In this document: positions 1-64,000 of the stretch, one piece after another
Layout: every line of letters begins with the position of its first letter
Numbering within the stretch: position 1 is the first letter of the stretch
Assembly: GCA_934120645.1 (NCBI GenBank)
Contig: CAKOUO010000006.1
Coordinates: 3,637-67,636 of the forward strand
Direction of reading: 5' to 3'
Length of the DNA: 64,000 nucleotides
Source of the DNA: an uncultured Clostridia bacterium
Lineage (GTDB): Bacteria > Bacillota > Clostridia > TANB77 > CAG-508
Notes under the pieces: model-generated
The model's database searches: none
What the model saw: only the letters and a program-made list of their open reading frames with translations
Told to the model about the DNA's origin: nothing
Translations under genes and position numbers: made by a program

Positions 1-1
1 A

Positions 2-265
2 ATTCCAGCAAATATTTCGTGGCAGTATCCATATGGAATATCAGGAATAATGTTAAAATTAAAAGATTATTCACAATTTTCTATAGTATATCAGATACTA
101 GTTAATAAAGTAGGATGGACAAAAGCATATTCAGACGGACAAGAATGTATATATAATTACAAAATGCCAATGTCAGCAATTAGAGTAACATTAATACCAA
201 AAAGTGAAAAGAAATATGTTATAGATACTTGGAATAAAGACACAGGCACTTATAATTTAAAATAA
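2..265 (+). CDS. hypothetical protein, 3' fragment (ORF open to the window edge)
   Basis: The frame of track ORF 50..265 stays open back to nt 2 (IPANISWQYPYGISGIM...). No recognisable motif. Confidence 0.3.
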   Translation: MPANISWQYPYGISGIMLKLKDYSQFSIVYQILVNKVGWTKAYSDGQECIYNYKMPMSAIRVTLIPKSEKKYVIDTWNKDTGTYNLK

Positions 266-268
266 TAA

Positions 269-297
269 TAGACAAAAATTGAAAAGTGTGGTAATAT
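269..297 (+). promoter_or_regulatory. putative sigma-A promoter for tRNA-Gln (and possibly the downstream gene)
   Basis: TAGACA (269-274), 17-nt spacer, TAATAT (292-297), with TG immediately upstream (extended -10). It ends about 11 nt before the tRNA 5' end. Confidence 0.35.
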
Positions 298-308
298 AAA
301 ATCAATGT

Positions 309-384
309 TGGGGATTAGCCAAGTTGGTAAGGCACTGGATTCTGACTCCAGGATGCATGTGTTCGAATCACATATCCCCAGCCA
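309..384 (+). tRNA. tRNA-Gln (anticodon CUG), CCA encoded
   Basis: Cloverleaf read by eye. Acceptor stem TGGGGAT/ATCCCCA. Anticodon stem CTGGA/TCCAG with loop TTCTGAC. T arm ATGTG-TTCGAAT-CACAT. Discriminator G then CCA. The U1-A72 start is typical of bacterial tRNA-Gln. Confidence 0.85.
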
Positions 385-405
385 TTTTTTATAGGAGGCT
401 AACAA

Positions 406-2037
406 ATGAAAAAGAAAAATCAAAAAGGAATAACACTTATTTCTTTAGTTGTAATGATAATACTAATTCTTATTTTAGCTTCAATAGGAATAACATCTGG
501 AAGATCAACTATAGAATCATCTAAATTTACAAGATTTAAAACCGAATTAACAATAATGCAAAATAAAGTAAATGAATTAAATCAAAGTAATGAAGTAAAT
601 TTAGGAGAAGAATTGACAGATACACAAAAAGCAATTTTAAATAAAGACGAAATTTCAAATATTATATATAAAGATAAAAACGAAGATGAAAAAAATAATA
701 TAAAAAATGGTTTTAGATATTTTAGCCAAGAATATATAAAAAAGACATTAGGATTAGAAGAAATAAAAAGAGATTTTTTAATAAATGTAGATAAAAGAAT
801 GGTTGTAAGTGAAAAAGGGTTTGAATATCAAGGTACAACTTATTATATGCCAGAACAGTTTGAGGATGGACTATATAATGTAGAATATAATAATAAAAAT
901 GAAAATACAGGAAGCTTTGATGTTACTACAACAAAAGAAGATGGAAAATATAAAATACAAATCAGTAATATACAACATAATGGATATGTTAATAATTGGC
1001 AAGTAAAATATAAATTAAATGAAGACAATTATTGGACAACAAGTAATGATTTAAGTTTCTATGTAAAAAAAGAGGGAAATTATACTATAGAAGTAGTACA
1101 TGGAAATGAAATTTCTTTAGGAACAAAAAATGAAAGAGTAATGTTTGATGGACCTATATTAGATAAAGTTCAAAATAATGTTATAAAAATAGGAGACTAT
1201 GTAAAATATACACCTGATACAGCAAGTACAAGCGATATTTTAACAGAGCTAAATACGTATTCAGGAAGTTCAGATAATACAACAGATACTCTAAAACAAG
1301 AAAGTTTAAACTGGAGAGTATTAGATATTAAAGATGGACAAGTAAGACTAATAAGTGAAATACCAACTAATTCTAAAATTTCTTTATATGGAGCAAAAGG
1401 GTATAATAATGGAGTATATTTATTAGACAAAGTATGTAAACAATTATATAATAGTTCAAATTATGCAAGTACAGTACAGAATTTAAAAATAGAAGATGTC
1501 GAAAAAAATTTAACATATGATTATAAAACTTATGCAGATTATAATAGTGATATACAATATAAAGAAAATAAATATTATCCAGAACTTTTAAAAATTGAGA
1601 AGAATGCATATGTTGATGAAACTCAAGGAAATGAATTAGGAATAAGTGAACAAATCAATCCGATAAATGAAGATAGTGGAGAAGCAAAAAATAGCATAAA
1701 AGTAAAGAAAACTTATTGGACTAAAGTTATGGAAGATAAAGATTTTAAAGAAGCAATATACCATAAGCTATTTATAAAAGATAATACTAATAACAATTAT
1801 TCAGATTATTGGTTATCTTCACGTTGCATAGATACATATGGTGTTGCTATCTATGATATTAGATTTATCAGCGAGGGAAGAGTAAATGCAAATGGAACAT
1901 ATCATTCTGATAATTTGAGTTATCTATATGCGTTTTCATTTCGCCCAGTGATAACACTAAATTCAGATGTAGAAATAGATACAACAAATACAGCAAATGA
2001 CGGAAAAAATTCAACAAATGCATGGATATTAAAATAA
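406..2037 (+). CDS. large surface/secreted protein with prepilin-type N-terminus lacking Glu5 (paralog P1)
   Basis: SD AGGAGG 9 nt upstream. N-terminus is MKKKNQKG|ITLISLVVMIILILILASIG: a basic leader ending in Gly followed by a hydrophobic helix. The C-terminus has a WRVL...LIS segment and a YWLSS...FRPVITL motif shared with P3. Confidence 0.6.
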   Translation: MKKKNQKGITLISLVVMIILILILASIGITSGRSTIESSKFTRFKTELTIMQNKVNELNQSNEVNLGEELTDTQKAILNKDEISNIIYKDKNEDEKNNIKNGFRYFSQEYIKKTLGLEEIKRDFLINVDKRMVVSEKGFEYQGTTYYMPEQFEDGLYNVEYNNKNENTGSFDVTTTKEDGKYKIQISNIQHNGYVNNWQVKYKLNEDNYWTTSNDLSFYVKKEGNYTIEVVHGNEISLGTKNERVMFDGPILDKVQNNVIKIGDYVKYTPDTASTSDILTELNTYSGSSDNTTDTLKQESLNWRVLDIKDGQVRLISEIPTNSKISLYGAKGYNNGVYLLDKVCKQLYNSSNYASTVQNLKIEDVEKNLTYDYKTYADYNSDIQYKENKYYPELLKIEKNAYVDETQGNELGISEQINPINEDSGEAKNSIKVKKTYWTKVMEDKDFKEAIYHKLFIKDNTNNNYSDYWLSSRCIDTYGVAIYDIRFISEGRVNANGTYHSDNLSYLYAFSFRPVITLNSDVEIDTTNTANDGKNSTNAWILK

Positions 2038-2041
2038 AAAT

Positions 2042-2077
2042 AAAAACTTTGATGTTTAAATTCATCAAAGTTTTTTT
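2042..2077. terminator. bidirectional intrinsic terminator between convergent genes
   Basis: Stem AAACTTTGATG/CATCAAAGTTT with A-run upstream and T-run downstream. Confidence 0.7.
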
Positions 2078-2078
2078 G

Positions 2079-2942
2079 TTAAATAGGTTCAACATGCACA
2101 ATAGTTTTATAAACATTATCAAGTTTAGAAATACTTATTTCCAATTCATCAGCTAAATGATGGCTATCAAAAGTAGACATAGTACCATCTAAACAAATTG
2201 TAACAAAAATAACATATTGAGAACCAACAGGAGCAGAAGAAATATTTTTAACTTCTTTAATTTCCGAATAATTATGAGCAATATCCAGAATTAAATTTAT
2301 TGTTTTCTCATCAACAGAAATATCCATTAAAATATTATAACTTTCTAAAAAAATTGAAATACCAGTATATCCAATCCAAATAGAAATACCAATACCAACA
2401 ACACTATCAAACCAATAAATACCACATAAAGTAAGCAATATTGAAATTAAAGTAAAAGTAGTTACAATACAATCATTTCTATGATCTTTCATATTAGAAT
2501 CTAATAAAATATTATTATATTTTTTAGAAGCCTTTTTTGTATACCAAAATAAAAATGCCTTAACAATAATAGTTATAATACAAACTAAAATTAAAAGCCA
2601 AGAAAAATCTAATTTACTACCTAAAATTAAAGTAGAAATTGAATCATAAAATAATTTAGCTGCAACAATAATCATTGAAATACCAATAAACATAGAAAAA
2701 ATGTATTCAGCTTTTCCATGTCCAAAATTATGATCATCATCTTGAGGAACACTAGCAATTCTATTTCCAATAAAAGTCATTAAAGAAGCAAAAATATCAC
2801 CAGCACTATTAAAACTATCTGCAATCATAGCTTGACTTTTAAATACAAAACCAACAATTGCTTTTATGATTAACAAAAATATATTTCCAATGATACCATA
2901 AATTCCAGCCCTTTTTGTTATTTTGAATCTCTCTTCATTCAT
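2079..2942 (-). CDS. cation diffusion facilitator (CDF) family transporter
   Basis: Motifs ...AMIADSFNSAGD...DDDHNFGHGKAE... plus 6 TM segments and a C-terminal cytoplasmic domain. Start moved to MNEERF (ATG 2942), which has AGGAG 8 nt upstream. The track start at 2975 lacks an SD. Confidence 0.85.
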   Translation of the reverse strand: MNEERFKITKRAGIYGIIGNIFLLIIKAIVGFVFKSQAMIADSFNSAGDIFASLMTFIGNRIASVPQDDDHNFGHGKAEYIFSMFIGISMIIVAAKLFYDSISTLILGSKLDFSWLLILVCIITIIVKAFLFWYTKKASKKYNNILLDSNMKDHRNDCIVTTFTLISILLTLCGIYWFDSVVGIGISIWIGYTGISIFLESYNILMDISVDEKTINLILDIAHNYSEIKEVKNISSAPVGSQYVIFVTICLDGTMSTFDSHHLADELEISISKLDNVYKTIVHVEPI

Positions 2943-3093
2943 AAGAACATCTCCTATAAATATTTTATGCATCATTATAACACATAAGAATTTAAAAGTT
3001 AATAATCTAAAAAATAATTTATTGATTTAAAATTAAAAATATAGTAAAATAATAAAAAATAAAATACAAAAAATACCCAAAAAGGAGAAAAAA

Positions 3094-5331
3094 TTGATAG
3101 CAGAAGTAATAATAAATAGTACAGCAAGAAAATTAAATAGAACATTTGACTATAATATACCAAAAGAATTAGAAAATATGGTATATGTAGGAACAAAAGT
3201 ATTAGTTCCATTTGGAAAAATGAAAAAGCTAGAAGAAGCACATGTTGTAAAATTAAAAGAGACTTCTGATTTCGAAATAAAAGATATAGCAAAAGTAGAA
3301 AATGGTCTAACAGATAAGCAAATAGAACTTGCAAATTGGATGGCTAAAAGATATTTTTGTAATGTTTCAGAATGTATAAAATTACTGCAGACACCAGGGA
3401 CAAGAACAAAAAATACTGAAAAAAGAATTCAAGATAAATTTATAAATGTTATATATCTAAAAAAAGATTTTGAAGAAATACTTATATGTATAGATGAAGG
3501 AAAAATTAAATCAGAAAAACAGAAAAAAATTTTAAATTTTGTAAATGATAATGAGGGATGTACTGTACCAGAAATAGAAGCATTTACTGATTGTTCAAGA
3601 GCAATAGTTAATACTCTTGTAAAAAATGGATATCTAGAGATAGCAGAAAAAAAGATAGAAAGAAATCCTTTATTATATAAAAAAATAGAAGAAAATAAAA
3701 AACTAAGTTTAACAGAAGAACAAAATATAGCATTTGAAAAAGTAGAAAAGGCTATAAACGAAAATAGATTTGAAGAATTTTTATTATACGGAGTAACAGG
3801 CTCTGGAAAAACAGAGGTATACTTACAACTAATACAAAAAGTTTTAGAAACAGATAAAAAAGCAATAGTATTAGTTCCAGAAATTTCATTAACACCACAA
3901 ATGTTAGATAGATTTATAGGAAGATTCGGAAAGGAAAAAATAGCAGTTTTACATAGCAAATTATCAGTGGGAGAAAGACATGATGAATGGGAGAGAATAA
4001 AAGAAGATAAAGCAAAAATTGTAATAGGAGCAAGGTCTGCTATTTTTGCACCAGTAAAAAATTTAGGAATTATTATAATTGATGAAGAACACGATAGTTC
4101 TTACAAATCAGAATCAACCCCTAAATATGATGCGAAAGAAATTGCAAAGAAAATATCAAAAGAATTAAATATACCATTAGTTTTAGGAAGTGCAACACCT
4201 GATTTATCAACATATTATAAATCAAAAGAATTAAAAAAAATCACACTATTAGAATTAACTAAAAGAGCTAATAACTCATCATTACCAAAAGTAGAAATAG
4301 TAGATTTAAAACAAGAATTAGCTAATGGAAATAGATCAATGTTAAGTTTTGATTTATATCAAGCAATAGAAAAGAATTTAAAAGAAAAATTACAAACTAT
4401 TTTATTTTTAAATAGAAGAGGATATTCAACATTTATAATGTGCAGAAATTGTGGATATACTGTTAAATGTAAAAATTGTAATATAAGTATGACATATCAC
4501 AGTTATGAAAATAAACTAAAATGTCATTACTGTGGTTATGAAGAAAAGTTAGTAAAAACTTGTCCAGAATGTGGAAGTGATAAGATAAGATATTTTGGAA
4601 CAGGAACACAAAAATTAGAACAAGAAATCCATAAACAATTTCCACAAGCAAAAACAATAAGAATGGATGTTGATACTGTAACGAAAAAAAATTCACATGA
4701 AGAAATATTAAATAAATTCAAAAATGAAGATATTGATATTTTAATAGGAACACAAATGGTAGTTAAAGGGCACCATTTTCCTAAAGTTACATTAGTTGGA
4801 GTAATTGCAGCAGATAGCTCTTTAAATATAGATGATTATAGAGCAACAGAAAGAACCTTTCAGATATTAACACAAGTTGCAGGAAGAGCAGGAAGAGAAA
4901 ACTTACCAGGAAAAGTAATTATACAAAGCTATAATCCAGAAAACTTTAGTATACAAGCAGCAAAAAAACAAAATTACGAAGAATTTTATGAAACTGAAAT
5001 AGCACTAAGAAAACAGTTGAAATATCCACCATTTTGCGATATAATAGTAATTGGATTTAATGGTTTAGATGAAACTGAAATAAAAAAAATATCAAACAAA
5101 TCATATGAATATCTAATAAACAATTTAAATAATCAAGAATTTAAAATTTTTAAACCAATGCCTTCACCAATAGATAAAATTCAAAATAAATTCAGGTGGA
5201 GAATTATAATAAAAGGCAATATGAATGAACAGGCAAATGAAGTTTTAAATGATTTATTAAAAGATATATACAGTAAAAATTTTAAAAATACCAAAATAGT
5301 AGTTGATGTAAATCCAAATAGTATGATGTAA
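3094..5331 (+). CDS. priA: primosomal protein N' (replication restart helicase PriA)
   Basis: Walker A GVTGSGKT, DEEH box, Cys-rich zinc motifs (CRNCGY...CKNC...CHYCGY...CPECGS). TTG start with AAAGGAG SD. Confidence 0.9.
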   Translation: MIAEVIINSTARKLNRTFDYNIPKELENMVYVGTKVLVPFGKMKKLEEAHVVKLKETSDFEIKDIAKVENGLTDKQIELANWMAKRYFCNVSECIKLLQTPGTRTKNTEKRIQDKFINVIYLKKDFEEILICIDEGKIKSEKQKKILNFVNDNEGCTVPEIEAFTDCSRAIVNTLVKNGYLEIAEKKIERNPLLYKKIEENKKLSLTEEQNIAFEKVEKAINENRFEEFLLYGVTGSGKTEVYLQLIQKVLETDKKAIVLVPEISLTPQMLDRFIGRFGKEKIAVLHSKLSVGERHDEWERIKEDKAKIVIGARSAIFAPVKNLGIIIIDEEHDSSYKSESTPKYDAKEIAKKISKELNIPLVLGSATPDLSTYYKSKELKKITLLELTKRANNSSLPKVEIVDLKQELANGNRSMLSFDLYQAIEKNLKEKLQTILFLNRRGYSTFIMCRNCGYTVKCKNCNISMTYHSYENKLKCHYCGYEEKLVKTCPECGSDKIRYFGTGTQKLEQEIHKQFPQAKTIRMDVDTVTKKNSHEEILNKFKNEDIDILIGTQMVVKGHHFPKVTLVGVIAADSSLNIDDYRATERTFQILTQVAGRAGRENLPGKVIIQSYNPENFSIQAAKKQNYEEFYETEIALRKQLKYPPFCDIIVIGFNGLDETEIKKISNKSYEYLINNLNNQEFKIFKPMPSPIDKIQNKFRWRIIIKGNMNEQANEVLNDLLKDIYSKNFKNTKIVVDVNPNSMM

Positions 5332-5362
5332 TGTCCTTTTAGGGACGTTTCCCAAAAGGACA
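5332..5362 (+). repeat. REP-A copy 1 (31-nt palindromic element)
   Basis: TGTCCTTTTAGGGACGTTTCCCAAAAGGACA. Begins immediately after the priA TAA. Confidence 0.85.
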
Positions 5363-5381
5363 AAAGATAGGAGGAATAGAA

Positions 5382-5858
5382 GTGGCAATAAGAAATTTAA
5401 GATATGAAGGAGACGAAATTTTAAATAAAAAATCTAGAGAAATTGAAAAAATAGATGAAAAACTACAAACATTAATAGATGATATGATAGATACAATGCA
5501 TAAATACAATGGAGTTGGACTAGCAGCTGTGCAAGTAGGAATTTTAAAAAGAGTTTTTGTTGTAGATTTATATGACGATAAAGGACCAATAGTTTTTATA
5601 AATCCTGTTATTTTAAAAACTAAAGGAGAAAGAGAAGTAGAAGAAGGGTGTTTAAGTTTTCCAAATCAATTTGCTAAAGTTGTTAGACCAGAAGAAGTTA
5701 CAGCAGAATACACAGATAGAAATGGAAAGCGTATGAGAGTAAAAGCAAAAGAATTATTGGCACAGGCCATTTGCCATGAATATGATCATTTAGAAGGAGA
5801 AGTTTTTGTTGATAAGATTATTCCAGGTACAATGGAATATGTAGAACCAGAAAACTAA
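5382..5858 (+). CDS. def: peptide deformylase
   Basis: Motifs GVGLAAVQVG, EGCLSFP and HEYDHLEG. GTG start with AGGAGG SD. Confidence 0.9.
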   Translation: MAIRNLRYEGDEILNKKSREIEKIDEKLQTLIDDMIDTMHKYNGVGLAAVQVGILKRVFVVDLYDDKGPIVFINPVILKTKGEREVEEGCLSFPNQFAKVVRPEEVTAEYTDRNGKRMRVKAKELLAQAICHEYDHLEGEVFVDKIIPGTMEYVEPEN

Positions 5859-5860
5859 AA

Positions 5861-5891
5861 TGTCCTTTTGGGGACGTTTATTAAAAGGACA
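5861..5891 (+). repeat. REP-A copy 2
   Basis: TGTCCTTTTGGGGACGTTTATTAAAAGGACA, 2 nt after the def TAA. The right arm is partly degenerate. Confidence 0.8.
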
Positions 5892-5925
5892 TTTTAGTTA
5901 AAAGAATAGTTACTGAAAATAAAAA

Positions 5926-5956
5926 TGTCCCATTGGGAAACGTCCCCAAAAGGACA
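5926..5956 (-). repeat. REP-A copy 3 (inverted relative to copy 2)
   Basis: TGTCCCATTGGGAAACGTCCCCAAAAGGACA. The loop is the reverse complement of the consensus loop. Forms an inverted doublet with copy 2. Confidence 0.8.
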
Positions 5957-5972
5957 AAAGGAGAAGAGAAGA

Positions 5973-6929
5973 ATGTTAAATGTTTTGTTTATGGGAACTC
6001 CGGATTTTGCAGAAGAAAGCTTAGAGGCTGTGTATAACGCAGGACATAATATATTGGGTGTTGTAACAAATCCAGATAAACCGAAGGGAAGAGGCATGAA
6101 ATTGGTTGCATCACCGGTAAAAGAATTTGCAGTAGAAAAAGAATTAAAAATATATCAACCTCAAAAAGTAAAAAATAATCCAGAATTTATAGAGGAAATA
6201 AAAGAATTAAACCCTGATGTTATATGTGTTGTTGCGTATGGAAAGATATTGCCAAAGGAAATATTGGATATACCAAGATGTGGTTGTATAAATGTTCATG
6301 GTTCATTACTTCCAAAATATAGAGGTGCTGCACCGATACAATGGGCAGTTTTAAATGGAGATAGAGAGACTGGAATTACAACAATGTATATGAATGAGGG
6401 GATGGATACAGGTGATATAATTTTAAAACAGAAGGTCAATATTGGAGAAGATGAAACTACTGGAGAATTGTGGGATGAACTTTCTAAAATAGGAGGAGAA
6501 TTACTTGTAAAAACATTAGAACAAATTGAAAAAGGAAATGCACCAAGAGAAAAACAAGGGGAAGATTTTACAATGGCTCCAATGTTAAATAAAGAAATGG
6601 CTAAAATAGATTGGGAAAATAAGACAGCACAAGAAATAAAAAATTTGGTAAGAGGTTTAAATCCAATTATGGGAGCATACACCTTTTTAAATGGAAAAAA
6701 GATAAAATTTTGGAAAGTAGATATAGCAAAAGATATCAAAGTTGAAGAAGATAAAAAAATAAATAAAAATGGAACTGTTATAATCTCAGACCAAAAATGC
6801 GGACTATTTATAAAAACAAAAGAAGGAATTTTAAAGGTTTTAGAGATTCAAGGAGAAAATGCAAAAAGAATGAATATTGGAGATTTTTTAAGAGGAACAC
6901 AAATAAAAAAATTTGAAATATTTGAATAA
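5973..6929 (+). CDS. fmt: methionyl-tRNA formyltransferase
   Basis: MLNVLFMGTPDFA..., HGSLLPKYRGAAPIQ. Start set at ATG 5973 (SD AAAGGAG 5957-5963). The track start at 5925 only translates the REP copy. Confidence 0.9.
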   Translation: MLNVLFMGTPDFAEESLEAVYNAGHNILGVVTNPDKPKGRGMKLVASPVKEFAVEKELKIYQPQKVKNNPEFIEEIKELNPDVICVVAYGKILPKEILDIPRCGCINVHGSLLPKYRGAAPIQWAVLNGDRETGITTMYMNEGMDTGDIILKQKVNIGEDETTGELWDELSKIGGELLVKTLEQIEKGNAPREKQGEDFTMAPMLNKEMAKIDWENKTAQEIKNLVRGLNPIMGAYTFLNGKKIKFWKVDIAKDIKVEEDKKINKNGTVIISDQKCGLFIKTKEGILKVLEIQGENAKRMNIGDFLRGTQIKKFEIFE

Positions 6930-6982
6930 CATTTTTTTATAAAAAAATAGCGTAAAAAAGGTTGTAAAAAATACTAAAAATT

Positions 6983-7017
6983 GATATACTTATAACATAA
7001 ATAAGTATATCTTTTTT
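6983..7017 (+). terminator. intrinsic terminator after fmt
   Basis: Stem GATATACTTAT/ATAAGTATATC, loop AACATAA, then TTTTTT. Confidence 0.6.
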
Positions 7018-7041
7018 ATTAACAAATAAGGAGGTAATATT

Positions 7042-7530
7042 ATGTCAGAAGAAAAAACAGAAAAAGAACAAGAAAAAAAAGAAAATAGCATAGAGAAAGT
7101 AGAAGAAAACAATCAAGAAAATGGTATTGAAATATCAACAGATGTTATTGCAGTAATATCTGGAGTAGCTGTATCAGAAGTACAAGGAGTTGCTGGAATG
7201 GCAGGAGGATTTGCAGGAGGAATTTCTGAAGTATTTAGCGGAAAGAAAAATTTGGCAAAAGGAATAAAAGTAGAAAAAACAGAAGATTCAGCCAAAATAG
7301 ATGTAAACATTATAGTAGAATATGGCTCAAGAATACCAGATGTAGCTTTTGAAATACAAAATAGAGTAAAAAAAGCTGTAGAAAGTATGACAGGATTTAA
7401 AGTAGAAGAAGTAAATGTTCATGTGCAAGGTGTTAATACAGATATAGTAAAAAAATCAGATGAAAATAAACAAGAAGAAATAAAAACATCAGAAGAAAAC
7501 CAAGAACAAGAACAAAAATCAAATGAATAA
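7042..7530 (+). CDS. Asp23/Gls24 family envelope stress (alkaline shock) protein
   Basis: Core ISTDVIAVISGVAVSEVQGVAGM...KGIKVE...IDVNIIVEYG..IPDVAFEIQNRVKKAVE..TG. Acidic and basic tails. Confidence 0.85.
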   Translation: MSEEKTEKEQEKKENSIEKVEENNQENGIEISTDVIAVISGVAVSEVQGVAGMAGGFAGGISEVFSGKKNLAKGIKVEKTEDSAKIDVNIIVEYGSRIPDVAFEIQNRVKKAVESMTGFKVEEVNVHVQGVNTDIVKKSDENKQEEIKTSEENQEQEQKSNE

Positions 7531-7568
7531 AATAAAAAATACAAAAAAGAAAAAGTGAGGAAAAAGAA

Positions 7569-8114
7569 ATGAAAGTAATAGAAAAAATAACATTAATTAT
7601 ATACGCAAATATAATGTTAATATTATCAATAATAGCATGTTTATTAGTATTTGGATGGTTAGATATAGGAATTGTAGGAAGTTTAATAAAAACATTATTA
7701 GTTTCTGCAACATCATCAAAAATAATATTAGGAATAAGTATAGTATTTATATTATTATCTATAAGATGTATATTCTTTGATCCAACATCAAAACAAGAAC
7801 TAAAAGATAAAGAAGGAATACTTTTAGCAAATGATAATGGAAAATTAATGATATCAAAAGAAACAATAGAAAATATAGTTGAAACAGTAACAAAAGAATA
7901 TGGTGGTACAAAAGAAGTTTCATCTAGAGTAGAATTAGATAAAAACAATAATATAAACATAGATATTAATTTAGTAGTTAGTTCAGACGCAATTATAAAA
8001 AATCTATCAGTAGAACTACAAAATAAAATAAAACAAAAAATAAAACAAACAACAGACTTAGAAGTCAAAGAAGTAAATATAACAATAAAAAAAGCTATAC
8101 AAGAAAAAGCATAA
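7569..8114 (+). CDS. alkaline shock response membrane anchor protein AmaP-like
   Basis: N-terminal TM segments. Size and position directly after asp23 match the conserved asp23-amaP-DUF2273 arrangement. Confidence 0.55.
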   Translation: MKVIEKITLIIYANIMLILSIIACLLVFGWLDIGIVGSLIKTLLVSATSSKIILGISIVFILLSIRCIFFDPTSKQELKDKEGILLANDNGKLMISKETIENIVETVTKEYGGTKEVSSRVELDKNNNINIDINLVVSSDAIIKNLSVELQNKIKQKIKQTTDLEVKEVNITIKKAIQEKA

Positions 8115-8149
8115 AATATACACATATAGTATAGAAAGGAAACTATAAT

Positions 8150-8353
8150 ATGGATGATGTAAAAAAATTTTGGAATCAATATAAAGGAGCAATAATAGGA
8201 ATAATTATTGCAATAGTAATACTTGCTACAAGATTATATGATGTTATAGTAGGAATATTACTAATTTTAGCTGGAGCATTTTTAGGAAATTATGTGCAAC
8301 AGAATAAAGATGAAGTAAAATCAAAAATAAAAAAATTTATAGATAGAATGTAG
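8150..8353 (+). CDS. small integral membrane protein (DUF2273-like)
   Basis: 67 aa with two TM helices. Third member of the asp23 cluster. Confidence 0.5.
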   Translation: MDDVKKFWNQYKGAIIGIIIAIVILATRLYDVIVGILLILAGAFLGNYVQQNKDEVKSKIKKFIDRM

Positions 8354-8364
8354 AGGAATAAAAA

Positions 8365-8769
8365 ATGAATAGAACAGCAATTAGAGAAAATGCTTTCAAA
8401 TTAATATATAGCTTAGAAATACAAAATGCAGAAAATTTAGAAGAACAAATAGATCTTTTTTTTGAAAGTAATGATATAACAGATAAAGAAGCACAAAAAT
8501 ACATAAAAAATGTAGTTATAGGTATTAATAAAAATCAAACAGAAATATTAAATGATATAGAAAAAAATTTAAAATCAGACTGGAAAATAAGTAGAATTTC
8601 CAAAATGGATTTATCTGTTTTAAAACTTGCAATATACGAAATAAAATTTAACCAAATACCATACAAAGTAGCAATAAATGAAGCAGTAGAAATTGCTAAA
8701 AAATATGGTGAAGATAAATCTAAAAATTTTGTAAATGGAGTTTTAGCAAGTATTGTAAAGGATATGTAA
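8365..8769 (+). CDS. nusB: transcription antitermination factor NusB
   Basis: [17 protein letters not shown]..., [13 protein letters not shown]....FVNGVL. Confidence 0.85.
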
Positions 8770-8773
8770 AATA

Positions 8774-9967
8774 ATGAAATATGAGAATATGGCAATAAGT
8801 GTTAGTGAATTAAATAGTTATATAAAAAACAAAATAGATGATGATGAAATTTTGAACAATGTTCTAATAAAAGGAGAAATATCAAATTTTAAAAATCATT
8901 ATACAGGTCATATGTATTTTACACTAAAAGATGAAAACTCATTAATAAAGTGTATAATGTTTAAAAGTTATGCACAAAAACTTGAATTTATGCCAAAAGA
9001 CGGAATGAAAGTTTTTGCATTTGGAACAGTTTCTGTTTTTGAACGTGATGGTATATATCAAATTTATGTAAAAGCAATGCAAGAAGATGGAGTAGGTATT
9101 TTATATAAAAAATATGAAGAACTAAAACAAAGACTTGAAGAAGAAGGATATTTTGATGAAAGACATAAGCAAAAAATACCATTAATGCCAAAAACAATAG
9201 GAGTATTAACATCACAAACAGGTGCAGTAATAAGAGATATAATTAATGTAAGTACAAGAAGAAATCCAAATGTAGTTATAAAGTTATTACCAGTACCAGT
9301 TCAAGGAGAAGGAGCAGCAGAAAAAATTGCTGATGGAATAAGACTAATGAATGAAAAAAATATTGCAGATGTTTTAATATTAGCAAGAGGTGGAGGTTCT
9401 CTAGAAGACTTATGGCCATTTAATGAAGAAATAGTAGCACATGCAATTTACAATTCAAAAATACCAATAATATCAGCAGTAGGACACGAAACAGATTTCT
9501 CAATTTCAGATTTTGTTGCAGATTTAAGAGCTCCAACACCATCTGCAGCAGCAGAACTAGCAGTACCAGACATATATGAAATAAAACAAAAAATAAATTC
9601 ATATCAAAGTAGATTAAGAAATTCATTAATAAAAAAAGTAGAAATTATGAAACTTAGATATGAAAAATGTATGTCAAGCAGAGTATTTAAAGAACCAAAA
9701 AGAATAATAGAAGATAATTATATAAAAGTAGATAATTATATAAAACAATTAGAAAATATAATAGTTAATAAACAAAAAGAAGAAAAAACAAAATACATAG
9801 AATTAGTTTCTAAATTAGATGCTTTAAGTCCATTAAAAACATTAACAAGAGGATATTCAATAATAGAACAAAACGGAAAAATTATAAATAGTGCAAAATG
9901 TTTAAAATCAAGAGATAAAGTAAATTTAAAATTTAAAGATGGGGAAAAATCTGCAGAGATTTTATAA
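8774..9967 (+). CDS. xseA: exodeoxyribonuclease VII large subunit
   Basis: N-terminal OB fold (VLIKGEISNFKNHYTGHMYFTLKD), IGVLTSQTGAVIRDI, RGGGSLEDLWPFN, SAVGHETDF. An alternative start at ATG 8789 is possible. Confidence 0.9.
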   Translation: MKYENMAISVSELNSYIKNKIDDDEILNNVLIKGEISNFKNHYTGHMYFTLKDENSLIKCIMFKSYAQKLEFMPKDGMKVFAFGTVSVFERDGIYQIYVKAMQEDGVGILYKKYEELKQRLEEEGYFDERHKQKIPLMPKTIGVLTSQTGAVIRDIINVSTRRNPNVVIKLLPVPVQGEGAAEKIADGIRLMNEKNIADVLILARGGGSLEDLWPFNEEIVAHAIYNSKIPIISAVGHETDFSISDFVADLRAPTPSAAAELAVPDIYEIKQKINSYQSRLRNSLIKKVEIMKLRYEKCMSSRVFKEPKRIIEDNYIKVDNYIKQLENIIVNKQKEEKTKYIELVSKLDALSPLKTLTRGYSIIEQNGKIINSAKCLKSRDKVNLKFKDGEKSAEIL

Positions 9968-9999
9968 ATCTTATAAATTAAATTGAGGAGATGTAAAAA

Positions 10000-10524
10000 A
10001 TGACAAATGGAACAAAAATAGTAATAGGTATATTAGCAGTAGCTTTAATAGCAGTAGGAATATCAGTTGGAGTAGGATTAAATAAAAAATCACCAAAAAC
10101 AAATGCAAATAATATTAACTATGAAAATAAAGATAATATATATGATTATCTAAATGAAGTAACAGAAGATAATACAGTTAATGAATCTAATAATAATACA
10201 AATGAAAATAAAACAGAAAATAATATAGAACAAAATAAAACACAAAACAATAATACAGAAACAGTAAGCAAAAATAATAATACAGTAGAAAATTTTACAG
10301 GTAAAGAAGAACAAGAAAGTCAAAAAGAAAATACAGGAGTAAGTGAAGAAGAAACAGCTATAAACCTAGCAAAGCAAGAGTGGGGAATAGATATAGATTC
10401 ATTTAATTTTGAAGCTGTAAAAAATAATGACGGAACATATAATGTAACTGTTAGAGGAAAAACAGATGGAAATGCTGTTACAGTATATACAATAAATGTA
10501 AAAACTGGAACAGTAACAGAATAA
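10000..10524 (+). CDS. membrane-anchored hypothetical protein (Asn/Thr/Glu-rich linker, small C-terminal beta domain)
   Basis: N-terminal TM segment IVIGILAVALIAVGISVGVGL, a low-complexity N/T/E stretch, and a PepSY-like tail (WGIDIDSFNFEAVKNNDGTYNVTVRGKTDG..VYTINVKTG). The domain call is tentative. Confidence 0.4.
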   Translation: MTNGTKIVIGILAVALIAVGISVGVGLNKKSPKTNANNINYENKDNIYDYLNEVTEDNTVNESNNNTNENKTENNIEQNKTQNNNTETVSKNNNTVENFTGKEEQESQKENTGVSEEETAINLAKQEWGIDIDSFNFEAVKNNDGTYNVTVRGKTDGNAVTVYTINVKTGTVTE

Positions 10525-10543
10525 TATAAAAGGAAGAAGTAAT

Positions 10544-10765
10544 ATGGCAAAAGTAAATTTTGAAAATAATATGGAAAATTTAGAAAAAATAGTATCTGAA
10601 TTAGAAAAAGGAGATTTAAATTTAGATGAATCAATATCTAAATTTGAAGAAGGAATTAAAATTTCCAAAGAATGCAATAAAATATTAGAAGAAGCTGAGA
10701 AAAAAATAACAATATTACTAGAAAAAGATGGTAATTTAGAAGAAGAAAATTTTACAACTGAATAA
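10544..10765 (+). CDS. xseB: exodeoxyribonuclease VII small subunit
   Basis: 73 aa with FENNMENLEKIVSELEKGDLNLDESISKFEEGIKISKEC. Confidence 0.85.
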   Translation: MAKVNFENNMENLEKIVSELEKGDLNLDESISKFEEGIKISKECNKILEEAEKKITILLEKDGNLEEENFTTE

Positions 10766-10786
10766 TAAGGGGATAGGAGCAAAAAA

Positions 10787-11230
10787 GTGAACAATAATTT
10801 TATGGAATTTATACAAAATAAGTATATATATATACCATTTTTATTATGGTTTTTAATTCAATTATTTAAAGTAATATATGATTTAGTAACAACTAAAAAA
10901 TTCAATTTTAAGAGAATATTAGGTGCAGGAGGAATGCCAAGTTCTCATACAGCTATTGTAGTATCACTAGCAACACTAGTTGGAAAGTATGAGGGAGTAG
11001 GTAGCCCAATATTTGCCGTAGCTTTAGTATTAGCAGCAGTTGTTATGTATGATGCATGTGGAGTTAGAAGAGCAGCTGGAAAGCAAGCTGCATTATTAAA
11101 TAAAATAATTGAAACACCAGGATTAACAGGAATACAAGTATCAGAAAGACTAGTAGAAGTTTTGGGGCATACACCAAAACAAGTTTTAGTAGGTGCATTA
11201 ATAGGAGTTTTAGTGGGATTAATAGCTTAA
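10787..11230 (+). CDS. divergent PAP2 family protein (DUF212, acid phosphatase/vanadium haloperoxidase-related)
   Basis: GGMPSSHTA...MYDACGVRRAAGKQA...GHTPKQVLVGALIG. GTG start. Confidence 0.75.
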   Translation: MNNNFMEFIQNKYIYIPFLLWFLIQLFKVIYDLVTTKKFNFKRILGAGGMPSSHTAIVVSLATLVGKYEGVGSPIFAVALVLAAVVMYDACGVRRAAGKQAALLNKIIETPGLTGIQVSERLVEVLGHTPKQVLVGALIGVLVGLIA

Positions 11231-11268
11231 TTCCACAATTTTTATATAAATATTTAAGGAGGAAAAAA

Positions 11269-12930
11269 ATGACTGATATAGAAATTGCAGAAAATACTAA
11301 ATTAGATAAAATAATAGATATTGCAAAAAGATTAGAAATAGAAGACGAAGATATTGAATGCTATGGAAAATATAAAGCAAAAATTTCTAACAATGTTTAC
11401 AAAAAAAATAAGAATAAAAAAGATGGAAAATTAATACTTGTAACAGCAATAAACCCAACTCCATTAGGAGAAGGAAAAACAACAGTATCAATAGCAATAG
11501 CAGATGGACTTTCAAAAATTGGCAAAAAATCTATATTAGCATTAAGAGAACCATCTTTAGGCCCAGTATTTGGAATAAAAGGTGGAGCAACAGGTGGTGG
11601 ATATGCTCAAATTGCACCAATGGAAGATATTAATTTGCATTTTACAGGAGATATACACGCAATTACATCAGCAAATAATTTATTATCAGCAATGATAGAC
11701 AATCATATATATTTTGGTAATGAATTAGACATAAAAGAAGTTACATGGAAAAGATGTATAGACTTAAATGATAGACAATTAAGAAAAATAGAAACAGGAT
11801 TATCAGGAGAAAAAAATATTGTTCAAAGAGAAGATGGATTCGACATATCAGTAGCATCAGAAATAATGGCAATATTATGCTTATCTGAAAATATAGAAGA
11901 ATTAAAAGAAAAATTAGGAAATATTATAATAGGATTTAATTCAAAAAAAGAACCAATATATGCAAAACAATTAAATGCACAAGGTGCAATGGCAGTATTA
12001 TTAAAAGATGCAATAAAACCTAATTTAGTACAGACTTTAGAACATACACCAGCAATTATACATGGAGGACCATTTGCAAACATAGCACATGGTTGCAATA
12101 GTATTATAGCAACAAAATTAGCAATGAAATTAGCAGATTATACAATAACAGAAGCCGGATTTGGAGCTGATTTAGGAGCTGAAAAATTCTTAGATATAAA
12201 ATGTAGAAAAGCTGGAATAAAGCCAGACGCAGTTGTAATAGTTGCAACAATTAAAGCTCTTAAATATCATGGAGGAATAGAAAAAGATAAAATAAACGAA
12301 GAAAATTTAACAGGCTTAAAAAATGGAATGAATAATCTATATAAACATATAGAAAATATAAAAGAAAAATTTGGATTAAATGTTATAGTTGCAATAAATA
12401 AATATTCAACAGACACAGAAACAGAAATAAATTATATAAAAGAAGAACTATCAGAAAAAAATATAGAAGCAAGCCTTGTAGAAGGATGGGAAAAAGGCGG
12501 AGAAGGAGCAATAGATATTGCAGAAAAACTAGTTAAATTAACAGAAAAAGAAGAAGAATTTAGATATATTTATGAAGAAAAAGATAGTATAAAAGCAAAA
12601 ATAGAAAAAGTAGCAAAAGAAATATATGGAGCAAAAGAAGTTAATTTTTCAGAAGAAGCTAACCAAAAAATACAATTAATAGAAAAATGGGGATATGGAA
12701 GCTTACCTATATGTATTGCCAAAACACAATATTCATTTTCAGATGATTCAAAAAATTTAGAATGTAAAGAGCCTTTTAATATAACAATCAGAGATGTAAA
12801 TTTAAAATCTGGAGCTGGTTTTGTTGTAGCTTTAGCTGGTAAAATAATGACAATGCCTGGATTACCAAGAGTTCCAGCAGCAGAAAATATTAATATAGAT
12901 GAAAATGAAAAAATAGTAGGAATTTTTTAA
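11269..12930 (+). CDS. fhs: formate--tetrahydrofolate ligase
   Basis: TAINPTPLGEGKTT, PSLGPVFGIKGGATGGGY, HGGPFANIAHGCNS. 553 aa. Confidence 0.95.
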   Translation: MTDIEIAENTKLDKIIDIAKRLEIEDEDIECYGKYKAKISNNVYKKNKNKKDGKLILVTAINPTPLGEGKTTVSIAIADGLSKIGKKSILALREPSLGPVFGIKGGATGGGYAQIAPMEDINLHFTGDIHAITSANNLLSAMIDNHIYFGNELDIKEVTWKRCIDLNDRQLRKIETGLSGEKNIVQREDGFDISVASEIMAILCLSENIEELKEKLGNIIIGFNSKKEPIYAKQLNAQGAMAVLLKDAIKPNLVQTLEHTPAIIHGGPFANIAHGCNSIIATKLAMKLADYTITEAGFGADLGAEKFLDIKCRKAGIKPDAVVIVATIKALKYHGGIEKDKINEENLTGLKNGMNNLYKHIENIKEKFGLNVIVAINKYSTDTETEINYIKEELSEKNIEASLVEGWEKGGEGAIDIAEKLVKLTEKEEEFRYIYEEKDSIKAKIEKVAKEIYGAKEVNFSEEANQKIQLIEKWGYGSLPICIAKTQYSFSDDSKNLECKEPFNITIRDVNLKSGAGFVVALAGKIMTMPGLPRVPAAENINIDENEKIVGIF

Positions 12931-13119
12931 ATAATAGAAGGACAATAAGGATTAAAGAAATATTTCATATTATTTACAATTAATAAAAGAAGTTGGAATA
13001 TGTATTAGTAAAAGACTAAAATTAAATGAATAAAAACTAAAAAAAACCTCACAATAAAAAGAGAAATATAAATTAAAAATATTAATTTATAACAATTAAA
13101 GAGAAAGTGAGGTTTTTTA

Positions 13120-14055
13120 ATGTTTAACTTTAGAACAGACCTAGCAGCAGAAAGAAGAGACTTATACAAAAAAGCAAATAGTATAGAAAACGAAATAAAC
13201 GGAATAGAGAGTACAAAGGAAGAAATAAATGAAAATATTTCAGTAGAAAGGGTAAAAATAACTAATGAAGAAGGAGAAAAAGCAATAGGAAAACCACAAG
13301 GAAACTATATAACAATAGACATAAAAAAATTAAGAATAGCACAAGACGAAGATATAGAAAAATCTGCAGAAATACTATCAAATGAATTAAAACAAATATT
13401 AGATGTCCATATAGATAAACAAGGAGAAATTTTAGTAGTTGGACTTGGAAATATATATGTAACACCAGATGCACTTGGACCAAAAGTAATTAATGAAATT
13501 GAAGTTACAAGACATATCATAAATTATTTACCACAATATGTAGAAGAAGGAACAAGAATGGTAAGTGCTATTTCACCAGGAGTTTTGGGGACAACTGGGA
13601 TAGAAACAGTAGAAATATTAAAAGGTATAGTAGACAACATTCATCCAAAACTTGTAATAGTAATAGATGCATTAGCCTCAAGAAGCATTGAAAGAATTAG
13701 TAGTACAATTCAATTATCAGACACAGGTATTGTACCAGGAGCAGGAGTTGGAAACACAAGAAACGAAATAAGTCAAAAAACTTTAGGAATACCAGTTATA
13801 GCAATAGGAATACCAACAGTAGTAGAAACTGCTGTATTGGTAAATGATTGTTTAGATTTATTTATAACAAAATTACAAGAAGAAGCTAAATCAAATGATT
13901 ATTTAAATCAATTAAAAGAAGAAGATAATTATGAAGAAATAAAAGAAGCATTAGTACCAAAAGACTATAACTTAATAGTTACACCAAAAGAAATAGATGA
14001 TTTAATTGAAAATATGAGTGAAGTAGTTAGTAAAGGAATTAATATGAGTATGTAA
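13120..14055 (+). CDS. gpr: spore germination protease (GPR endopeptidase)
   Basis: FRTDLAAE N-terminus, VVGLGN..VTPDALGP, VIDALA. Confidence 0.9.
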   Translation: MFNFRTDLAAERRDLYKKANSIENEINGIESTKEEINENISVERVKITNEEGEKAIGKPQGNYITIDIKKLRIAQDEDIEKSAEILSNELKQILDVHIDKQGEILVVGLGNIYVTPDALGPKVINEIEVTRHIINYLPQYVEEGTRMVSAISPGVLGTTGIETVEILKGIVDNIHPKLVIVIDALASRSIERISSTIQLSDTGIVPGAGVGNTRNEISQKTLGIPVIAIGIPTVVETAVLVNDCLDLFITKLQEEAKSNDYLNQLKEEDNYEEIKEALVPKDYNLIVTPKEIDDLIENMSEVVSKGINMSM

Positions 14056-14060
14056 AAAAA

Positions 14061-14086
14061 GCCTATTATTTTTTAATAATAGGCCT
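14061..14086. terminator. hairpin between convergent gpr and the ytxC-like gene
   Basis: GCCTATTATT-TTTT-AATAATAGGC. Overlaps the last codons of the minus-strand gene. Confidence 0.45.
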
Positions 14087-14932
14087 TATATTTTTATTAT
14101 TTTGATATAGTTTACAAATATTGCAATCAGTGCAAATTTCGATTTTACTTTCAAAAATTAATCCTAGAGTATGAATAAATTCATCAACATAGTTATCAAT
14201 AAGATGAATATAAATTTTCTTAGGAAGTAATGTAAGTAGAGTATTTAAAGCATAATCGTTAGAAGAAAAACTTATATCAGACAAATATTTTGCTTTCATA
14301 ATATTATCAGATATATTTATAATATTTTTATTTTTATCTAATAAAATAGAATTATCATTAGAATAAATTAAATGTACCATGTCACAAGTAGAATGTTGAG
14401 AATTTACATATACTTTTAATAAAGAAACAAATTCAAAATATTCTTTTTCAATAACAAAAGTATTAACAGCTTGGTCAACAACTTCTTCTAATATTGATAA
14501 ATAATCTTTTATCCTAAAATTGACAAAACCTGTTAAAATAATAGATTTATTTAATTCCAAGTAGGAAGAAAAGTCATTAATTAGACAATTATATTTTTGG
14601 TCAAAATATTTATTGAAATCATCTGAAAAAATATCAAAACAAATATTTAAAATTTCTTTTTTTTCAGAAGCTTCAAAATAAAAATAATTTTTTAAAATAA
14701 GAGTTTTTAAAAAAGTATCTTCAAGCTCATCTATAACAAGACAAGATAAAATACAGGAAAGTTCATGAATAAATTTTTTATCATCATTTCCTCTATAATG
14801 TATAATCACATTTTTATAATTTTTAAATTTGTTAGAAGAAATACAAATATGGTCAAGTTCTATATAATCAAGTTCAGATAGCAGATAGTCTAATAAATTA
14901 GAATTGTTTGTTTTTATACATATAGATTTCAT
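14066..14932 (-). CDS. putative sporulation protein YtxC-like
   Basis: 288 aa, soluble. Size and overall composition resemble the YtxC family. Recognition is weak. Confidence 0.4.
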   Translation of the reverse strand: MKSICIKTNNSNLLDYLLSELDYIELDHICISSNKFKNYKNVIIHYRGNDDKKFIHELSCILSCLVIDELEDTFLKTLILKNYFYFEASEKKEILNICFDIFSDDFNKYFDQKYNCLINDFSSYLELNKSIILTGFVNFRIKDYLSILEEVVDQAVNTFVIEKEYFEFVSLLKVYVNSQHSTCDMVHLIYSNDNSILLDKNKNIINISDNIMKAKYLSDISFSSNDYALNTLLTLLPKKIYIHLIDNYVDEFIHTLGLIFESKIEICTDCNICKLYQNNKNIRPIIKK

Positions 14933-15067
14933 GAAAAAACTCCTTTCTAATCTAGTATCTGCTAAATTTATAAAAGTTATACAATATAATATGAGTTTTT
15001 TACTAAAATGAAATATGTCCCAAATAATAAAAAAATAGTAAAAGGGAATAGTTCCTTTTTACTATTT

Positions 15068-16654
15068 TTAACTATAAATCATATAATCAATATCAGGAAA
15101 TACACAATCTTTTTTTGAAATATCTTTCAAAAATTCTTCATCAATTTCATTATTTTTTATTTGATAATATAATTTTGTAAATCTACCTATGTGATCTTTT
15201 ATTCTCTTTTTTGCATAATCAACCATTGTTCCATTTGTAATAATAAATAGCCAATCACTACTTTGCGCAAGTAATAATTCTCTTGCACATTGATTTAAAG
15301 CTTTTTTCTTTAAACCTTTAGCATTAGGGTAAAGATTAGCAAGTTCACACATTCTATCACCAGCTATATGTAAATGTTTATGAACATAATCATTAGAAGT
15401 ATTTAACCAAACTTCACTGTAACCATTTGCACCCCAACTAGAACGACAAGGTGAAGAAATTTGCATTTCTGGATATCTATCAATATATTCTGATGGTGTG
15501 ATTAATTCAAAGTTACAATCATCATAATAAATCTTTTTAAACAATATATATAACCAATATGGGCCTTCATACCACCAATGACCATAAAGTTCAGCATCAT
15601 AAGGACATAAAATAATAGGTGGTTTATCCATATATTGAGCCAAATCATTTATTTGTTTAGTTCTACAATCTAAGAAATGACCAGCTTGTTTTTCTGCAGA
15701 ATCTTTAGCCCATTGGATATCATAATAATCTTTATTTTCAGTTTTTCCTGTAATTCTATAATATTTAATTCCAGTATGAACTCTAACACCATTATGAGCA
15801 ATATAAGGTTTTATATAGTCATAATCAGCATCATATCCTATATCACGATAAAATTCTCTATAATTAAAATCACCAGGATAACCATTAATAGAACTCCAAA
15901 CTTGTCTTGATGATTCCATATCACGACCAAATGCTATTACTCCTTCTGGTGAAACAATAGGAGAGAAAGTTCCATATATAGGTGTAGGGTCTGCATATAA
16001 AATACCATGTGATTCTGTTATAACATATTCTATACCAAATTCTCTTAAGTATTTATCAGCTTCAGGAATATAGCCACATTCTGGAAGCCAAATACCACGA
16101 GGTTGTTTACCAAAATATTTTTTATAAGTTTGAACACCAACTGCAATCTGAGCTTTTACAGTTTTTTCATTAACATATAAAATTGGAAAATATCCATGAG
16201 TTGCACCACATGTAATAATTTCTAGTACACCAATATCCTGAAAATGTTTAAATTGACTAATTAAATCACAATTAAAAACATCTTTAAATAAATGTAAATC
16301 ATTTGAATATCTATCAAAATAATATTTAGAAAGTTTATTTACTTTTTCATTATTAGCAGTTCTAACTAATTCTTTTTTTGAAAGTTCAATCATTCTTTTT
16401 AAATACTTAATATATTTTCTTTGTAATAATTTATTATCTAACATTGAAAGTAGAGGAGGAGTCATTGACATTGTAATTCTAAATTTAACACCTTCATCAA
16501 CTAACTTTTTGAAATTTGTAAGTAATGGTATGTAGGTTTCTGAAATAGCTTCATATAACCAAGATTCTTCTAAATAATCATCACTTTCTGGATGATGAAT
16601 AAATGGAAGATGTGCATGTAATACAAAACTTACAAAGCCTTTTTTCTCTTGCAT
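15068..16654 (-). CDS. glycoside hydrolase family 57 protein (alpha-glucan branching enzyme-like, DUF1957 C-terminal region)
   Basis: N-terminal FVLHAHLPFIHHPE..., WLPECGY, AELYGHWWYEGP. Confidence 0.85.
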   Translation of the reverse strand: MQEKKGFVSFVLHAHLPFIHHPESDDYLEESWLYEAISETYIPLLTNFKKLVDEGVKFRITMSMTPPLLSMLDNKLLQRKYIKYLKRMIELSKKELVRTANNEKVNKLSKYYFDRYSNDLHLFKDVFNCDLISQFKHFQDIGVLEIITCGATHGYFPILYVNEKTVKAQIAVGVQTYKKYFGKQPRGIWLPECGYIPEADKYLREFGIEYVITESHGILYADPTPIYGTFSPIVSPEGVIAFGRDMESSRQVWSSINGYPGDFNYREFYRDIGYDADYDYIKPYIAHNGVRVHTGIKYYRITGKTENKDYYDIQWAKDSAEKQAGHFLDCRTKQINDLAQYMDKPPIILCPYDAELYGHWWYEGPYWLYILFKKIYYDDCNFELITPSEYIDRYPEMQISSPCRSSWGANGYSEVWLNTSNDYVHKHLHIAGDRMCELANLYPNAKGLKKKALNQCARELLLAQSSDWLFIITNGTMVDYAKKRIKDHIGRFTKLYYQIKNNEIDEEFLKDISKKDCVFPDIDYMIYS

Positions 16655-16700
16655 TATAATTCTCCTTTTTTTACTCTTTTTATTGGGACATATAGTTCAT

Positions 16701-17522
16701 TTATTTAAATTGTGAAGATGTATTAGAAGAAGGGTTTGACATATCATAAATATCTTCTACATTTTCATCTTTGTAAATTTGTTTATATAAATCATAAATA
16801 TTGTGAATTTTACCCATATTTCTAATAAAAGTTAAATTAGATATATTTTTTGTAGAAACTTTATTGTTTTTAACATTTTTAAAGTAAACCATGTTTTGTT
16901 CTTTGTCAAATAAAATATGATCATTAGGAGATTCTATTTCATTTGATGATGTAACAAAAATATAATTATCATTAATTTTATTATTATTTACAATTGGGCG
17001 TCTACCAAGTTCAATTCTATAGTCAGATTTACTATCATTTACATGTAAATACCAACTATTTGCAAAATCATTTATATCAACTTCAAAACTATAATGTAAA
17101 GTATCATTATAAACAATAAGAACAGGTTTTGTAGTTTCAAAGAAGTTTTCTCCATATTGTTTTTTATAATTTTCTCTATCTTTATCAGAAATTTCCCAAT
17201 AAATGAATAAAGTTGTAGGTGTTTGTGCTAAAACTTTTACAACTGTTTGATTATAACTATAAGGTAAATCATAATATTCATTAGTTATAAGAACTTTTTT
17301 CTTAGATGTTGATTTTGTAGTTGTTCTTTTTGTAGGAGATTTTTTTGTTGTTTTTGATACTTTTGTTTCAGATTTTGTAGTTGTACTCTTTTTTGCAGAA
17401 GCAGATTTAGTACTTGAGTTAGATTTTGACTTAGTTTTAGTTGTACTGCTTTTTATATTATCTACTTTTTTTGTTTTTAATTCTTTTTCTATTTCTTTAT
17501 TTTCTTTTGGTTTTCTTGGCAT
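16701..17522 (-). CDS. DUF4912 domain protein with Lys/Thr/Ser-rich N-terminus
   Basis: YDLPYSYNQTVVKVLAQTPTTLFIYWEISD motif. A common partner of GH57 genes. Confidence 0.6.
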   Translation of the reverse strand: MPRKPKENKEIEKELKTKKVDNIKSSTTKTKSKSNSSTKSASAKKSTTTKSETKVSKTTKKSPTKRTTTKSTSKKKVLITNEYYDLPYSYNQTVVKVLAQTPTTLFIYWEISDKDRENYKKQYGENFFETTKPVLIVYNDTLHYSFEVDINDFANSWYLHVNDSKSDYRIELGRRPIVNNNKINDNYIFVTSSNEIESPNDHILFDKEQNMVYFKNVKNNKVSTKNISNLTFIRNMGKIHNIYDLYKQIYKDENVEDIYDMSNPSSNTSSQFK

Positions 17523-17800
17523 TTTTTCCTCCTATGTATATCTCATTTTTCTTTTATATATACTATAATAAAATTGAAATAAATTCAAGTAAAATAAACA
17601 AAAAAAATAAAAGAATTTCAATAAAATTTTGGAAAATGACAAATTATTTTTCTTGATTTTTCAGTAAGACCATGATAATATAATGCCATGCAATAAATTT
17701 AATTAAACAACTTAGGAATTATAGATTAACAAGTACTAGAAACAACAAAACTTAGTAAAGAATATATAGAAAAAATAAAAAAAGAAAAGAAGGAATTTAC

Positions 17801-18241
17801 ATGTCAAGAATAAGATTAGCAGGTATTATACCAATGGAAGATGGATTTGCTTTAATGCATAGAAAAGATGTAATAAAAAATCCAGATAGAAAAGAATATT
17901 ATGTTTTCCCTGGAGGAGGAAGAGAAGGGGAAGAAACATATGAAGAAGGAACTTTAAGAGAAATAAAAGAAGAATTTGGAATAGATGTAAGAATTGTAAA
18001 AAAATTATATGAAGAATATTCAGAAAAATTTGACCAAACAACAATATATTATTTATGTGAATATGTAAGTGGAAAATTTGGAACAGGAACAGGACCTGAA
18101 TTTTCAAATGATCCTAAATATATAGATAGTGGAAAATACCTTCCTGAAATAGTAAAAAGAGAAGATATAGAAAAAATTCCATTAATGCCACCAGAAATTA
18201 AAGAAAAATTTGTAGATGACATAAGAAAAAATAAAATTTAA
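17801..18241 (+). CDS. NUDIX hydrolase
   Basis: Nudix box GGGREGEETYEEGTLREIKEEFGI. Confidence 0.8.
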   Translation: MSRIRLAGIIPMEDGFALMHRKDVIKNPDRKEYYVFPGGGREGEETYEEGTLREIKEEFGIDVRIVKKLYEEYSEKFDQTTIYYLCEYVSGKFGTGTGPEFSNDPKYIDSGKYLPEIVKREDIEKIPLMPPEIKEKFVDDIRKNKI

Positions 18242-18251
18242 TAAAAAATGC

Positions 18252-18280
18252 TTGCAATTATAGGAAAATGCTGGTATAAT
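18252..18280 (+). promoter_or_regulatory. sigma-A promoter of rpsB-tsf
   Basis: TTGCAA (18252-18257), 17-nt spacer, TGgTATAAT (18275-18280 with extended -10). Predicts a leader of about 100 nt. Confidence 0.5.
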
Positions 18281-18389
18281 AATATGCGTATTAAACACAT
18301 AAAGCAAGTTTAAAGGGAAGTGCCAAGAAATTGGTCCTATTTAAATGATGAACTTTATGGAAGTAAAAACAAAAAGGGAGGAATTTAAA

Positions 18390-19172
18390 ATGGCAGTAGT
18401 TGCAATGAAACAATTACTTGAAGCAGGTGTTCACTTTGGACATCAAACAAGAAGATGGGATCCTAAAATGGCTGAATATATATTCCAAGCTAGAAACGGA
18501 ATCCATATAATCGATTTACAAAAAACATCTAAAAAATTAGATGAAGCTTATGCATTCTTAAAAGAACAAGTTGAAGAAGGAAAAACAGTTTTATTTGTTG
18601 GAACAAAAAAACAAGCTCAAGAATGTATGAAAGAAGCAGCAATCAAATCAGGAATGTACTATGTTGATCAAAGATGGTTAGGAGGAATGCTAACAAACTT
18701 TGATACTATAAGAACAAGAGTACAAAGATTAAAAGATTTAGAAAAAATGGCAGAAGACGGAACTTTTGAAGTATTACCTAAAAAAGAAGTAATATTACTT
18801 AAAAAAGAAATGGAAAAACTAGAAAGAAACTTAGGTGGAATTAAAGAAATGGACAAATTACCTGGAGTTATATTCTTAGTAGATCCTAAAAAAGAACATA
18901 TAGCTATATTAGAAGCTAAAAAATTAGGAATACCAGTAATAGGATTAGTTGATACAAACTGTAATCCTGAAGAAGTTGACTATGCTATACCAGGAAATGA
19001 TGACGCTATAAGAGCTGTAAAATTAATAGCAGATGTTATGGCAAATGCTATCATTGAAGGTAAACAAGGAGAAAGCTTTGACGCAGAAGAAGTACAAGAA
19101 ACTGAAGCTACTTCAGAAGAACCAGAGCAAATCTCAATGGAAGAAGTTGTAGAAAACAGCGAAGAAGAATAA
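18390..19172 (+). CDS. rpsB: 30S ribosomal protein S2
   Basis: [27 protein letters not shown]. Start set at ATG 18390 with AGGGAGG SD. Confidence 0.95.
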
Positions 19173-19186
19173 TAAATATAAAATAA

Positions 19187-19240
19187 AAAGGGCGAGCAAC
19201 GCTCGTACGAAAATATTCGGACGTAGCAAGCTGGCCCTTT
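19187..19240 (+). other. GC-rich structured intergenic element (attenuator/terminator-like) between rpsB and tsf
   Basis: Outer helix AAAGGGC/GCCCTTT encloses hairpin CGAGC-AAC-GCTCG and TACG...CGTA, followed by TTTAATTT. Confidence 0.4.
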
Positions 19241-19281
19241 AATTTAAAATATAATTAAATAATAAAGGGAGGAATTTTTAA

Positions 19282-20160
19282 ATGGTTACAGCAAGTTTAG
19301 TAAAAGAATTAAGAGAAAAAACAGGAGCAGGAATGATGGACTGCAAAAAAGTTTTAACAGAAACTGATGGAGATATGGAAAAAGCAATGGATTTACTAAG
19401 AGAAAGAGGAATTGCAAAAGCAGCTAAAAAATCAGGAAGAGTTGCAGCAGAAGGATTAGTAGAAGCTTATATTTCAGAAGATGGAAAAAAAGGTGCTGTT
19501 GTAGAAGTTAATTCTGAAACAGACTTTGTTGCTAAAAACGAAGAATTTAAAACATTTGTTATGAATGTAGCAAAACAAATAGTAGATACAAACCCAGCAG
19601 ATGTTGAAGCATTATTAGCTCAACCAGCAGAATTCGAAGCTGGAAAAACAGTTCAAGAAGCTTTAGTTGGAAAAATAGCAACAATAGGAGAAAACTTATC
19701 AATCAGAAGATTTGTAAGATTTGAATCAACAGGATTAGTAGCAAAATATATACATGGTGATGGAAAAATAGCTGTATTAGTTAATATGTCAAAAGGAACA
19801 GAAGAAGTTGCTAAAGATATTTGTATGCAAATTGCAGCTGCTAGACCAGAATATGTAAGAAAAGAAGAAGTTCCACAAGAAAGAGTAGACAAAGAAATGG
19901 AAATTCTAAAAATTCAAACAATGAATGAAGGAAAACCAGAAGCAATAGCTGAAAAAATAGTTCAAGGTAGAATTGGAAAATTCTATGAAGAAATTTGTTT
20001 AGTAGATCAAGCTTTTGTTAAAGATCCAAGCAAAAAAGTATCTCAATTATTAGCTGAAACAGATAGCGATGTTGTAGCATTTGCTAGATTAGAAAAAGGT
20101 GAAGGAATTGAGAAAAAAGAAGAAAACTTTGCAGAAGAAGTTATGAACCAATTAAAATAA
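19282..20160 (+). CDS. tsf: translation elongation factor Ts
   Basis: VKELREKTGAGMMDCKKVL, and a later SETDFVAKNEEF segment. Confidence 0.95.
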   Translation: MVTASLVKELREKTGAGMMDCKKVLTETDGDMEKAMDLLRERGIAKAAKKSGRVAAEGLVEAYISEDGKKGAVVEVNSETDFVAKNEEFKTFVMNVAKQIVDTNPADVEALLAQPAEFEAGKTVQEALVGKIATIGENLSIRRFVRFESTGLVAKYIHGDGKIAVLVNMSKGTEEVAKDICMQIAAARPEYVRKEEVPQERVDKEMEILKIQTMNEGKPEAIAEKIVQGRIGKFYEEICLVDQAFVKDPSKKVSQLLAETDSDVVAFARLEKGEGIEKKEENFAEEVMNQLK

Positions 20161-20213
20161 ACAAACTTATAAAAAATAAAAAATAGGGTAAATTATAAAA
20201 AAGGAGAAAATCT

Positions 20214-21056
20214 ATGTTAGTAGAAATTATCAAATTTATAATTTACTCTATTTTTATAGTTTTAATATCAAAATATATATTAGTAACAACTTTAAGAAAA
20301 TTAGCAGAAAGTTTGAATCTAAAAGCAAAAACAGTAGGAGATATAGCAGGATATGCAACATCAATACCAGAATTTTTAACAATAACAACATCTAGCCTTA
20401 GGGGATTAGTTGGAGCAAGTGTATATAATATAATAAGTTCTAATATAATAAATTTAATACAATATATTGGAGCAATAATTTTAAATAAAAATACGCAAAG
20501 ATTAAAAAACAAAGCAATTATAACAGATTTAGTATTAGTAATATTAACAATTATAATTCCAATAATATTAATAGTATTTAAAATTAGATTAAATTTAGCA
20601 ATAGTCCCAATATTTATAATACTATATTTGGCATTTATATATATAAATAGTAATGTCCATAAATTGTACTTGCAAAAAGAAGATAAAGAAATAGAAGAAG
20701 AATTTGAAAATGAGAAAAAAGTAGAAAGAGGAAATAAATTAAATTCATTAAAATATATAGCGTATTTAATTATAACAGGAATATTATTATATTTTATAGG
20801 AGAAGCATTAGGAAATACACTAGAAAATTTATGTAATTTATTTAATGTACCACAAATAATAATAGGAATACTTTTAGGATTTACAACAAGTATACCAGAA
20901 TTATTAACATTTTTTGAAGCACAAAAACACCACAAAAAAGCAGAAGATGATATGCTTGGAGTTGTTGAAGCAACAAATAATTTATTAACATCTAATATAT
21001 TAAATCTATTTATAATTCAAACAATAGGAATAATTATAATTAGTATAGTACAATAA
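20214..21056 (+). CDS. sodium/calcium exchanger (CaCA) family membrane protein
   Basis: Two alpha-repeat signatures, GYATSIPEFL and GFTTSIPELL, in a polytopic protein. Confidence 0.6.
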   Translation: MLVEIIKFIIYSIFIVLISKYILVTTLRKLAESLNLKAKTVGDIAGYATSIPEFLTITTSSLRGLVGASVYNIISSNIINLIQYIGAIILNKNTQRLKNKAIITDLVLVILTIIIPIILIVFKIRLNLAIVPIFIILYLAFIYINSNVHKLYLQKEDKEIEEEFENEKKVERGNKLNSLKYIAYLIITGILLYFIGEALGNTLENLCNLFNVPQIIIGILLGFTTSIPELLTFFEAQKHHKKAEDDMLGVVEATNNLLTSNILNLFIIQTIGIIIISIVQ

Positions 21057-21133
21057 TTTAATAAAAATATTGACAAATTATTAATAATGTAATAAATTAT
21101 AAAAAAACAAAAGAATTATAAAGGAGAAGTAAA

Positions 21134-21487
21134 ATGGAAAAAAATACAGAATACGAAGAAGAATTTAATACTATAAAAAGATATTTAGCATTAAAACCTG
21201 AAAGTACAAAAGTTGAAGTTAGTTACTATACACAAGTTTCACTACCAATAATAGATGAATTGATAGAAAAAGAAAGATTGGAACAAAAAAATGGATATTT
21301 AGTACTAGCAAGAAAACGTAGTATGACAGAGGAAAAAAGAAGAAAGCTTATAGAAGGTCTTTCAGCATATAGAACAAAAAACGAACCTGAAAATCAAAAA
21401 TCAAAATTAGTAGAAGATTTGGAAAATAAATATGGAAGAAAATCTAATTATCAAATAGATGAGTTAGAAGAAGAGGAAGAAAGATAA
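21134..21487 (+). CDS. hypothetical protein
   Basis: Good SD (AAAGGAG). Charged 117-aa protein with no recognised motif. Confidence 0.35.
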   Translation: MEKNTEYEEEFNTIKRYLALKPESTKVEVSYYTQVSLPIIDELIEKERLEQKNGYLVLARKRSMTEEKRRKLIEGLSAYRTKNEPENQKSKLVEDLENKYGRKSNYQIDELEEEEER

Positions 21488-21519
21488 AACAGTGAATTTT
21501 ATTTAATTTACTGTTTTTT
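21487..21519 (+). terminator. intrinsic terminator
   Basis: Stem AAACAGTGAATT/AATTTACTGTTT followed by a T-run. Confidence 0.6.
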
Positions 21520-21595
21520 ATTATTGTAAAATCTTAAGTAATATTCACAGAAATTTTAAATAAGAATACTGTTCACAAAAAATTCACAAATATTT

Positions 21596-21622
21596 TTAGC
21601 AAAAGGTATTGACAAGTGCTAA
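21596..21622 (+). promoter_or_regulatory. CIRCE-like operator 1 overlapping the hrcA promoter -35
   Basis: TTAGCAAAA-N9-AAGTGCTAA. It contains TTGACA (21609-21614), and a TATAAT-like box lies at 21630-21635. Confidence 0.55.
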
Positions 21623-21646
21623 AAAAGGATATAATATATATGAAGA

Positions 21647-21673
21647 TTAGCAAACAAAACAAAAGAGTGCTAA
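21647..21673 (+). promoter_or_regulatory. CIRCE operator 2 (HrcA binding site)
   Basis: TTAGCAAAC-N9-GAGTGCTAA compared with consensus TTAGCACTC-N9-GAGTGCTAA. Lies 14 nt upstream of the hrcA ATG. Confidence 0.8.
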
Positions 21674-21686
21674 AAGAGGTGATAAG

Positions 21687-22697
21687 ATGCTAGATGATAG
21701 AAAAAAGAAAGTATTACAAGCTATTGTTGAACAATACATCAATACAGCAGAGCCAGTTAGTTCAAATGCATTAACAAATAATGAAGAATTAAAATATAGT
21801 AGTGCAACAATTAGAAATGAAATGGCAGACTTAGAAAAATCAGGATACTTAGAAAAAACACATACATCAAGCGGAAGAATACCTTCAGAAAAAGGATATA
21901 GATACTATGTAGATGAATTATTAAAAGATGATAATATTAGTCTAGAAGAAATCAAATATATAAGTGACAAATTAGAAACGAAAGTAAATGAAATAGAGGA
22001 CCTAACAAAATTAACAACAACTACAATATCAGAAATAACACATTATACAACATTAGCAATTGGACCTAGCACACAAAATCAATTAATAGAAGAAGTAAAA
22101 TTTGTATTATTAGGACCAAGAATGTTAATGGCAATAATTCTTACAAATACTGGAATGGTAAAAGAAACTATAATAAAATTTGATGAAGATATTTCTGAAA
22201 AACAAGTAGAAACAATAAATTATATGTTTAACAATAAATTAAAAGGTCAACCACTAGAAATTATAGATTTACCACTAGAAAAATACTTGATAAACGAAAT
22301 GAAATATAGTGTAAAGGTAATAAAACCAATAATTGAACAAATAAAGAAAGTAATTTCAGAAGATAGACAATTATATCTAGAAGGTGCAAATAAATCCTTT
22401 GATTTACCAGAATTTAATAGTTTAGAAGTTGCCAAAAAATTTGTTAATGTAATTGACGAAAAAGATTTAATGACAGATATATTAAATTCAGGATTTGCAA
22501 AAGATATAAATGTTTATATAGGTGACGAAAATGAAAAAGAAGAACTAAAAGATTTTAGTGTTATTACATTTAAACATAAGGTAGGAAACAAAGATTTAGG
22601 AACAATAGGAATTATAGGTCCAAAAAGAATGGATTACTCAAAAGTTATTTCAGTTATGAAATATATAAATAAAAAATTAAAAGATAAAGGAATGTAA
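21687..22697 (+). CDS. hrcA: heat-inducible transcription repressor HrcA
   Basis: MLDDRKKKVLQAIVEQYINTAEPVSSNAL. Operon context. Confidence 0.95.
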   Translation: MLDDRKKKVLQAIVEQYINTAEPVSSNALTNNEELKYSSATIRNEMADLEKSGYLEKTHTSSGRIPSEKGYRYYVDELLKDDNISLEEIKYISDKLETKVNEIEDLTKLTTTTISEITHYTTLAIGPSTQNQLIEEVKFVLLGPRMLMAIILTNTGMVKETIIKFDEDISEKQVETINYMFNNKLKGQPLEIIDLPLEKYLINEMKYSVKVIKPIIEQIKKVISEDRQLYLEGANKSFDLPEFNSLEVAKKFVNVIDEKDLMTDILNSGFAKDINVYIGDENEKEELKDFSVITFKHKVGNKDLGTIGIIGPKRMDYSKVISVMKYINKKLKDKGM

Positions 22698-22713
22698 AGA
22701 AAGAGGCGAGAAA

Positions 22714-23211
22714 ATGGCAGAAAAAGAAAATCAAGAAAAAAATGAAAAAGAAGAAAAAATAACACCAGAACAAGAAAAATTACAAGAAAAACAAAAAGAA
22801 CTAGATGATTTGACTGATAGATATAAAAGAATATTAGCAGAATTTGAAAATCATAAAAAAAGAAGTCAAAAAGAAAGAGAAGGATTATATAATTCAATAT
22901 TAGGAGATATAATAGAAGTTATACTTCCAATATTAGATAATCTAGAAAATGCAGCAAAAGTTGAAACAACAGATGAAAATTATAAAAAAGGAATTGAACT
23001 TGTATTAAAACAATTCCAAGATGTCCTTAAGTCAAAAGGAGTAGAAGAAATAAAAGCTCTTGGAGAAACTTTTGATCCAGAATTACATGAAGCCGTAAGT
23101 AGTGTGCAAGACGAAACAAAAGGAGAAAAAGAAATAGTCCAAGAATACAGAAAAGGCTACAAATTAGGACATAAAGTTATTAGACATTCTATGGTAGTCG
23201 TAGCAAATTAG
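22714..23211 (+). CDS. grpE: nucleotide exchange factor GrpE
   Basis: RILAEFENHKKRSQKE, FDPELHEAV, RHSMVVV. Confidence 0.9.
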   Translation: MAEKENQEKNEKEEKITPEQEKLQEKQKELDDLTDRYKRILAEFENHKKRSQKEREGLYNSILGDIIEVILPILDNLENAAKVETTDENYKKGIELVLKQFQDVLKSKGVEEIKALGETFDPELHEAVSSVQDETKGEKEIVQEYRKGYKLGHKVIRHSMVVVAN

Positions 23212-23225
23212 TTATCAAACTTTAA

Positions 23226-25190
<1,965 letters not shown>

Positions 25191-25311
25191 AATCGAATGA
25201 AAAACTTCGTCTTACTTCATTAAGTTACGAAAAAAATCTTTCGATATACAAAAAGTATTATCTTAAGATTTTTTTCTAGCTTACATAGTAATACTTGTTT
25301 TTGATTCAATT
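25191..25311. repeat. long imperfect palindrome in the dnaK-dnaJ spacer
   Basis: Left arm AATCGAATGAAAAAC...TAAGTTACGAAAAAAATCTT. Right arm AAGATTTTTTTCTAGCTTA...GTTTTTGATTCAATT. Arms of about 50 nt. Confidence 0.6.
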
Positions 25312-25380
25312 TAAAAATATTTATGCCATTCAAATAATTTGTATGGCAATGAACGAAACGAAGTGGAGTGAAAGAAGAAA

Positions 25381-26541
25381 ATGGCTAGTAAAAGAGATTA
25401 TTATGAGGTTCTAGGTGTTGATAAAAATGCAACAGATGATGAATTAAAAAAAGCATATAGGAAAATGGCAAAAAAATATCACCCAGATGCAAACCCAGAT
25501 AATAAAGAGGAAGCAGAAGCAAAATTTAAAGAAGTTAATGAAGCATATGAAACATTATCTAATCCACAAAAAAGAAAAATGTATGACCAATTTGGAACAG
25601 CTGACCCACAAGGATTTGGTGGAGCAGGAGGACCATTTGGAGGTGGAAGTTATACATATTCTACTTCTGGTTTTGATGGTTTTGGAGATTTTGGTGACTT
25701 GGGTGATATATTCTCATCATTCTTTGGTGGAGGTTTTGGTGGCAGACAATCTGCTAGAAAAAATAACGGACCAAGAAAAGGTGCTGATTTAAACTTAAGT
25801 ATGGATATCACTTTTGAAGAAGCATTTTTAGGTGTTGAAAAAGAAGTTGTAATAACAAGAAATGAAACATGTGAACATTGCCATGGAACAGGGGCAAAAC
25901 CGGGAACTAACCCAATAAAATGTCCAGATTGTAAAGGAACAGGGCAAGTTACACAAGTCCAAAATACAATTTTAGGTCAAGTTCAAACAACTAGAACTTG
26001 TGGAAAATGTCATGGAACAGGAGAGGTTATTACAGAGGTATGCGAAATTTGTAAAGGTAAAGGAACTGTAAGAAAACAACCAAAAATAAAAGTTAAAATT
26101 CCTGCTGGAATAGATGATAATCAAACAGTGGTATTAAGAGGAGAAGGAGAACCTGGAACAAAAGGTGGACCTAAAGGAGATTTATATATTACATTAAAAA
26201 TAAAAAGACATAGCATTTATTCTAGAAAAGGAAATAATGTATTATGTGATATTCCAATTACAATAACACAAGCAACATTAGGTGCTGAACTACAAATACC
26301 AATGGTAGATGGAAGTAAGGAAACATATAGAATTCCAGAAGGAACACAAACAGGAACTAAATTTACAATAAAAAATAAAGGATTTAAATATGTAAATTCT
26401 AGCTCACAAGGAGATTTTATATTTACTGTTCAAGTACAAACACCAAAAAGATTAACAAAAGAACAAAGAGATTTATTAACACAATTAGCAAAAACTATGA
26501 ATGAACAACCTCCTGTAAAAAAGAGAGGAATATTTGGATAA
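25381..26541 (+). CDS. dnaJ: molecular chaperone DnaJ
   Basis: J domain (DYYEVLGV...HPD), Gly/Phe-rich linker, four CxxCxGxG zinc motifs. Confidence 0.95.
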
Positions 26542-26550
26542 AGTGAAAAA

Positions 26551-26587
26551 AATGGCAATAAGAAAATAATTATTGCCATTTTTTTTG
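26551..26587 (+). terminator. intrinsic terminator of the dnaK operon
   Basis: AATGGCAATA-loop-TATTGCCATT followed by TTTTTTT. Confidence 0.8.
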
Positions 26588-26686
26588 CATTAATATAGTG
26601 ACAGAAAAATTATACTTGTACTTTTTATATGGTTATGTTATAGTATAGTAAAAGTTTGACAAAAGAAAAAAAGGAGAAAAAATAAA

Positions 26687-28606
26687 ATGATAAACGCCAA
26701 ATCCCTTGCGGGAGTGTACGTACACACAGGTATTTTAAATAATAAAAAAGAAAATAAAGGAATCACATTAATAGCACTTGTTATAACAATAATAGTATTA
26801 CTAATTTTAGCAGGAATAAGTATACAAGCAATAACAAATACACAATTATTTGAAAAATCAAAAATAGCAAAAGAAGAAGATAAAAAAGCTCAAATAAAAG
26901 AATACTTAAATTTAAAATTAGTAGGAGAACAAACATCAAGCTATGATAAAGAAAAAACAGTAATAATAGAAAATACAAGAAAAGAAGTAAAAGAAGAAGA
27001 ACTAAAAAAATATGGAAAAGATATAGAAATAAAAAATATAGAAAAAAATAACGAAGAAGTATACTTCTATGTAATAATAGATAATGAAGCATATAAAGTA
27101 AGTTTAAAAGGTGCGGAATACATAGGAAAAAGAAATACTAATAATATTGAATTAGCAAAAGGTGATATAGAATTTATATATAACCCAACAGATTGGACAA
27201 ATGGAAAAGTAAAAGTAGAAATAAAAGCAAATAAAAATATAGATGGATATAGTCTAGAATATAAAACAAAAGACAATAATACATGGACAAAATACATAAA
27301 GGAATTAGAAGTAGATAAAAATCAAGATATATATGCAAGGTTGTCGGGCGTATTAGGGCAAACAGTAGTAGCAACAGGAACAATAGCAAATATAGATAGG
27401 TTAAAACCAAAAGAGTTTACACCAAAGGTTACAGTAACAACAAATAGTATAACAATAGAAGCAACTACAACAGACCAAGAAAAAACTAGTGATGATGAAT
27501 GTAGTGGAATTGCTGGTTATAGATTTAGCAAAGATAACGGAGTAAATTGGACAGATTGGCAAACAAGTGGAAATTATACATTTAATGGATTGACACACCA
27601 AACTAATTATCAAATAAAAATACAAGTAAAAGACAATGCACAAAATATTATTACAGTTGATACTAATGGAAAAACAGAAACACTAAAATATACAGTAGTA
27701 TTTAATGGAAATGGAGCAACTTCAGGAAATACACAATCACAAGTATTTATATATGGAACAACAGAAAACTTAAATCAAAATGGATTTATACGAAATGGAT
27801 ATGTATTTAAAGGATGGTCAACAAGTCAAACAGGAGAAAAAGTATATTCTGATAAGGAAAATATATCAGTAACAAATAATATGACATTATATGCAGTTTG
27901 GGAACAGATAAAGATTTCATTAAATACACAGTCTGCAGAAATTTTAGCAGGAAATACATATCAATTAACTGCAACAGTAAATCCATATGAAGCAAGAAAT
28001 ACAGCGTTAACTTGGGCAAGTAGTGATAATTCAACAGCAACAGTTAATGAATATGGATTAGTTACAGGAAAATCTTGCGGAATTACAACAATAACAGTTA
28101 CAAATGGAACTTATACTGCAACAGCAACTATTAGAGTTAATGAATATTTACAATATTATGGTGATTTAAAAAATTCAAAAACAGGAGGATTTTCTATATA
28201 TAGAAATGGAACAAATTCAACATACGATGAGCAAGGTACTTCAAATGGTTTATATGCTACTGTGAATGTTCAAGGATATACAGCAGCATATGTATCTAAT
28301 AATAAAGTAGATTTATCAAAAGTATCAACATTAGTATTCGGATATGGAATGTCAGAAAATTATGTAGGATTAACATTATATTTAAAAACAGGAGTTACAA
28401 ATAATAAAAATGCTGATGATGATTTTATAATTGCAGATGGACTTTATAAAAAAATGACAGAAACATATAAAGAAGAAAGAGGAGAAATAAATGTATGGGT
28501 AGGAAATGTTTCAAGTGCTTATCTAAAAGTATATATGTGGCGTGGATATGAACATCATGATTTTTCATTTTTTAATACTAATTACTATATATTAGCAAAA
28601 CCATAA
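26687..28606 (+). CDS. large surface protein with prepilin-type N-terminus lacking Glu5 (paralog P2); FN3-like, Listeria-Bacteroides repeat and Big_2 domains
   Basis: ...NNKKENKG|ITLIALVITIIVLLILAGI. FN3-like region at about aa 240-325. YTVVFNGNGATSG...NGYVFKGWST...MTLYAVW (Flg_new type, nt ~27686-27904). Big_2-like LAGNTYQLTATVNP...LTWASSDNSTATVNEYGLVTGKSCGITTITV (nt ~27911-28138). Confidence 0.65.
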   Translation: MINAKSLAGVYVHTGILNNKKENKGITLIALVITIIVLLILAGISIQAITNTQLFEKSKIAKEEDKKAQIKEYLNLKLVGEQTSSYDKEKTVIIENTRKEVKEEELKKYGKDIEIKNIEKNNEEVYFYVIIDNEAYKVSLKGAEYIGKRNTNNIELAKGDIEFIYNPTDWTNGKVKVEIKANKNIDGYSLEYKTKDNNTWTKYIKELEVDKNQDIYARLSGVLGQTVVATGTIANIDRLKPKEFTPKVTVTTNSITIEATTTDQEKTSDDECSGIAGYRFSKDNGVNWTDWQTSGNYTFNGLTHQTNYQIKIQVKDNAQNIITVDTNGKTETLKYTVVFNGNGATSGNTQSQVFIYGTTENLNQNGFIRNGYVFKGWSTSQTGEKVYSDKENISVTNNMTLYAVWEQIKISLNTQSAEILAGNTYQLTATVNPYEARNTALTWASSDNSTATVNEYGLVTGKSCGITTITVTNGTYTATATIRVNEYLQYYGDLKNSKTGGFSIYRNGTNSTYDEQGTSNGLYATVNVQGYTAAYVSNNKVDLSKVSTLVFGYGMSENYVGLTLYLKTGVTNNKNADDDFIIADGLYKKMTETYKEERGEINVWVGNVSSAYLKVYMWRGYEHHDFSFFNTNYYILAKP

Positions 28607-28616
28607 TAAAGAATAT

Positions 28617-28659
28617 AAAAAACTTCTTATAAAAGTAAAATTTTATAAGAAGTTTTTTT
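28617..28659 (+). terminator. intrinsic terminator after P2
   Basis: AAAAAACTTCTTATAAAA...TTTTATAAGAAGTTTTTT. Confidence 0.75.
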
Positions 28660-28764
28660 GATAATTTAAATTTTATTTTTTTCTTAAAATTCAATATAAA
28701 ACTAGACAGAATAACAAAAAATATATATAATATACAAAAGAAAAACTAGATAAAAGGTGAAAAA

Positions 28765-29241
28765 ATGAAAAAAAAGAAAGTATTATTCATATCAAGTACA
28801 GGAGGGCATTTAAACGAATTAATGCAATTATCTCCACTATTTGAAAAATATGATTATAATATAATAACAGAAAAAGACAAAGCAAATGAAAATTTAAAAG
28901 AAAAATATGGAAAAAGACTATATTTTTTACCATATGGAACAAGAGCAAAGCTATTTACATATATATTTAAATATTTTTATTTATGTCTAAAAACAGTATA
29001 TTTATACTTTAAAATAAGACCAAAAGCAATTGTAACAACAGGAACACACACAGCAGGACCTATGTGCATTTTAGGAAAAATATTTGGAAGCAAAATAATA
29101 TATATAGAAACATTTGCAAACAGAAATAAAAAAACTGCAACAGGAAGATTACTATATCCAATTGCTGATTTATTTATAGTTCAATGGAAAGAAATGTTAG
29201 AATTATACCCAAAAGCAGTATATGGAGGTTCGATTTATTAA
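28765..29241 (+). CDS. Alg14-like glycosyltransferase membrane subunit (PssD/Cps14F type)
   Basis: VLFISSTGGHLNEL..., TTGTHTAGP, ETFAN. Confidence 0.75.
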   Translation: MKKKKVLFISSTGGHLNELMQLSPLFEKYDYNIITEKDKANENLKEKYGKRLYFLPYGTRAKLFTYIFKYFYLCLKTVYLYFKIRPKAIVTTGTHTAGPMCILGKIFGSKIIYIETFANRNKKTATGRLLYPIADLFIVQWKEMLELYPKAVYGGSIY

Positions 29242-29714
29242 TGATATTAGTATTATTAGGAACACAAAATAATAGTTTTCATAGATTATTAGAAGAAATA
29301 GAAAAGAATATAGAAGATGGAACAATAAAAGAAGAAGTAATTGCACAAGTAGGTTACACAAAATTTGAATCAAAAAACATGAAAATATTTGATTTAATTC
29401 CAAAGGAAAAACTAGAAAAATTACAAGAAGAAGCTAACTTAATAATTACTCATGGAGGAGTAGGGTCAATTATTTCCTCAATAGAAAAAGGAAAAAAAGT
29501 AATAGCAGTACCACGTTTACATGAATACGAAGAACATGTAAATAATCATCAAAAAGAAATTGTAAAAGATTTTAATGATAAAGGCTATATAATAGGAATT
29601 GAAAATGTAGAAGATTTAAAAGAAGCTATAATAAAATCAAAAGATTTTACACCAAAAGAGTATAAACATAACAATGAAAAAATGTTGAAAATAATAGAAG
29701 AATTTATAGGATAG
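29241..29714 (+). CDS. Alg13-like glycosyltransferase catalytic subunit (PssE/Cps14G type, GT28 C-terminal domain)
   Basis: MILVLLGTQ..., ITHGGVGSI. The start overlaps the upstream stop (TAATG). The track start at 29184 is rejected. Confidence 0.75.
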   Translation: MILVLLGTQNNSFHRLLEEIEKNIEDGTIKEEVIAQVGYTKFESKNMKIFDLIPKEKLEKLQEEANLIITHGGVGSIISSIEKGKKVIAVPRLHEYEEHVNNHQKEIVKDFNDKGYIIGIENVEDLKEAIIKSKDFTPKEYKHNNEKMLKIIEEFIG

Positions 29715-29717
29715 AGA

Positions 29718-30716
29718 GTGGATAATATGCAAGAAAAAATAGATGTTTTAATGGCAACTTACAATGGAGAAAAATATTTAAAAGAACAAATAGACAGTAT
29801 ACTAAATCAAACATATAAAAATATACAAATAATCATTTCAGATGATTGCTCAACAGATAGTACACGTGAAATATTAAAACAATATGAACAAAATGAAAAA
29901 ATAAAAATATATTATCAAGAAAAAAATTTAGGATATATAAAAAATTTTGAATTTTTATTAAGAAATGTAGAAAATAACATATATATGTTATCAGACCAAG
30001 ATGATGTTTGGAAAGAACAAAAAATAGAAAAATCAGTAGAAAAATTAAAAAACGAAAATTTAGATTTAGTATTTGGAGACTTAGAAGTAGTTGATGAAAA
30101 TTTAAATACATTATATGGCTCATTTAATAAATTCATGAAATTAGATAGAAAAATAGAAAAATATATAGATAGTTATAAATTACAATATTTATATAATTGC
30201 ATTACAGGATGTACTATAATATCAAGAAAAAAACTAATAGACAAGATTTTACCACTTCCAAATAATTCAAAATATATGGTACATGATTATTGGATGGGAC
30301 TAATGGTTGCATTAAATGGAAAAATTGGATACATAAAAGAAACATATATAAAATATAGACAACATGGAAATAATCAAGTAGGAATTGAAAAAAAATCTCA
30401 CAAATTTAAAGAACTAGAACAAGTAAGAAATTTATTTATAGAAGTAAAATTAGGAATATTCACAGCATATGTGCAAAATGAGGATAAATTCCCAGAAAAA
30501 CTAAAAAAACAAAATAAAAAAGCTTTAGAATATTACCAAATGTTAAAAAATAAAAAGAATTTTAATTTTAGAGGATGGAATATATTTTATAAATTATATA
30601 AAACAGAAACATTTATGTATTTTGTTGAGAATTTTGCAATATTAAATTTACCATTTTTAACAAAAATAATATTTTCTATAAGATATCAAATATTAAAATT
30701 ATTAGGAAAAAGATAA
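29718..30716 (+). CDS. family 2 glycosyltransferase
   Basis: IDVLMATYNGEKYLKEQIDSILNQTY...IIISDDCSTDST...LSDQDDVW. An alternative ATG start at 29727 is possible. Confidence 0.8.
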   Translation: MDNMQEKIDVLMATYNGEKYLKEQIDSILNQTYKNIQIIISDDCSTDSTREILKQYEQNEKIKIYYQEKNLGYIKNFEFLLRNVENNIYMLSDQDDVWKEQKIEKSVEKLKNENLDLVFGDLEVVDENLNTLYGSFNKFMKLDRKIEKYIDSYKLQYLYNCITGCTIISRKKLIDKILPLPNNSKYMVHDYWMGLMVALNGKIGYIKETYIKYRQHGNNQVGIEKKSHKFKELEQVRNLFIEVKLGIFTAYVQNEDKFPEKLKKQNKKALEYYQMLKNKKNFNFRGWNIFYKLYKTETFMYFVENFAILNLPFLTKIIFSIRYQILKLLGKR

Positions 30717-30725
30717 TAATACTTT

Positions 30726-30750
30726 AAGACCATAAATAAAATGGTCTTTT
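30726..30750 (+). terminator. weak hairpin/attenuator directly upstream of ruvB
   Basis: AAGACCAT-AAATAAA-ATGGTCTT then TT. It abuts the ruvB SD. Confidence 0.4.
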
Positions 30751-30766
30751 AAAAGGAGTTATAAAT

Positions 30767-31795
30767 ATGAATGAAGAGAGAATTATAGATCCTAATTTAG
30801 AAGATGCAGGAGAAGAAAGATTAGAAAATACATTAAGACCACAAACTTTAGAAGAATACATTGGACAAGATAAAGTAAAAGAAAATATGAAAATTTATAT
30901 AGAAGCAGCAAAAAAAAGAGGAGAAGCATTAGACCATGTATTATTATATGGACCTCCAGGATTGGGAAAAACAACACTTTCAAATATAATAGCTAATGAA
31001 ATGGGGTCAAATATAAAAATAACATCAGGACCAGCAATAGAAAGACCAGGAGATTTAGCTTCATTACTTACAAATTTATCAGAAAATGATGTACTTTTTA
31101 TAGACGAAATTCATAGGTTAAGTAAAAATGTAGAAGAAATATTGTATCCTGCACTTGAAGATTACACAATAGATATAATGATAGGAAAAGGACCAAGTGC
31201 AAGGTCAATAAGATTAGATTTACCAAAATTTACATTAATTGGAGCAACAACAAAAGCAGGTTCACTTACAACACCACTAAGAGATAGATTTGGAATTGTA
31301 AATAGATTAGAATTATATTCAGTTGAAAATTTACAACAAATTGTAAAAAGGTCAGCAAAAATTTTAGATGTAGAAATAGATGAAAAAGCAGCAGAAGAAA
31401 TTGCAAGAAGATCAAGAGGAACTCCAAGAATTGCAAATAGACTCTTAAAAAGAGTTAGAGATTATGCAGCAGTTCTAGGAGATGGAAATATAGATTTAAA
31501 AATTGCAAAACTTGCTTTAAACAAATTGGAAATTGATGAATTAGGTTTAGATGAAATTGATAGAAAAATATTAGATACAATGATTGTTCAATATGCAGGT
31601 AGACCAGTTGGAATAGAAGCACTATCAGTTACAATAGGAGAAGAAGTAGATACAATAGAAGATGTATATGAGCCATATTTAATTCAAATAGGTTTTATAT
31701 CAAGAACATTAAGAGGTAGAATAGTGTTACCTCCAGCATATAAACACTTAGGATATGAATATAATGGAAATATTGGACAACAAAGTTTTATTTAA
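30767..31795 (+). CDS. ruvB: Holliday junction branch migration helicase RuvB
   Basis: [40 protein letters not shown]. Confidence 0.95.
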
Positions 31796-31824
31796 ATAGA
31801 GATAAAATAATAAGGGGAAAACAA

Positions 31825-33348
31825 ATGAAAACAGAAATTTTAAAACAGAAGTGTAGTAAAGATTGTATTAATTATGTAATATTAGCAGTAATAATTATAA
31901 TAATAAGTTTATTTAAATTAGGATCATCACCAATAAAAAACGATATACCAGCTATAGATTCATCAGTTTTTCAAATAATGGGAAGAGGATTGTTAAATAA
32001 TCAAATAATATACAAAGATTTATTTGATCATAAAGGACCAATTGTATATATAATAAATGCTTTAGCATATATTATAAATCCAAATGTAGGATTATATATA
32101 ATGGAAACAATAATTTTATATATAGGATTAATATTTATATATAAAAATTCAAGACTCTTTTTAAATGAAAGACTTTCAATGATTACGAGTTTGGTTTATT
32201 TAATTCCAGTATTTTCTTATTTAGATAGTGGAAATTATACAGAAGAATATGCTCTTACATTTACAAACATTGCACTATATAATATTTTAAAAATATTTAA
32301 AAACAATAAATACAATAAAAAAAGTAATTGGGTAATAATAGGAGCAACTTTTGCTGTTAATCTTATGATAAAACCTACATATATAGCAGTTTGGATTGCA
32401 TTTGGAATTGTGCAATTATTCTGTTCAATAAAAGAGAAAAAAATAAAAGAATTGCTAAAATATATTTTATATATGCTTGGCGGAATTTTAATAATACTAA
32501 TACCAATATTTTTATATTTAATAATAAATAATGATATAAAAGACTTTATAGATGCTTATTTTTTAATGAATATGAAGTACTCAAAAACAAGTATGTATGA
32601 AAAAATAACAACATTTATAAAACTAGCAAAATACTATAAATGCTTTATATATATAATAGGAATGTTAATAGGAAATCTAATTTTAATTTTTGGTAAAAAT
32701 ATTAGTAAAAGAATCAAAAGTTTTGTAACAATTTTTAATATAATGCTATTAATATTAGCTGCATGGGCTGCAAATTTATATCAACACTATTTAATACAAA
32801 CAGCACCAGGAATTGCTACTTGCTTAATATTTTTACTATATATAATAAAAAATAAAATAGAAAACAAAGACAAAATTCAAAATATAATAAAACAATTACC
32901 AATTAAATTTATATATGTTTGTGCCATAATAGTTTTACTGTTACTTGATATATCATACAATACAGTAATTAATTTTGACTATTTTAAATTAAAATATAAT
33001 TATAATGAATTAAAAAGAAATAGTATATTGGAAATAAATAATTATATGGATGAAGATGATGAATTATTTGTACTTGGTAATGATGAAAGTTGTTATATTA
33101 TTTTAAATAAACAACCTAAATACAAATATTTTTTCCAAACGCCAATCTTTTTATATGATAAACAAATTTTAGAAGATGCGGTAAAATATATTTATTATGC
33201 CAAACCAAAAGTAGTATTTAAAAGCACAACTAATAATAAAATGCTTTTTGAAAAAATATGTAAAAATGCAGATGAAATATTAAACAATGAATATGAAGAA
33301 CATGATAAAGGAATATTTAAGTATTATGTATTAAAGGAGAATAAATAA
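31825..33348 (+). CDS. polytopic membrane protein, GT-C-fold glycosyltransferase-like (ArnT/PMT_2-like)
   Basis: More than 10 TM segments. First loop has DSSVFQIMGRGLL....YKDLFDHKGP. Soluble C-terminal domain. Family assignment is tentative. Confidence 0.45.
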   Translation: MKTEILKQKCSKDCINYVILAVIIIIISLFKLGSSPIKNDIPAIDSSVFQIMGRGLLNNQIIYKDLFDHKGPIVYIINALAYIINPNVGLYIMETIILYIGLIFIYKNSRLFLNERLSMITSLVYLIPVFSYLDSGNYTEEYALTFTNIALYNILKIFKNNKYNKKSNWVIIGATFAVNLMIKPTYIAVWIAFGIVQLFCSIKEKKIKELLKYILYMLGGILIILIPIFLYLIINNDIKDFIDAYFLMNMKYSKTSMYEKITTFIKLAKYYKCFIYIIGMLIGNLILIFGKNISKRIKSFVTIFNIMLLILAAWAANLYQHYLIQTAPGIATCLIFLLYIIKNKIENKDKIQNIIKQLPIKFIYVCAIIVLLLLDISYNTVINFDYFKLKYNYNELKRNSILEINNYMDEDDELFVLGNDESCYIILNKQPKYKYFFQTPIFLYDKQILEDAVKYIYYAKPKVVFKSTTNNKMLFEKICKNADEILNNEYEEHDKGIFKYYVLKENK

Positions 33349-33349
33349 A

Positions 33350-34675
33350 ATGAAAATTGCAATAATTGGAGCAGGATATAGTGGATTAAATATAGCTAAA
33401 GAATTAGAAAAAGAAGGACAAGAAGTAACAATATTTGAAAAAAATGAGTATGTAGGTGGAATGGTAGATACAGTACCACTTTATGGAACTAGATTAGAAA
33501 AATATTATAGACATATATTTAAAAGTGATAAAGAAGCTATAAGTCTAATTGAAGAGATGGGATTAAAAGATGATTTGATATGGCCATCAACAAAAATGGG
33601 ATATCTTACAAATAGAAAAATTTATGAATTTGGAACACCAATTTCACTATTAAAATTTAAAGAATTAAACTTTATACAAAAATTAAGATTTGGATTTAAT
33701 GTTGTTGACATTAAATTAATAAATGATTATAAAAAAATAGAAAAAGTAACAGCAGAAAACTGGCTAAAAGAAAGAATAGGAGAAGATATATATTCAAAAA
33801 TTTGGGAACCACTATTAATATCAAAATTTGGTGAAAAAAAATCACAAGTTAGTATGGCTTGGTTATGGGGGAAAATAAAATTAAGAAGTACATCAAGCAC
33901 AAAAGATGGGGAACAATTAGGGTATATAAAAGGAAGCTATCAAAAATTAACAGATAAACTATATAAATATTTAATAGATAAAAATGTAGAAATAAAATTA
34001 AAAACTGAAATTCAAAGTGTAGAAAAAACAAATGAAAAATATATTGTAAAATATACAGATAATGAAATAGAAAAAGAAGACAAATTTGATATTATAATAT
34101 CAACTGTAAATTACAGAACATTTTTAAGTATGTTTGAAAAATATATAAAAAAAGAAGAAAAAGAAAAATTAGAAAAAGTTAAATATACATCAGCAAGAAC
34201 AATGCTTATTAGTACTAATAAAAGTTTTAGTCCATTTTATTGGTTAAATGTAGGAGATAATGATATACCATTTGGAGGTATTATTGAACATACTAACTTT
34301 ATAGATAAATCTAATTATAATAATAACCATATAATTTATATATCAAATTATATGACAGAAGACAATAAATTATATAATTTATCAGAAGAAGATTTATTAA
34401 AAGAATATATGAAATATTTAACTCAAATAAATAAAGATTTTACAATGGAAAACATAGTAGAATATCATGTATATGATGAAAAATATGCACAACCAATAAT
34501 AGAATGTAATTATTCAGATTTTATAATGGAAGATAAATTAAAAGATGAAAATATCTACTTATGCACAATGCCACAAATCTATCCAGAAGATAGAGGAATG
34601 AATTATGCAATTAAATTAGGAAATAAAATTGCAAAAGAAGTATTAGAGCAAGTTAATAAAAAGGAAAAAGACTAA
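33350..34675 (+). CDS. NAD(P)/FAD-dependent oxidoreductase (amine-oxidase/UDP-galactopyranose-mutase-like fold)
   Basis: N-terminal Rossmann motif KIAIIGAGYSGL...FEKNEYVGG. YRHIF and IIEHTNF motifs resemble Glf (HIFH, IEHKHF). Confidence 0.55.
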   Translation: MKIAIIGAGYSGLNIAKELEKEGQEVTIFEKNEYVGGMVDTVPLYGTRLEKYYRHIFKSDKEAISLIEEMGLKDDLIWPSTKMGYLTNRKIYEFGTPISLLKFKELNFIQKLRFGFNVVDIKLINDYKKIEKVTAENWLKERIGEDIYSKIWEPLLISKFGEKKSQVSMAWLWGKIKLRSTSSTKDGEQLGYIKGSYQKLTDKLYKYLIDKNVEIKLKTEIQSVEKTNEKYIVKYTDNEIEKEDKFDIIISTVNYRTFLSMFEKYIKKEEKEKLEKVKYTSARTMLISTNKSFSPFYWLNVGDNDIPFGGIIEHTNFIDKSNYNNNHIIYISNYMTEDNKLYNLSEEDLLKEYMKYLTQINKDFTMENIVEYHVYDEKYAQPIIECNYSDFIMEDKLKDENIYLCTMPQIYPEDRGMNYAIKLGNKIAKEVLEQVNKKEKD

Positions 34676-34676
34676 T

Positions 34677-35660
34677 ATGAAAAATAAAATAATATTAATT
34701 ATAATATGTATTATTGTAATATTTTTAGTAATAGGTACATATCAAATTACAAAAAATAAAAATACAGAAACAATTGGTAATTGGAAAAAATACACAAATG
34801 AACCAGTATTAGGAGATAAAAGTACAGGCTCAATTTTTGATCCATATGTAATGAAAGACGAAAACGGAAATTATAGAATGTATGTATCTTGGAGAAAAGA
34901 AAAAGCAATAGCCGTATCAACAAGTGAAGATGGAATAAACTGGACACCATTAAAAAAAGTACTAGATAGAGATACTTCAACAGGTTGGGAAAATGATATA
35001 AATAGAGCAACAGTTGTTTATAAAGACGGACTATATTATATGTGGTATACAGGACAAGCAAATAATATTAGTAAAATTGGTTATGCAGTAAGCAAAGATG
35101 GTTTTACATTCGAAAAAATGAATGATCCAGTACTTATACCAGAAAATAATTGGGAAAATCAATCTGTTATGAATCCATATGTATTATATGATGAAAATGA
35201 ACAAATTTTTAAGATGTGGTATGCAGCTGGTGAAACTTATGAACCAGATGTTATAGCATATGCAACAAGCACAGATGGAATACATTGGAAAAAATACGAA
35301 AACAATCCAATATTTGAAGCAAATAAAGACAATTTAGCAAAAGACAATTTTAAAGTAGGAGCTTGTGAGATACATAAAATTAATAACGAATATGTAATGT
35401 TTTATATAGGATATACAGATGTAGACACAGCAAGAATATTTGTAGCAAAATCTAAAGATGGAATAACAAATTGGACAAGATATGGAAAAACACCTATAGT
35501 TCAACCAACTAAAGGAAAATTTGATCAAGCTGCATGTTACAAACCAACAGTAGCATGGGATGAAAAAAATAATAGATGGATGCTTTGGTATAATGGAAGA
35601 ACAAATTCAAGTGAATATATAGGACTTGCAACATGTGATGAGTATAACTTTTTAAAATAA
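34677..35660 (+). CDS. membrane-anchored five-bladed beta-propeller glycosidase/phosphorylase-like protein (GH43/GH130 superfamily-like)
   Basis: N-terminal TM segment. Repeated blades (DPYVMKDENGNYRMY, STSEDGINWT, VSKDGFTFEK, TSTDGIHWKK, SKDGITNWTRY). Confidence 0.5.
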   Translation: MKNKIILIIICIIVIFLVIGTYQITKNKNTETIGNWKKYTNEPVLGDKSTGSIFDPYVMKDENGNYRMYVSWRKEKAIAVSTSEDGINWTPLKKVLDRDTSTGWENDINRATVVYKDGLYYMWYTGQANNISKIGYAVSKDGFTFEKMNDPVLIPENNWENQSVMNPYVLYDENEQIFKMWYAAGETYEPDVIAYATSTDGIHWKKYENNPIFEANKDNLAKDNFKVGACEIHKINNEYVMFYIGYTDVDTARIFVAKSKDGITNWTRYGKTPIVQPTKGKFDQAACYKPTVAWDEKNNRWMLWYNGRTNSSEYIGLATCDEYNFLK

Positions 35661-35681
35661 AATTATTAAAAAGAGGGAAAA

Positions 35682-37184
35682 ATGAAAAAGAAAAATATAT
35701 TAATAATTGCTTTTATATTTGTAGCAATATTTTCAGTAATTATAATAAAACCAATAAGTGATTTAGACGAAATATGGAATTACAACACAGCAAGAGCAAT
35801 ATCAGAAGGGCTAATTCCATATAAAGATGTTAGCATGATAACAACACCGTTAGTACCAATGGTAACAGCAATATTGTTAAAATTAATTGCAAATGAAGTA
35901 ATTATTTCAAGAATATTAGCAGCAATTCTTTGGACTGGAATTTTATTTACAATATATAAAATTTTAGAAAAATTAATGAAAGAAGAAAATATTTCACTAA
36001 TTTGCACAGCTCTAATAGGAATATTATTTAGAGATATATATTGTATAGACTATAATGTAACAGTATTATTAATAGCATTAATTACATTATATAGAGAATT
36101 AAAAGAAACTAACATATATGATAAGAAAAATGACTTTATTACAGGAATATTAGCAGGACTTGCAATATGCTCAAAACAAAGTATAGGAGTTACACTTGCA
36201 GTTATTGTAGTAATATATAAAATGTTATTTATACAAAATAAAGAAGATGTAAAAAGTTATATAAAATCAACAATTACAAGAATTATAGGAATATTAATAC
36301 CAGTAATTATATTATTTATATATTTAATTGAAACAAATGCCATAAACGATTTTATTAATTATGCAGTATTAGGAATAAGCACTTTTTCAAACAAAATATC
36401 ATATATAACATTATTTGCAAGCGAAAAAATAGAAATAAAAATATTAGCAATATTAGTACCAATAACAATTATATTAATGGCAATAGCATTAATTATTTCT
36501 AAAATAATAAAAAGTGAAAACAACAAAATTGATAAAATATTAACATTATTAATATATAGTTTATCAATAATAATAGTAATGTATCCAATATCAGATGAAA
36601 TACACTTTTTAATAGGAAGTACAATATCTATAATTGGACTAATTTATATGGCTTATATACTTGGAAAATATGTATATGATAAAATAAATTATAAAAATAA
36701 AAAAAGAATATATAAAATAATAAGTTTAATAATATGGATAATTTTATTTATTATAATTTTTACAAAAGCATTAAATAATCTATATAGTTATACAAAAACA
36801 GAAAAGAACAAAACAATTAACCATTATAAAAATATACAGATAGATGACTACCTAGCAGAAAGAATAGAAAAGATTGATAGTTATATAAAATACCAAAATA
36901 GTAATGGAAACAATGTATATATTTTAGATGCAGAAGCGGCAATATATATGATACCAGAAAACAAATATAATAAAAACTATGATATGTTCTTAAAAGGAAA
37001 TATAGGAAAAGACGGAGAAAAAGGACAAATAGAAATAATTAAACAAAGAAAAGAAAATGAATTATATTTAATAAGAAAACCAAACTTAAAACTTAACTGG
37101 CAAACACCGACAGAAGTAATAAAATATATAAGAGAAAATTTAAATAAAATAGGAGAGATAAGTATATACGAAATATACAATTAA
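35682..37184 (+). CDS. polytopic membrane protein, GT-C-fold glycosyltransferase-like
   Basis: DLDEIWNYNTARAISEGLIPYKDV in the first loop, many TM segments, soluble C-terminal domain. Confidence 0.45.
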   Translation: MKKKNILIIAFIFVAIFSVIIIKPISDLDEIWNYNTARAISEGLIPYKDVSMITTPLVPMVTAILLKLIANEVIISRILAAILWTGILFTIYKILEKLMKEENISLICTALIGILFRDIYCIDYNVTVLLIALITLYRELKETNIYDKKNDFITGILAGLAICSKQSIGVTLAVIVVIYKMLFIQNKEDVKSYIKSTITRIIGILIPVIILFIYLIETNAINDFINYAVLGISTFSNKISYITLFASEKIEIKILAILVPITIILMAIALIISKIIKSENNKIDKILTLLIYSLSIIIVMYPISDEIHFLIGSTISIIGLIYMAYILGKYVYDKINYKNKKRIYKIISLIIWIILFIIIFTKALNNLYSYTKTEKNKTINHYKNIQIDDYLAERIEKIDSYIKYQNSNGNNVYILDAEAAIYMIPENKYNKNYDMFLKGNIGKDGEKGQIEIIKQRKENELYLIRKPNLKLNWQTPTEVIKYIRENLNKIGEISIYEIYN

Positions 37185-37190
37185 GTAATT

Positions 37191-38624
37191 ATGAAAAAAA
37201 GAAAACAAGATATAATAATAGGAATTATAATATTTTTATTAGGAATTATAATGTATATCAACTGGGTCACAATGCACTATGCATCTGATACATATAATAT
37301 AATGAATGTTGGATATGAACAATATGCATTAAGATGGTCATTAAAAGATGGCAGACTATTTATGGCAATAATAACGTACATTGCTAGCAAAGTAAATATG
37401 CCAATTAATTTATTTGTAATAGGAAACCTAATAGTAGGAATTTTTATATCATGCTTATGTGTTATAAAAATAAAAAATATTGTATTAGAAAATAAAGAAA
37501 AAAATTTAAAAGATACAATAATAGTAACAGCAATTGCATTTTTTACTATATTTAATTTTATGTATATAGAAAACATGTACTTTGTAGAGTCTTCAGTAAT
37601 GGCAATAAGTTTATTATGCTTTATATATTCAGCAAACAATCTAGTAGAAAAAAATAAAATAATATTACCAACAATATTAGCAATTATAGGTATAACTGCA
37701 TATCAAGGAACAATAGGGTTTCTAATGGCATTTACATTTTTAATAACACTTATAAAAGATAAAAAAGACACAAAAACAATTATAATAGACTTTTTAAAAG
37801 CAACAGCTATAACAGTGATAGCTATAATATTTAATATGTTATTAGTAAAAGTAATAGGAAATATTACAGGACAAGTACAAAATAGAGTCGGAAGTGTTAG
37901 CCAAATATTTTCAAACATTATATATATAATTCATAATTATTTAACAATATTAAAAGATAGTTGTGGATTATTCCCAAAATATCTATTTTTAATTTTTATT
38001 GCAATAATATTTATGATATCAATAATATATGATATAAAAAATAAAACAAATAATACAATAAAAATATTTTTTATAACAGTAATTACAATAGCAAGTGGCT
38101 TTTTAGTATCTGTAGGAACATTATCAAGTTTTTATACTGGAAGATTACGTTTCTGCATAGGAGCAGTGATTGGCTTTTTATTAATATATATGTTTGTAAA
38201 AATGAAAAACAAAAATATGAAAATTATATTAACAACAATGATAATAATTTATGGAATAGCAAATATTTGGGATTGTTTATATATAACAAACGAACACAAA
38301 CAAGTGAATAAATACGAAAAACAAGAAGTAGAAGAAATACAAGAATATATAGAAAATAAAGAAGTAAATAAAATTGCAATATTAGTTATAAAAGGAAAAT
38401 CAAATAAAACATATTTTGAAGAAATAAATTCGCAATCAGTTATAACATATAATGCATTAAGATGTGACTGGGCAGCTGAAGGATTAGTTAATTTTTATAT
38501 AGAAAATAATCTACAAAGGATAAATTTAACAAAAGAACAATTAGAAAAGTATAGTAAAATAAAAGATGATAAAGGATATGAAATTGTAGATGATATATTA
38601 GTACTAGAAACATATATGTACTAA
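37191..38624 (+). CDS. GtrII-like polytopic glucosyltransferase-like membrane protein (paralog A)
   Basis: YASDTYNIMNVGYEQYALRWSLKDGRLFM near the N-terminus, about 11 TM segments, soluble C-terminus ending YMY. Paralog of 41609..43087. Confidence 0.5.
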   Translation: MKKRKQDIIIGIIIFLLGIIMYINWVTMHYASDTYNIMNVGYEQYALRWSLKDGRLFMAIITYIASKVNMPINLFVIGNLIVGIFISCLCVIKIKNIVLENKEKNLKDTIIVTAIAFFTIFNFMYIENMYFVESSVMAISLLCFIYSANNLVEKNKIILPTILAIIGITAYQGTIGFLMAFTFLITLIKDKKDTKTIIIDFLKATAITVIAIIFNMLLVKVIGNITGQVQNRVGSVSQIFSNIIYIIHNYLTILKDSCGLFPKYLFLIFIAIIFMISIIYDIKNKTNNTIKIFFITVITIASGFLVSVGTLSSFYTGRLRFCIGAVIGFLLIYMFVKMKNKNMKIILTTMIIIYGIANIWDCLYITNEHKQVNKYEKQEVEEIQEYIENKEVNKIAILVIKGKSNKTYFEEINSQSVITYNALRCDWAAEGLVNFYIENNLQRINLTKEQLEKYSKIKDDKGYEIVDDILVLETYMY

Positions 38625-38646
38625 TTTATAAAGAAGGGAACAAAAA

Positions 38647-39678
38647 ATGAAATTATTAATGCATACTTGTTGTGCTCCATGTAGTGTATATTGTATAGAT
38701 AGTTTAAAAAAAGAAGGAATAGAACCAACGATATATTGGTATAACCCTAATATACATCCATATACAGAATATAAAGCTAGAAGAGATTGTCTAAAAGAAT
38801 ATACCAAAAGTATAGGGTTACAAGCAATATTTGAAGAAGAATATGGACTAGATGAATTTTGCAAAAATGTAGTTAGTGACTTAAAAAACAGATGCGTAAA
38901 CTATTGTTATCCTGTTAGATTAAGAAAAACATTTGAATATGCAAAAGAGCATGGATATGATGCTGTCACAACAACACTTTTATACAGTATATATCAAAAC
39001 CATAATTTTATAAAAAATTATATGGAACAATTAAGTAAAGAATTTGGAATTGAATTTTTATATAGAGATTTTAGAGTTGGTTTTAGAGAGGGACAAACTA
39101 AAGCAAGAGAATTAGGGTTGTATATGCAAAAATATTGTGGATGCGTTTTTTCAGAGGAAGATAGATATTTAAAGCGTAACATCACCAAAACTGTGCTACC
39201 AGAAGGATATGAACTTCCAAAAAGACAAAGACTAGAGGTAAAAAGAATAGATAATAAAGAAGATTATATTGACTTACTTTTAGAAGCAGAACCTTCAAAG
39301 GATATTATTCACAGTTATTTAAAAGAATCAGATGTTTATGGATTAAAATTAGAAGACGATGTTATTTCTTTAGCAGTTATTTTGCCTATTTCTAAGAAAA
39401 CATTAGAATTAAAAAATTTGGTTACAAAAAAAGAATATAGAGGAAAAGGTTATGCAAAAAAGCTTTTAAAATCGTTATGTGGTAATTATAAACAAAAGTA
39501 TGATAAAATGTTAGTTGGAACATCAGAAAACAATATTCCATTCTATGTTAAACAAGGATTTGATAAATATGAAAAGACAATAAAAAATTATTTTGTAGAT
39601 AATTATAATGAAGAGATATGGAACGCAGATTTACATTGTATTGATATGTATTATTACTCAAAAGAATTAAAAAGATAA
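38647..39678 (+). CDS. queH: epoxyqueuosine reductase QueH fused to a C-terminal GNAT acetyltransferase-like domain
   Basis: LLMHTCCAPCS...CxxYCY...YCGCVFSE (DUF208/QueH) over aa ~1-175. GNAT-like KNLVTKKEYRGKGYAKKLL...FYVKQGF over aa ~205-340. Confidence 0.7.
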   Translation: MKLLMHTCCAPCSVYCIDSLKKEGIEPTIYWYNPNIHPYTEYKARRDCLKEYTKSIGLQAIFEEEYGLDEFCKNVVSDLKNRCVNYCYPVRLRKTFEYAKEHGYDAVTTTLLYSIYQNHNFIKNYMEQLSKEFGIEFLYRDFRVGFREGQTKARELGLYMQKYCGCVFSEEDRYLKRNITKTVLPEGYELPKRQRLEVKRIDNKEDYIDLLLEAEPSKDIIHSYLKESDVYGLKLEDDVISLAVILPISKKTLELKNLVTKKEYRGKGYAKKLLKSLCGNYKQKYDKMLVGTSENNIPFYVKQGFDKYEKTIKNYFVDNYNEEIWNADLHCIDMYYYSKELKR

Positions 39679-39896
39679 AAGAGTAATTTATAGGAAGAAT
39701 TTGAATATGGAAAAAAAAAGAATGAACAAAGAAAAACTGGGTAGATAAGCAGCTACATAAATAAAAAAATAAACCATCCTACTTTTGACAGGGTAAATGT
39801 TTTATTAAAACATTCTCTGACAAAAACGTATCTAACAGAATTGTCATTTTCTATTTTTATTATACTCTAATTATAGTGATAAAATCAAGAAATAAA

Positions 39897-40016
39897 GAAA
39901 CTGGTGGAGTAAGTCTAGGATTTGCTATTGCAAAATCAATAGCAAATATGAATAATGCAGAAATTAAACTAAAAAGCAAAGAAGAAGAGGGTTCTACATT
40001 TACAGTAGTATTTTAG
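39897..40016 (+). pseudogene. remnant of a histidine kinase C-terminus (HATPase_c G2 box)
   Basis: In-frame ETGGVSLGFAIAKSIANMNNAEIKLKSKEEEGSTFTVVF*. No start codon and none of the rest of the kinase. Confidence 0.55.
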
Positions 40017-40040
40017 GACTATTAGGAGGAATTATTAAAA

Positions 40041-40679
40041 ATGAAAGAAAAAACAAAAGAATTTATAATAAAAAATTTAAAATGGTTAATATTATTTATC
40101 AGTTTAATAGGATTTTTAGCATTAGCAGAAGATGTATTCCATAAAGAAATAATGAATGGAGATATAATCGGATATAAGGTAATATCAACAGTTCTAATAT
40201 CAGATTTTACAACACCAATTGCAAAATTTATTACAAACTTTGGAGGAGCAATATTTTTAATAATATTAACAATAGCACTATTTATAGTAATAAAAAATAA
40301 AAAAGTAGGATTGTCAATTATTATAAATTTAATTGTAATTACAGTATTAAACCAAATATTAAAACATATATTACAAAGACCTCGTCCAACAGAATTTAGA
40401 ATAATAGAAGAAACAGGATATAGTTTTCCGTCTGGGCATTCTATGGTAAGTATGGCGTTTTATGGTTATTTGATATATTTAATTTACAAATATGTTAAAA
40501 ACAAAAATGTTAAGTGGATATCTATTGTTTTGCTAAGTATTTTGATATGTTCTATTGGAATAAGTAGAATTTATTTAGGTGTGCATTATACAAGTGATGT
40601 TTTGGGTGGATTCTTAATATCAGTTTCATATTTAGTTGTTTATACTTTAATTGTTAATAGATTTTTGTTAGATGATTAA
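40041..40679 (+). CDS. PAP2 family phosphatase (undecaprenyl-diphosphatase/BcrC-like)
   Basis: KHILQRPRP, PSGHS, SRIYLGVHYTSDV. Confidence 0.85.
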   Translation: MKEKTKEFIIKNLKWLILFISLIGFLALAEDVFHKEIMNGDIIGYKVISTVLISDFTTPIAKFITNFGGAIFLIILTIALFIVIKNKKVGLSIIINLIVITVLNQILKHILQRPRPTEFRIIEETGYSFPSGHSMVSMAFYGYLIYLIYKYVKNKNVKWISIVLLSILICSIGISRIYLGVHYTSDVLGGFLISVSYLVVYTLIVNRFLLDD

Positions 40680-40766
40680 AAATGAAAATTAATCTATTTG
40701 CTTGGGAGAAAATAAGAAAAAAATTTTTCAGAAAGATAAATAATAATTTATGGAGGTATTATAACT

Positions 40767-41263
40767 ATGAAAATAAAACAGCAAAAGCAGATAAAATCAT
40801 TTTTAATCAAAGAATTCGGAATGGATAAGGGTAAAGTATTATTTAATAAGCAAGAGATAATACTTAATGAACTTATTGAAAACACAATAAACAAGTCAAA
40901 AAATCAAATGAAAACACTTGTCCAAACGATTTTTCCTCGCATAGCGTTGTATAAAGTTATGTCAAAAGACGGTTTCTCGGAAGAAGATGTATATCAATTT
41001 ACAGCAATATATTTCTTAAAATTATGCGCATAACCGATTTGCAGGAAAGCATACAATATCATGGTAAGGATTATTTTGATATAACTATAAAAAAATGCCT
41101 TTGGCATACGGCTTGCGTAGAAAACGGTTATGCAAAGCTATGCCGTCTGTTTTGTGATGTTGATGATGTGACATATGGTGGGCTGAAAAAAATAGGATTT
41201 ACTAGAACAAAAACCTTAGGTTATGGCGGAGATTACTGCGATTTTCATTTTTATAAAAAATAG
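40767..41263 (+). pseudogene. disrupted L-2-amino-thiazoline-4-carboxylic acid (ATC) hydrolase family gene
   Basis: Split into two overlapping frames (40767..41033 and 41024..41263). C-terminal CLWHTAC...LCRLFCDVDDVTYGG...FTRTKTLGYGGDYCDFHF. Visibly higher G+C than its surroundings. Confidence 0.5.
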
Positions 41264-41357
41264 TTAATTATATTGTGCGACAAATTATAATTTAATTATT
41301 TGTTAGATAAATAGAAATTTATATGATAGAATGTTAAGTGAAAAAGGACGTGATAAA

Positions 41358-41612
41358 ATGAATAGTAAAGAAATATTAGCAAAAATAAGAGAACTTTCTA
41401 ATGAAGAAAAAAGGAAAATCAATTACGAGAAATTAAAGGAGATAATGGAATATATGCCCCCTGATGAAATAATTGAATTAAGTAATATAATAGGATATAC
41501 TGTTTTTACTAGATTATGTATGGGAGTATTACAACATAAAATTGTTCTATTACAAGATGGTGCTGCAGCAATAATAATTAATAATGAAGAAAGATTAAGG
41601 AAAAGCAAATGA
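41358..41612 (+). CDS. hypothetical small protein, translationally coupled (ATGA) to the downstream GtrII-like gene
   Basis: ATG 41358 with AAAGGA SD. Its stop overlaps the start of the gene at 41609. Confidence 0.3.
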   Translation: MNSKEILAKIRELSNEEKRKINYEKLKEIMEYMPPDEIIELSNIIGYTVFTRLCMGVLQHKIVLLQDGAAAIIINNEERLRKSK

Positions 41613-43087
41613 AAAAGATAAACAAAAAAGATATAATAATATTTTCTATAATGTTAATAATCACATTAATAATATTTAGCAAATATTTAACAGGTTATTT
41701 TGCAACAGACACATATAGTATATATTTAAGAGGCTATGAAGATTATGCTATAAAGAATTCGCTAAATGATGGAAGAATAATAATGGGATTAATAGGTATA
41801 TTAGCAAATATGATAAATATACCAATAAAAATATATACAATAATATTAATAACACTTTCATTAGTAACATCATGTTTTTCGATAATGATATTAAAAAATA
41901 TGATATTAGAATTAAAAGATGCTAAATCTAAAGTTGTTGCTTTTTTAGTAACAATAATAAGCTATTATACAATATTTAATTTTATGTATATAGAAAATTT
42001 AGGATTTGTAGAATGTTTTGTTATGGCACTAAGTATACTGTTTTATTTATTAGCAACTAAAAATTTAATTACACAAAATAAAAAATCATATATAAAAGCA
42101 ACAATATTCTTAATATTAGGTGTAATGTCATATCAAGGAACAATATCTATGTACTTTTTATCTGTTTTTGTATTTTCAATATTGAAAGAAGAAAATATAA
42201 AAAATATTGCAAAAAATATTGTTATTTGCATAGTAATGGCAATTGTTGCTGTTATTGTAAATTATTTAGAAATTAAATTAGTTGGACAAATATTTGGAAC
42301 AAACCAAACAAGAACATCTGGATTTAGTAATTTAAAAAATAATATTATATACATTATAAATAATTCTAGAAGAGCTATAATATATACAGGAAGTTTACTA
42401 CCACAATACTGGTATTTAGGATTTTTAAGTATTATAGAAACAGTGGTAATAATAAAAAGTATAATTCAAAAAAATCCATACATAATAATGGAACAACTAA
42501 TGATAATTATTGTAAGTATTATTTTAGGTTTTATAATTTCAGTTATAGATTTATCAGGATTTTGGTCAGGAAGAATAAGATTTTCAATAGGTGCAACAAT
42601 TGGATTTTTATTCTTACATTTATATGTAAAAACAAACTGGTTAGAAGAAGAAAAAATATCAAATAATATATTAATAGTAATATTTTTAGTATATGGAATA
42701 ATAAATACAGTAACATATATAAATGTTACAAATATTGGGAAAATGGTAAATGAGTTAGACCAAAAAATTTCAGAAGAAATAAAACAATATATGATACAAT
42801 ATGAAGAACAAACAAATATTAAAGTAACAAAAATAGCAATTATAAATGGAGGCTCAACAATAAAGGCATATTATAAAGAATTAGGATATAAAGGAGCTGT
42901 GCCAACTACAAGTGCAGTAAGAACAAGTTGGGCTGTTAGAGGAATAATAAATTATTATACACAAAAAGAATTAGAAGAAGTATCTGTAAATAAAAAACAA
43001 GAAGAGTATTATATAGAAAATGTAGATAAAAATAAGGAATATATGTGTGTAGAAGATACATTATACATAACTTCATATATGTATTAA
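41609..43087 (+). CDS. GtrII-like polytopic glucosyltransferase-like membrane protein (paralog B)
   Basis: YFATDTYSIYLRGYEDYAIKNSLNDGRIIM. Collinear with 37191..38624, including the C-terminal ...TSYMY. Confidence 0.5.
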   Translation: MKKINKKDIIIFSIMLIITLIIFSKYLTGYFATDTYSIYLRGYEDYAIKNSLNDGRIIMGLIGILANMINIPIKIYTIILITLSLVTSCFSIMILKNMILELKDAKSKVVAFLVTIISYYTIFNFMYIENLGFVECFVMALSILFYLLATKNLITQNKKSYIKATIFLILGVMSYQGTISMYFLSVFVFSILKEENIKNIAKNIVICIVMAIVAVIVNYLEIKLVGQIFGTNQTRTSGFSNLKNNIIYIINNSRRAIIYTGSLLPQYWYLGFLSIIETVVIIKSIIQKNPYIIMEQLMIIIVSIILGFIISVIDLSGFWSGRIRFSIGATIGFLFLHLYVKTNWLEEEKISNNILIVIFLVYGIINTVTYINVTNIGKMVNELDQKISEEIKQYMIQYEEQTNIKVTKIAIINGGSTIKAYYKELGYKGAVPTTSAVRTSWAVRGIINYYTQKELEEVSVNKKQEEYYIENVDKNKEYMCVEDTLYITSYMY

Positions 43088-43102
43088 TTAGGAGGAAAAA
43101 AA

Positions 43103-45826
43103 TTGGACAAATTAGTATTAATAGATGGTAATAGCATAATGAATAGAGCTTTTTATGGTATTATGGGAAGCAAAACATTAACAAGTAAAGATGGAAAGTA
43201 TACAAATGCTATTTATGGTTTTTTAGCTATATTATTTAAATTATTAGAAGAAGAAAAACCAGAATATATAGCAGTAACATTTGATTTAAAAGCTCCAACA
43301 GCAAGACATAAATTATATGATGGGTATAAAGCAACAAGAAAAGGAATGCCTCAAGAGTTAGCTGAACAAATGCCTATAATAAAAGATATTTTAAGAGCAA
43401 TGAATATAGATATAATAGAAAAAGAAGGCTATGAAGGTGATGATGTAATAGGAACATTATCAAGATTTGGAGAGAAAAAAGGATTAGAAGTAGTAATTCT
43501 TTCAGGAGATAGAGATACATTTCAATTAGCAACAGATAAGGTAAGAATAAATATACCAAGAACTAAGGCAGGAAAAACAGAAACAGAAATCTTTGATAGA
43601 GAAAAAGTAAAAGAAGTTTATGGAATAGAACCAAAACAATTAATAGAAGTAAAAGGATTACAAGGAGATACATCTGACAATATACCAGGAGTTCCAGGAA
43701 TAGGAGAAAAAACAGCATTATCTTTAATACAAAAATATGAAACAATAGATAATTTGTATAAAAAATTAGAAGCAGGAGAAGCAGATGTAAAAGGAAAACA
43801 AAAAGAAAAATTGGAAGAAAATAAAGATTTAGCTTATCTTTCAAGAACATTGGGAGAGATAAATGTAAATGTTCCAATAGAAGATACTTTAGAACAATTA
43901 AAATTAGAAGAATGGGATAAACAAAAGGTATTAGAAATATTTAAGCAATTAAATTTTAAAAGATATATAGAAAGATTTAATTTGTTAGATGAAAATACCC
44001 AAGAACAATCAGAAAATAAAGATTTAGATAAACTATATAAAATAGAAAACAAATCAATAGAAGACATTAAAAAAATTATAAAAGAAAACAAAGAAATAAC
44101 ATTTTATATTAATACAGAAAAAGAAGAAAATGATGAAAAAATCATAAAAGAAAAAATAACAGGAATAGGAATTTTTAATAATAAACTAAAAGAAGCATAT
44201 TACTATGAATTCAAAGAAGAAAAAGATGTTCAAGAATTAAAAGAAATATTTGAATCAGAAGAAATATCAAAAATTGGAATAGATTTAAGTAAAGTATATA
44301 TATTATTAAAACAACAAAATATTCAAATAAAACAAATAAAATATGATGTATCAATAGCTGCATATATATTAAATCCAAATGATAATAAATTAACAATAAA
44401 TAGTTTAGCAGACAAATATCTAGAAATAGATGTAAGCGAATTATTAGAAGATAATAATAAACAAGAGCAAATAAATTTATTTGATACATTAAATAAAGAA
44501 GTTAATATAAAAGAAAATGAAAGTATAGCCAAAAAAACAACTTTATATGCTTGGATAATTTCTCAATTAAAAGAAATAACAACAAAAAAATTAGAAGAAA
44601 TAAATGCAATTTCATTATTTAATAATATAGATATGCCAACAGTAACAGTACTTGCAGATATGCAATGGAATGGAATGTATGCAGATGAAGAAGAACTTAA
44701 TAAATTTGGAAACAAATTAAAAGAACAATTAGAAATAAAAACAAAAATTATATATGAAATGGCAGGAGAAGAATTTAATATAAATTCAACAAAACAGCTT
44801 GGAGAAATTCTTTTTGAAAAAATGAAATTACCAGTTATAAAGAAAACAAAGAGCGGATATTCAACAGATGTAGATGTATTAGAAAAATTAAAATCCGAAG
44901 ATCCAATAATTCAAGAAATATTGGATTATAGACAATTAATGAAATTAAATTCAACATATGTTGAAGGATTAAAACCATATATAAACCCAAAAACAAAAAG
45001 AATACATTCATTTTTCCATCAAACAATAACTGCAACAGGCAGAATTAGTTCAACAGAACCAAACTTGCAAAACATCCCAACAAGATTTGAACTAGGTAAA
45101 CAAGTAAGAAAAATATTTAAACCAGAACAAGGAAAAATCTATATAGATGCAGACTATTCACAAATAGAACTAAGAGTATTAGCACATATGTCAGAAGATA
45201 AGCATATGATACAAGCATTTAAAGAAGGTCAAGACATACATAAACAAGCTGCATCAAAAGTATTTAAAACACCAATTGATGAAGTAACAAAAGAACAAAG
45301 AAGTAACGCAAAAGCAGTAAACTTTGGAATAGTATATGGAATTAGTGACTTTGGACTAGGAGAACAATTAGGAATATCAAGAAAAATAGCCAAAAAATAT
45401 ATAGAAGAATATTTACAAGAATATGAAGGCATAAAACAATTTATGGATAAAACAAAAGAAAAAGCAAAAGAAACAGGTTATGTAGAAACATTATTTAACA
45501 GAAGAAGATATATTCCAGAATTAAAATCAAACAATTATATGGTAAGACAATTTGGAGAAAGAGCAGCCATGAATACTCCTATACAAGGAACTGCTGCTGA
45601 TATAATGAAAATAGCAATGATAAATGTATATAATAAATTAATAGAAAAAGGATTAAAATCCAAAATAGTATTACAAGTCCATGATGAAATGATGATAGAA
45701 GCACCAATTGAAGAAGCAGAAGAAGTTAAAAAAATAGTAAAACAATCAATGGAAGAAGCGGTAACACTAAAAATTCCATTAATAGCAGAAGTATCAGAAG
45801 CAGAAAACTGGTATGAGTGCAAATGA
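43103..45826 (+). CDS. polA: DNA polymerase I
   Basis: 5' nuclease domain (LIDGNSIMNRAFY), SDNIPGVPGIGEKTA, DYSQIELRVLAH, QVHDE, C-terminal ENWYECK. TTG start with AGGAGG SD. Confidence 0.95.
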   Translation: MDKLVLIDGNSIMNRAFYGIMGSKTLTSKDGKYTNAIYGFLAILFKLLEEEKPEYIAVTFDLKAPTARHKLYDGYKATRKGMPQELAEQMPIIKDILRAMNIDIIEKEGYEGDDVIGTLSRFGEKKGLEVVILSGDRDTFQLATDKVRINIPRTKAGKTETEIFDREKVKEVYGIEPKQLIEVKGLQGDTSDNIPGVPGIGEKTALSLIQKYETIDNLYKKLEAGEADVKGKQKEKLEENKDLAYLSRTLGEINVNVPIEDTLEQLKLEEWDKQKVLEIFKQLNFKRYIERFNLLDENTQEQSENKDLDKLYKIENKSIEDIKKIIKENKEITFYINTEKEENDEKIIKEKITGIGIFNNKLKEAYYYEFKEEKDVQELKEIFESEEISKIGIDLSKVYILLKQQNIQIKQIKYDVSIAAYILNPNDNKLTINSLADKYLEIDVSELLEDNNKQEQINLFDTLNKEVNIKENESIAKKTTLYAWIISQLKEITTKKLEEINAISLFNNIDMPTVTVLADMQWNGMYADEEELNKFGNKLKEQLEIKTKIIYEMAGEEFNINSTKQLGEILFEKMKLPVIKKTKSGYSTDVDVLEKLKSEDPIIQEILDYRQLMKLNSTYVEGLKPYINPKTKRIHSFFHQTITATGRISSTEPNLQNIPTRFELGKQVRKIFKPEQGKIYIDADYSQIELRVLAHMSEDKHMIQAFKEGQDIHKQAASKVFKTPIDEVTKEQRSNAKAVNFGIVYGISDFGLGEQLGISRKIAKKYIEEYLQEYEGIKQFMDKTKEKAKETGYVETLFNRRRYIPELKSNNYMVRQFGERAAMNTPIQGTAADIMKIAMINVYNKLIEKGLKSKIVLQVHDEMMIEAPIEEAEEVKKIVKQSMEEAVTLKIPLIAEVSEAENWYECK

Positions 45827-45854
45827 CCTTTTGGGGACGTTTCCCAAATGGACA
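45824..45854 (+). repeat. REP-A copy 4
   Basis: TGACCTTTTGGGGACGTTTCCCAAATGGACA. Its first three bases are the polA TGA stop. Confidence 0.85.
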
Positions 45855-45919
45855 TTTTATGATTTTTAGCAGATAAAAATTTTGTATGATAATGAGCAAT
45901 GCGAAAGGAGTAGATAAAA

Positions 45920-46489
45920 ATAGTTGTTATAAGAAAAAAAACATTAATAATTTTATTTGTATTAATTATTATATGTATAGTAATAGCTTTTATGGACATT
46001 CCTGGAAAAATAAAGAAGACAATTTATAAAAAAGAATATAGTGAATATGTATCAAAATATTCAGAAAAATATGGAGTTGATGAAAATCTGATTTATGCAT
46101 TAATAAAAGCTGAAAGTAATTTTAATGAGAAAGCACATTCAACTAAAGATGCATTGGGGTTAATGCAACTAATGGAAAGTACAGCAAAAGATATTGTAAA
46201 GAAAACAGATTTAGAAATTTCATCAAATAATATAAGAGAAAGTTTATTAGATAGTGAAATTAATATAAATTTAGGAACTAAATACTTATCTATATTAATA
46301 GAAAAATATAAAAATATAGAAATAGCAATAACTGCTTACAATGCAGGAATTGGAACAGTAGATACTTGGATAGAAAAAGGAATAATAAAAGCAGATGGAA
46401 CTGATATAGAAAATATTCCTTACAGAGAAACAAATAACTATGTAAGGAAAATACTAAGAGATTACAAAATATATCAAAAGATGTATTGA
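45920..46489 (+). CDS. membrane-anchored lytic transglycosylase (SLT domain); start codon uncertain
   Basis: SLT motifs ALIKAESNFN, GLMQL, AYNAG. The in-frame upstream TM segment TLIILFVLIIICIVIAF has no ATG/GTG/TTG. AAAGGAG sits 9 nt before ATA 45920. The first ATG is at 45992. Confidence 0.7.
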   Translation: MVVIRKKTLIILFVLIIICIVIAFMDIPGKIKKTIYKKEYSEYVSKYSEKYGVDENLIYALIKAESNFNEKAHSTKDALGLMQLMESTAKDIVKKTDLEISSNNIRESLLDSEININLGTKYLSILIEKYKNIEIAITAYNAGIGTVDTWIEKGIIKADGTDIENIPYRETNNYVRKILRDYKIYQKMY

Positions 46490-46553
46490 AACTACTAGAC
46501 AAATAATGAAAAATGCAATAAAATAGTATAGAAGTAAAAGAAGGAGAAAACTT

Positions 46554-47801
46554 ATGATATTAGAACAATTAATTTTTACAATATTTGCATTTACATTGTT
46601 TGTCTATACTTTTTTTAGGATGATAAGACAAAATGATACAAACTATATAGTAATACTAATACTGCAAGCAATAGGGATAGCAATAAACTTTATAGAAGTT
46701 TTAGCAAAATTACAATTAGGAATATTCTTAGAAATTATAAAATATTTATCAGGAATAATACTACCAGTAGGAATTATAGTATTAGAAAAAAAAGGAATAC
46801 CATTAATACAAATATTAAATGTAGCAAAAGCAAAGATATATTTAAAATTAGGAAATAACAAAAAAGCAAAAGAACAATTAATAAATTTAGTATCTAGATA
46901 CCCAGAAAATTATATAGGACACAAGATGTTAGCAGAAATATATCAAACAGAGGGTGGAATGAGAAGAGCAATAGATGAATATGTCCAAGCAATAGATATA
47001 AATAAACAAGATTATGATTCTTATTACAAAGTAGCAGAATTGTTAAATAATTTGGATAAATCAGATGAAGCGGCACAGATGTTATTTAGCTTATTGAGCA
47101 AAAAACCAGAATATGAAAATGCAACAAGATTATTAGGAGAAATACTAATAGAAAACGAAATGTATAAAGAAGCGGTAAACATATACCAAGATGCATTAAA
47201 ATATCATCCAACAAGCTATGAATTTAATTATAATTTAGGAATAGCATACACTATGCTAAATGATTTTCAAAATGCAAAAATATGTTATGAAAAAGCAGCA
47301 GAATTAAATTCATTATTATATAATGCAAAATATTCATTAGCAGAAATAGAATTAATATATAAAGAACTAGATGAAGCCGAAAAATATTTTATGCAAGCAC
47401 TAGAAGATGATGAATTAGCAGCAGATAGTTATTATGAACTTTCAAAAATAGCAATGGTTAGAGGAGATAAGGATAAAGCTATAAATTATGCAAATGTCGC
47501 AATTGATGCAAACTCAGCAAAAATAGTTCCAAAAATAAAAAAAGATCCAATATTTATACCAATAATGGCTAGAATATCTATACCTTTTAATCTACAAAAT
47601 GGAATAGATAATGACGAAAAGAAGAATAAATTAAAAGCAAAAGAAATTAAAGCAAAAGAACATTTAGAAGATATGTTTGAAATAACTAGAAATTTAAGTT
47701 ATGATGATATTAGACTATTAAATACAAATAAATCAGAAAAAAACGGAAAGAAAATAAACATAGAAGAAAAAGAAGATAATCAAAAAGAAAGACAAGAATA
47801 A
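46554..47801 (+). CDS. TPR repeat protein with N-terminal transmembrane segments
   Basis: Three N-terminal TM helices followed by repeated 34-aa TPR-like units (AxxxYxxAxxxxP patterns). Confidence 0.65.
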   Translation: MILEQLIFTIFAFTLFVYTFFRMIRQNDTNYIVILILQAIGIAINFIEVLAKLQLGIFLEIIKYLSGIILPVGIIVLEKKGIPLIQILNVAKAKIYLKLGNNKKAKEQLINLVSRYPENYIGHKMLAEIYQTEGGMRRAIDEYVQAIDINKQDYDSYYKVAELLNNLDKSDEAAQMLFSLLSKKPEYENATRLLGEILIENEMYKEAVNIYQDALKYHPTSYEFNYNLGIAYTMLNDFQNAKICYEKAAELNSLLYNAKYSLAEIELIYKELDEAEKYFMQALEDDELAADSYYELSKIAMVRGDKDKAINYANVAIDANSAKIVPKIKKDPIFIPIMARISIPFNLQNGIDNDEKKNKLKAKEIKAKEHLEDMFEITRNLSYDDIRLLNTNKSEKNGKKINIEEKEDNQKERQE

Positions 47802-47871
47802 TTAATTGTAGCTCATAAAATCTTAAAAAATAAATATAATAATAGTAAAACAAAAAAGAAAGAGGGATTTT

Positions 47872-48753
47872 ATGAGTACAAATTTTACTGTTGTAGGTGG
47901 AGATTTAAGAATTATAAAGTTAGCACAAATGTTAGCTGAAGATGGAAATAAAATATATGCATATGGTGTTGAAAAGGCGGAAGAATTAAAAACAAATCCA
48001 AACATTAAAATATGCGAAAAATTATCAGAAGCAATAAAAACATCAGAAATTATAATAGGACCAATACCATTTTCAAGTAATGGAAAAGATATAAATGCAC
48101 CATTTAGTGATAACCATATATCAATTAGAGAAATTATGCATTTAATAAATGCAAAAATTCTAATAGCAGGAAGTATAACACCAGAAGTTTATGACTTAGC
48201 AAATGATGAATATATAGAAATAATTGATATTTTAAAAAGAGAGGAATTAGCAGTTTTAAATACTATTTCAACAGCAGAAGGAACAATTGAAATTATAATA
48301 GCAAATACTAATAAAATAATCCATGGAAGTAATGTTTTAGTATTAGGATTTGGAAGGATAGGTAAAGTATTAGCAAGAAAACTTGCAGGATTATCAGCAA
48401 AAGTTACTTGTGCTGCAAGAAAAGATGAAGATTTAGCATGGATAAAAGCATATGGACATAAAGGAACAAATATAAATACACTAGGAGAAAATTTAGCAGA
48501 ATACGACATAATAATAAATACAGTACCACATCTTATTTTAACAGAAGAAAGACTAAAATATATTAAAGAAGATTGTTTATTAGTAGATTTAGCATCAAAT
48601 CCAGGAGGAATAGATAAAAGAGCTGCAAAAGACAAAAATCTAAAATTAATATGGGCATTAGCATTACCAGGAAAAGTAGCACCAGTCACAACAGCAGAAT
48701 TTATAAAAGATACAGTTTATAATGTTTTAAAAGAAATATATAAAAATAATTAA
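47872..48753 (+). CDS. dpaA: dipicolinate synthase subunit A (SpoVFA/DpaA)
   Basis: VVGGDLR N-terminus, NTISTAEGTIE, HGSNVLVLGFGRIGK, VDLASNPGG, ALPGKVAP. Collinear with B. subtilis SpoVFA as recalled. Confidence 0.8.
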   Translation: MSTNFTVVGGDLRIIKLAQMLAEDGNKIYAYGVEKAEELKTNPNIKICEKLSEAIKTSEIIIGPIPFSSNGKDINAPFSDNHISIREIMHLINAKILIAGSITPEVYDLANDEYIEIIDILKREELAVLNTISTAEGTIEIIIANTNKIIHGSNVLVLGFGRIGKVLARKLAGLSAKVTCAARKDEDLAWIKAYGHKGTNINTLGENLAEYDIIINTVPHLILTEERLKYIKEDCLLVDLASNPGGIDKRAAKDKNLKLIWALALPGKVAPVTTAEFIKDTVYNVLKEIYKNN

Positions 48754-48772
48754 CAAAGAGAGGTTGAAAAAA

Positions 48773-49564
48773 ATGAACGAAATTTTACAAGCATTAATTT
48801 TAGGAGTTGTTCAAGGATTAACAGAACTATTACCAATATCAAGTTCAGCACATTTAAATTTAATACCATGGATATTTAATTGGGATATACCCGCAAGCTT
48901 TGATGTAGCATTACATTTTGGTACATTACTTGCTATAGTATTATTTTTCTACAAAGACTGGGTAGCACTTATAAAAGGTGGATATAAACAAGTAGTAAAA
49001 AAAGAAAAAAGTTTTGAAGGAAAAATGTTTTGGTATTTAGTAGCTGCTACTATACCAGGTGGAGCAATAGGATTTTTATTAGATCACTTTGTAGGAGATA
49101 CTTTAGGAAAAATGCCATTATTAATTGCAACAGCATTAATTGTAATGGGTATAGTTCTTTACATAGTAGATAAAAAAGCACCTGCAAAGACAGATTATAA
49201 ACATATGACATTTAAACAAACATTTTTAATAGGATTTTCACAAGCTCTAGCATTTATTCCTGGAGTATCACGTTCAGGAATTACTATGACAACAGGTAGA
49301 GCTATGGGAGTAGATAGAGAATCAACAGCTAAATATTCATTTTTATTATCAACACCAATAGTATTAGGAGCAACACTATATAAATTTAAAGATTTTGTAT
49401 TTGGTATGCCATTTTTTATTGGAGTATTAGCAAGTTTTATTGTAGGAGTTTTAGTTATAAAATTCTTATTAGAATATTTAAAAAAAGGAAGTTTCAAAGT
49501 CTTTGCTATATATAGAATAATACTTGGATTAGCTGTTATCGGATTATATATAATAAGATTATAA
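48773..49564 (+). CDS. uppP: undecaprenyl-diphosphate phosphatase
   Basis: GVVQGLTELLPISSSAHL, PGVSRSGITM. ATG 48773 is preferred (SD GAGAGG). The track's TTG is at 48764. Confidence 0.9.
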   Translation: MNEILQALILGVVQGLTELLPISSSAHLNLIPWIFNWDIPASFDVALHFGTLLAIVLFFYKDWVALIKGGYKQVVKKEKSFEGKMFWYLVAATIPGGAIGFLLDHFVGDTLGKMPLLIATALIVMGIVLYIVDKKAPAKTDYKHMTFKQTFLIGFSQALAFIPGVSRSGITMTTGRAMGVDRESTAKYSFLLSTPIVLGATLYKFKDFVFGMPFFIGVLASFIVGVLVIKFLLEYLKKGSFKVFAIYRIILGLAVIGLYIIRL

Positions 49565-49573
49565 TAATAAAAG

Positions 49574-49612
49574 TAACACAAAGTATTTAAATACGCTTTG
49601 TGTTATTTTTTT
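49574..49612. terminator. intrinsic terminator (between uppP and the convergent Rpn-like gene)
   Basis: TAACACAAAG-loop-CTTTGTGTTA followed by TTTTTTT. Confidence 0.75.
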
Positions 49613-49634
49613 ATTTATTTAATTGCTAGACCTG

Positions 49635-50186
49635 TTATTTTTGCATTTTTATAAATTCATGTAAATCTACAAAATTATAATTTGAAAATTCAACATTCCA
49701 ATTTTGTTTTCCTGTATATAATACAATAGGGAATATAGCTGGAAAACTATAATTTTTGTTTTCTATTTTTGATAAATCAATTGCACTTTTCATAATTTCC
49801 ATTTCATATTCTAAAATTCTATAAGGTGTAGAATAATCTACTTTTGATTGATGTTCTATTAAAATGAAAATATTAGTATCTTTTAATTTATAAACTATAT
49901 TATCTTCTTGATTTTGAAATAAATTGCTAACATAGCTAATGTTATACTTTTCTATATTATCTTCAGTAATATGTGTTTTTAAAACATTATTTATAAATTT
50001 TGTAGCATCTTTTTTATTATCCAAAAGAGTTTTAAAAATTTTATCATGTTCATTAATTAAATGATATTTAGAAGAAAAATCATGAACACTTCCGGTAATA
50101 TTTTTATTTTCTACAATATTCCATAAATTTTCAAAAGGTCCTTTATAATTTAAATAATCAGAATAAGTAAATATTTTTATATATAT
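49635..50186 (-). pseudogene. Rpn/YhgA-like PD-(D/E)XK recombination-promoting nuclease/putative transposase, probably truncated or degraded
   Basis: HDKIFKTLL..ATKFINNVL then FILIEHQSKVDYSTPYRILEYE. The ORF is open from 50186, but the first canonical start (TTG 50024) lies after the conserved HDxxFK motif. At about 185 aa it is short for the family. Confidence 0.5.
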
Positions 50187-50389
50187 TCATCTCCTTTATT
50201 ATAATATTTTGTAATTGATAAGTTATTATTTAATGGATTTTTTTAGATAACAATAAATTTGAAAAAATTTAAATAATTGAAATAATTAATAATTATATTA
50301 CTATAAAAATAAAATTATTGCAATAATTTTTCATCGCAAGTTTCGACAAAAATGTATTAATATACAACTAAAAATATTTAAATATAATA

Positions 50390-50418
50390 TTGCCAATGAA
50401 ATTTAGATAGTATATAAT
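50390..50418 (+). promoter_or_regulatory. putative sigma-A promoter of P4
   Basis: TTGCCA (50390-50395), 17-nt spacer, TATAAT (50413-50418). Confidence 0.4.
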
Positions 50419-50450
50419 TATTAAAAATAACAGAAGAAAGAGGTAAAAGT

Positions 50451-51770
50451 ATGAAATGTAAAAACATTGATACTGAAAGCAAAAAACAGAAGAATAAAAT
50501 AAAAAATAAAAAGTTAAAAATGTTTATAGTAGCAATAATTATATTACTTACTTTATCAGGAATAGCAACAGTAGCATCAATACAATCAAAAAAAATGAAT
50601 CTTCTAAACATGGATAAAATAGGATTTTCGTATGAAGTAACAGAATATTCAAATGAAATATTTAAGATATTAATAAAAGTAACAGATAACATAAATGGCT
50701 TAAAGCAGATAGAAATTCCAGATGGTAATATCATATATTGCAATGATCAAAAAGAAGTAGGATTAGATTTTATTGCCGAATCTAAAAAAGATTATAAATT
50801 TAAAATAACATCATCAAATGGGGAAGAAGTAGAGAAAACAATAAATTTAAGTTTTAATAAACCAGAGATAGAAATTAATGAAATAGGATATGATTCAGTA
50901 AGAGTAAATGTCACAAATGTTGATACAAATATAAATGCAATTAAATATGACTATTACATAGATGGAAATATAAAAATAAAAGATTCTGAATCTGCAAGTG
51001 AGATATTAGATAACTTAGAAACAGATACTGAGTATAAAATTAAAGTGATATTAAAATTGTTTTCCACAAGTTTAGAATCAGATGAAGTAAGTATAAAAAC
51101 TAAAGCAATTATGATTGAAGATGCAGTAGATTATTGGCCAATGAAAGATAGCTTAGAGAATAATGCCAAAAATTCTACAGCAGGTTCATTGTTATTAAAA
51201 GGAAGTGACACACCTAATTTTGATAATAATGGTATATATCTAACTGGACAAGATTATATACAAACAGCAGATAATTATAAAATGCCAGATAATTTTACAA
51301 TAATGATACAAGTAAGAAAATTAGTACCAATTGGCAGAATAATAGGACTTTTAGGACAAGGAGATTTTAGTAATTATGAAATGCATTCAGGAAGATCTAA
51401 TACTTTCTACGGAATACAATGGGATAATTATTATCCAGCAATTCGTATAATAAATGCAGACTATAGTGAAAAATATGGTGGTACAACTGATGCAAAGATA
51501 AATGAATTAAAAGAAGATCAGTGGAGTACAATTGTCTTAGTTAAGAAAAATTATCAGAGTCAATTTTATATAAATGATGAATTATTATCAAAAGGAGAAG
51601 GAACATTTAGACAATTAAATGAACCATTATCAATAAGCAGACCAGTAAAATCAGAAGATGCTGGAGGTTGGACGACTAATACATATATGAATGGATACTA
51701 CAGAAACTTAATAGTATTTAATGGTATATTATCAAAAAATAATATAAAAACAATAATATCACAATTCTAA
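50451..51770 (+). CDS. membrane-anchored surface protein (P4): Ig-like module shared with P3, FN3-like region, C-terminal LamG/concanavalin-like domain
   Basis: N-terminal signal anchor with no pilin motif. Module IGFSYEVTEY...NGLKQIEIPDGNIIY...YKFKITSSNGEEVEKTINL is homologous to P3 aa ~136-213. The LamG-like tail call is tentative. Confidence 0.55.
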   Translation: MKCKNIDTESKKQKNKIKNKKLKMFIVAIIILLTLSGIATVASIQSKKMNLLNMDKIGFSYEVTEYSNEIFKILIKVTDNINGLKQIEIPDGNIIYCNDQKEVGLDFIAESKKDYKFKITSSNGEEVEKTINLSFNKPEIEINEIGYDSVRVNVTNVDTNINAIKYDYYIDGNIKIKDSESASEILDNLETDTEYKIKVILKLFSTSLESDEVSIKTKAIMIEDAVDYWPMKDSLENNAKNSTAGSLLLKGSDTPNFDNNGIYLTGQDYIQTADNYKMPDNFTIMIQVRKLVPIGRIIGLLGQGDFSNYEMHSGRSNTFYGIQWDNYYPAIRIINADYSEKYGGTTDAKINELKEDQWSTIVLVKKNYQSQFYINDELLSKGEGTFRQLNEPLSISRPVKSEDAGGWTTNTYMNGYYRNLIVFNGILSKNNIKTIISQF

Positions 51771-51780
51771 ATAAAAAATA

Positions 51781-51818
51781 AAAATGCTACTTTAAAATAT
51801 AAGTAGCATTTTTTTTAT
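51781..51818. terminator. bidirectional intrinsic terminator
   Basis: AAAATGCTACTT-loop-AAGTAGCATTTT with flanking A- and T-runs. Confidence 0.75.
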
Positions 51819-51823
51819 AATTA

Positions 51824-53185
51824 TTAGTTCATTTTATTTTTTAAACTAAAGAATTTTATTCCACATATAATAACTATAATTAAACTAAAACCAACAAAAG
51901 CAAAGATTGCAGTTGTTCCAGCTTTAGGTAACTCTGCTGGCTTTGGTTCTACAAGTTTTACTTTAGGAGTTACATCAGAAGTTTTTGAATTAGTTGCTCC
52001 TTCAAAATCTGTATAACTTAAATCTAGTTTTTGATTAGTATTTAAAACTTTATCAACAATATTTGAAGAAAAGTTTTCTTTTAATTTTAATTTGTATTGA
52101 ACAGTAGCAGTTTCACCAGATTTTAATTCAGGTATTGTCCATACAATACTATTTGTTTTAGTATCAATTTTATCAGAAATTTCTCCTATATTAGGTTTTT
52201 TTACATAAGTAAAATCAAAATTATCAACTATTTCTTTAGGAAAAGAATCTGTTATCTTAAGAGATTTAAATGATTTAGAAATTGGCATTAAATCATTATA
52301 AATATTTTTTGTAATAGTTGTTTCAATATTATCATCTTTTATATAATAAAACTTTCCAACAGTAGGAGCTGAAGTAGTTCCAAAAATTCCAGAGATAATT
52401 TCATTATAAGTTTTTTTAGAAGGTAATGCTGTTTTATCACCTTCAGTAATTCCTGTAAGCATTACATAAACATTATCAACAGTTCCAGATAAAGATTGTA
52501 ATTTAGCTTTAGTTTTTGAAATTACATCATCAGAATAATAACTTTTATCATAATCAACAGCAACATTTGGAACACCATCAGATAAAACAATCATATATTT
52601 ATGATTACTATCAGTATCTTTTGTATAATATTGTTTTGCTAAAGTAATACCAGCATCTAAATTAGTTCTAGGACCAGTATATTCTATATTAGAAATAGCT
52701 GATATTAAAGCTTTAGAATCATTTGTTAAATTAGATATTAATTTAGCATCTTCTATAGTTCCTTCTTTTGCAACATCAACATTAGTTGAAAAACTAACAA
52801 CACCTATTTTTAAATTAGTGTTATCTTTTAAAAGATTTTGAATTAAAGTTTTAGCAGAATTTATAACTAAATCTTCTCTTGTAGAATCTTCTGTAACTTT
52901 ATCAAGCATACTTTTTGAGTTATCAATTACTAACATTACTTCACCAGTAGGTTTTAAAGCAGTTTCATTATTAGTAACTTGTAATTGAAGTGTAAGTTCT
53001 TTATTATTTAAATCTTTAGAAATAAGTTTTCTTGTAACAGTTGAATTATCACCAAATTTAATAGTACAAACTGGTTCTTCAACAACAGACATAGTAACAT
53101 TGCTATAAGAAGCACTTGAAATTGTTGTTACTAAAATAAGCAATAAAAATAATAAAGATAAAATTTTAATTTTTGATTTTTTCAT
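51824..53185 (-). CDS. sortase-anchored von Willebrand factor A (VWA) domain surface protein
   Basis: Signal peptide. MIDAS motif VIDNSKSM (DxSxS). C-terminal LPKAG followed by a hydrophobic helix and a KNK tail (LPXTG-like sorting signal). Confidence 0.75.
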   Translation of the reverse strand: MKKSKIKILSLLFLLLILVTTISSASYSNVTMSVVEEPVCTIKFGDNSTVTRKLISKDLNNKELTLQLQVTNNETALKPTGEVMLVIDNSKSMLDKVTEDSTREDLVINSAKTLIQNLLKDNTNLKIGVVSFSTNVDVAKEGTIEDAKLISNLTNDSKALISAISNIEYTGPRTNLDAGITLAKQYYTKDTDSNHKYMIVLSDGVPNVAVDYDKSYYSDDVISKTKAKLQSLSGTVDNVYVMLTGITEGDKTALPSKKTYNEIISGIFGTTSAPTVGKFYYIKDDNIETTITKNIYNDLMPISKSFKSLKITDSFPKEIVDNFDFTYVKKPNIGEISDKIDTKTNSIVWTIPELKSGETATVQYKLKLKENFSSNIVDKVLNTNQKLDLSYTDFEGATNSKTSDVTPKVKLVEPKPAELPKAGTTAIFAFVGFSLIIVIICGIKFFSLKNKMN

Positions 53186-53356
53186 TTGAACATTTCTCCT
53201 TTTATTAAATTATTAAACATATTGTATTACAAAAAAAGATAAAAAACAACAGTAAATATAGAAAAAAATAAAAAAATGTGCTATCATATAATAGCTATTT
53301 AGATTTTATTAATATAACCAATAAATAGTAAAAAATACAAAAATGAGGACGTAGAA

Positions 53357-55252
53357 ATGATAGAAAAGATAAATTCACCAGAGGATTTAAAAAAATTAAA
53401 TATAGATGAAAAAAATGAATTAGCTAAAGAAATAAGAAAATATATATTAGAAATAGTTTCAGAAAATGGAGGGCACTTAGCATCTAATCTAGGAGTAGTA
53501 GAACTTACAATTGCTTTACATAGTGTATTTAACATGCCAGAAGATAAAATTGTTTGGGATGTAGGACATCAAACTTATGTGCATAAAATTATAACAGGAA
53601 GAAGAAAAGAATTAGTAACACTAAGAAAATTAGATGGAATAGCAGGCTTTCCAAAATCAAATGAATCTGAATATGACAGTTTTAATACAGGACATAGTAG
53701 TACATCAATATCAGCAGCATTAGGAATGGCAAGAGCAAGAGATTTAAAAGAGGAAAAACATAATGTAATAGCTGTAATAGGAGATGGAGCATTAACAGGA
53801 GGAATGGCATTAGAAGCATTAAATGATGCAGGATTTAGTAAAACAAATATTACAGTAATATTAAATGATAATGAAATGAGTATTTCTAAAAATATAGGTG
53901 GACTAAATATGTTCTTAAGTAAATTAAGAACAAAAAAATTGTATACAAAATCAAATGTATCAATGAAAAAAATAATAAATGAAATACCTATTATAGGAAA
54001 ACCATTTGTAAAGGTAGTACAAAGAGTTAAAAGAAGTATTAAACAATTAATTATACCAAAAATGTTTTTTGAAGACATAGGATTTACATATCTTGGACCA
54101 GTAGATGGGCATAATATAGAACAATTACAAAATATAATGCAATTAAGCAAACAAGTTGAAGGACCAGTATTAATACATGTCTTAACTAAAAAAGGAAAAG
54201 GATATAAAATAGCAGAAGACAGTCCAGATAAATTTCATGCAACAGCACCATTTGATATAGAAACAGGAAAAACAAAAAAAGAAAAAAAAGCAGATTACTC
54301 AAAAATATTTGGAGAAAAATTAGTACAGCTTGCAAAAAACAATAAAAAAATAGTTGCAATAACAGCATCAATGAAAGATGGAACAGGACTTAGTAAATTC
54401 CAAAAAGAATTTCCAAATAGATTTTTTGATGTAGGAATAGCAGAACAACATAGTTTAACAATGGCAGCAGGAATGGCAAAAGAAGGAATGATACCAGTAG
54501 TTCCTATATACTCATCATTTTATCAAAGAGCATATGACCAAGTAATACATGATATAGCAATGCAAGACTTACCAGTAGTAATGTGTGTAGACAGAGCAGG
54601 AGTTGTAGGAGCAGACGGAGAAACACATCAAGGAACATTAGATATGGCATTCTTTAGAATAATACCAAACTTAACAATAATGGCACCAAAAGACTTTAAA
54701 GAATTAGAAGACATGTTAGAATTTGCAATCAATTTAAAAAAGCCAGTAGTAATTAGATACCCAAGAGGAGGAGAAGAAAACAACATAAAATTTGAAAAAC
54801 ATAGCAAAATAGAATTAGGAAAATCAGAAAAACTAAAAGAAGGAAAAGACATAAGTATAATAGCAATAGGAAAAAGAGTATCAAAAGCAATAGAAATAGC
54901 AAAAAGCTATAAAGACAAAGGAATAGACGCAGAAATAATAAATGCAAGATTTTTAAAACCACTAGATAAAGAAACAATAAAAAAATCAATAGAAAAAACA
55001 AAAAATATAATAACACTTGAAGATGGAACAGAAATAAACGGATTAGGAACAGCAATAGAAGAATTAATAGTAGAAGAAAATTTACAAAAAATAAAATTTA
55101 AAAAATATGCATGGCCAGACGAATTTATAAAACACGGAAGTGTAGAAGAACTAGAAAAAATTTACAAAGTATGTCCTTTTGGGGACGTTTCCCAAATGGA
55201 CAAAAATTTCATTTTTGAATCAAATATTGAAAAAGGAGATAATAATGGATAA
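53357..55252 (+). CDS. dxs: 1-deoxy-D-xylulose-5-phosphate synthase (C-terminus altered by a REP insertion)
   Basis: GGHLASNLGVVELTIALH, GDGALTGGMALEALN, IAEQH. The last 27 codons (from 55172) are encoded by REP-A copy 5 plus spacer. Confidence 0.9.
   Translation: MIEKINSPEDLKKLNIDEKNELAKEIRKYILEIVSENGGHLASNLGVVELTIALHSVFNMPEDKIVWDVGHQTYVHKIITGRRKELVTLRKLDGIAGFPKSNESEYDSFNTGHSSTSISAALGMARARDLKEEKHNVIAVIGDGALTGGMALEALNDAGFSKTNITVILNDNEMSISKNIGGLNMFLSKLRTKKLYTKSNVSMKKIINEIPIIGKPFVKVVQRVKRSIKQLIIPKMFFEDIGFTYLGPVDGHNIEQLQNIMQLSKQVEGPVLIHVLTKKGKGYKIAEDSPDKFHATAPFDIETGKTKKEKKADYSKIFGEKLVQLAKNNKKIVAITASMKDGTGLSKFQKEFPNRFFDVGIAEQHSLTMAAGMAKEGMIPVVPIYSSFYQRAYDQVIHDIAMQDLPVVMCVDRAGVVGADGETHQGTLDMAFFRIIPNLTIMAPKDFKELEDMLEFAINLKKPVVIRYPRGGEENNIKFEKHSKIELGKSEKLKEGKDISIIAIGKRVSKAIEIAKSYKDKGIDAEIINARFLKPLDKETIKKSIEKTKNIITLEDGTEINGLGTAIEELIVEENLQKIKFKKYAWPDEFIKHGSVEELEKIYKVCPFGDVSQMDKNFIFESNIEKGDNNG
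55172..55202 (+). repeat. REP-A copy 5 (inside the dxs reading frame)
   Basis: TGTCCTTTTGGGGACGTTTCCCAAATGGACA, identical to copy 7. Confidence 0.85.
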
Positions 55253-56048
55253 ACAAAAAGTTTTAAGCGAGTATAAAAAACAAGAAGATAAATTATTATT
55301 AGCACAAGTTTTAGATAAAATTGAATTTTCTAGACAGAGAGAAAAAATAGAATATACAGATTTTCTTGATATGTATCAAACAGCATTAGTAAAAACATTT
55401 TTAAGAAAAATAGAATATACAAATTATGTACTTTTTGGTGGATTTGAAGATGCAGAAAGAAAAATTTTAATAGTATATCCAGAAAAATATACTTTAGAAA
55501 TGATAGAAAAAAATTACAATAAAATAATAAATGTTATTAGAATAATATTATCAGATGAAGAAAAAGGAAAGTATACACATAGAAATTATTTAGGTGGAAT
55601 AATAAAGCTAGGAATGAAAAGGGAAAAAGTAGGAGATATTATAGTTTCAGAGGATGGGGCAGATATTTTGGTAAAACAAGAATCTGCTGAAACATTAAAA
55701 CAAGAACTAGGAACTTTGACAAGATTTGAAAATTCTAAATTTGAGTTGATAGGGTTAGAAGATTTGAGAAAACAAGAAATTAAGGTGGAAGAAGTTAGTA
55801 TTATAGTACCATCATTAAGACTAGATAATTTTGTTTCAGATTTAGCAAAAACATCTAGAAGTAAAGCTGTTCAAATTATAGATAGTGAAAGAGTTTTTAT
55901 TAATGGACAGAATGAAACTAAAGCTTCGAAACAAATAAAACTAGGTGATGTTCTTACTATACGAGGAAAAGGAAGATTTGTAGTTAAAGAGTTTAAAGGA
56001 ACTACAAGAAGTGGAAGAACAGTTGTTGTTATTGAAAAATATGTATAG
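55245..56048 (+). CDS. YlmH-like RNA-binding S4 domain protein
   Basis: C-terminal S4 domain LRLDNFVSDLAKTSRSKAVQIIDSERVFINGQ. Start set at ATG 55245 (SD AAAAGGAG). The track start at 55179 lies inside the REP copy. Confidence 0.7.
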   Translation: MDKQKVLSEYKKQEDKLLLAQVLDKIEFSRQREKIEYTDFLDMYQTALVKTFLRKIEYTNYVLFGGFEDAERKILIVYPEKYTLEMIEKNYNKIINVIRIILSDEEKGKYTHRNYLGGIIKLGMKREKVGDIIVSEDGADILVKQESAETLKQELGTLTRFENSKFELIGLEDLRKQEIKVEEVSIIVPSLRLDNFVSDLAKTSRSKAVQIIDSERVFINGQNETKASKQIKLGDVLTIRGKGRFVVKEFKGTTRSGRTVVVIEKYV

Positions 56049-56059
56049 AGAATAATGTA

Positions 56060-56101
56060 AAAAGTATATTAACAGCTATAAAGCAGTTAATATACTTTTT
56101 T
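56060..56101. terminator. bidirectional intrinsic terminator
   Basis: AAAAGTATATTAAC-loop-GTTAATATACTTTT. Confidence 0.75.
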
Positions 56102-56309
56102 AATTGTTTTGTTCATTATCATCTAATTTTACATTCTTGTATTTATTTAAATCAATATTATCTAAAGCATATTGAACACAGCTAACTAAAACATTATTAA
56201 AACTCATATTTTCTTCTTTAGCAATTTTCTTTAAAGTATCATTAATATTTTCTGGTAAACGTATAGAAAGTTTTACATTACTTTTTTTATATTTTGATAT
56301 TTCAAACAT
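56100..56309 (-). CDS. ribbon-helix-helix (CopG/Arc-like) DNA-binding protein
   Basis: 69 aa. KLSIRLPENINDTLKKIAKEENMSFNNVLVSCVQYAL fits a beta-strand/helix/helix pattern. Divergent from P3. Confidence 0.5.
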   Translation of the reverse strand: MFEISKYKKSNVKLSIRLPENINDTLKKIAKEENMSFNNVLVSCVQYALDNIDLNKYKNVKLDDNEQNN

Positions 56310-56374
56310 TTAATCTACCTCCTAATGAAAATATTATTACATAAAACAAATTGTAAAAATACCATACAAAAGTA

Positions 56375-56403
56375 TTGTAAAAAATAATAGCCAATGATAT
56401 AAT
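56375..56403 (+). promoter_or_regulatory. sigma-A promoter of P3
   Basis: TTGTAA (56375-56380), 17-nt spacer, TGaTATAAT (56398-56403 with extended -10). Confidence 0.5.
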
Positions 56404-56437
56404 TTTTTTATAAAAAACTAAGGAGGAAAAGATAAAA

Positions 56438-58366
56438 ATGTACGTTAAAAGTAGTAATAAGAATGGAATTACTTTAATAGCTTTGGTTATAACGATTATA
56501 ATATTGTTAATTTTGGCGGGAATAACAATAGCAACATTAGGAGGAGAAAATGGATTATTAGCCAAAGTAAAAAAAGCAAAAGAAGCAGAAATAAAAGCAG
56601 AAATGAGAGAAGAATTAACATTAGCATTGCATGATTTGCAAATAGAAAAAAGAGCAGAAGCAACATTAGATGATGTAACACAAGATTGGATAAATGAGCA
56701 AATAAAGAAATATGAATGCACAGTAAAAGATGATGCATCACTAAGTGGAAAACAAGTAATAATGAAAAAAGACAAAATTATAGGAAAGTTTTTAATAGAT
56801 GGAAACTTAAATATAGTCGAAGAAGAATATAATGAAAGTAGTATAGAATTCTCATATGAAACAAGAGAAAGAGAAGGCAATAAAATAAATATAGCAATAA
56901 TAATAAAAGATGAAATAAATGGAATAAAAGAAGTACAAATGCCAGATGGAACAATATATCCATATAACAAAAAGGAACAAGTAGGAATAGATTATTTAGT
57001 AGAATTAGGAGTAGAATACAAAGTTAAGATAACATCAGAAAGTGGAGAAATAGTAGAAAAGACAATAAAAATAGATGACTATTATTATAAAATAACAAAG
57101 AACTTAGGAGATGGAATTAAGATAGACAATACAGCAATAAAATTAGCATGGAATAAACCATATCAAGCAACAATAACAGCAGAAGGAGATTATATAATAG
57201 ATACAATAGCAGTAACAATGGGAGGACAAGCAGTAACAGTAGATAAAACAACAGGAGTAATAAATATAGATAAAGTAACAGATGATATAGAAATAACAGC
57301 AACAGCAAAGAAATTAGAAATAAAATATACAGTAATAGCAGTAAATACACTTCCAAGTGATACTACATCATTGGAAGCAAATACACAACCAAAAGGAAGA
57401 ACATTATATATAAATATAATAGCAAACTTGGAAGGAACAAAGTGTAATGTAATTAATAAAGATGATAAGAAATCAGTACCATATGCAATAACGAAAAACG
57501 GAAAATATATATTTATAGTTACGGGAACATATAATGGAAAAACAATAACAGAAGAAAAAGAAGTGCTAGTCAATCAATATCAATCAGCACCAGATTTAGT
57601 AAAATATGATGCTGGGGAATGGACTAAAGAAGAGATAGAAGAATTACAAAATAAAAAATTATACGATATAAATATAAGCAAAACAGTAAATGATAAATAT
57701 AAACTAAAAGATAATACAGGATTAAATTTTACATTCGGAGGATTTACATACAAAGGTGATATAACAAATCAAACATTAGTAGATTCAGGAAAAATAATAA
57801 CAAGTAGAAATCAAAGTGTGAGTCCACAAGATGGATATGGAACACCCAAATATAATGGGTGGCAGATATTAGAAAAGCAAGAAAAAAATGGAAAAATATA
57901 TGTAGAAAAATTAATACATGCGGGGATATCAGAAAATTATGTGCATTATCACATAGAAAAGTATGATGGATATAGATCAGAGTATTTATTAACAAATAGA
58001 GCGAGAAGTACAGAATATAGCACATTAAGTGATGGAACAGTAATAAATTCAAGAAATTGGGATATGTATAAGGATAAAAATCAAATTAGTTTAATAAAAG
58101 ATGTTCATTGCATTACAGGTGAGGAAGCTTATAAATTATGTGAAGAAAACAATAAAATTAGATTAAACGGAGTATATTATTGGACAGGAAATACTTGGGG
58201 AAGTGGTTATTATAACGATTTGATATTTATAGATATTTGGGGTAGATACCAAGGAACTAGTGGTTTTTGTTGGGGTATTCGTCCAGTGGTAACAATGAAT
58301 GAAGGAGTATACATAGCAAGTGGAGATGGAACAGAGGAAAATCCGTATATATTAGCAAAAGAATAA
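56438..58366 (+). CDS. large surface protein with prepilin-type N-terminus lacking Glu5 (paralog P3)
   Basis: MYVKSSNKNG|ITLIALVITIIILLILAGI. Coiled-coil region and Ig-like modules. C-terminal YYWTGN...FCWGIRPVVTM motif as in P1. Confidence 0.65.
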   Translation: MYVKSSNKNGITLIALVITIIILLILAGITIATLGGENGLLAKVKKAKEAEIKAEMREELTLALHDLQIEKRAEATLDDVTQDWINEQIKKYECTVKDDASLSGKQVIMKKDKIIGKFLIDGNLNIVEEEYNESSIEFSYETREREGNKINIAIIIKDEINGIKEVQMPDGTIYPYNKKEQVGIDYLVELGVEYKVKITSESGEIVEKTIKIDDYYYKITKNLGDGIKIDNTAIKLAWNKPYQATITAEGDYIIDTIAVTMGGQAVTVDKTTGVINIDKVTDDIEITATAKKLEIKYTVIAVNTLPSDTTSLEANTQPKGRTLYINIIANLEGTKCNVINKDDKKSVPYAITKNGKYIFIVTGTYNGKTITEEKEVLVNQYQSAPDLVKYDAGEWTKEEIEELQNKKLYDINISKTVNDKYKLKDNTGLNFTFGGFTYKGDITNQTLVDSGKIITSRNQSVSPQDGYGTPKYNGWQILEKQEKNGKIYVEKLIHAGISENYVHYHIEKYDGYRSEYLLTNRARSTEYSTLSDGTVINSRNWDMYKDKNQISLIKDVHCITGEEAYKLCEENNKIRLNGVYYWTGNTWGSGYYNDLIFIDIWGRYQGTSGFCWGIRPVVTMNEGVYIASGDGTEENPYILAKE

Positions 58367-58382
58367 CAAGATAAAATAAAAA

Positions 58383-58413
58383 TGTCCTTTTGGGAAGCGT
58401 CCCCAAAAGGACA
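58383..58413 (-). repeat. REP-A copy 6
   Basis: TGTCCTTTTGGGAAGCGTCCCCAAAAGGACA (minus orientation). Lies 2 nt downstream of the minus-strand rimI stop. Confidence 0.85.
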
Positions 58414-58415
58414 TT

Positions 58416-58853
58416 TTATATTTTTTTACTCATTATAATAGCATTACTATTACCATAATAATTTTTTCTAACACCTAATTTTACAAAATCAAACTTATTA
58501 TATAAATTAATAGCAGAAATATTATTCTCATTAACTTCTAATGTAATGCTTTTTAAATTTAGAGATTTTGATAAAGAAATTAAATTTTCTAAAAGAACAG
58601 AGCCAATACCGTTTTTTCTAAAATTTTTTTTAACAACAATATTCATAATATCAGCTTCATCAATAATAATCTTAAAACCAGCAAAACCAACAATTTCATT
58701 ATTAGAATTTTTGGCAACTAAAAAATATGAAGAAGCACATTCCAATTCTTCTTTTAAAATATTATAATTCCAAAAGTCATCAAAATTAGAAAGTAAAATA
58801 TCTTTAATACTATTTAAATCATCCAAAGACATCTCATTAACTTTTAAATCCAT
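58416..58853 (-). CDS. rimI: ribosomal-protein-alanine N-acetyltransferase
   Basis: GNAT motif VKKNFRKNGIGSVLL. tsaE-tsaB-rimI context. ATG 58853 is preferred (GGTGA SD). The track's GTG is at 58865. Confidence 0.85.
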   Translation of the reverse strand: MDLKVNEMSLDDLNSIKDILLSNFDDFWNYNILKEELECASSYFLVAKNSNNEIVGFAGFKIIIDEADIMNIVVKKNFRKNGIGSVLLENLISLSKSLNLKSITLEVNENNISAINLYNKFDFVKLGVRKNYYGNSNAIIMSKKI

Positions 58854-58869
58854 TATAATCACCAATTAT

Positions 58870-59535
58870 TTAACAATTTTTATTTTTTAATTTTTCTTCT
58901 AATTGCCTTTCAGCCTGAGGCTTTTTTAAGTACATAGGCAATACATCTTCACCAATATTATTGTTAGCAATAAATTTCTTTAAACCAGCAATTCCTAAAT
59001 TCTTTATATCTAATTTATTAATAGAAGAGGCGTTTTTTATACCATCACCAACAAAATTGATAAAGCTATTAGAATATTTAGTATTTAATAAATTTAGAAC
59101 ATCATCATTAGATTTTGCATCAGGTTTTTCTAAAATATTATAATTGCCAGATATACATTCATATAAGGCAAAATAACAATTATCATTTTTACAATCAATA
59201 GTACTACAAATTAAACCATCATTTTCAATATTATAAGCCAAAACTTCTAAGCTACTTATTCCAACACAGGGAATATTCAAGCTGTCTGAAAAAGCTTTCA
59301 CAGTAGAAACTCCAATTCTTATACCTGTAAAAGAACCAGGGCCGATATCTGAAACAAGTAGATCAATGTCAGTTAAAGATAAATTACTTTCAATTAGAAG
59401 CTTTTTTATTAAAGGCATTAATGTTTCAGAATGAGTTAAACCATTATCTAATTCTAGTTTATTTATTAAATTAAAATCTTCTAAAATTGCAACACTACAT
59501 AATTTACTTGAAGTATCTATACATAAAATTTTCAA
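58870..59535 (-). CDS. tsaB: tRNA threonylcarbamoyladenosine biosynthesis protein TsaB
   Basis: MKILCIDTSSKLCSVAIL, GPGSFTGIRIGV. Confidence 0.9.
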   Translation of the reverse strand: MKILCIDTSSKLCSVAILEDFNLINKLELDNGLTHSETLMPLIKKLLIESNLSLTDIDLLVSDIGPGSFTGIRIGVSTVKAFSDSLNIPCVGISSLEVLAYNIENDGLICSTIDCKNDNCYFALYECISGNYNILEKPDAKSNDDVLNLLNTKYSNSFINFVGDGIKNASSINKLDIKNLGIAGLKKFIANNNIGEDVLPMYLKKPQAERQLEEKLKNKNC

Positions 59536-59561
59536 AATAATTCTCCTTTCAAATAGTAAAA

Positions 59562-60038
59562 TTAATTAGCAAAAGTATGACATAAATTTACTAAATTATC
59601 ATATTTGTTACCTATTGATTTTATATCTAAAATTCTTGAATTATCATCATCTGAATTTTTAGAAAAATCAATCTTTATATAATCTTTTGGTAAAGCATCT
59701 TCAATAATTTCGCCCCATTCAATAATGCAAATACCATTTTCAAAATATTCTTCACCGCCTATTTCATAAAACTCTGAAGAGTCAGCAAGTCTATAAACAT
59801 CAAAATGATAAATATTAATATCATTTTTAGAATATTCATTAACAATAGTAAAAGTTGGGCTAGATATTTCATTTTCTAAACCAAAAAAAGACAAAATACC
59901 TTCTGTAAATTTAGTCTTGCCAGAACCTAAATCTCCAGAAAGAACAATTACATCTTTCTTATTTAAATAAGAGGCAAATTTTTTAGCAAACTGCAAAGTA
60001 TCATCTGCAGATTTTGAATTAAACTTAAAATTAACCAC
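59562..60038 (-). CDS. tsaE: tRNA threonylcarbamoyladenosine biosynthesis ATPase TsaE
   Basis: GDLGSGKTKF, SPTFTIVNEY, HFDVYRL. GTG start at 60038 with GGAGG SD. The track extension to 60089 is rejected. Confidence 0.85.
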   Translation of the reverse strand: MVNFKFNSKSADDTLQFAKKFASYLNKKDVIVLSGDLGSGKTKFTEGILSFFGLENEISSPTFTIVNEYSKNDINIYHFDVYRLADSSEFYEIGGEEYFENGICIIEWGEIIEDALPKDYIKIDFSKNSDDDNSRILDIKSIGNKYDNLVNLCHTFAN

Positions 60039-60115
60039 GAAAAATCCTCCTAAATTAGTTAAACTTACATAAACAATATTATAATACAAAAAAATAAAAA
60101 ATTCAATGAAACCTA

Positions 60116-60144
60116 TTGATAATTTTAAATAATTGTAATATAAT
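60116..60144 (+). promoter_or_regulatory. sigma-A promoter of mreB
   Basis: TTGATA (60116-60121), 17-nt spacer, TATAAT (60139-60144). Confidence 0.5.
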
Positions 60145-60231
60145 CGTAATGAATTTGTAATGAAAAAGAAACAAAACCTAAAGACAAAAAAATAGAAGAG
60201 TAAATATATAATATAGAAGGGAAGATATTAC

Positions 60232-61239
60232 ATGTTTAAATTTGGATTTGGACAAGATATAGGAATAGATTTAGGTACAGCAACAGTAATTGTATATGTT
60301 AAAGGAAAAGGTATTGTATTAAGAGAACCATCAGTTGTAGCAGTTGACAATAACTCTGGAGATGTACTAGCAGTTGGAGGAGAAGCAAGAAGAATGCTTG
60401 GAAGAACTCCAGGAAATATAATAGCAACAAGACCACTAAGAGAAGGAGTTATATCAGACTATACAGTTACAGAAAAAATGTTAAAATATTTTATCGGCAA
60501 AGTATGTGAAAAATCACTATTCGCACCAAGAATTATGATATGTATACCTTCACAAGTAACAGAAGTAGAGAAAAAAGCTGTAATAGATGCAGCAGTAGCA
60601 GCAGGAGCAAGAAAAGTCTATTTAATAGAAGAACCAATAGCAGCAGCAATAGGTGCAGGAATAGATATAGCAAAACCATGTGGAAATATGGTAGTAGATA
60701 TCGGAGGAGGAACATCAGATATAGCTGTAATTTCATTAGGAGGATCAGTTGTAAGTTCTTCTATAAAAGTAGCAGGAGATAAATTTGATGAATATATAGT
60801 AAAATATATAAAAAAGAAGCATAATGTAGCAATCGGAGAAAGAACAGCAGAAGATTTAAAAGTAAATATAGGATGTGTATATCCAAAAATTCAAGATGCA
60901 GAAATGGATATAAGAGGAAGAGATTTATCAACTGGATTACCAAAAACAGTTACAATTCACTCAAGCGAAATGTTAGAAGCATTAATAGAACCAGCAATGA
61001 TGATTGTAGATGCAGTACATGGAGTATTAGAAAGAACACCACCAGAATTAGCAGCAGATATTAGTGATAAAGGAATTTATATGACAGGTGGAGGTTGTTT
61101 AATAGATGGATTAGATAAACTTTTACAAGAAAAAACAGGAATTAATGTTATGATAGCTCAAGACTCTGTATCATGTGTAGCATTAGGAACAGGAAAAGCA
61201 CTAGATAATTTAGATGTATTAGAAGGAAAGTCAAAATAG
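60232..61239 (+). CDS. mreB: rod shape-determining protein MreB
   Basis: GIDLGTATVIVYVKGKGIVLREPSVVA, VVDIGGGTSD. Confidence 0.95.
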   Translation: MFKFGFGQDIGIDLGTATVIVYVKGKGIVLREPSVVAVDNNSGDVLAVGGEARRMLGRTPGNIIATRPLREGVISDYTVTEKMLKYFIGKVCEKSLFAPRIMICIPSQVTEVEKKAVIDAAVAAGARKVYLIEEPIAAAIGAGIDIAKPCGNMVVDIGGGTSDIAVISLGGSVVSSSIKVAGDKFDEYIVKYIKKKHNVAIGERTAEDLKVNIGCVYPKIQDAEMDIRGRDLSTGLPKTVTIHSSEMLEALIEPAMMIVDAVHGVLERTPPELAADISDKGIYMTGGGCLIDGLDKLLQEKTGINVMIAQDSVSCVALGTGKALDNLDVLEGKSK

Positions 61240-61247
61240 ATATTAAC

Positions 61248-61290
61248 AAAAATAGAATTGCAAATTGCAGAATTTAGCAATTCTATTTTT
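61248..61290 (+). terminator. intrinsic terminator after mreB
   Basis: Perfect 13-14 bp stem AAAAATAGAATTGC/GCAATTCTATTTTT. Confidence 0.7.
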
Positions 61291-61313
61291 AGATAAAAGG
61301 AGAAAAATATACA

Positions 61314-62628
61314 ATGAGTAAAGTAGTAAAATTTATAACACTTGGCTGTAAAGTAAATCAATATGAAACAAACGCAATGGCACAAAAATTCTTAGAAAAA
61401 GGATATGAAATAATAGAAGAAGAAACAAAAAAAAATGAAAATAAAATTCCAGATATTTGTATAATAAATACATGCACAGTAACAAATATGTCAGACAGAA
61501 AATCAAGACAAATGTTAAGAAGAGTAAAAGAAAATAATGAGAAAACTATAGTAGTAGCTTGCCGGATGTTATGCACAAGTGGCTAAAGAAGAATTAAATA
61601 AAATACCAGAAATAGATTTAGTATTAGGAAATAATGAAAAAGTAGATATTGTAAAACATGTAGAAGAATATATAAAAAATAACACTCAAAATATTGAAAT
61701 AGAAGATGTAATGCAATCAAGAGAATTTTCAGACTTTGGAGATATAACATTTACAGAAAAAACAAGAGCAGTTATAAAAATACAAGATGGATGTGATAGA
61801 TTTTGCTCATATTGCATTATTCCATATGCAAGAGGAAGAGTTAGAAGTAGAAAACCAGAAAGCATTATATCTGAAGTACAAAAAATTTCAGAAGAAGGAA
61901 TAAAAGAAGTAGTTATAACAGGCATTCATATAGCATCATATGGAAAAGATTTTAAAAACAATTACAATTTAATTGACTTATTAGAGGAAATAAACAAAAT
62001 TGAAGGAATAGAAAGAATCAGATTAGGTTCAATAGAACCATTATTAATAACAGAAGAATTTGTAGAAAGATTAAAAAAATTAGAAAAAATATGCCATCAC
62101 TTCCATTTATCTTTACAAAGTGGATGTGATGAAACATTAAAAAGAATGAATAGAAGATATACAACACAGCAATTTAAGGAAATAACAGAAAGACTAAGAA
62201 AAACATATAATGATGTTAATTTAACAACAGATATAATAGTAGGTTTTCCAGGAGAAACAGAAAATGAATTCAATAAAACATACGAATTTTTAAAAGAAAT
62301 TAAATTTTATAAAATGCATATATTTAAATATTCACAAAGAAAAGGAACAAAAGCAGCTATAATGGAAAACCAAATACCAGGAGACATCAAAGAAAAAAGA
62401 AGCAAGAAGCTTATAGAATTATCTAACAAGAATGAGATTGAATATAACAAAGAATACATAGGAAAAGAAGTAGAAGTATTATTTGAAGAAGAAAAAGATG
62501 GAGTATATAAAGGACATACAGCAAATTATATGTTAATCCAATGTAAAACAAATGAAAATTTAGAAAATAAAATAAAAAAAGTAAAATGTGTAAAAGCAGA
62601 TATTGATCATATAGAAGCAGAAATATAA
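61314..62628 (+). pseudogene. mtaB: tRNA t6A37 methylthiotransferase MtaB (radical SAM, MiaB-like) interrupted by a +1 frameshift
   Basis: ORFs 61314..61586 and 61579..62628 are collinear halves. Removing one C from TGCCGGATG (61560-61568) restores ...VVACGCYAQVAKEEL... CDRFCSYCIIPYARG radical-SAM motif. TRAM-like C-terminus. Confidence 0.8.
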
Positions 62629-62702
62629 ATTAAAATGTAAATATGTAACAAAAATGTAATAAATATGTAATAAAAACTTAACACAAAAAAAATTTAAAAA
62701 GC

Positions 62703-62731
62703 TTGATTAATAAAAAATTATATAGTATAAA
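62703..62731 (+). promoter_or_regulatory. putative sigma-A promoter
   Basis: TTGATT (62703-62708), 17-nt spacer, TATAAA (62726-62731). Confidence 0.4.
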
Positions 62732-62769
62732 TAAAATAGCTGAAATAAAATACAAAGGAGGAAATAATA

Positions 62770-63090
62770 ATGTCAGAATTAGATCAAAATAATACACCAA
62801 ATGTATTTGGAGGAGTTTCATTTGAAAATACTGAAATAGAAGCAGAAGGAATGCCAGAAAATGCAGGAACAATAAGAAATACAGCATTACCTACAAAAGT
62901 AGGATTTTGGCAAAAATTTAAAGCATTTTGGTTACAAGAAATAGATTGGAACAAGGAAATAAAAGTTGTATTAACACCAAAGCAACAAAAAGTAGAAGAT
63001 GAAATAAATGAATTTTTACATCAAGAAATAACTTGGGAAAAAGTACATGACTTTTTATTCCAAGAAGTTACATTTGGAAAAAATAAATAA
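62770..63090 (+). CDS. hypothetical protein
   Basis: Strong SD (AAAGGAGG). 106 aa, rich in Trp and acidic residues, no recognised motif. Confidence 0.35.
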   Translation: MSELDQNNTPNVFGGVSFENTEIEAEGMPENAGTIRNTALPTKVGFWQKFKAFWLQEIDWNKEIKVVLTPKQQKVEDEINEFLHQEITWEKVHDFLFQEVTFGKNK

Positions 63091-63121
63091 TGTCCTTTTG
63101 GGGACGTTTCCCAAATGGACA
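63091..63121 (+). repeat. REP-A copy 7
   Basis: TGTCCTTTTGGGGACGTTTCCCAAATGGACA. Begins immediately after a TAA stop and lies 168 nt upstream of the RAYT-like gene. Confidence 0.85.
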
Positions 63122-63192
63122 AAATCAAAATAAAGTTTCAATTTGTAAGTATGTTTGCACAAATGTGAATTTTTTATGAAAAATGGGAAAAG

Positions 63193-63231
63193 AGTATAGC
63201 ATATAAAAATAAAATGTGCTATACTTTTTTT
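63193..63231 (+). terminator. intrinsic terminator
   Basis: AGTATAGCA-loop-TGCTATACT followed by TTTTTT. Confidence 0.65.
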
Positions 63232-63289
63232 GATATTTCTGGGGGAAAAATAAAGTGGGAAAGACAATAAAGATTAAGGAGAGTGCTAA

Positions 63290-64000
63290 ATGCCCAGATA
63301 TAATAGACAATATAGTGAAATAAAAGTATATCATGTTATTATAAGAGGAATAAATAAACAGAATATCTTCTTAGATGACAAAGATAAAACAAAGTTCTTA
63401 AAAATACTAATTGAAACAAAAGAAAAGTATGAATATGAAATTTATGCGTATTGTTTAATGAGTAATCATATCCATATTGTTATTTATGATAAAAAAAACA
63501 AATTATCAACAATAATGCAAAGCATAGAAATAAGTTATTCACTATACTTTAACAAAAAATATAACAGAATAGGACACCTATTTCAAAATAGATTTTTGAG
63601 TAAAAAGGTAGAAGATAGAAATTATTTTATGCAAGTATGCAGATATATTCATAAAAATCCATTAAAAGCAGGAATTGCAAAGACAGAAGAATATAAATGG
63701 AGCAGTTTTAGAGAATATATAGGAAAACCTTCTATTAGCAATTGTGAAAAATTACTATCAGTATTTTCAAATAATGAAATAGAAGCCAAAAAATATTTTG
63801 TTCAATTTCATAATATTAATAGTGATAAAGAAATTCATGAATTACTTGAATTTGAAATGGAAGAAAAAATTAGTGATGAACAATTAAAAAAATATATAAG
63901 TGAAACATTAGAAATGGATAATATATATCAAATTATAGAATTAAATAAAAAAGAAAGAAATAAATTACTAGCAAAAATAAAAGAAACAAAAGAAATTACA
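63290..64000 (+). CDS. IS200/IS605-type Y1 (HUH) transposase, REP-associated tyrosine transposase (RAYT)-like; 3' end beyond the window
   Basis: Not in the ORF track because there is no stop in the window. ATG 63290 with AAGGAG SD. Translates as MPRYNRQYSEIKVYHVIIRG...YAYCLMSNHIHIVIY (HUH)...GHLFQNRF...CRYIHKNPLKAG (catalytic Tyr context). Open for 237 codons to nt 64000. Confidence 0.8.
   Translation, partial: MPRYNRQYSEIKVYHVIIRGINKQNIFLDDKDKTKFLKILIETKEKYEYEIYAYCLMSNHIHIVIYDKKNKLSTIMQSIEISYSLYFNKKYNRIGHLFQNRFLSKKVEDRNYFMQVCRYIHKNPLKAGIAKTEEYKWSSFREYIGKPSISNCEKLLSVFSNNEIEAKKYFVQFHNINSDKEIHELLEFEMEEKISDEQLKKYISETLEMDNIYQIIELNKKERNKLLAKIKETKEIT

What the first reader, a model, noticed from the sequence alone, without database searches (positions are those of the whole stretch)
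5332..63121. Dispersed 31-nt GC-rich palindromic element family (REP-A, 7 copies) locked onto gene 3' ends
The consensus is TGTCCTTTTGGGGACGTTTCCCAAAAGGACA. It forms a 12-bp stem (TGTCCTTTTGGG/CCCAAAAGGACA) around an asymmetric 7-nt loop (GACGTTT), and the loop gives each copy an orientation.

Copies lie at 5332(+), 5861(+), 5926(-), 45824(+), 55172(+), 58383(-) and 63091(+). Each differs from the consensus by 1-3 substitutions. The copies at 55172 and 63091 are identical.

The element stands out as a GC island in very AT-rich DNA. Six of the seven copies lie 0-2 nt downstream of, or on, the stop codon of a gene transcribed in the same orientation as the element: priA, def, polA, dxs, ORF 62770 and minus-strand rimI. 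In these six copies the element is preceded by an A.

Only about half of the copies are followed by a T-run. The loop sequence is conserved, which ordinary intrinsic terminators do not need. These properties fit a REP/REPIN-type mobile or domesticated hairpin. They also fit a sequence-specific 3' RNA element such as an mRNA stabiliser or a protein or RNase binding site.

REP systems have mainly been characterised in Proteobacteria. A stop-codon-abutting family in a low-GC spore former would be worth describing.
Basis: partly seen in the sequence, partly recalled or inferred. Interest (0 to 1): 0.7.

Follow-up and report, generated by a model that had tools for sequence, protein, structure and literature searches.

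The report
REP-like hairpins with their tyrosine transposase
The seven GC-rich hairpins are real and form a REP-type repeat family in an uncultured low-GC gut Clostridia bacterium, and the missing piece is a RAYT-like tyrosine (HUH) transposase gene at the right edge of the window, flanked by two inverted copies of the hairpin.

Summary
All seven 31-nt copies are at the stated coordinates (0 expected by chance). An eighth copy lies just past the window end.

It is bracketed by copy 63091(+) and the eighth copy(-), which is the REPtron/TIRtron layout. Its best family hit is the REP-associated tyrosine transposase model, and its best fold match is E. coli RAYT bound to a REP hairpin. It sits at the same chromosomal site in seven species (53-100% identity), so it appears vertically inherited rather than IS-like.

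Orthologous sites in relatives lack the hairpin at priA-def, polA and rimI, and carry ordinary terminators or nothing. One strain has an 87-nt deletion that starts exactly at an element terminus. Across 259 kb from relatives, 35 of 41 GGGACG sites sit in hairpin loops with at least six unrelated stem sequences.

The stop-codon adjacency is statistically real: 5 of 7 copies lie within -3 to +2 nt (P about 3.5e-8). It remains mechanistically unexplained.

Verdict: a new member of the known REP/RAYT-TIRYT kind, in Clostridia. Interest is moderate.

The parts
5332..5362 (+). Element copy 1. It starts 0 nt after the priA stop (TAA) and ends 19 nt before the def GTG start, so it fills the priA-def spacer.
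   Evidence: The orthologous junction in L022 is TAA|GGAGTAAAAAAGATG with no element.
5861..5891 (+). Element copy 2, 2 nt after the def stop. It is the left arm of an inverted doublet. Its palindrome extends to AACTAAAA/TTTTAGTT.
   Evidence: I1, I19. L022 has an ordinary terminator here. L024 has a single variant copy 8 nt after the stop.
5892..5925 (.). 34-nt spacer of the def-fmt doublet, giving a REPIN/MITE-like unit 5861-5956. The spacer resembles the inner flank of the rimI copy.
   Evidence: flank similarity z 3.6, matched by 2 of 300 shuffles.
5926..5956 (-). Element copy 3, the right inverted arm of the doublet. Its outer terminus abuts the fmt ribosome-binding site (AAAGGAG).
45824..45854 (+). 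Element copy 4. Its first three bases (TGA, from TGT) are the polA stop codon. A T-run follows.
   Evidence: In L032 and L033 the native stop (TAG/TAA) occupies the same triplet and no element is present.
55172..55202 (+). Element copy 5, translated as part of a 26-codon tail of dxs (ORF 53357-55252). It is identical to copy 63091.
   Evidence: A decayed orthologous copy is present and read through in L015.
58383..58413 (-). Element copy 6, 2 nt after the stop of the rimI-like gene (-) and 16 nt after the stop of the convergent 642-aa gene. It is terminator-like in both directions.
   Evidence: L015 and L018 have unrelated ordinary terminator hairpins here. Strain L010 has an 87-nt deletion starting exactly at this element's outer terminus.
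63091..63121 (+). Element copy 7, 0 nt after the stop of ORF 62770-63090. It is the left flank of the Y1 transposase gene.
63188..63238 (+). Terminator-like hairpin (GTATAGCA...TGCTATAC followed by a T7 run) between the left element and the Y1 start. Its sequence is conserved in every relative examined.
63290..64000 (+). Y1 (HUH) tyrosine transposase gene of RAYT/TIRYT type. The first 237 of 255 codons are in the window, which cuts the gene. The HUH motif is NHIHIV and the catalytic Tyr lies in RYIHKNP. The right-hand inverted element lies 47 nt after its stop, outside the window (L009:11336-11366).
23229..23257 (+). Related second hairpin family (TTGTCAAAGGGGACGGGGATTTTTGACAA), left arm of an inverted doublet between grpE and dnaK. 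It shares the GGGGACG loop motif.
   Evidence: (I2).
23280..23308 (-). Right arm of the grpE-dnaK doublet (second family).

Best explanation
The 31-nt elements are a REP-type family of hairpin repeats belonging to a domesticated Y1 (HUH) tyrosine transposase of the RAYT/TIRYT kind. The gene sits at 63290 and runs off the window end, bracketed by two inverted copies.

Shown here: the gene, its flanking copies, its conserved chromosomal position, and the gain or loss of copies between species.

Inferred by analogy with E. coli TnpA-REP and IS608 TnpA: the enzyme binds the hairpin extruded in single-stranded DNA. It probably reads the conserved foot (TGTCC/GGACA) and the conserved loop motif (G)GGGACG(T/G). 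It then cuts and rejoins at the outer (5') terminus, spreading single copies or inverted doublets.

Copies persist where they do little harm: between a stop codon and the next ribosome-binding site, or at gene ends. At gene ends, copies that happen to be followed by a T-run can serve as intrinsic terminators. The tight abutment to stop codons is real. It is probably a mix of insertion next to A-rich TAA/AAA sequence and selection in very short spacers. That part is not demonstrated.
For: 1. REPtron layout. ORF106 stop | E(+) | 168 nt | Y1 gene | 47 nt | E(-) | radA ribosome-binding site, a unit of 1045 bp.

2. Y1 identity.
- Pfam Y1_Tnp, E 5e-15.
- NCBIfam REP-associated tyrosine transposase at 70-72 bits, against IS200 at 21-23 bits. 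All 35 aligned homologues prefer the REP model.
- The AlphaFold model (pLDDT 86.7) best matches 4ER8, E. coli RAYT bound to a REP hairpin (E 7.6e-8, TM 0.76). IS608 and ISDra2 rank below it.

3. Vertical inheritance. The same gene order (rimI-tsaB-tsaE | mreB | radical-SAM | small ORF | Y1 | radA | disA | PPIase) holds in seven species with Y1 identity 53-100%. Where it was measured, in three relatives, Y1 divergence ranks as the neighbouring genes do.

4. Each species' Y1 is flanked by that species' own element variant, and where dispersed copies were found (three of these species) they carry the same variant. The feet are TGTCCTTTT in the window, TGTCGCAT in L034 (with compensated stem changes), TGTCCCATT in L035, and TGTCCAAT in L026/L024, which were not shown to be one species.

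5. Gain and loss.
- No element at priA-def in L022 and L024.
- No element at polA in L032 and L033.
- No element at rimI in L015 and L018, where ordinary terminators stand.
- At def-fmt: a doublet in the window, a single copy in L024, none in L022.

6. Breakage at the terminus. An 87-nt deletion in strain L010 starts exactly at an element end.

7. Hairpin with a recognised loop. 35 of 41 GGGACG sites in 259 kb lie in loops of stems of at least 7 bp, with at least six unrelated stem sequences. Non-overlapping control permutations give about 9%.

8. Subfamily structure. The AAAT variant is shared by 45824, 55172 and 63091. Element boundaries are sharp.
Against: - No activity was shown. Mobilisation by this Y1 rests on association and analogy.
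- The NCBIfam score is below the curated cut-off (70-72 against 80 bits).
- The canonical REP tag GTAG at the hairpin foot is absent.
- Substitutions concentrate in the 3' arm (9 against 3), and the Y1-flanking copy in L018 barely folds (-2.9 kcal/mol). Sequence recognition of the 5' half may therefore matter more than the hairpin itself.
- Only 8 copies in about 83 kb were seen. The whole-genome census failed because the genome is not in the searchable collections.
- Single-copy status of Y1 could not be verified genome-wide.
- The L010 deletion comes from one metagenome scaffold.
- Stop-codon abutment is not explained by any known property of RAYTs.
Confidence: 0.8

Rival explanations
1. The hairpins are selected RNA-level or translation-level signals placed at stop codons. 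Candidates are 3' mRNA stabilisers, RNase or protein binding sites, or stop-proximal hairpins that stall terminating ribosomes, as reported for some E. coli REPs close to stop codons (Liang, Rudd and Deutscher, Mol Cell 2015; cited from my own knowledge, not read here). On this view function, not transposition, explains their positions.
For: - Five of seven copies lie within -3 to +2 nt of a co-oriented stop (P 3.5e-8).
- The same holds in other species: dnaB in L004 at +1 and cdsA in L007 at +2, and a TAG stop in L035 at 0.
- RNA hairpins are stable, -14 to -24 kcal/mol.
- U-runs follow the copies at def, polA and rimI but not the operon-internal copies at priA and dxs.
- A 2026 preprint describes E. 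coli REPs as local 3'UTR regulators.
Against: - It does not explain the transposase gene flanked by inverted copies.
- It does not explain the inverted partners that abut ribosome-binding sites in the antisense orientation (5926-, L009:11336-, L008, L006).
- It does not explain copies translated inside genes (dxs; polA in L032).
- It does not explain the species-specific variants that match each Y1's flanks.
- Distances of +5, +8 and +17 nt also occur.
- It is best seen as a possible secondary role, not an alternative origin.
Confidence: 0.12
2. The Y1 unit is an autonomous IS200/IS605-type insertion sequence that is still selfish and mobile. The short copies would be its MITE-like derivatives, not a domesticated RAYT system.
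For: - The Y1_Tnp domain is present.
- Many homologues lie on contigs of about 1 kb that end inside the flanking hairpins. This could be read as a multi-copy element.
- Bertels et al. 2017 describe RAYT Group 1, which also occurs in Clostridia, as the RAYT group that (with Group 6, later placed within IS200) most resembles an IS.
Against: - The same chromosomal site is occupied in seven species, and in the three measured, divergence tracks the neighbouring genes.
- The IS200 model scores only 21-23 bits against a cut-off of 55.
- The ends are inverted copies of one hairpin, unlike the distinct left and right ends of IS200/IS605.
- The 1-kb contigs are explained by assembly-graph breaks at two inverted identical repeats.
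Confidence: 0.05
3. They are ordinary, vertically inherited intrinsic terminators that happen to look alike.
For: They are GC-rich hairpins at gene 3' ends. Four of seven are followed by T-runs. The 58383 copy scores as a bidirectional terminator.
Against: - Near-identical 31-mers stand at unrelated loci, with 0 expected by chance.
- Three copies lack a T-run, one is translated, and one lies 19 nt from the next start codon.
- Relatives have different, ordinary terminators or nothing at the same sites.
- The loop motif is conserved across unrelated stems.
Confidence: 0.02

Closest known systems
REP/REPIN-RAYT systems (REPtrons) of Gammaproteobacteria: E. coli TnpA-REP/YafM and Pseudomonas RAYTs (Nunvar 2010 PMC2817692; Bertels and Rainey 2011 PMC3116915; Messing 2012 PMC3479197, PDB 4ER8)
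   Same: - Short dispersed imperfect palindromes lie mostly just downstream of genes.
- Inverted doublets occur.
- A Y1 HUH transposase gene is flanked by inverted copies.
- The gene stays at one conserved chromosomal site and diverges with the host.
- The best fold match is 4ER8 and the best NCBIfam hit is the REP-associated tyrosine transposase model.
   Different: - No GTAG tetranucleotide at the hairpin foot.
- The conserved motif (G)GGGACG sits in the loop and upper stem.
- The protein is 255 aa, with a helical C-terminal extension of about 110 aa.
- Its score is below the NCBIfam equivalog cut-off.
- The host is a low-GC gut Clostridia lineage.
- Copies abut stop codons much more tightly.
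TIRtron/TIRYT (Di Nocera et al. 2013, PMC3733652) and TnpA-REP subclass 2.1 (Quentin et al. 2018, PMC6006769)
   Same: - A RAYT-like gene is flanked by inverted repeats that are not GTAG REPs.
- The repeats carry a GGGG-led motif (published consensus GGGGWSAS; here GGGGACGT or GGGGACGG).
- Some published TIRs are self-complementary and form moderately abundant families arranged as dimers.
- The proteins are longer than classical RAYTs, with a C-terminal helix-turn-helix-like extension.
   Different: - The motif matches GGGGWSAS at only 6-7 of 8 positions.
- The C-terminal helix-turn-helix is supported only by weak Pfam hits.
- Subclass membership was not tested by phylogeny.
- Neither Firmicutes nor Clostridia is mentioned in the text of Di Nocera et al. 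(term search).
- Quentin et al. found no REP-like sequences next to subclass 2.1 genes, whereas here the flanks are hairpins that are also dispersed.
IS200/IS605 insertion sequences (IS608, ISDra2)
   Same: The catalytic domain has the same HUH/Y1 fold. Hairpin ends are presumably recognised in single-stranded DNA. A terminator-like hairpin upstream of the transposase gene recalls the one described at the left end of IS200 (from my own knowledge).
   Different: - The gene occupies a single syntenic site rather than many.
- The two ends are inverted copies of one hairpin.
- The IS200 model score is weak.
- No tnpB gene is present.
Rickettsia palindromic elements (RPE) and intragenic REPs
   Same: Some copies are translated in frame: the dxs tail here, and three tandem copies of a sister family inside polA in relative L032.
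   Different: Most copies here are extragenic. The elements are much shorter than RPEs. A dedicated transposase gene is present.

Membership tests
REP/RAYT (REPtron) system | Short (20-40 nt) imperfect palindrome present in many dispersed, mostly extragenic copies | tested here: inconclusive
   Eight copies in about 83 kb of this species, with 0 expected by chance. The whole-genome count could not be obtained because the source genome is absent from the searchable collections.
REP/RAYT (REPtron) system | Y1 HUH transposase gene flanked by inverted copies of the same repeat | tested here: met
   E(+) at 63091 and E(-) at L009:11336 bracket the Y1 gene. The same layout is seen in L018, L026, L034 and L035. 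In L015 the left copy is degenerate.
REP/RAYT (REPtron) system | Transposase belongs to the RAYT clade rather than to IS200 | tested here: inconclusive
   NF047646 scores 70-72 bits, below its 80-bit cut-off but far above IS200 at 21-23 bits. All 35 homologues agree. The top fold match is 4ER8. No phylogeny with reference RAYTs was made.
REP/RAYT (REPtron) system | Conserved GTAG tetranucleotide at the 5' foot of the hairpin | tested here: not met
   The element starts with TGTCC and contains no GTAG or CTAC. Flanks carry no conserved bases beyond A/T richness.
REP/RAYT (REPtron) system | Single-copy, vertically inherited transposase gene | tested here: inconclusive
   The syntenic position is conserved in seven species and, in the three measured, divergence tracks the neighbouring genes. 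Copy number per genome could not be tested.
REP/RAYT (REPtron) system | REPIN-type inverted doublets as the predominant form | tested here: inconclusive
   One doublet (5861/5926, 34-nt spacer), the pair around Y1, and four single copies in the window. Doublets of this or sister families occur in L034, L035, L032 and at window 23229-23308.
TIRtron/TIRYT, TnpA-REP subclass 2.1 | RAYT-like gene flanked by terminal inverted repeats unrelated to GTAG REPs | tested here: met
TIRtron/TIRYT, TnpA-REP subclass 2.1 | GGGGWSAS motif in the flanking repeats | tested here: inconclusive
   GGGGACGT matches 6 of 8 positions. GGGGACGG in sister families matches 7 of 8. The consensus is taken from PMC3733652.
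TIRtron/TIRYT, TnpA-REP subclass 2.1 | Long protein with a C-terminal helix-turn-helix domain (Bac_DnaA_C, HTH_23 or HTH_28) | tested here: inconclusive
   The protein is 255 aa with a confidently modelled helical C-terminal region. Only weak HTH hits were found: HTH_23 in 6 of 35 members (best E 0.027) and HTH_19 (E 0.05). No Bac_DnaA_C hit was found.
IS200/IS605 insertion sequence | Several near-identical copies at different sites, distinct left and right ends, IS200-type TnpA | tested here: not met
   IS200 model 21-23 bits against a cut-off of 55. One syntenic site across species. The ends are inverted copies of one hairpin.
Intrinsic (rho-independent) terminator | GC-rich hairpin directly followed by a U-run, with no need for sequence identity between sites | tested here: not met
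   Only 4 of 7 copies have a T-run. One copy is translated and one lies 19 nt from the next start codon. Individual copies such as 58383 may still act as terminators.
MITE of a DDE transposon | Terminal inverted repeats with target-site duplications | tested here: not met
   No direct repeats flank the copies or the doublet.

The most novel reading that the evidence does not exclude
The family homes to translation stop codons or gene 3' ends by a mechanism of its own. For example, it might insert next to TAA/A-run sequence or into terminator hairpins exposed as single-stranded DNA. One RAYT-like enzyme would read a loop motif (GGGACG) shared by many hairpin families with unrelated stems. This would be a different recognition logic from the GTAG-foot recognition of classical REPs. 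It would make the elements modular gene-end cassettes that supply or replace terminators, and occasionally stop codons, in a low-GC Gram-positive lineage.
Probability: 0.2. Interest if true: 0.65.

Novelty: new member of a known kind. Interest (0 to 1): 0.5.

Why it matters
REP/RAYT systems have been studied almost only in Proteobacteria. The long RAYT-like proteins with C-terminal extensions (TIRYT, subclass 2.1) have no clear DNA partner in the literature read here.

This locus gives a clean Gram-positive example with four features:
- the transposase gene, its flanking hairpins and the dispersed copies can all be seen together;
- each species has its own variant;
- several stem families share one loop motif;
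- copies sit almost exactly on stop codons.

That makes two questions directly testable. What does this class of Y1 enzyme recognise? Are gene-end hairpins in such genomes recruited from mobile DNA? On the practical side, these repeats break metagenome assemblies and lengthen or truncate called ORFs (dxs, rimI, def).

Tried and rejected
- Genome-wide census. Exact-pattern scans of GTDB representative genomes, JGI metagenomes and IMG/VR with CCTTTTRGGGACGYTTCCCAA gave only 5, 3 and 0 stretches. Four of these were real copies in relatives (L004, L006-L008) and four were chance hits in high-GC DNA. The source genome is not in those collections, so no census was possible.
- Walking along the genome. 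This was limited by the rule that only window proteins can be looked up. It gave 10 kb to the left (no new copy) and 9 kb to the right (one new copy).
- Rfam. No family covers the elements or the Y1 leader.
- Sequence search of the PDB with Y1 found nothing useful. The link to 4ER8 came only from fold comparison.
- Pfam on the C-terminal extension gave only weak helix-turn-helix hits.
It was repeated with P0001.
- The idea that contigs of about 1 kb carrying Y1 homologues prove multi-copy dispersal was rejected. Two inverted identical flanks alone can break an assembly graph.
- The idea that the element brings its own stop codon was rejected for priA and polA. The native stop sits at the same codon in relatives that lack the element. 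For def, where the stop position differs by up to one codon among relatives, the comparison is not conclusive.
- Target-site duplications were looked for and not found.
- A literature search for a described REP/RAYT family in Clostridia found none.

Full report
**1. Observation**

Each has 1-3 substitutions, and none appeared in 100 dinucleotide-preserving shuffles. Copies 55172 and 63091 are identical.

The window is 23-30% GC, so the elements are GC islands. The consensus folds as single-stranded DNA at -12.4 kcal/mol (z -5.3). As RNA in context the copies fold at -14 to -24 kcal/mol.

A null model that places a 31-mer at random in non-coding DNA of the window gives p = 0.018 for landing -3 to +2 nt from a co-oriented stop codon. 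Five of seven copies do so, P = 3.5e-8. Information content drops to background immediately outside both ends of the 31-mer.

- dxs reads through its copy for 26 more codons.
- The polA stop TGA is the first triplet of its copy.
- 5926(-) is the inverted partner of 5861(+) and abuts the fmt ribosome-binding site.

**2. The missing piece: a Y1 transposase**

I looked up contigs that encode the small ORF 62770-63090. This showed a 255-aa protein with a Pfam Y1_Tnp domain starting about 200 nt downstream, in six independent gut-metagenome assemblies. In the window this gene occupies 63290-64000 and is cut by the window end (237 codons, 99% identical).

It is bracketed by copy 63091(+) and an eighth, inverted copy 47 nt after its stop, which abuts the radA ribosome-binding site (L009:11336-11366). 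This is the REPtron/TIRtron arrangement.

Evidence on the protein:
- It has the HUH motif (NHIHIV) and a Tyr in RYIHKNP. Both are invariant in 35 homologues.
- In NCBIfam it scores 70-72 bits against the REP-associated tyrosine transposase model (cut-off 80) and 21-23 bits against IS200 (cut-off 55). All 35 homologues behave the same way.
- An AlphaFold model (mean pLDDT 86.7) best matches 4ER8, E. coli RAYT bound to a REP hairpin (E 7.6e-8, TM 0.76 over the target). IS608, ISDra2 and IS200 transposases follow.
- Residues from about 145 to 255 form a confidently modelled helical extension with only weak helix-turn-helix hits.

**3. Inheritance of the gene**

Homologues at 61, 58, 58, 56 and 53% identity sit in the same gene order: rimI-tsaB-tsaE | mreB | radical-SAM | small ORF | Y1 | radA | disA | PPIase. 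The loci are L015, L018, L035, L034 and L026.

Y1 identity falls in the same order as that of the neighbours. For L015, L018 and L026 the figures are mreB 93/91/88, rimI 70/63/53 and Y1 61/58/53. This fits a vertically inherited gene at a fixed site, as described for RAYTs (Bertels et al. 2017). It does not fit an active insertion sequence.

A terminator-like hairpin (GTATAGCA...TGCTATAC followed by a T-run) between the left element and the Y1 start is conserved in sequence in all these species.

**4. The elements co-vary with the gene and come and go**

Each species' Y1 is flanked by its own variant of the element:

| Species (locus) | Variant flanking Y1 |
|---|---|
| Window species | TGTCCTTTTGGGGACGTTTCCCAAA(A/T)GGACA |
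| L026 | TGTCCAAT(T)GGGGACGTTTC...TTGGACA |
| L035 | TGTCCCATTGGGGACGTTTCTTTTGGGACA |
| L034 | TGTCGCATTGGGGACGTTTCTC..TGCGACA |

In L034 the foot changes are compensated on both arms.

Dispersed copies, where they were found in the same or a closely related genome, carry the same variant. Examples are a doublet in L034, a single copy directly after a TAG stop in L035, and the def-fmt copy in L024, which is identical to the right-hand copy flanking Y1 in L026 (whether L024 and L026 are one species was not established).

Orthologous sites differ between species:

| Site | Window species | Relatives |
|---|---|---|
| priA-def | TAA \| element \| AAAGATAGGAGG | L022: TAA \| GGAGTAAAAAAGATG, no element. 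L024: none |
| def-fmt | doublet | L024: one copy. L022: ordinary terminator |
| polA | TGA inside the element | L032 and L033: ...NWY(E/D)CK then TAG/TAA, no element |
| rimI 3' end | element | L015 and L018: unrelated terminator hairpins |
| dxs tail | intact copy, read through | L015: decayed copy, also read through, so this insertion is old |

Within the species, strain L010 has an 87-nt deletion whose endpoint is exactly the outer terminus of the rimI copy, so rimI then reads through the element. This is a single metagenome scaffold and should be treated with caution. It is nevertheless the footprint expected if DNA is cut at that terminus.

**5. A wider superfamily**

I searched 259 kb from twelve related loci for GGGACG alone. 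Of 41 sites, 35 (85%) lie in the loop of a hairpin with a stem of at least 7 bp. Control permutations that do not overlap the motif give about 9%.

The stems fall into at least six unrelated sequence families:

| 5' stem arm | Where seen |
|---|---|
| TGTCC... | window and relatives |
| TTGTCAAA | window 23229-23308, a doublet between grpE and dnaK |
| GGTGTTTTT | L032 |
| TTCAACCAAT | L035 |
| GGGGATTT | L035 |
| ATGATTTT | L018 |

Many are inverted doublets that fill operon-internal spacers such as groES-groEL and mreB-miaB.

A conserved loop with freely changing but complementary stems argues for a real hairpin whose loop is read by a protein. Two observations temper this. Within family A, substitutions concentrate in the 3' arm (9 against 3). 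The L018 flank copy barely folds. The 5' half, TGTCC...GGGGACGTTT, is therefore the most constrained part.

**6. Mechanism**

Shown:
- the repeat family;
- the transposase gene flanked by inverted copies;
- the conserved position of the gene;
- species-specific co-variation;
- gain and loss at orthologous sites;
- a deletion starting at a terminus.

Inferred by analogy with TnpA-REP and IS608 TnpA (Messing 2012; Ton-Hoang 2012, as cited within the papers read):
- the enzyme binds the hairpin in single-stranded DNA;
- it cuts and rejoins at the outer end;
- it spreads single or doublet units.

The flank of the rimI copy resembles the spacer of the def-fmt doublet (z 3.6). This hints that the mobile unit is the element-spacer-element doublet.

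Copies with a T-run (def, polA, rimI) look like usable terminators, and 58383 scores as one in both directions. Copies inside operons (priA-def, dxs-ylmH) are followed by A-runs instead.

**7. The stop-codon question**

The abutment is real and recurs in other species: dnaB +1, cdsA +2 and a TAG stop at 0. Distances of +5, +8 and +17 nt also occur.

The native stop is not supplied by the element at priA and polA.

In doublets and around Y1, the left copy abuts the upstream stop and the right copy abuts the downstream ribosome-binding site. Part of the pattern may therefore come from insertion into spacers that were only about 10-20 nt long, where no other position is tolerated. That cannot explain polA, which has a 165-nt spacer.

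The base 5' of the element is nearly always in an A-run (TAA, TAAA, TAAAA, AAA). Preference for such sequence plus selection is my working explanation, and it is unproven. A role of stop-proximal hairpins in translation or mRNA decay, as reported for E. coli REPs (my own knowledge; for a recent preprint on 3'UTR effects), cannot be excluded.

**8. Comparison with known systems**

The closest known kinds are REP/RAYT REPtrons and, more precisely, the TIRtron/TIRYT class of Di Nocera et al. 2013. That class consists of RAYT-like genes flanked by non-GTAG inverted repeats sharing GGGGWSAS. Some of those repeats are self-complementary and moderately repeated, and some are arranged as dimers. Quentin et al. 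2018 equate the class with TnpA-REP subclass 2.1: long proteins with a C-terminal helix-turn-helix and no REP found nearby. Bertels et al. 2017 note that RAYT Group 1 also occurs in Clostridia.

Membership of the classical GTAG-REP family fails on the GTAG tag. Membership of TIRYT/subclass 2.1 is plausible but not proven: the motif matches at 6-7 of 8 positions, the helix-turn-helix evidence is weak, and no phylogeny was made.

I found no description of such a family in Clostridia in the searchable literature.

**9. Verdict**

This is a new member of a known kind, with three features worth following up: loop-motif recognition across several stem families, the tight stop-codon placement, and a Gram-positive host. 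Interest is moderate, 0.5.

Noticed in passing
window 23229-23257 (+) and 23280-23308 (-): A second hairpin family (TTGTCAAAGGGGACGGGGATTTTTGACAA) forms an inverted doublet between grpE and dnaK. It shares the GGGGACG loop motif with the reported family but has an unrelated stem.
   Followed up: partly
L032:9475-9570, also L032:1000/1082 and L032:19391: In a relative (PolA 82% identical), a third family (GGTGTTTTTGGGGACGGACTCAAAAAACACC) occurs as three tandem copies translated in frame inside the polA 5'-nuclease gene, adding about 38 aa relative to the window's PolA. It also occurs as an inverted doublet before a ribosome-binding site and as a tandem pair after a gene.
   Followed up: partly
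L035:8088-8172 and 17497-17600; L018:2295, 3075, 3156: Further stem families with the same GGGACG loop occur in relatives (TTCAACCAAT..., GGGGATTT..., ATGATTTT...). Several are inverted doublets filling the mreB-miaB and groES-groEL spacers.
   Followed up: partly
L010:877-910 against L009:5614-5731 (window about 58383-58500): One strain has an 87-nt deletion starting exactly at the outer terminus of the rimI-side element. It removes the last codons of rimI, which then reads through the element (169 aa against 145 aa). It comes from a single metagenome scaffold.
   Followed up: yes
window 63188-63238: A terminator-like hairpin (GTATAGCA...TGCTATAC followed by T7) lies in the leader of the Y1 gene, followed by a G-rich stretch. 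Its sequence is conserved across species whose Y1 proteins are only 53-61% identical. It may insulate or regulate the transposase gene.
   Followed up: partly
L009:11379-12750 (just right of the window); L022-L025 priA; L032 polA: radA carries a +1 frameshift at an A6 run in the window species and is split in several relatives. priA is called in 3-4 overlapping pieces in two other species, each in two independent assemblies. polA is split by an in-frame TAA in L032, and many relatives have separate C-terminal polA ORFs of recurring lengths. This may reflect real gene splitting, slippage at poly(A) tracts, or assembly error.
   Followed up: no
window 53357-55252: The C-terminal 26 residues of dxs (CPFGDVSQMDKNFIFESNIEKGDNNG) are encoded by the element and the sequence after it, and the ORF overlaps the ylmH start. 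A decayed version of the same arrangement exists in L015.
   Followed up: partly
L028, L029: Many Y1 homologues lie on contigs of about 1.0 kb and many Def homologues on contigs of about 0.55-0.63 kb. The two Y1-bearing contigs inspected (L028, L029) end inside the flanking hairpins, and the lengths equal the element-to-element distances. These repeats systematically break metagenome assemblies.
   Followed up: partly
L005:268-330 (Steroidobacteraceae MAG, 71% GC): An inverted pair of TTGGGGACGTTTCCCAAT occurs in a high-GC gammaproteobacterium. It may be a related TIRYT-type repeat or a coincidence.
   Followed up: no
window 56438-58366: A 642-aa gene has only a weak, sub-threshold Pfam hit to the N-terminal methylation (pilin-like) motif. 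With a 69-aa ORF, it lies between ylmH and rimI in this species but is absent from L015. Its last codons overlap sequence that resembles the doublet spacer.
   Followed up: no
window 309-381: A tRNA gene is the only Rfam gathering-level hit in the window.
   Followed up: no

Follow-up and report, generated by a model that had tools for sequence, protein, structure and literature searches.

Did the gene that runs off the end of this stretch of DNA spread the hairpin that lies just upstream of it, or do the two merely share a neighborhood? The stretch is a 64-kb window from an uncultured Clostridia bacterium, and a reading made from its sequence alone (here, the sequence-only reading) had paired a REP-associated tyrosine transposase (RAYT) gene with a dispersed hairpin repeat, REP-A. 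To our knowledge, nearly all REP/RAYT systems characterized so far are proteobacterial, apart from some in Cyanobacteria and Bacteroidetes, and we know of no DNA substrate assigned to subclass 2.1 (TIRYT), the largest non-IS class of Y1 proteins.

A Y1/HUH transposase-like gene at the end of the window

The Y1/HUH tyrosine transposase-like coding sequence (63290..64000, plus strand) opens with an ATG at 63290 and continues for 237 codons without a stop to the window edge, as the sequence-only reading had reported. The full-length protein has 255 amino acids, and its final 18 codons and stop codon lie past nt 64000. The 237 amino acids encoded in the window are 100% identical to those of P0001 (255 aa), for which the complete gene was found at L001:10521-11288. 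The three motifs quoted from the translation, CLMSNHIHIV, GHLFQNRF, and CRYIHKNP, are all present exactly. The HUH motif, H60-I61-H62 in SNHIHIV, is read from plus-strand positions 63467..63475 and the catalytic tyrosine motif, Y119-I-H-K-N-P, which carries the class 2 signature Y---NP, from 63644..63661 on the same strand. N59, H60, and H62 are invariant among 32 homologues, as are C117, R118, Y119, I120, H121, N123, and P124, and a full-length ORF with invariant HUH, tyrosine, and C-terminal residues has been kept in hundreds of homologues.

The suggested search with the Pfam Y1_Tnp model gave a clear match (6.5e-16, 59 bits, cut-off of 23). The NCBIfam model REP_Tyr_transpos (NF047646) scored 72.5 bits with the window fragment and 70.4 bits with the full-length protein, both under its curated cut-off of 80 bits, and the NCBIfam IS200 model scored 20.6 to 22.8 bits, which misses its cut-off of 55. 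For the same protein, the first score (70 to 72 bits) far exceeds the second (21 to 23 bits). The top PDB match of an AlphaFold model of the protein (pLDDT of 85) was 4ER8, TnpA-REP with a REP hairpin bound (E = 3.9e-8, target-normalized TM-score of 0.75), followed by the IS608 and ISDra2 TnpA proteins. A phmmer search of PDB sequences with the protein itself returned nothing relevant, and the sole match of the family profile was 4er8 at a marginal E value of 0.15; the Y119 region aligns to YIYINP of that protein. Model scores, the Y---NP signature, and the 4ER8 match thus uphold the earlier preference for a RAYT over an IS200 transposase, with the qualification that the protein scores below the 80-bit RAYT cut-off. 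Judged by its sequence and modeled fold, the protein is a relative of the REP-associated tyrosine transposases in the Y1/HUH superfamily.

REP-A copies in the window

REP-A (TGTCCTTTTGGGGACGTTTCCCAAATGGACA, 31 nt) is the sole real dispersed repeat family in the window (family D1). With up to 3 mismatches allowed, it has 6 matches in 64 kb versus 0.00 expected from 100 shuffles, and a seventh copy with 4 mismatches at 5861 brings the density to 7 in 64 kb, or about 1 per 9 kb. Folded as single-stranded DNA, REP-A is predicted to form a hairpin of -10.2 kcal/mol (z = -4.1). The copy that flanks the gene (63091..63121, G-rich strand on the plus strand) directly follows the TAA of an ORF at 62770-63090 and ends 168 nt before the ATG; its position matches the earlier description.

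The dispersed copies are mainly intergenic, most of them at gene ends. The plus-strand copy at 5332..5362 begins 0 nt after the TAA of priA (3094-5331), and the copy with 4 mismatches (5861..5891, plus strand) begins 2 nt after the TAA of def (5382-5858). The latter is the left half of a convergent doublet, the right half being an inverted copy at 5926..5956 (minus strand) just before the ribosome-binding site of fmt, and the doublet as a whole (5855-5962) folds at -28.3 kcal/mol (z = -8.3). At 45824..45854 (plus strand), the first three bases of the repeat are TGA rather than the consensus TGT and form the stop codon of polA (43103-45826). The copy at 55172..55202 (plus strand) is identical to the gene-flanking one and lies within the 3' end of the dxs ORF (53357-55252), which continues in frame across it, the translation being ...KVCPFGDVSQMDKNF.... 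A minus-strand copy at 58383..58413 lies 2 nt after the TAA of a minus-strand acetyltransferase gene (58416-58865). Each REP-A site checked had the same occupancy in every strain sampled and thus gave no hint of recent movement within the species.

The gene is bracketed by inverted hairpins at one locus

If REP-A belongs to the gene, an inverted copy was to be looked for on its downstream side, as the sequence-only reading had proposed. Such a copy lies 47 nt past the stop codon in 12 of 12 distinct, nearly identical metagenome contigs of the species that extend beyond the gene. This downstream flanking REP-A (L001:11336-11366, minus strand) pairs with the upstream copy at 63091..63121, the two being 94% complementary and 983 nt apart. 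The same set of neighbors surrounds the gene in all 22 contigs that carry the protein, which agrees with the expectation that it would not be multicopy. A second gene copy was absent from the 64-kb window, where the best other tblastn match had an E value of 0.16, and gene calls on the 20-kb contig surrounding the gene gave housekeeping genes as neighbors and nothing tnpB-like; the window-based statement on both points therefore stands. Beyond the 64-kb window, the single-copy state of the gene and the genome-wide number of REP-A copies are judged solely from contig contexts. Every refutation test proposed for the pairing of gene and repeat that was run favored the pairing.

radA and disA adjoin the gene, and the order mtaB-orf106-gene-radA is found in every species contig and in about 70 of 80 related, species-level MAG loci. 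Across related loci, the neighbors are mostly 65 to 90% identical, versus 45 to 61% for the gene; the genome contigs searched did not include the species of the window, and the best relative among them is 59 to 61% identical. A gene more diverged than its neighbors at a fixed locus indicates long vertical descent. Close homologues were not found on plasmids or phages, and the gene is chromosomal, not plasmid or phage borne. A plus-strand GGGACGKTY motif upstream is accompanied by a minus-strand one downstream at 61 of the 80 related loci, where the arrangement recurs with REP types that covary with the gene. A few related genomes have a second copy at another locus (L010, L198, L202, L208, L209, and L211), and the gene is truncated in a few relatives (L187, L210, and L214).

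Hairpin evolution and mobility across the clade

Across the clade, the hairpin loop GGGGACGTTTC is conserved and the stems are species specific and complementary. Of 204 copies, 137 have at least 6 consecutive pairs around the conserved loop, versus 29 with a shuffled 3' flank, and many different complementary stems are represented. This shuffled-flank control was used in place of a per-column count of covariation because the register of the innermost stem differs between copies. A degenerate pattern, TGTCCN{4,5}GGGACGKTTC, run over the genome contigs was too permissive, and many of the matches listed are probably due to chance in genomes of high GC content. A small GTCC(C)...GGGAC hairpin was also considered as the repeat unit and dropped, since it is incompatible with stems such as GGAGCAA or TGTGAAA.

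The variable parts of dispersed copies resemble the gene flank of their own genome (median identity of 0.81) more than the flanks of other genomes (0.55). One MAG carries two paralogues of the gene, each with a private REP type, and both types are dispersed. In one related MAG, an element of ∼295 nt with inverted REPs exactly at both ends is present in 2 copies that are 97.3% identical and have unrelated flanks and no target duplication; other species carry the element at different sites. Together with the homogeneity of REPs within genomes, this duplicated element argues for recent activity somewhere in the clade. The 184 matches of one REP 21-mer include 43 convergent pairs and 0 divergent pairs. 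In relatives, the 21-mer is found in at least 120 stretches, one MAG alone having at least 16 copies. Spacers of REP doublets range from ∼35 to 350 nt and sometimes contain unrelated DNA, as in MITEs. GT[AG]G was found at or next to the hairpin foot in 3 of 137 copies and CGTC at the foot in 0 of 137. The 3' flank of the hairpins is T rich, and 17 of 35 dispersed copies lie 0 to 2 nt after a stop codon in the orientation of the gene that ends there, versus 2 of 35 on the opposite strand.

An extra C-terminal domain and an upstream inverted repeat

A C-terminal stretch, ISDEQLKKYISETLEMDNIYQIIELNKKERNKLL, had been quoted as part of a helix-turn-helix-type domain and is present in the translation. 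AlphaFold predicts an extra helical domain there (residues ∼186 to 255, pLDDT of 88) with five helices, the start of which is encoded at 63845..64000 (plus strand); the domain may be HTH-like. The likeliest helix-turn-helix, ...SVQIARVLGINRKIVERA, lies mostly past nt 64000. A Pfam scan of 32 homologues returned no HTH family for the domain, and Bac_DnaA_C, HTH_23, and HTH_28 were not matched; the isolated tail matched HTH_19 at a weak E value of 0.012. Protein A repeats, the sole matches of a profile of the domain, were judged spurious. A Foldseek search with a dedicated model of the domain gave nothing significant, and the weak matches (E of ∼2 or more) were mostly HTH DNA-binding domains, such as those of ParB, RptR, and DeoR and DnaA domain IV. 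The extra domain is probably DNA binding. Its presence was correctly anticipated, and its helix-turn-helix character is weakly supported.

Between the REP and the gene start lies an inverted repeat, AAAAGAGTATAGCATAT-N9-ATGTGCTATACTTTTTT (63188..63230, plus strand), recognized by folding (-9.1 kcal/mol, z = -6.0) and by conservation, the sequence block recurring before the gene in nearly all of the related loci inspected. Its 3' arm reads TGnTATACT, and the repeat may be a promoter/operator or a terminator. A promoter and terminator scan around the gene found nothing that exceeded the shuffled expectation, and Rfam has no family for the REP or the upstream hairpin.

Discussion

We conclude, with a probability of roughly 75% for the explanation as a whole, that the ORF is a single-copy, chromosomally fixed, and vertically inherited gene for a domesticated Y1/HUH single-stranded DNA endonuclease/transposase of the RAYT (TnpA-REP) superfamily, placed by its motifs in subclass 2.1, and that it forms a REPtron-like unit with its inverted REP-A pair. 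At the locus itself, the conclusion is carried by the catalytic motifs and fold of the protein, by the inverted REPs on either side of the gene, and by the single position at which the gene is fixed. The clade adds conservation of the arrangement, covariation of REP and gene, and, in a relative, the duplicated REP-bounded element.

Each of these observations must be weighed against other accounts. REP-A could be a host-selected terminator or mRNA 3'-end element that spread or arose independently of a gene with another job, such as DNA repair near radA. The polar placement of copies directly after stop codons (17/35 versus 2/35) invites this account, as do the T-rich 3' flank, the fixation of sites among strains, and the proximity of the gene to radA and disA, and stop codon adjacency could indeed reflect a host function at the RNA level that is independent of the transposase. 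We nevertheless consider it unlikely, since in 61 of 80 species the gene lies between an inverted plus/minus pair with stems that change from one species to the next, dispersed copies track the gene-flanking copies of their own genome, one genome has two paralogues with a separate REP type for each, and nearly identical (97.3%) REP-bounded elements occupy unrelated sites. A simple terminator scan also makes no call on the copy at 63091. A terminator role and spread driven by a RAYT are compatible with each other.

Two further accounts keep the transposase and change its status. The Y1_Tnp fold with inverted hairpin ends, the second copies in some relatives, and the existence of REP-bounded, MITE-like elements would all suit a conventional IS200/IS605-like insertion sequence that is still autonomous and is single copy by chance, the dispersed hairpins being solo ends or MITEs. 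This is improbable given that the gene keeps one position in about 70 of the 80 species-level MAG loci, has diverged further than the genes around it, has a single context in 22 of 22 species contigs, scores 21 to 23 bits where the IS200 model requires 55, has Y---NP and not Y---Q, and lacks both tnpB and close relatives on plasmids or phages. Alternatively, the protein could be a decayed, inactive relic and the REPs fossils of a past expansion, with nothing mobilized now. REP-A presence/absence polymorphism was not seen among strains, and a few relatives have truncated genes, both of which favor this account; the full-length ORF with invariant HUH, tyrosine, and C-terminal residues in hundreds of homologues, the homogeneity of REPs within genomes, and the 97%-identical duplicated element in a relative make it very improbable.

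For a REPtron-like unit, a mechanism can be modeled by homology on IS608 TnpA and E. coli TnpA-REP. The protein would bind the folded hairpin on single-stranded DNA, where the G-rich strand of most copies would be on the lagging-strand template, and would recognize it through the conserved loop (TTGGGGACGTTTC...) plus the stem. H60/H62 and Y119 would cut at the hairpin foot, and rejoining of the strands would copy single REPs or convergent doublets to new sites without target duplication. Surviving copies would be those directly after stop codons and co-oriented with the gene that ends there, where they probably serve as 3'-end or terminator-like hairpins. Catalytic activity, the cleavage sites, present-day mobility in the species, and any RNA role for the REPs are inferred. 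A more far-reaching reading, which we offer tentatively and consider less likely to be right than wrong, is that an ancient vertical REP/RAYT partnership spans a clade of uncultured gut Clostridia and is built on a subclass 2.1 enzyme that recognizes the loop and not a GTAG foot. Its hairpins would have been co-opted as polar 3'-end elements that abut stop codons, some of them supplying the stop or extending the ORF, and the C-terminal domain would autoregulate the gene via the inverted repeat overlapping a TGnTATACT -10 box.

On the preferred reading, the REP/RAYT partnership extends to the Firmicutes and to a subclass reported without REPs, and the locus provides a clear candidate substrate for subclass 2.1. 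With at least 60 species in which protein and hairpin have codiverged at one fixed locus, the system is suited to mapping the determinants of recognition, and it offers a compact, AT-rich Firmicute setting for the effects of stop codon repeats on termination and mRNA ends. The hairpins matter for annotation of gut MAGs because they break short-read assemblies and are translated into the ends of genes.

Among known systems, IS200/IS605 TnpA proteins (IS608, ISDra2) provided the mechanistic model through their catalytic fold, recognition of hairpin ends on single-stranded DNA, and lack of target duplication. Those elements, however, are multicopy and autonomous, often carry tnpB, and encode proteins of ∼130 to 155 aa with Y---Q, and none of these features is found here. 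E. coli TnpA-REP (RayT/YafM, REP/BIME, "REPtron," TnpAY1 subclass 2.2, PDB 4ER8) has the Y1/HUH fold in common with this protein and is its top structural match. The E. coli REPtron is likewise a single-copy chromosomal gene with inverted flanking hairpins and dispersed copies mostly just downstream of genes. In contrast, sequence similarity to it is marginal (A1 profile versus 4er8, E = 0.15), the protein here is, at 255 aa, ∼90 aa longer and has the additional C-terminal helical domain, and the host is a Firmicute and not a proteobacterium. The hairpin also differs in having no 5' GT[AG]G tag and in that its loop, and not its foot, is conserved across species. The REPIN-RAYT systems of Pseudomonas fluorescens and relatives (Bertels and Rainey 2011, PMC3116915) resemble the present one in their convergent REP doublets as units and in a single-copy, vertically inherited transposase with its own REP family per paralogue. 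They differ in protein group (groups 2/3), in REP architecture, and in the MITE-like doublet spacers found here. The assignment to the RAYT superfamily holds, and within it the motifs point away from the classic E. coli and Pseudomonas groups and toward subclass 2.1.

TnpAY1 subclass 2.1 (Quentin et al. 2018, PMC6006769) is the same group as TIRYT/TIRtron (Di Nocera et al. 2013, PMC3733652) and RAYT group 1 (Bertels et al. 2017, PMC5581495), the last of which was reported "also in the Clostridia" (PMC5581495). Its motifs are NH[VYF]H, W[EQ] or FQ, YIELNP or Y[IV]HLNP, plus "SS" in the proximal tail (Table 1, PMC6006769). The counterparts here are NHIH, GHLFQNRF (FQ in place of WE/WQ), YIHKNP, and YKWSSF. 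In two places, both conservative, the protein departs from the listed motifs: its hydrophobic residue is I, and K replaces L. Judged by motifs alone, the protein fits this subclass. It also resembles TIRYT in length (∼240 to 260 aa), low copy number, and possession of a distal C-terminal domain, described for TIRYT as HTH-like and for subclass 2.1 as similar to Bac_DnaA_C, HTH_23, or HTH_28 (class description, PMC6006769). Some TIRYT terminal repeats are self-complementary and moderately repeated (PMC3733652). Of the 8 positions in the TIRYT terminal inverted repeat consensus GGGGWSAS, GGGGACGT of REP-A matches only 6. The 55-nt inverted repeat in L007, L009, and L011 contains GGGACAG in its gene-proximal part. 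Next to genes of subclass 2.1, Quentin et al. (PMC6006769) found nothing REP-like, whereas the gene described here is flanked by a short REP-type hairpin that is dispersed at about 1 copy per 9 kb.

RESULTS

The sequence-only reading had proposed that an open reading frame (ORF) starting at 63290 and running off the window encodes a protein with an HUH motif, GHLFQNRF, and CRYIHKNP. Translation bears this out: from the ATG at 63290 (+), 237 codons continue without a stop to the window end and include the catalytic-type motifs SNHIHIV (H60-I-H62), GHLFQNRF, and CRYIHKNP (Y119). The product also matches Pfam Y1_Tnp (residues 14 to 123, 6.5e−16), an HMM comparison that the same reading had suggested. 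From near-identical metagenome contigs, the full product is 255 aa long and ends in ...ITSVQIARVLGINRKIVERA. Its homologs (1368 matches, 250 to 290 aa) are nearly all unnamed or labeled “transposase,” and an alignment of 32 of them (A1) shows no variation at N59, H60, H62, G95-Q99, C117-H121, N123, P124, W137, or S139.

The AlphaFold model of the product (pLDDT 85) has the E. coli TnpA-REP/REP-hairpin complex 4ER8 as its top structural match (E = 3.9e−8, TM-score of 0.75 on the target), followed by the IS608, ISDra2, and IS200 transposases. The family profile searched against PDB sequences matched 4er8 alone, weakly (E = 0.15), with the HUH and Y motifs aligned. The top structural match, together with NCBIfam scores of 72.5 bits for the REP-associated tyrosine transposase (RAYT) model versus 22.8 bits for the IS200 model (cut-off 55), favors the proposed RAYT over an IS200 transposase, but the RAYT score lies under that model's cut-off of 80.

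An extra C-terminal domain of the helix-turn-helix type had also been proposed. A separate five-helix domain is confidently modeled at residues ~186 to 255 (pLDDT 88), but no Pfam family matched it and it had no significant structural neighbor; the best matches are weak (E of ~2 or more) and mostly to helix-turn-helix DNA-binding domains (ParB, RptR, DeoR, and DnaA domain IV). For this model, “HTH-like” is a plausible description. Homologs P0037, P0049, P0055, and P0080 of alignment A1 have C-terminal tails (NVQKEPSLLD, for example) that are translated from the downstream REP (AATGTCCAAAAAGAACCGTCCCTTTTGGAC), and thus the REP overlaps the 3′ end of the gene in those species. Many homologs are known just from ~1-kb contigs, as expected if assemblies break at flanking repeats, and some contigs (L221, L140, and L141) stop at REP sites; it appears that short-read metagenome assemblies break at the REP hairpins.

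The REP-A copy claimed upstream of the gene is present at 63091-63121 (TGTCCTTTTGGGGACGTTTCCCAAATGGACA), directly after the TAA of a 106-aa ORF at 62770-63090 (orf106) and 168 nt before the ATG. Sequence beyond the window was taken from metagenome contigs that carry the 106-aa protein and share 99% identity with the final 5.7 kb of the window. There, the predicted downstream inverted copy lies 47 nt past the gene stop and 12 nt before the radA start, with two mismatches (11336-11366, −, in L001, a near-identical contig of the same species), and every one of the 12 distinct contigs of the species long enough to cover this position has it. The neighbor order mtaB-like, orf106, gene, radA, disA is identical in all 22 contigs carrying the protein, which defines one fixed locus and agrees with the claimed absence of tnpB. 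A check of gene copy number found no second copy within the 64-kb window and a single context in these 22 contigs.

Across the clade, orf106 is conserved (mostly 60 to 87% identity), syntenic, and always terminates at the upstream REP; no Pfam or NCBIfam family matched it. Two conserved blocks lie upstream of the gene (63163-63230) in nearly all related loci inspected. The first is TGTGAATTTTT-GTGAA-like, and the second is an inverted repeat, AGTATAGCA-N9-12-TGCTATACTTTTTTT, whose 3′ arm resembles an extended −10 box (TGnTATACT) and which could be an autoregulatory promoter/operator or the orf106 terminator. Just upstream of the locus, what appears to be a frameshift splits the mtaB/miaB-like gene (61314-62628) into two overlapping ORFs, one of 90 aa with a UPF0004 domain and one of 349 aa with Radical_SAM, identically in all strains sampled. 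Immediately downstream of the gene and REP, radA (L001:11379-12750) is frameshifted in independent assemblies of this species by an extra C in AGATTA-C-GGTATA, and contig L003 carries a further indel within a run of G. In related MAG loci (L007-L216), the radA ORF is interrupted at varying positions in 38 of 72 and intact (~454 aa) in 32.

REP-A, whose DNA hairpin has an energy of −10.2 kcal/mol (z = −4.1), is the sole genuine dispersed repeat family in the window. The 31-mer occurs six times with at most three mismatches, versus 0.00 expected, and a seventh copy has four mismatches. Copies 5332+ and 63091+ begin 0 nt past the TAA of priA and orf106, respectively, 5861+ lies 2 nt past the def TAA, and 58383− lies 2 nt past the TAA of a minus-strand acetyltransferase gene. 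Bases 1 to 3 (TGA) of 45824+ are the polA stop codon (45824-45826), which arises from a T-to-A variant at REP position 3. Copy 55172+ is read through in frame at the dxs end (...KVCPFGDVSQMDKNF...), where the ORF (55172-55252 part) continues through the REP and ~16 further codons. Copy 5926−, the inverted partner of 5861+, sits just before the fmt ribosome-binding site. Both minus copies (5900-5956 and 58357-58413) have in common an extra ~26-nt tail, T-rich on the REP strand (TTTTTATTTT...TTATTCTTTT), which suggests a longer, terminator-like REP-A subfamily. Alignment of the window with L001 breaks at 58128-58265, a strain-variable stretch in the 3′ part of a 642/648-aa ORF (56438-58366).

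Clade-wide, 17 of 35 dispersed copies either begin at the stop codon of an ORF in the same orientation or overlap it, compared to 2 of 35 for the opposite strand. The hairpin 3′ flank is T-rich, and the + strand has strong positive GC skew across the whole window. With such skew, replication strand bias in Firmicutes would place most G-rich REP strands on the lagging-strand template, which is the template used by IS608-type enzymes. REP polarity may stem from how insertion works, from selection for a terminator-like role, or from both.

Among one-genome-per-species contigs, 255 relatives were found, and the best 80 loci were analyzed. These 80 belong to MAGs of uncultured Clostridia from the guts of humans, mice, chickens, and rabbits, nearly always with one locus per genome. 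The order mtaB-orf106-gene-radA is kept in ~70 of the 80; at these best 80 loci the neighbors are mostly 65 to 90% identical and the gene just 45 to 61%. A fixed order around a gene more diverged than its neighbors indicates that the gene has long been inherited vertically at one fixed site.

The association of REPs with the gene holds in most of these relatives. An inverted pair brackets the gene at 61 of the 80 loci, with GGGACGKTY on the + strand ~150 to 250 nt upstream and on the − strand ~20 to 120 nt downstream. The hairpin loop is conserved (approximately TTGGGGACGTTTCTTTT), while the stems vary by species with complementarity retained (TGTCCA/TGGACA, TGTCCCA/TGGGACA, ATGTCG/CGACAT, TGTGAAA/TTTCACA, GTGCAA/TTGCAC, TGTCGC/GCGACA, TTTCGC/GCGAAA, and GGGACAA/TTGTCCC). 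At least six consecutive pairs surround the loop in 137 of 204 copies versus 29 of 204 with the 3′ flank shuffled. Variable parts of dispersed copies resemble the gene flanks of their own genome (median identity of 0.81) more than those of other genomes (0.55), the own flank being best or tied for 19 of 44 copies and within the top five for 29 of 44. In MAG CASEIZ01, two paralogs (L193 and L198) each have their own flanking REP type, and copies of both types lie at further sites in the genome. The second type (TGTCGCATAGAGTTCGTTTGTCTATGCGACA) is found both as dispersed copies and as a small tandem array (L198:1414-1526; L250:3251).

Strain-level REP-A movement within the window's species was not found in any strain sampled; the sites after priA, after def, before fmt, at the polA end, and at the gene flanks carry the same variants in all strains. 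Across the clade, one REP 21-mer occurs in at least 120 stretches, a single MAG accounting for at least 16 copies, and among the matches listed all MAGs are labeled Clostridia, Clostridium, Clostridiaceae, Eubacteriales, or Bacillota. The 184 matches in the loci examined include 43 convergent (+ then −) pairs <500 nt apart, the same geometry as the REPs around the gene, and 0 divergent pairs. An element of ~295 nt whose ends coincide exactly with inverted REPs is present twice in MAG CAJFRV01 (L098:3785-4078 and L266:7240-7534). The two copies share 97.3% identity over 299 nt, their similarity ends exactly at TGTCC... and ...GGACA, and they have unrelated flanks and no target duplication. Versions 86 to 90% identical lie at other sites in other species (L247, L252, and L325). 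The element is internally palindromic and MITE-like. Duplication into unrelated flanks without target duplication is direct evidence that REP-bounded units have moved in this clade, in the manner expected of IS200/IS605-type single-strand transposition.

DISCUSSION

The locus is a genuine feature and resembles a system: it forms a REPtron-like unit (a RAYT gene between inverted REPs) that combines a RAYT-superfamily enzyme of the subclass 2.1/TIRYT type with a dispersed cognate hairpin family, and this unit is kept at a single locus across a gut Clostridia clade. The hairpin foot essentially lacks GT[AG]G (3 of 137) and CGTC (0 of 137), so these are neither GTAG-tagged nor CGTC-tagged REPs. 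The canonical RAYT/REP label was set aside on the missed curated score (72.5 versus 80 bits) and the absent GTAG tag. The unit most likely works like a canonical RAYT/REP; its catalysis, its cleavage sites, the part played by the C-terminal domain, and any present-day activity in the window's species are inferred.

Quentin et al. 2018 sorted TnpAY1 proteins into classes by motif (PMC6006769), and the gene product fits their subclass 2.1 in its NHIH, FQ, YIHKNP, and “SS” (YKWSSF) motifs, its length, and its distal C-terminal domain. In Bertels et al. 2017 the equivalent of subclass 2.1 is RAYT Group 1, described as “also found in the Clostridia” (PMC5581495), and in Di Nocera et al. 2013, who name no Firmicutes, it is the TIRYT/TIRtron (PMC3733652); further searches of a limited set of literature found nothing on RAYTs in Firmicutes. 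Automatic and manual searches by Quentin et al. 2018 found no REP-like sequences beside subclass 2.1 genes (PMC6006769). In contrast, the candidate subclass 2.1 gene described here has REP-type hairpins beside it.
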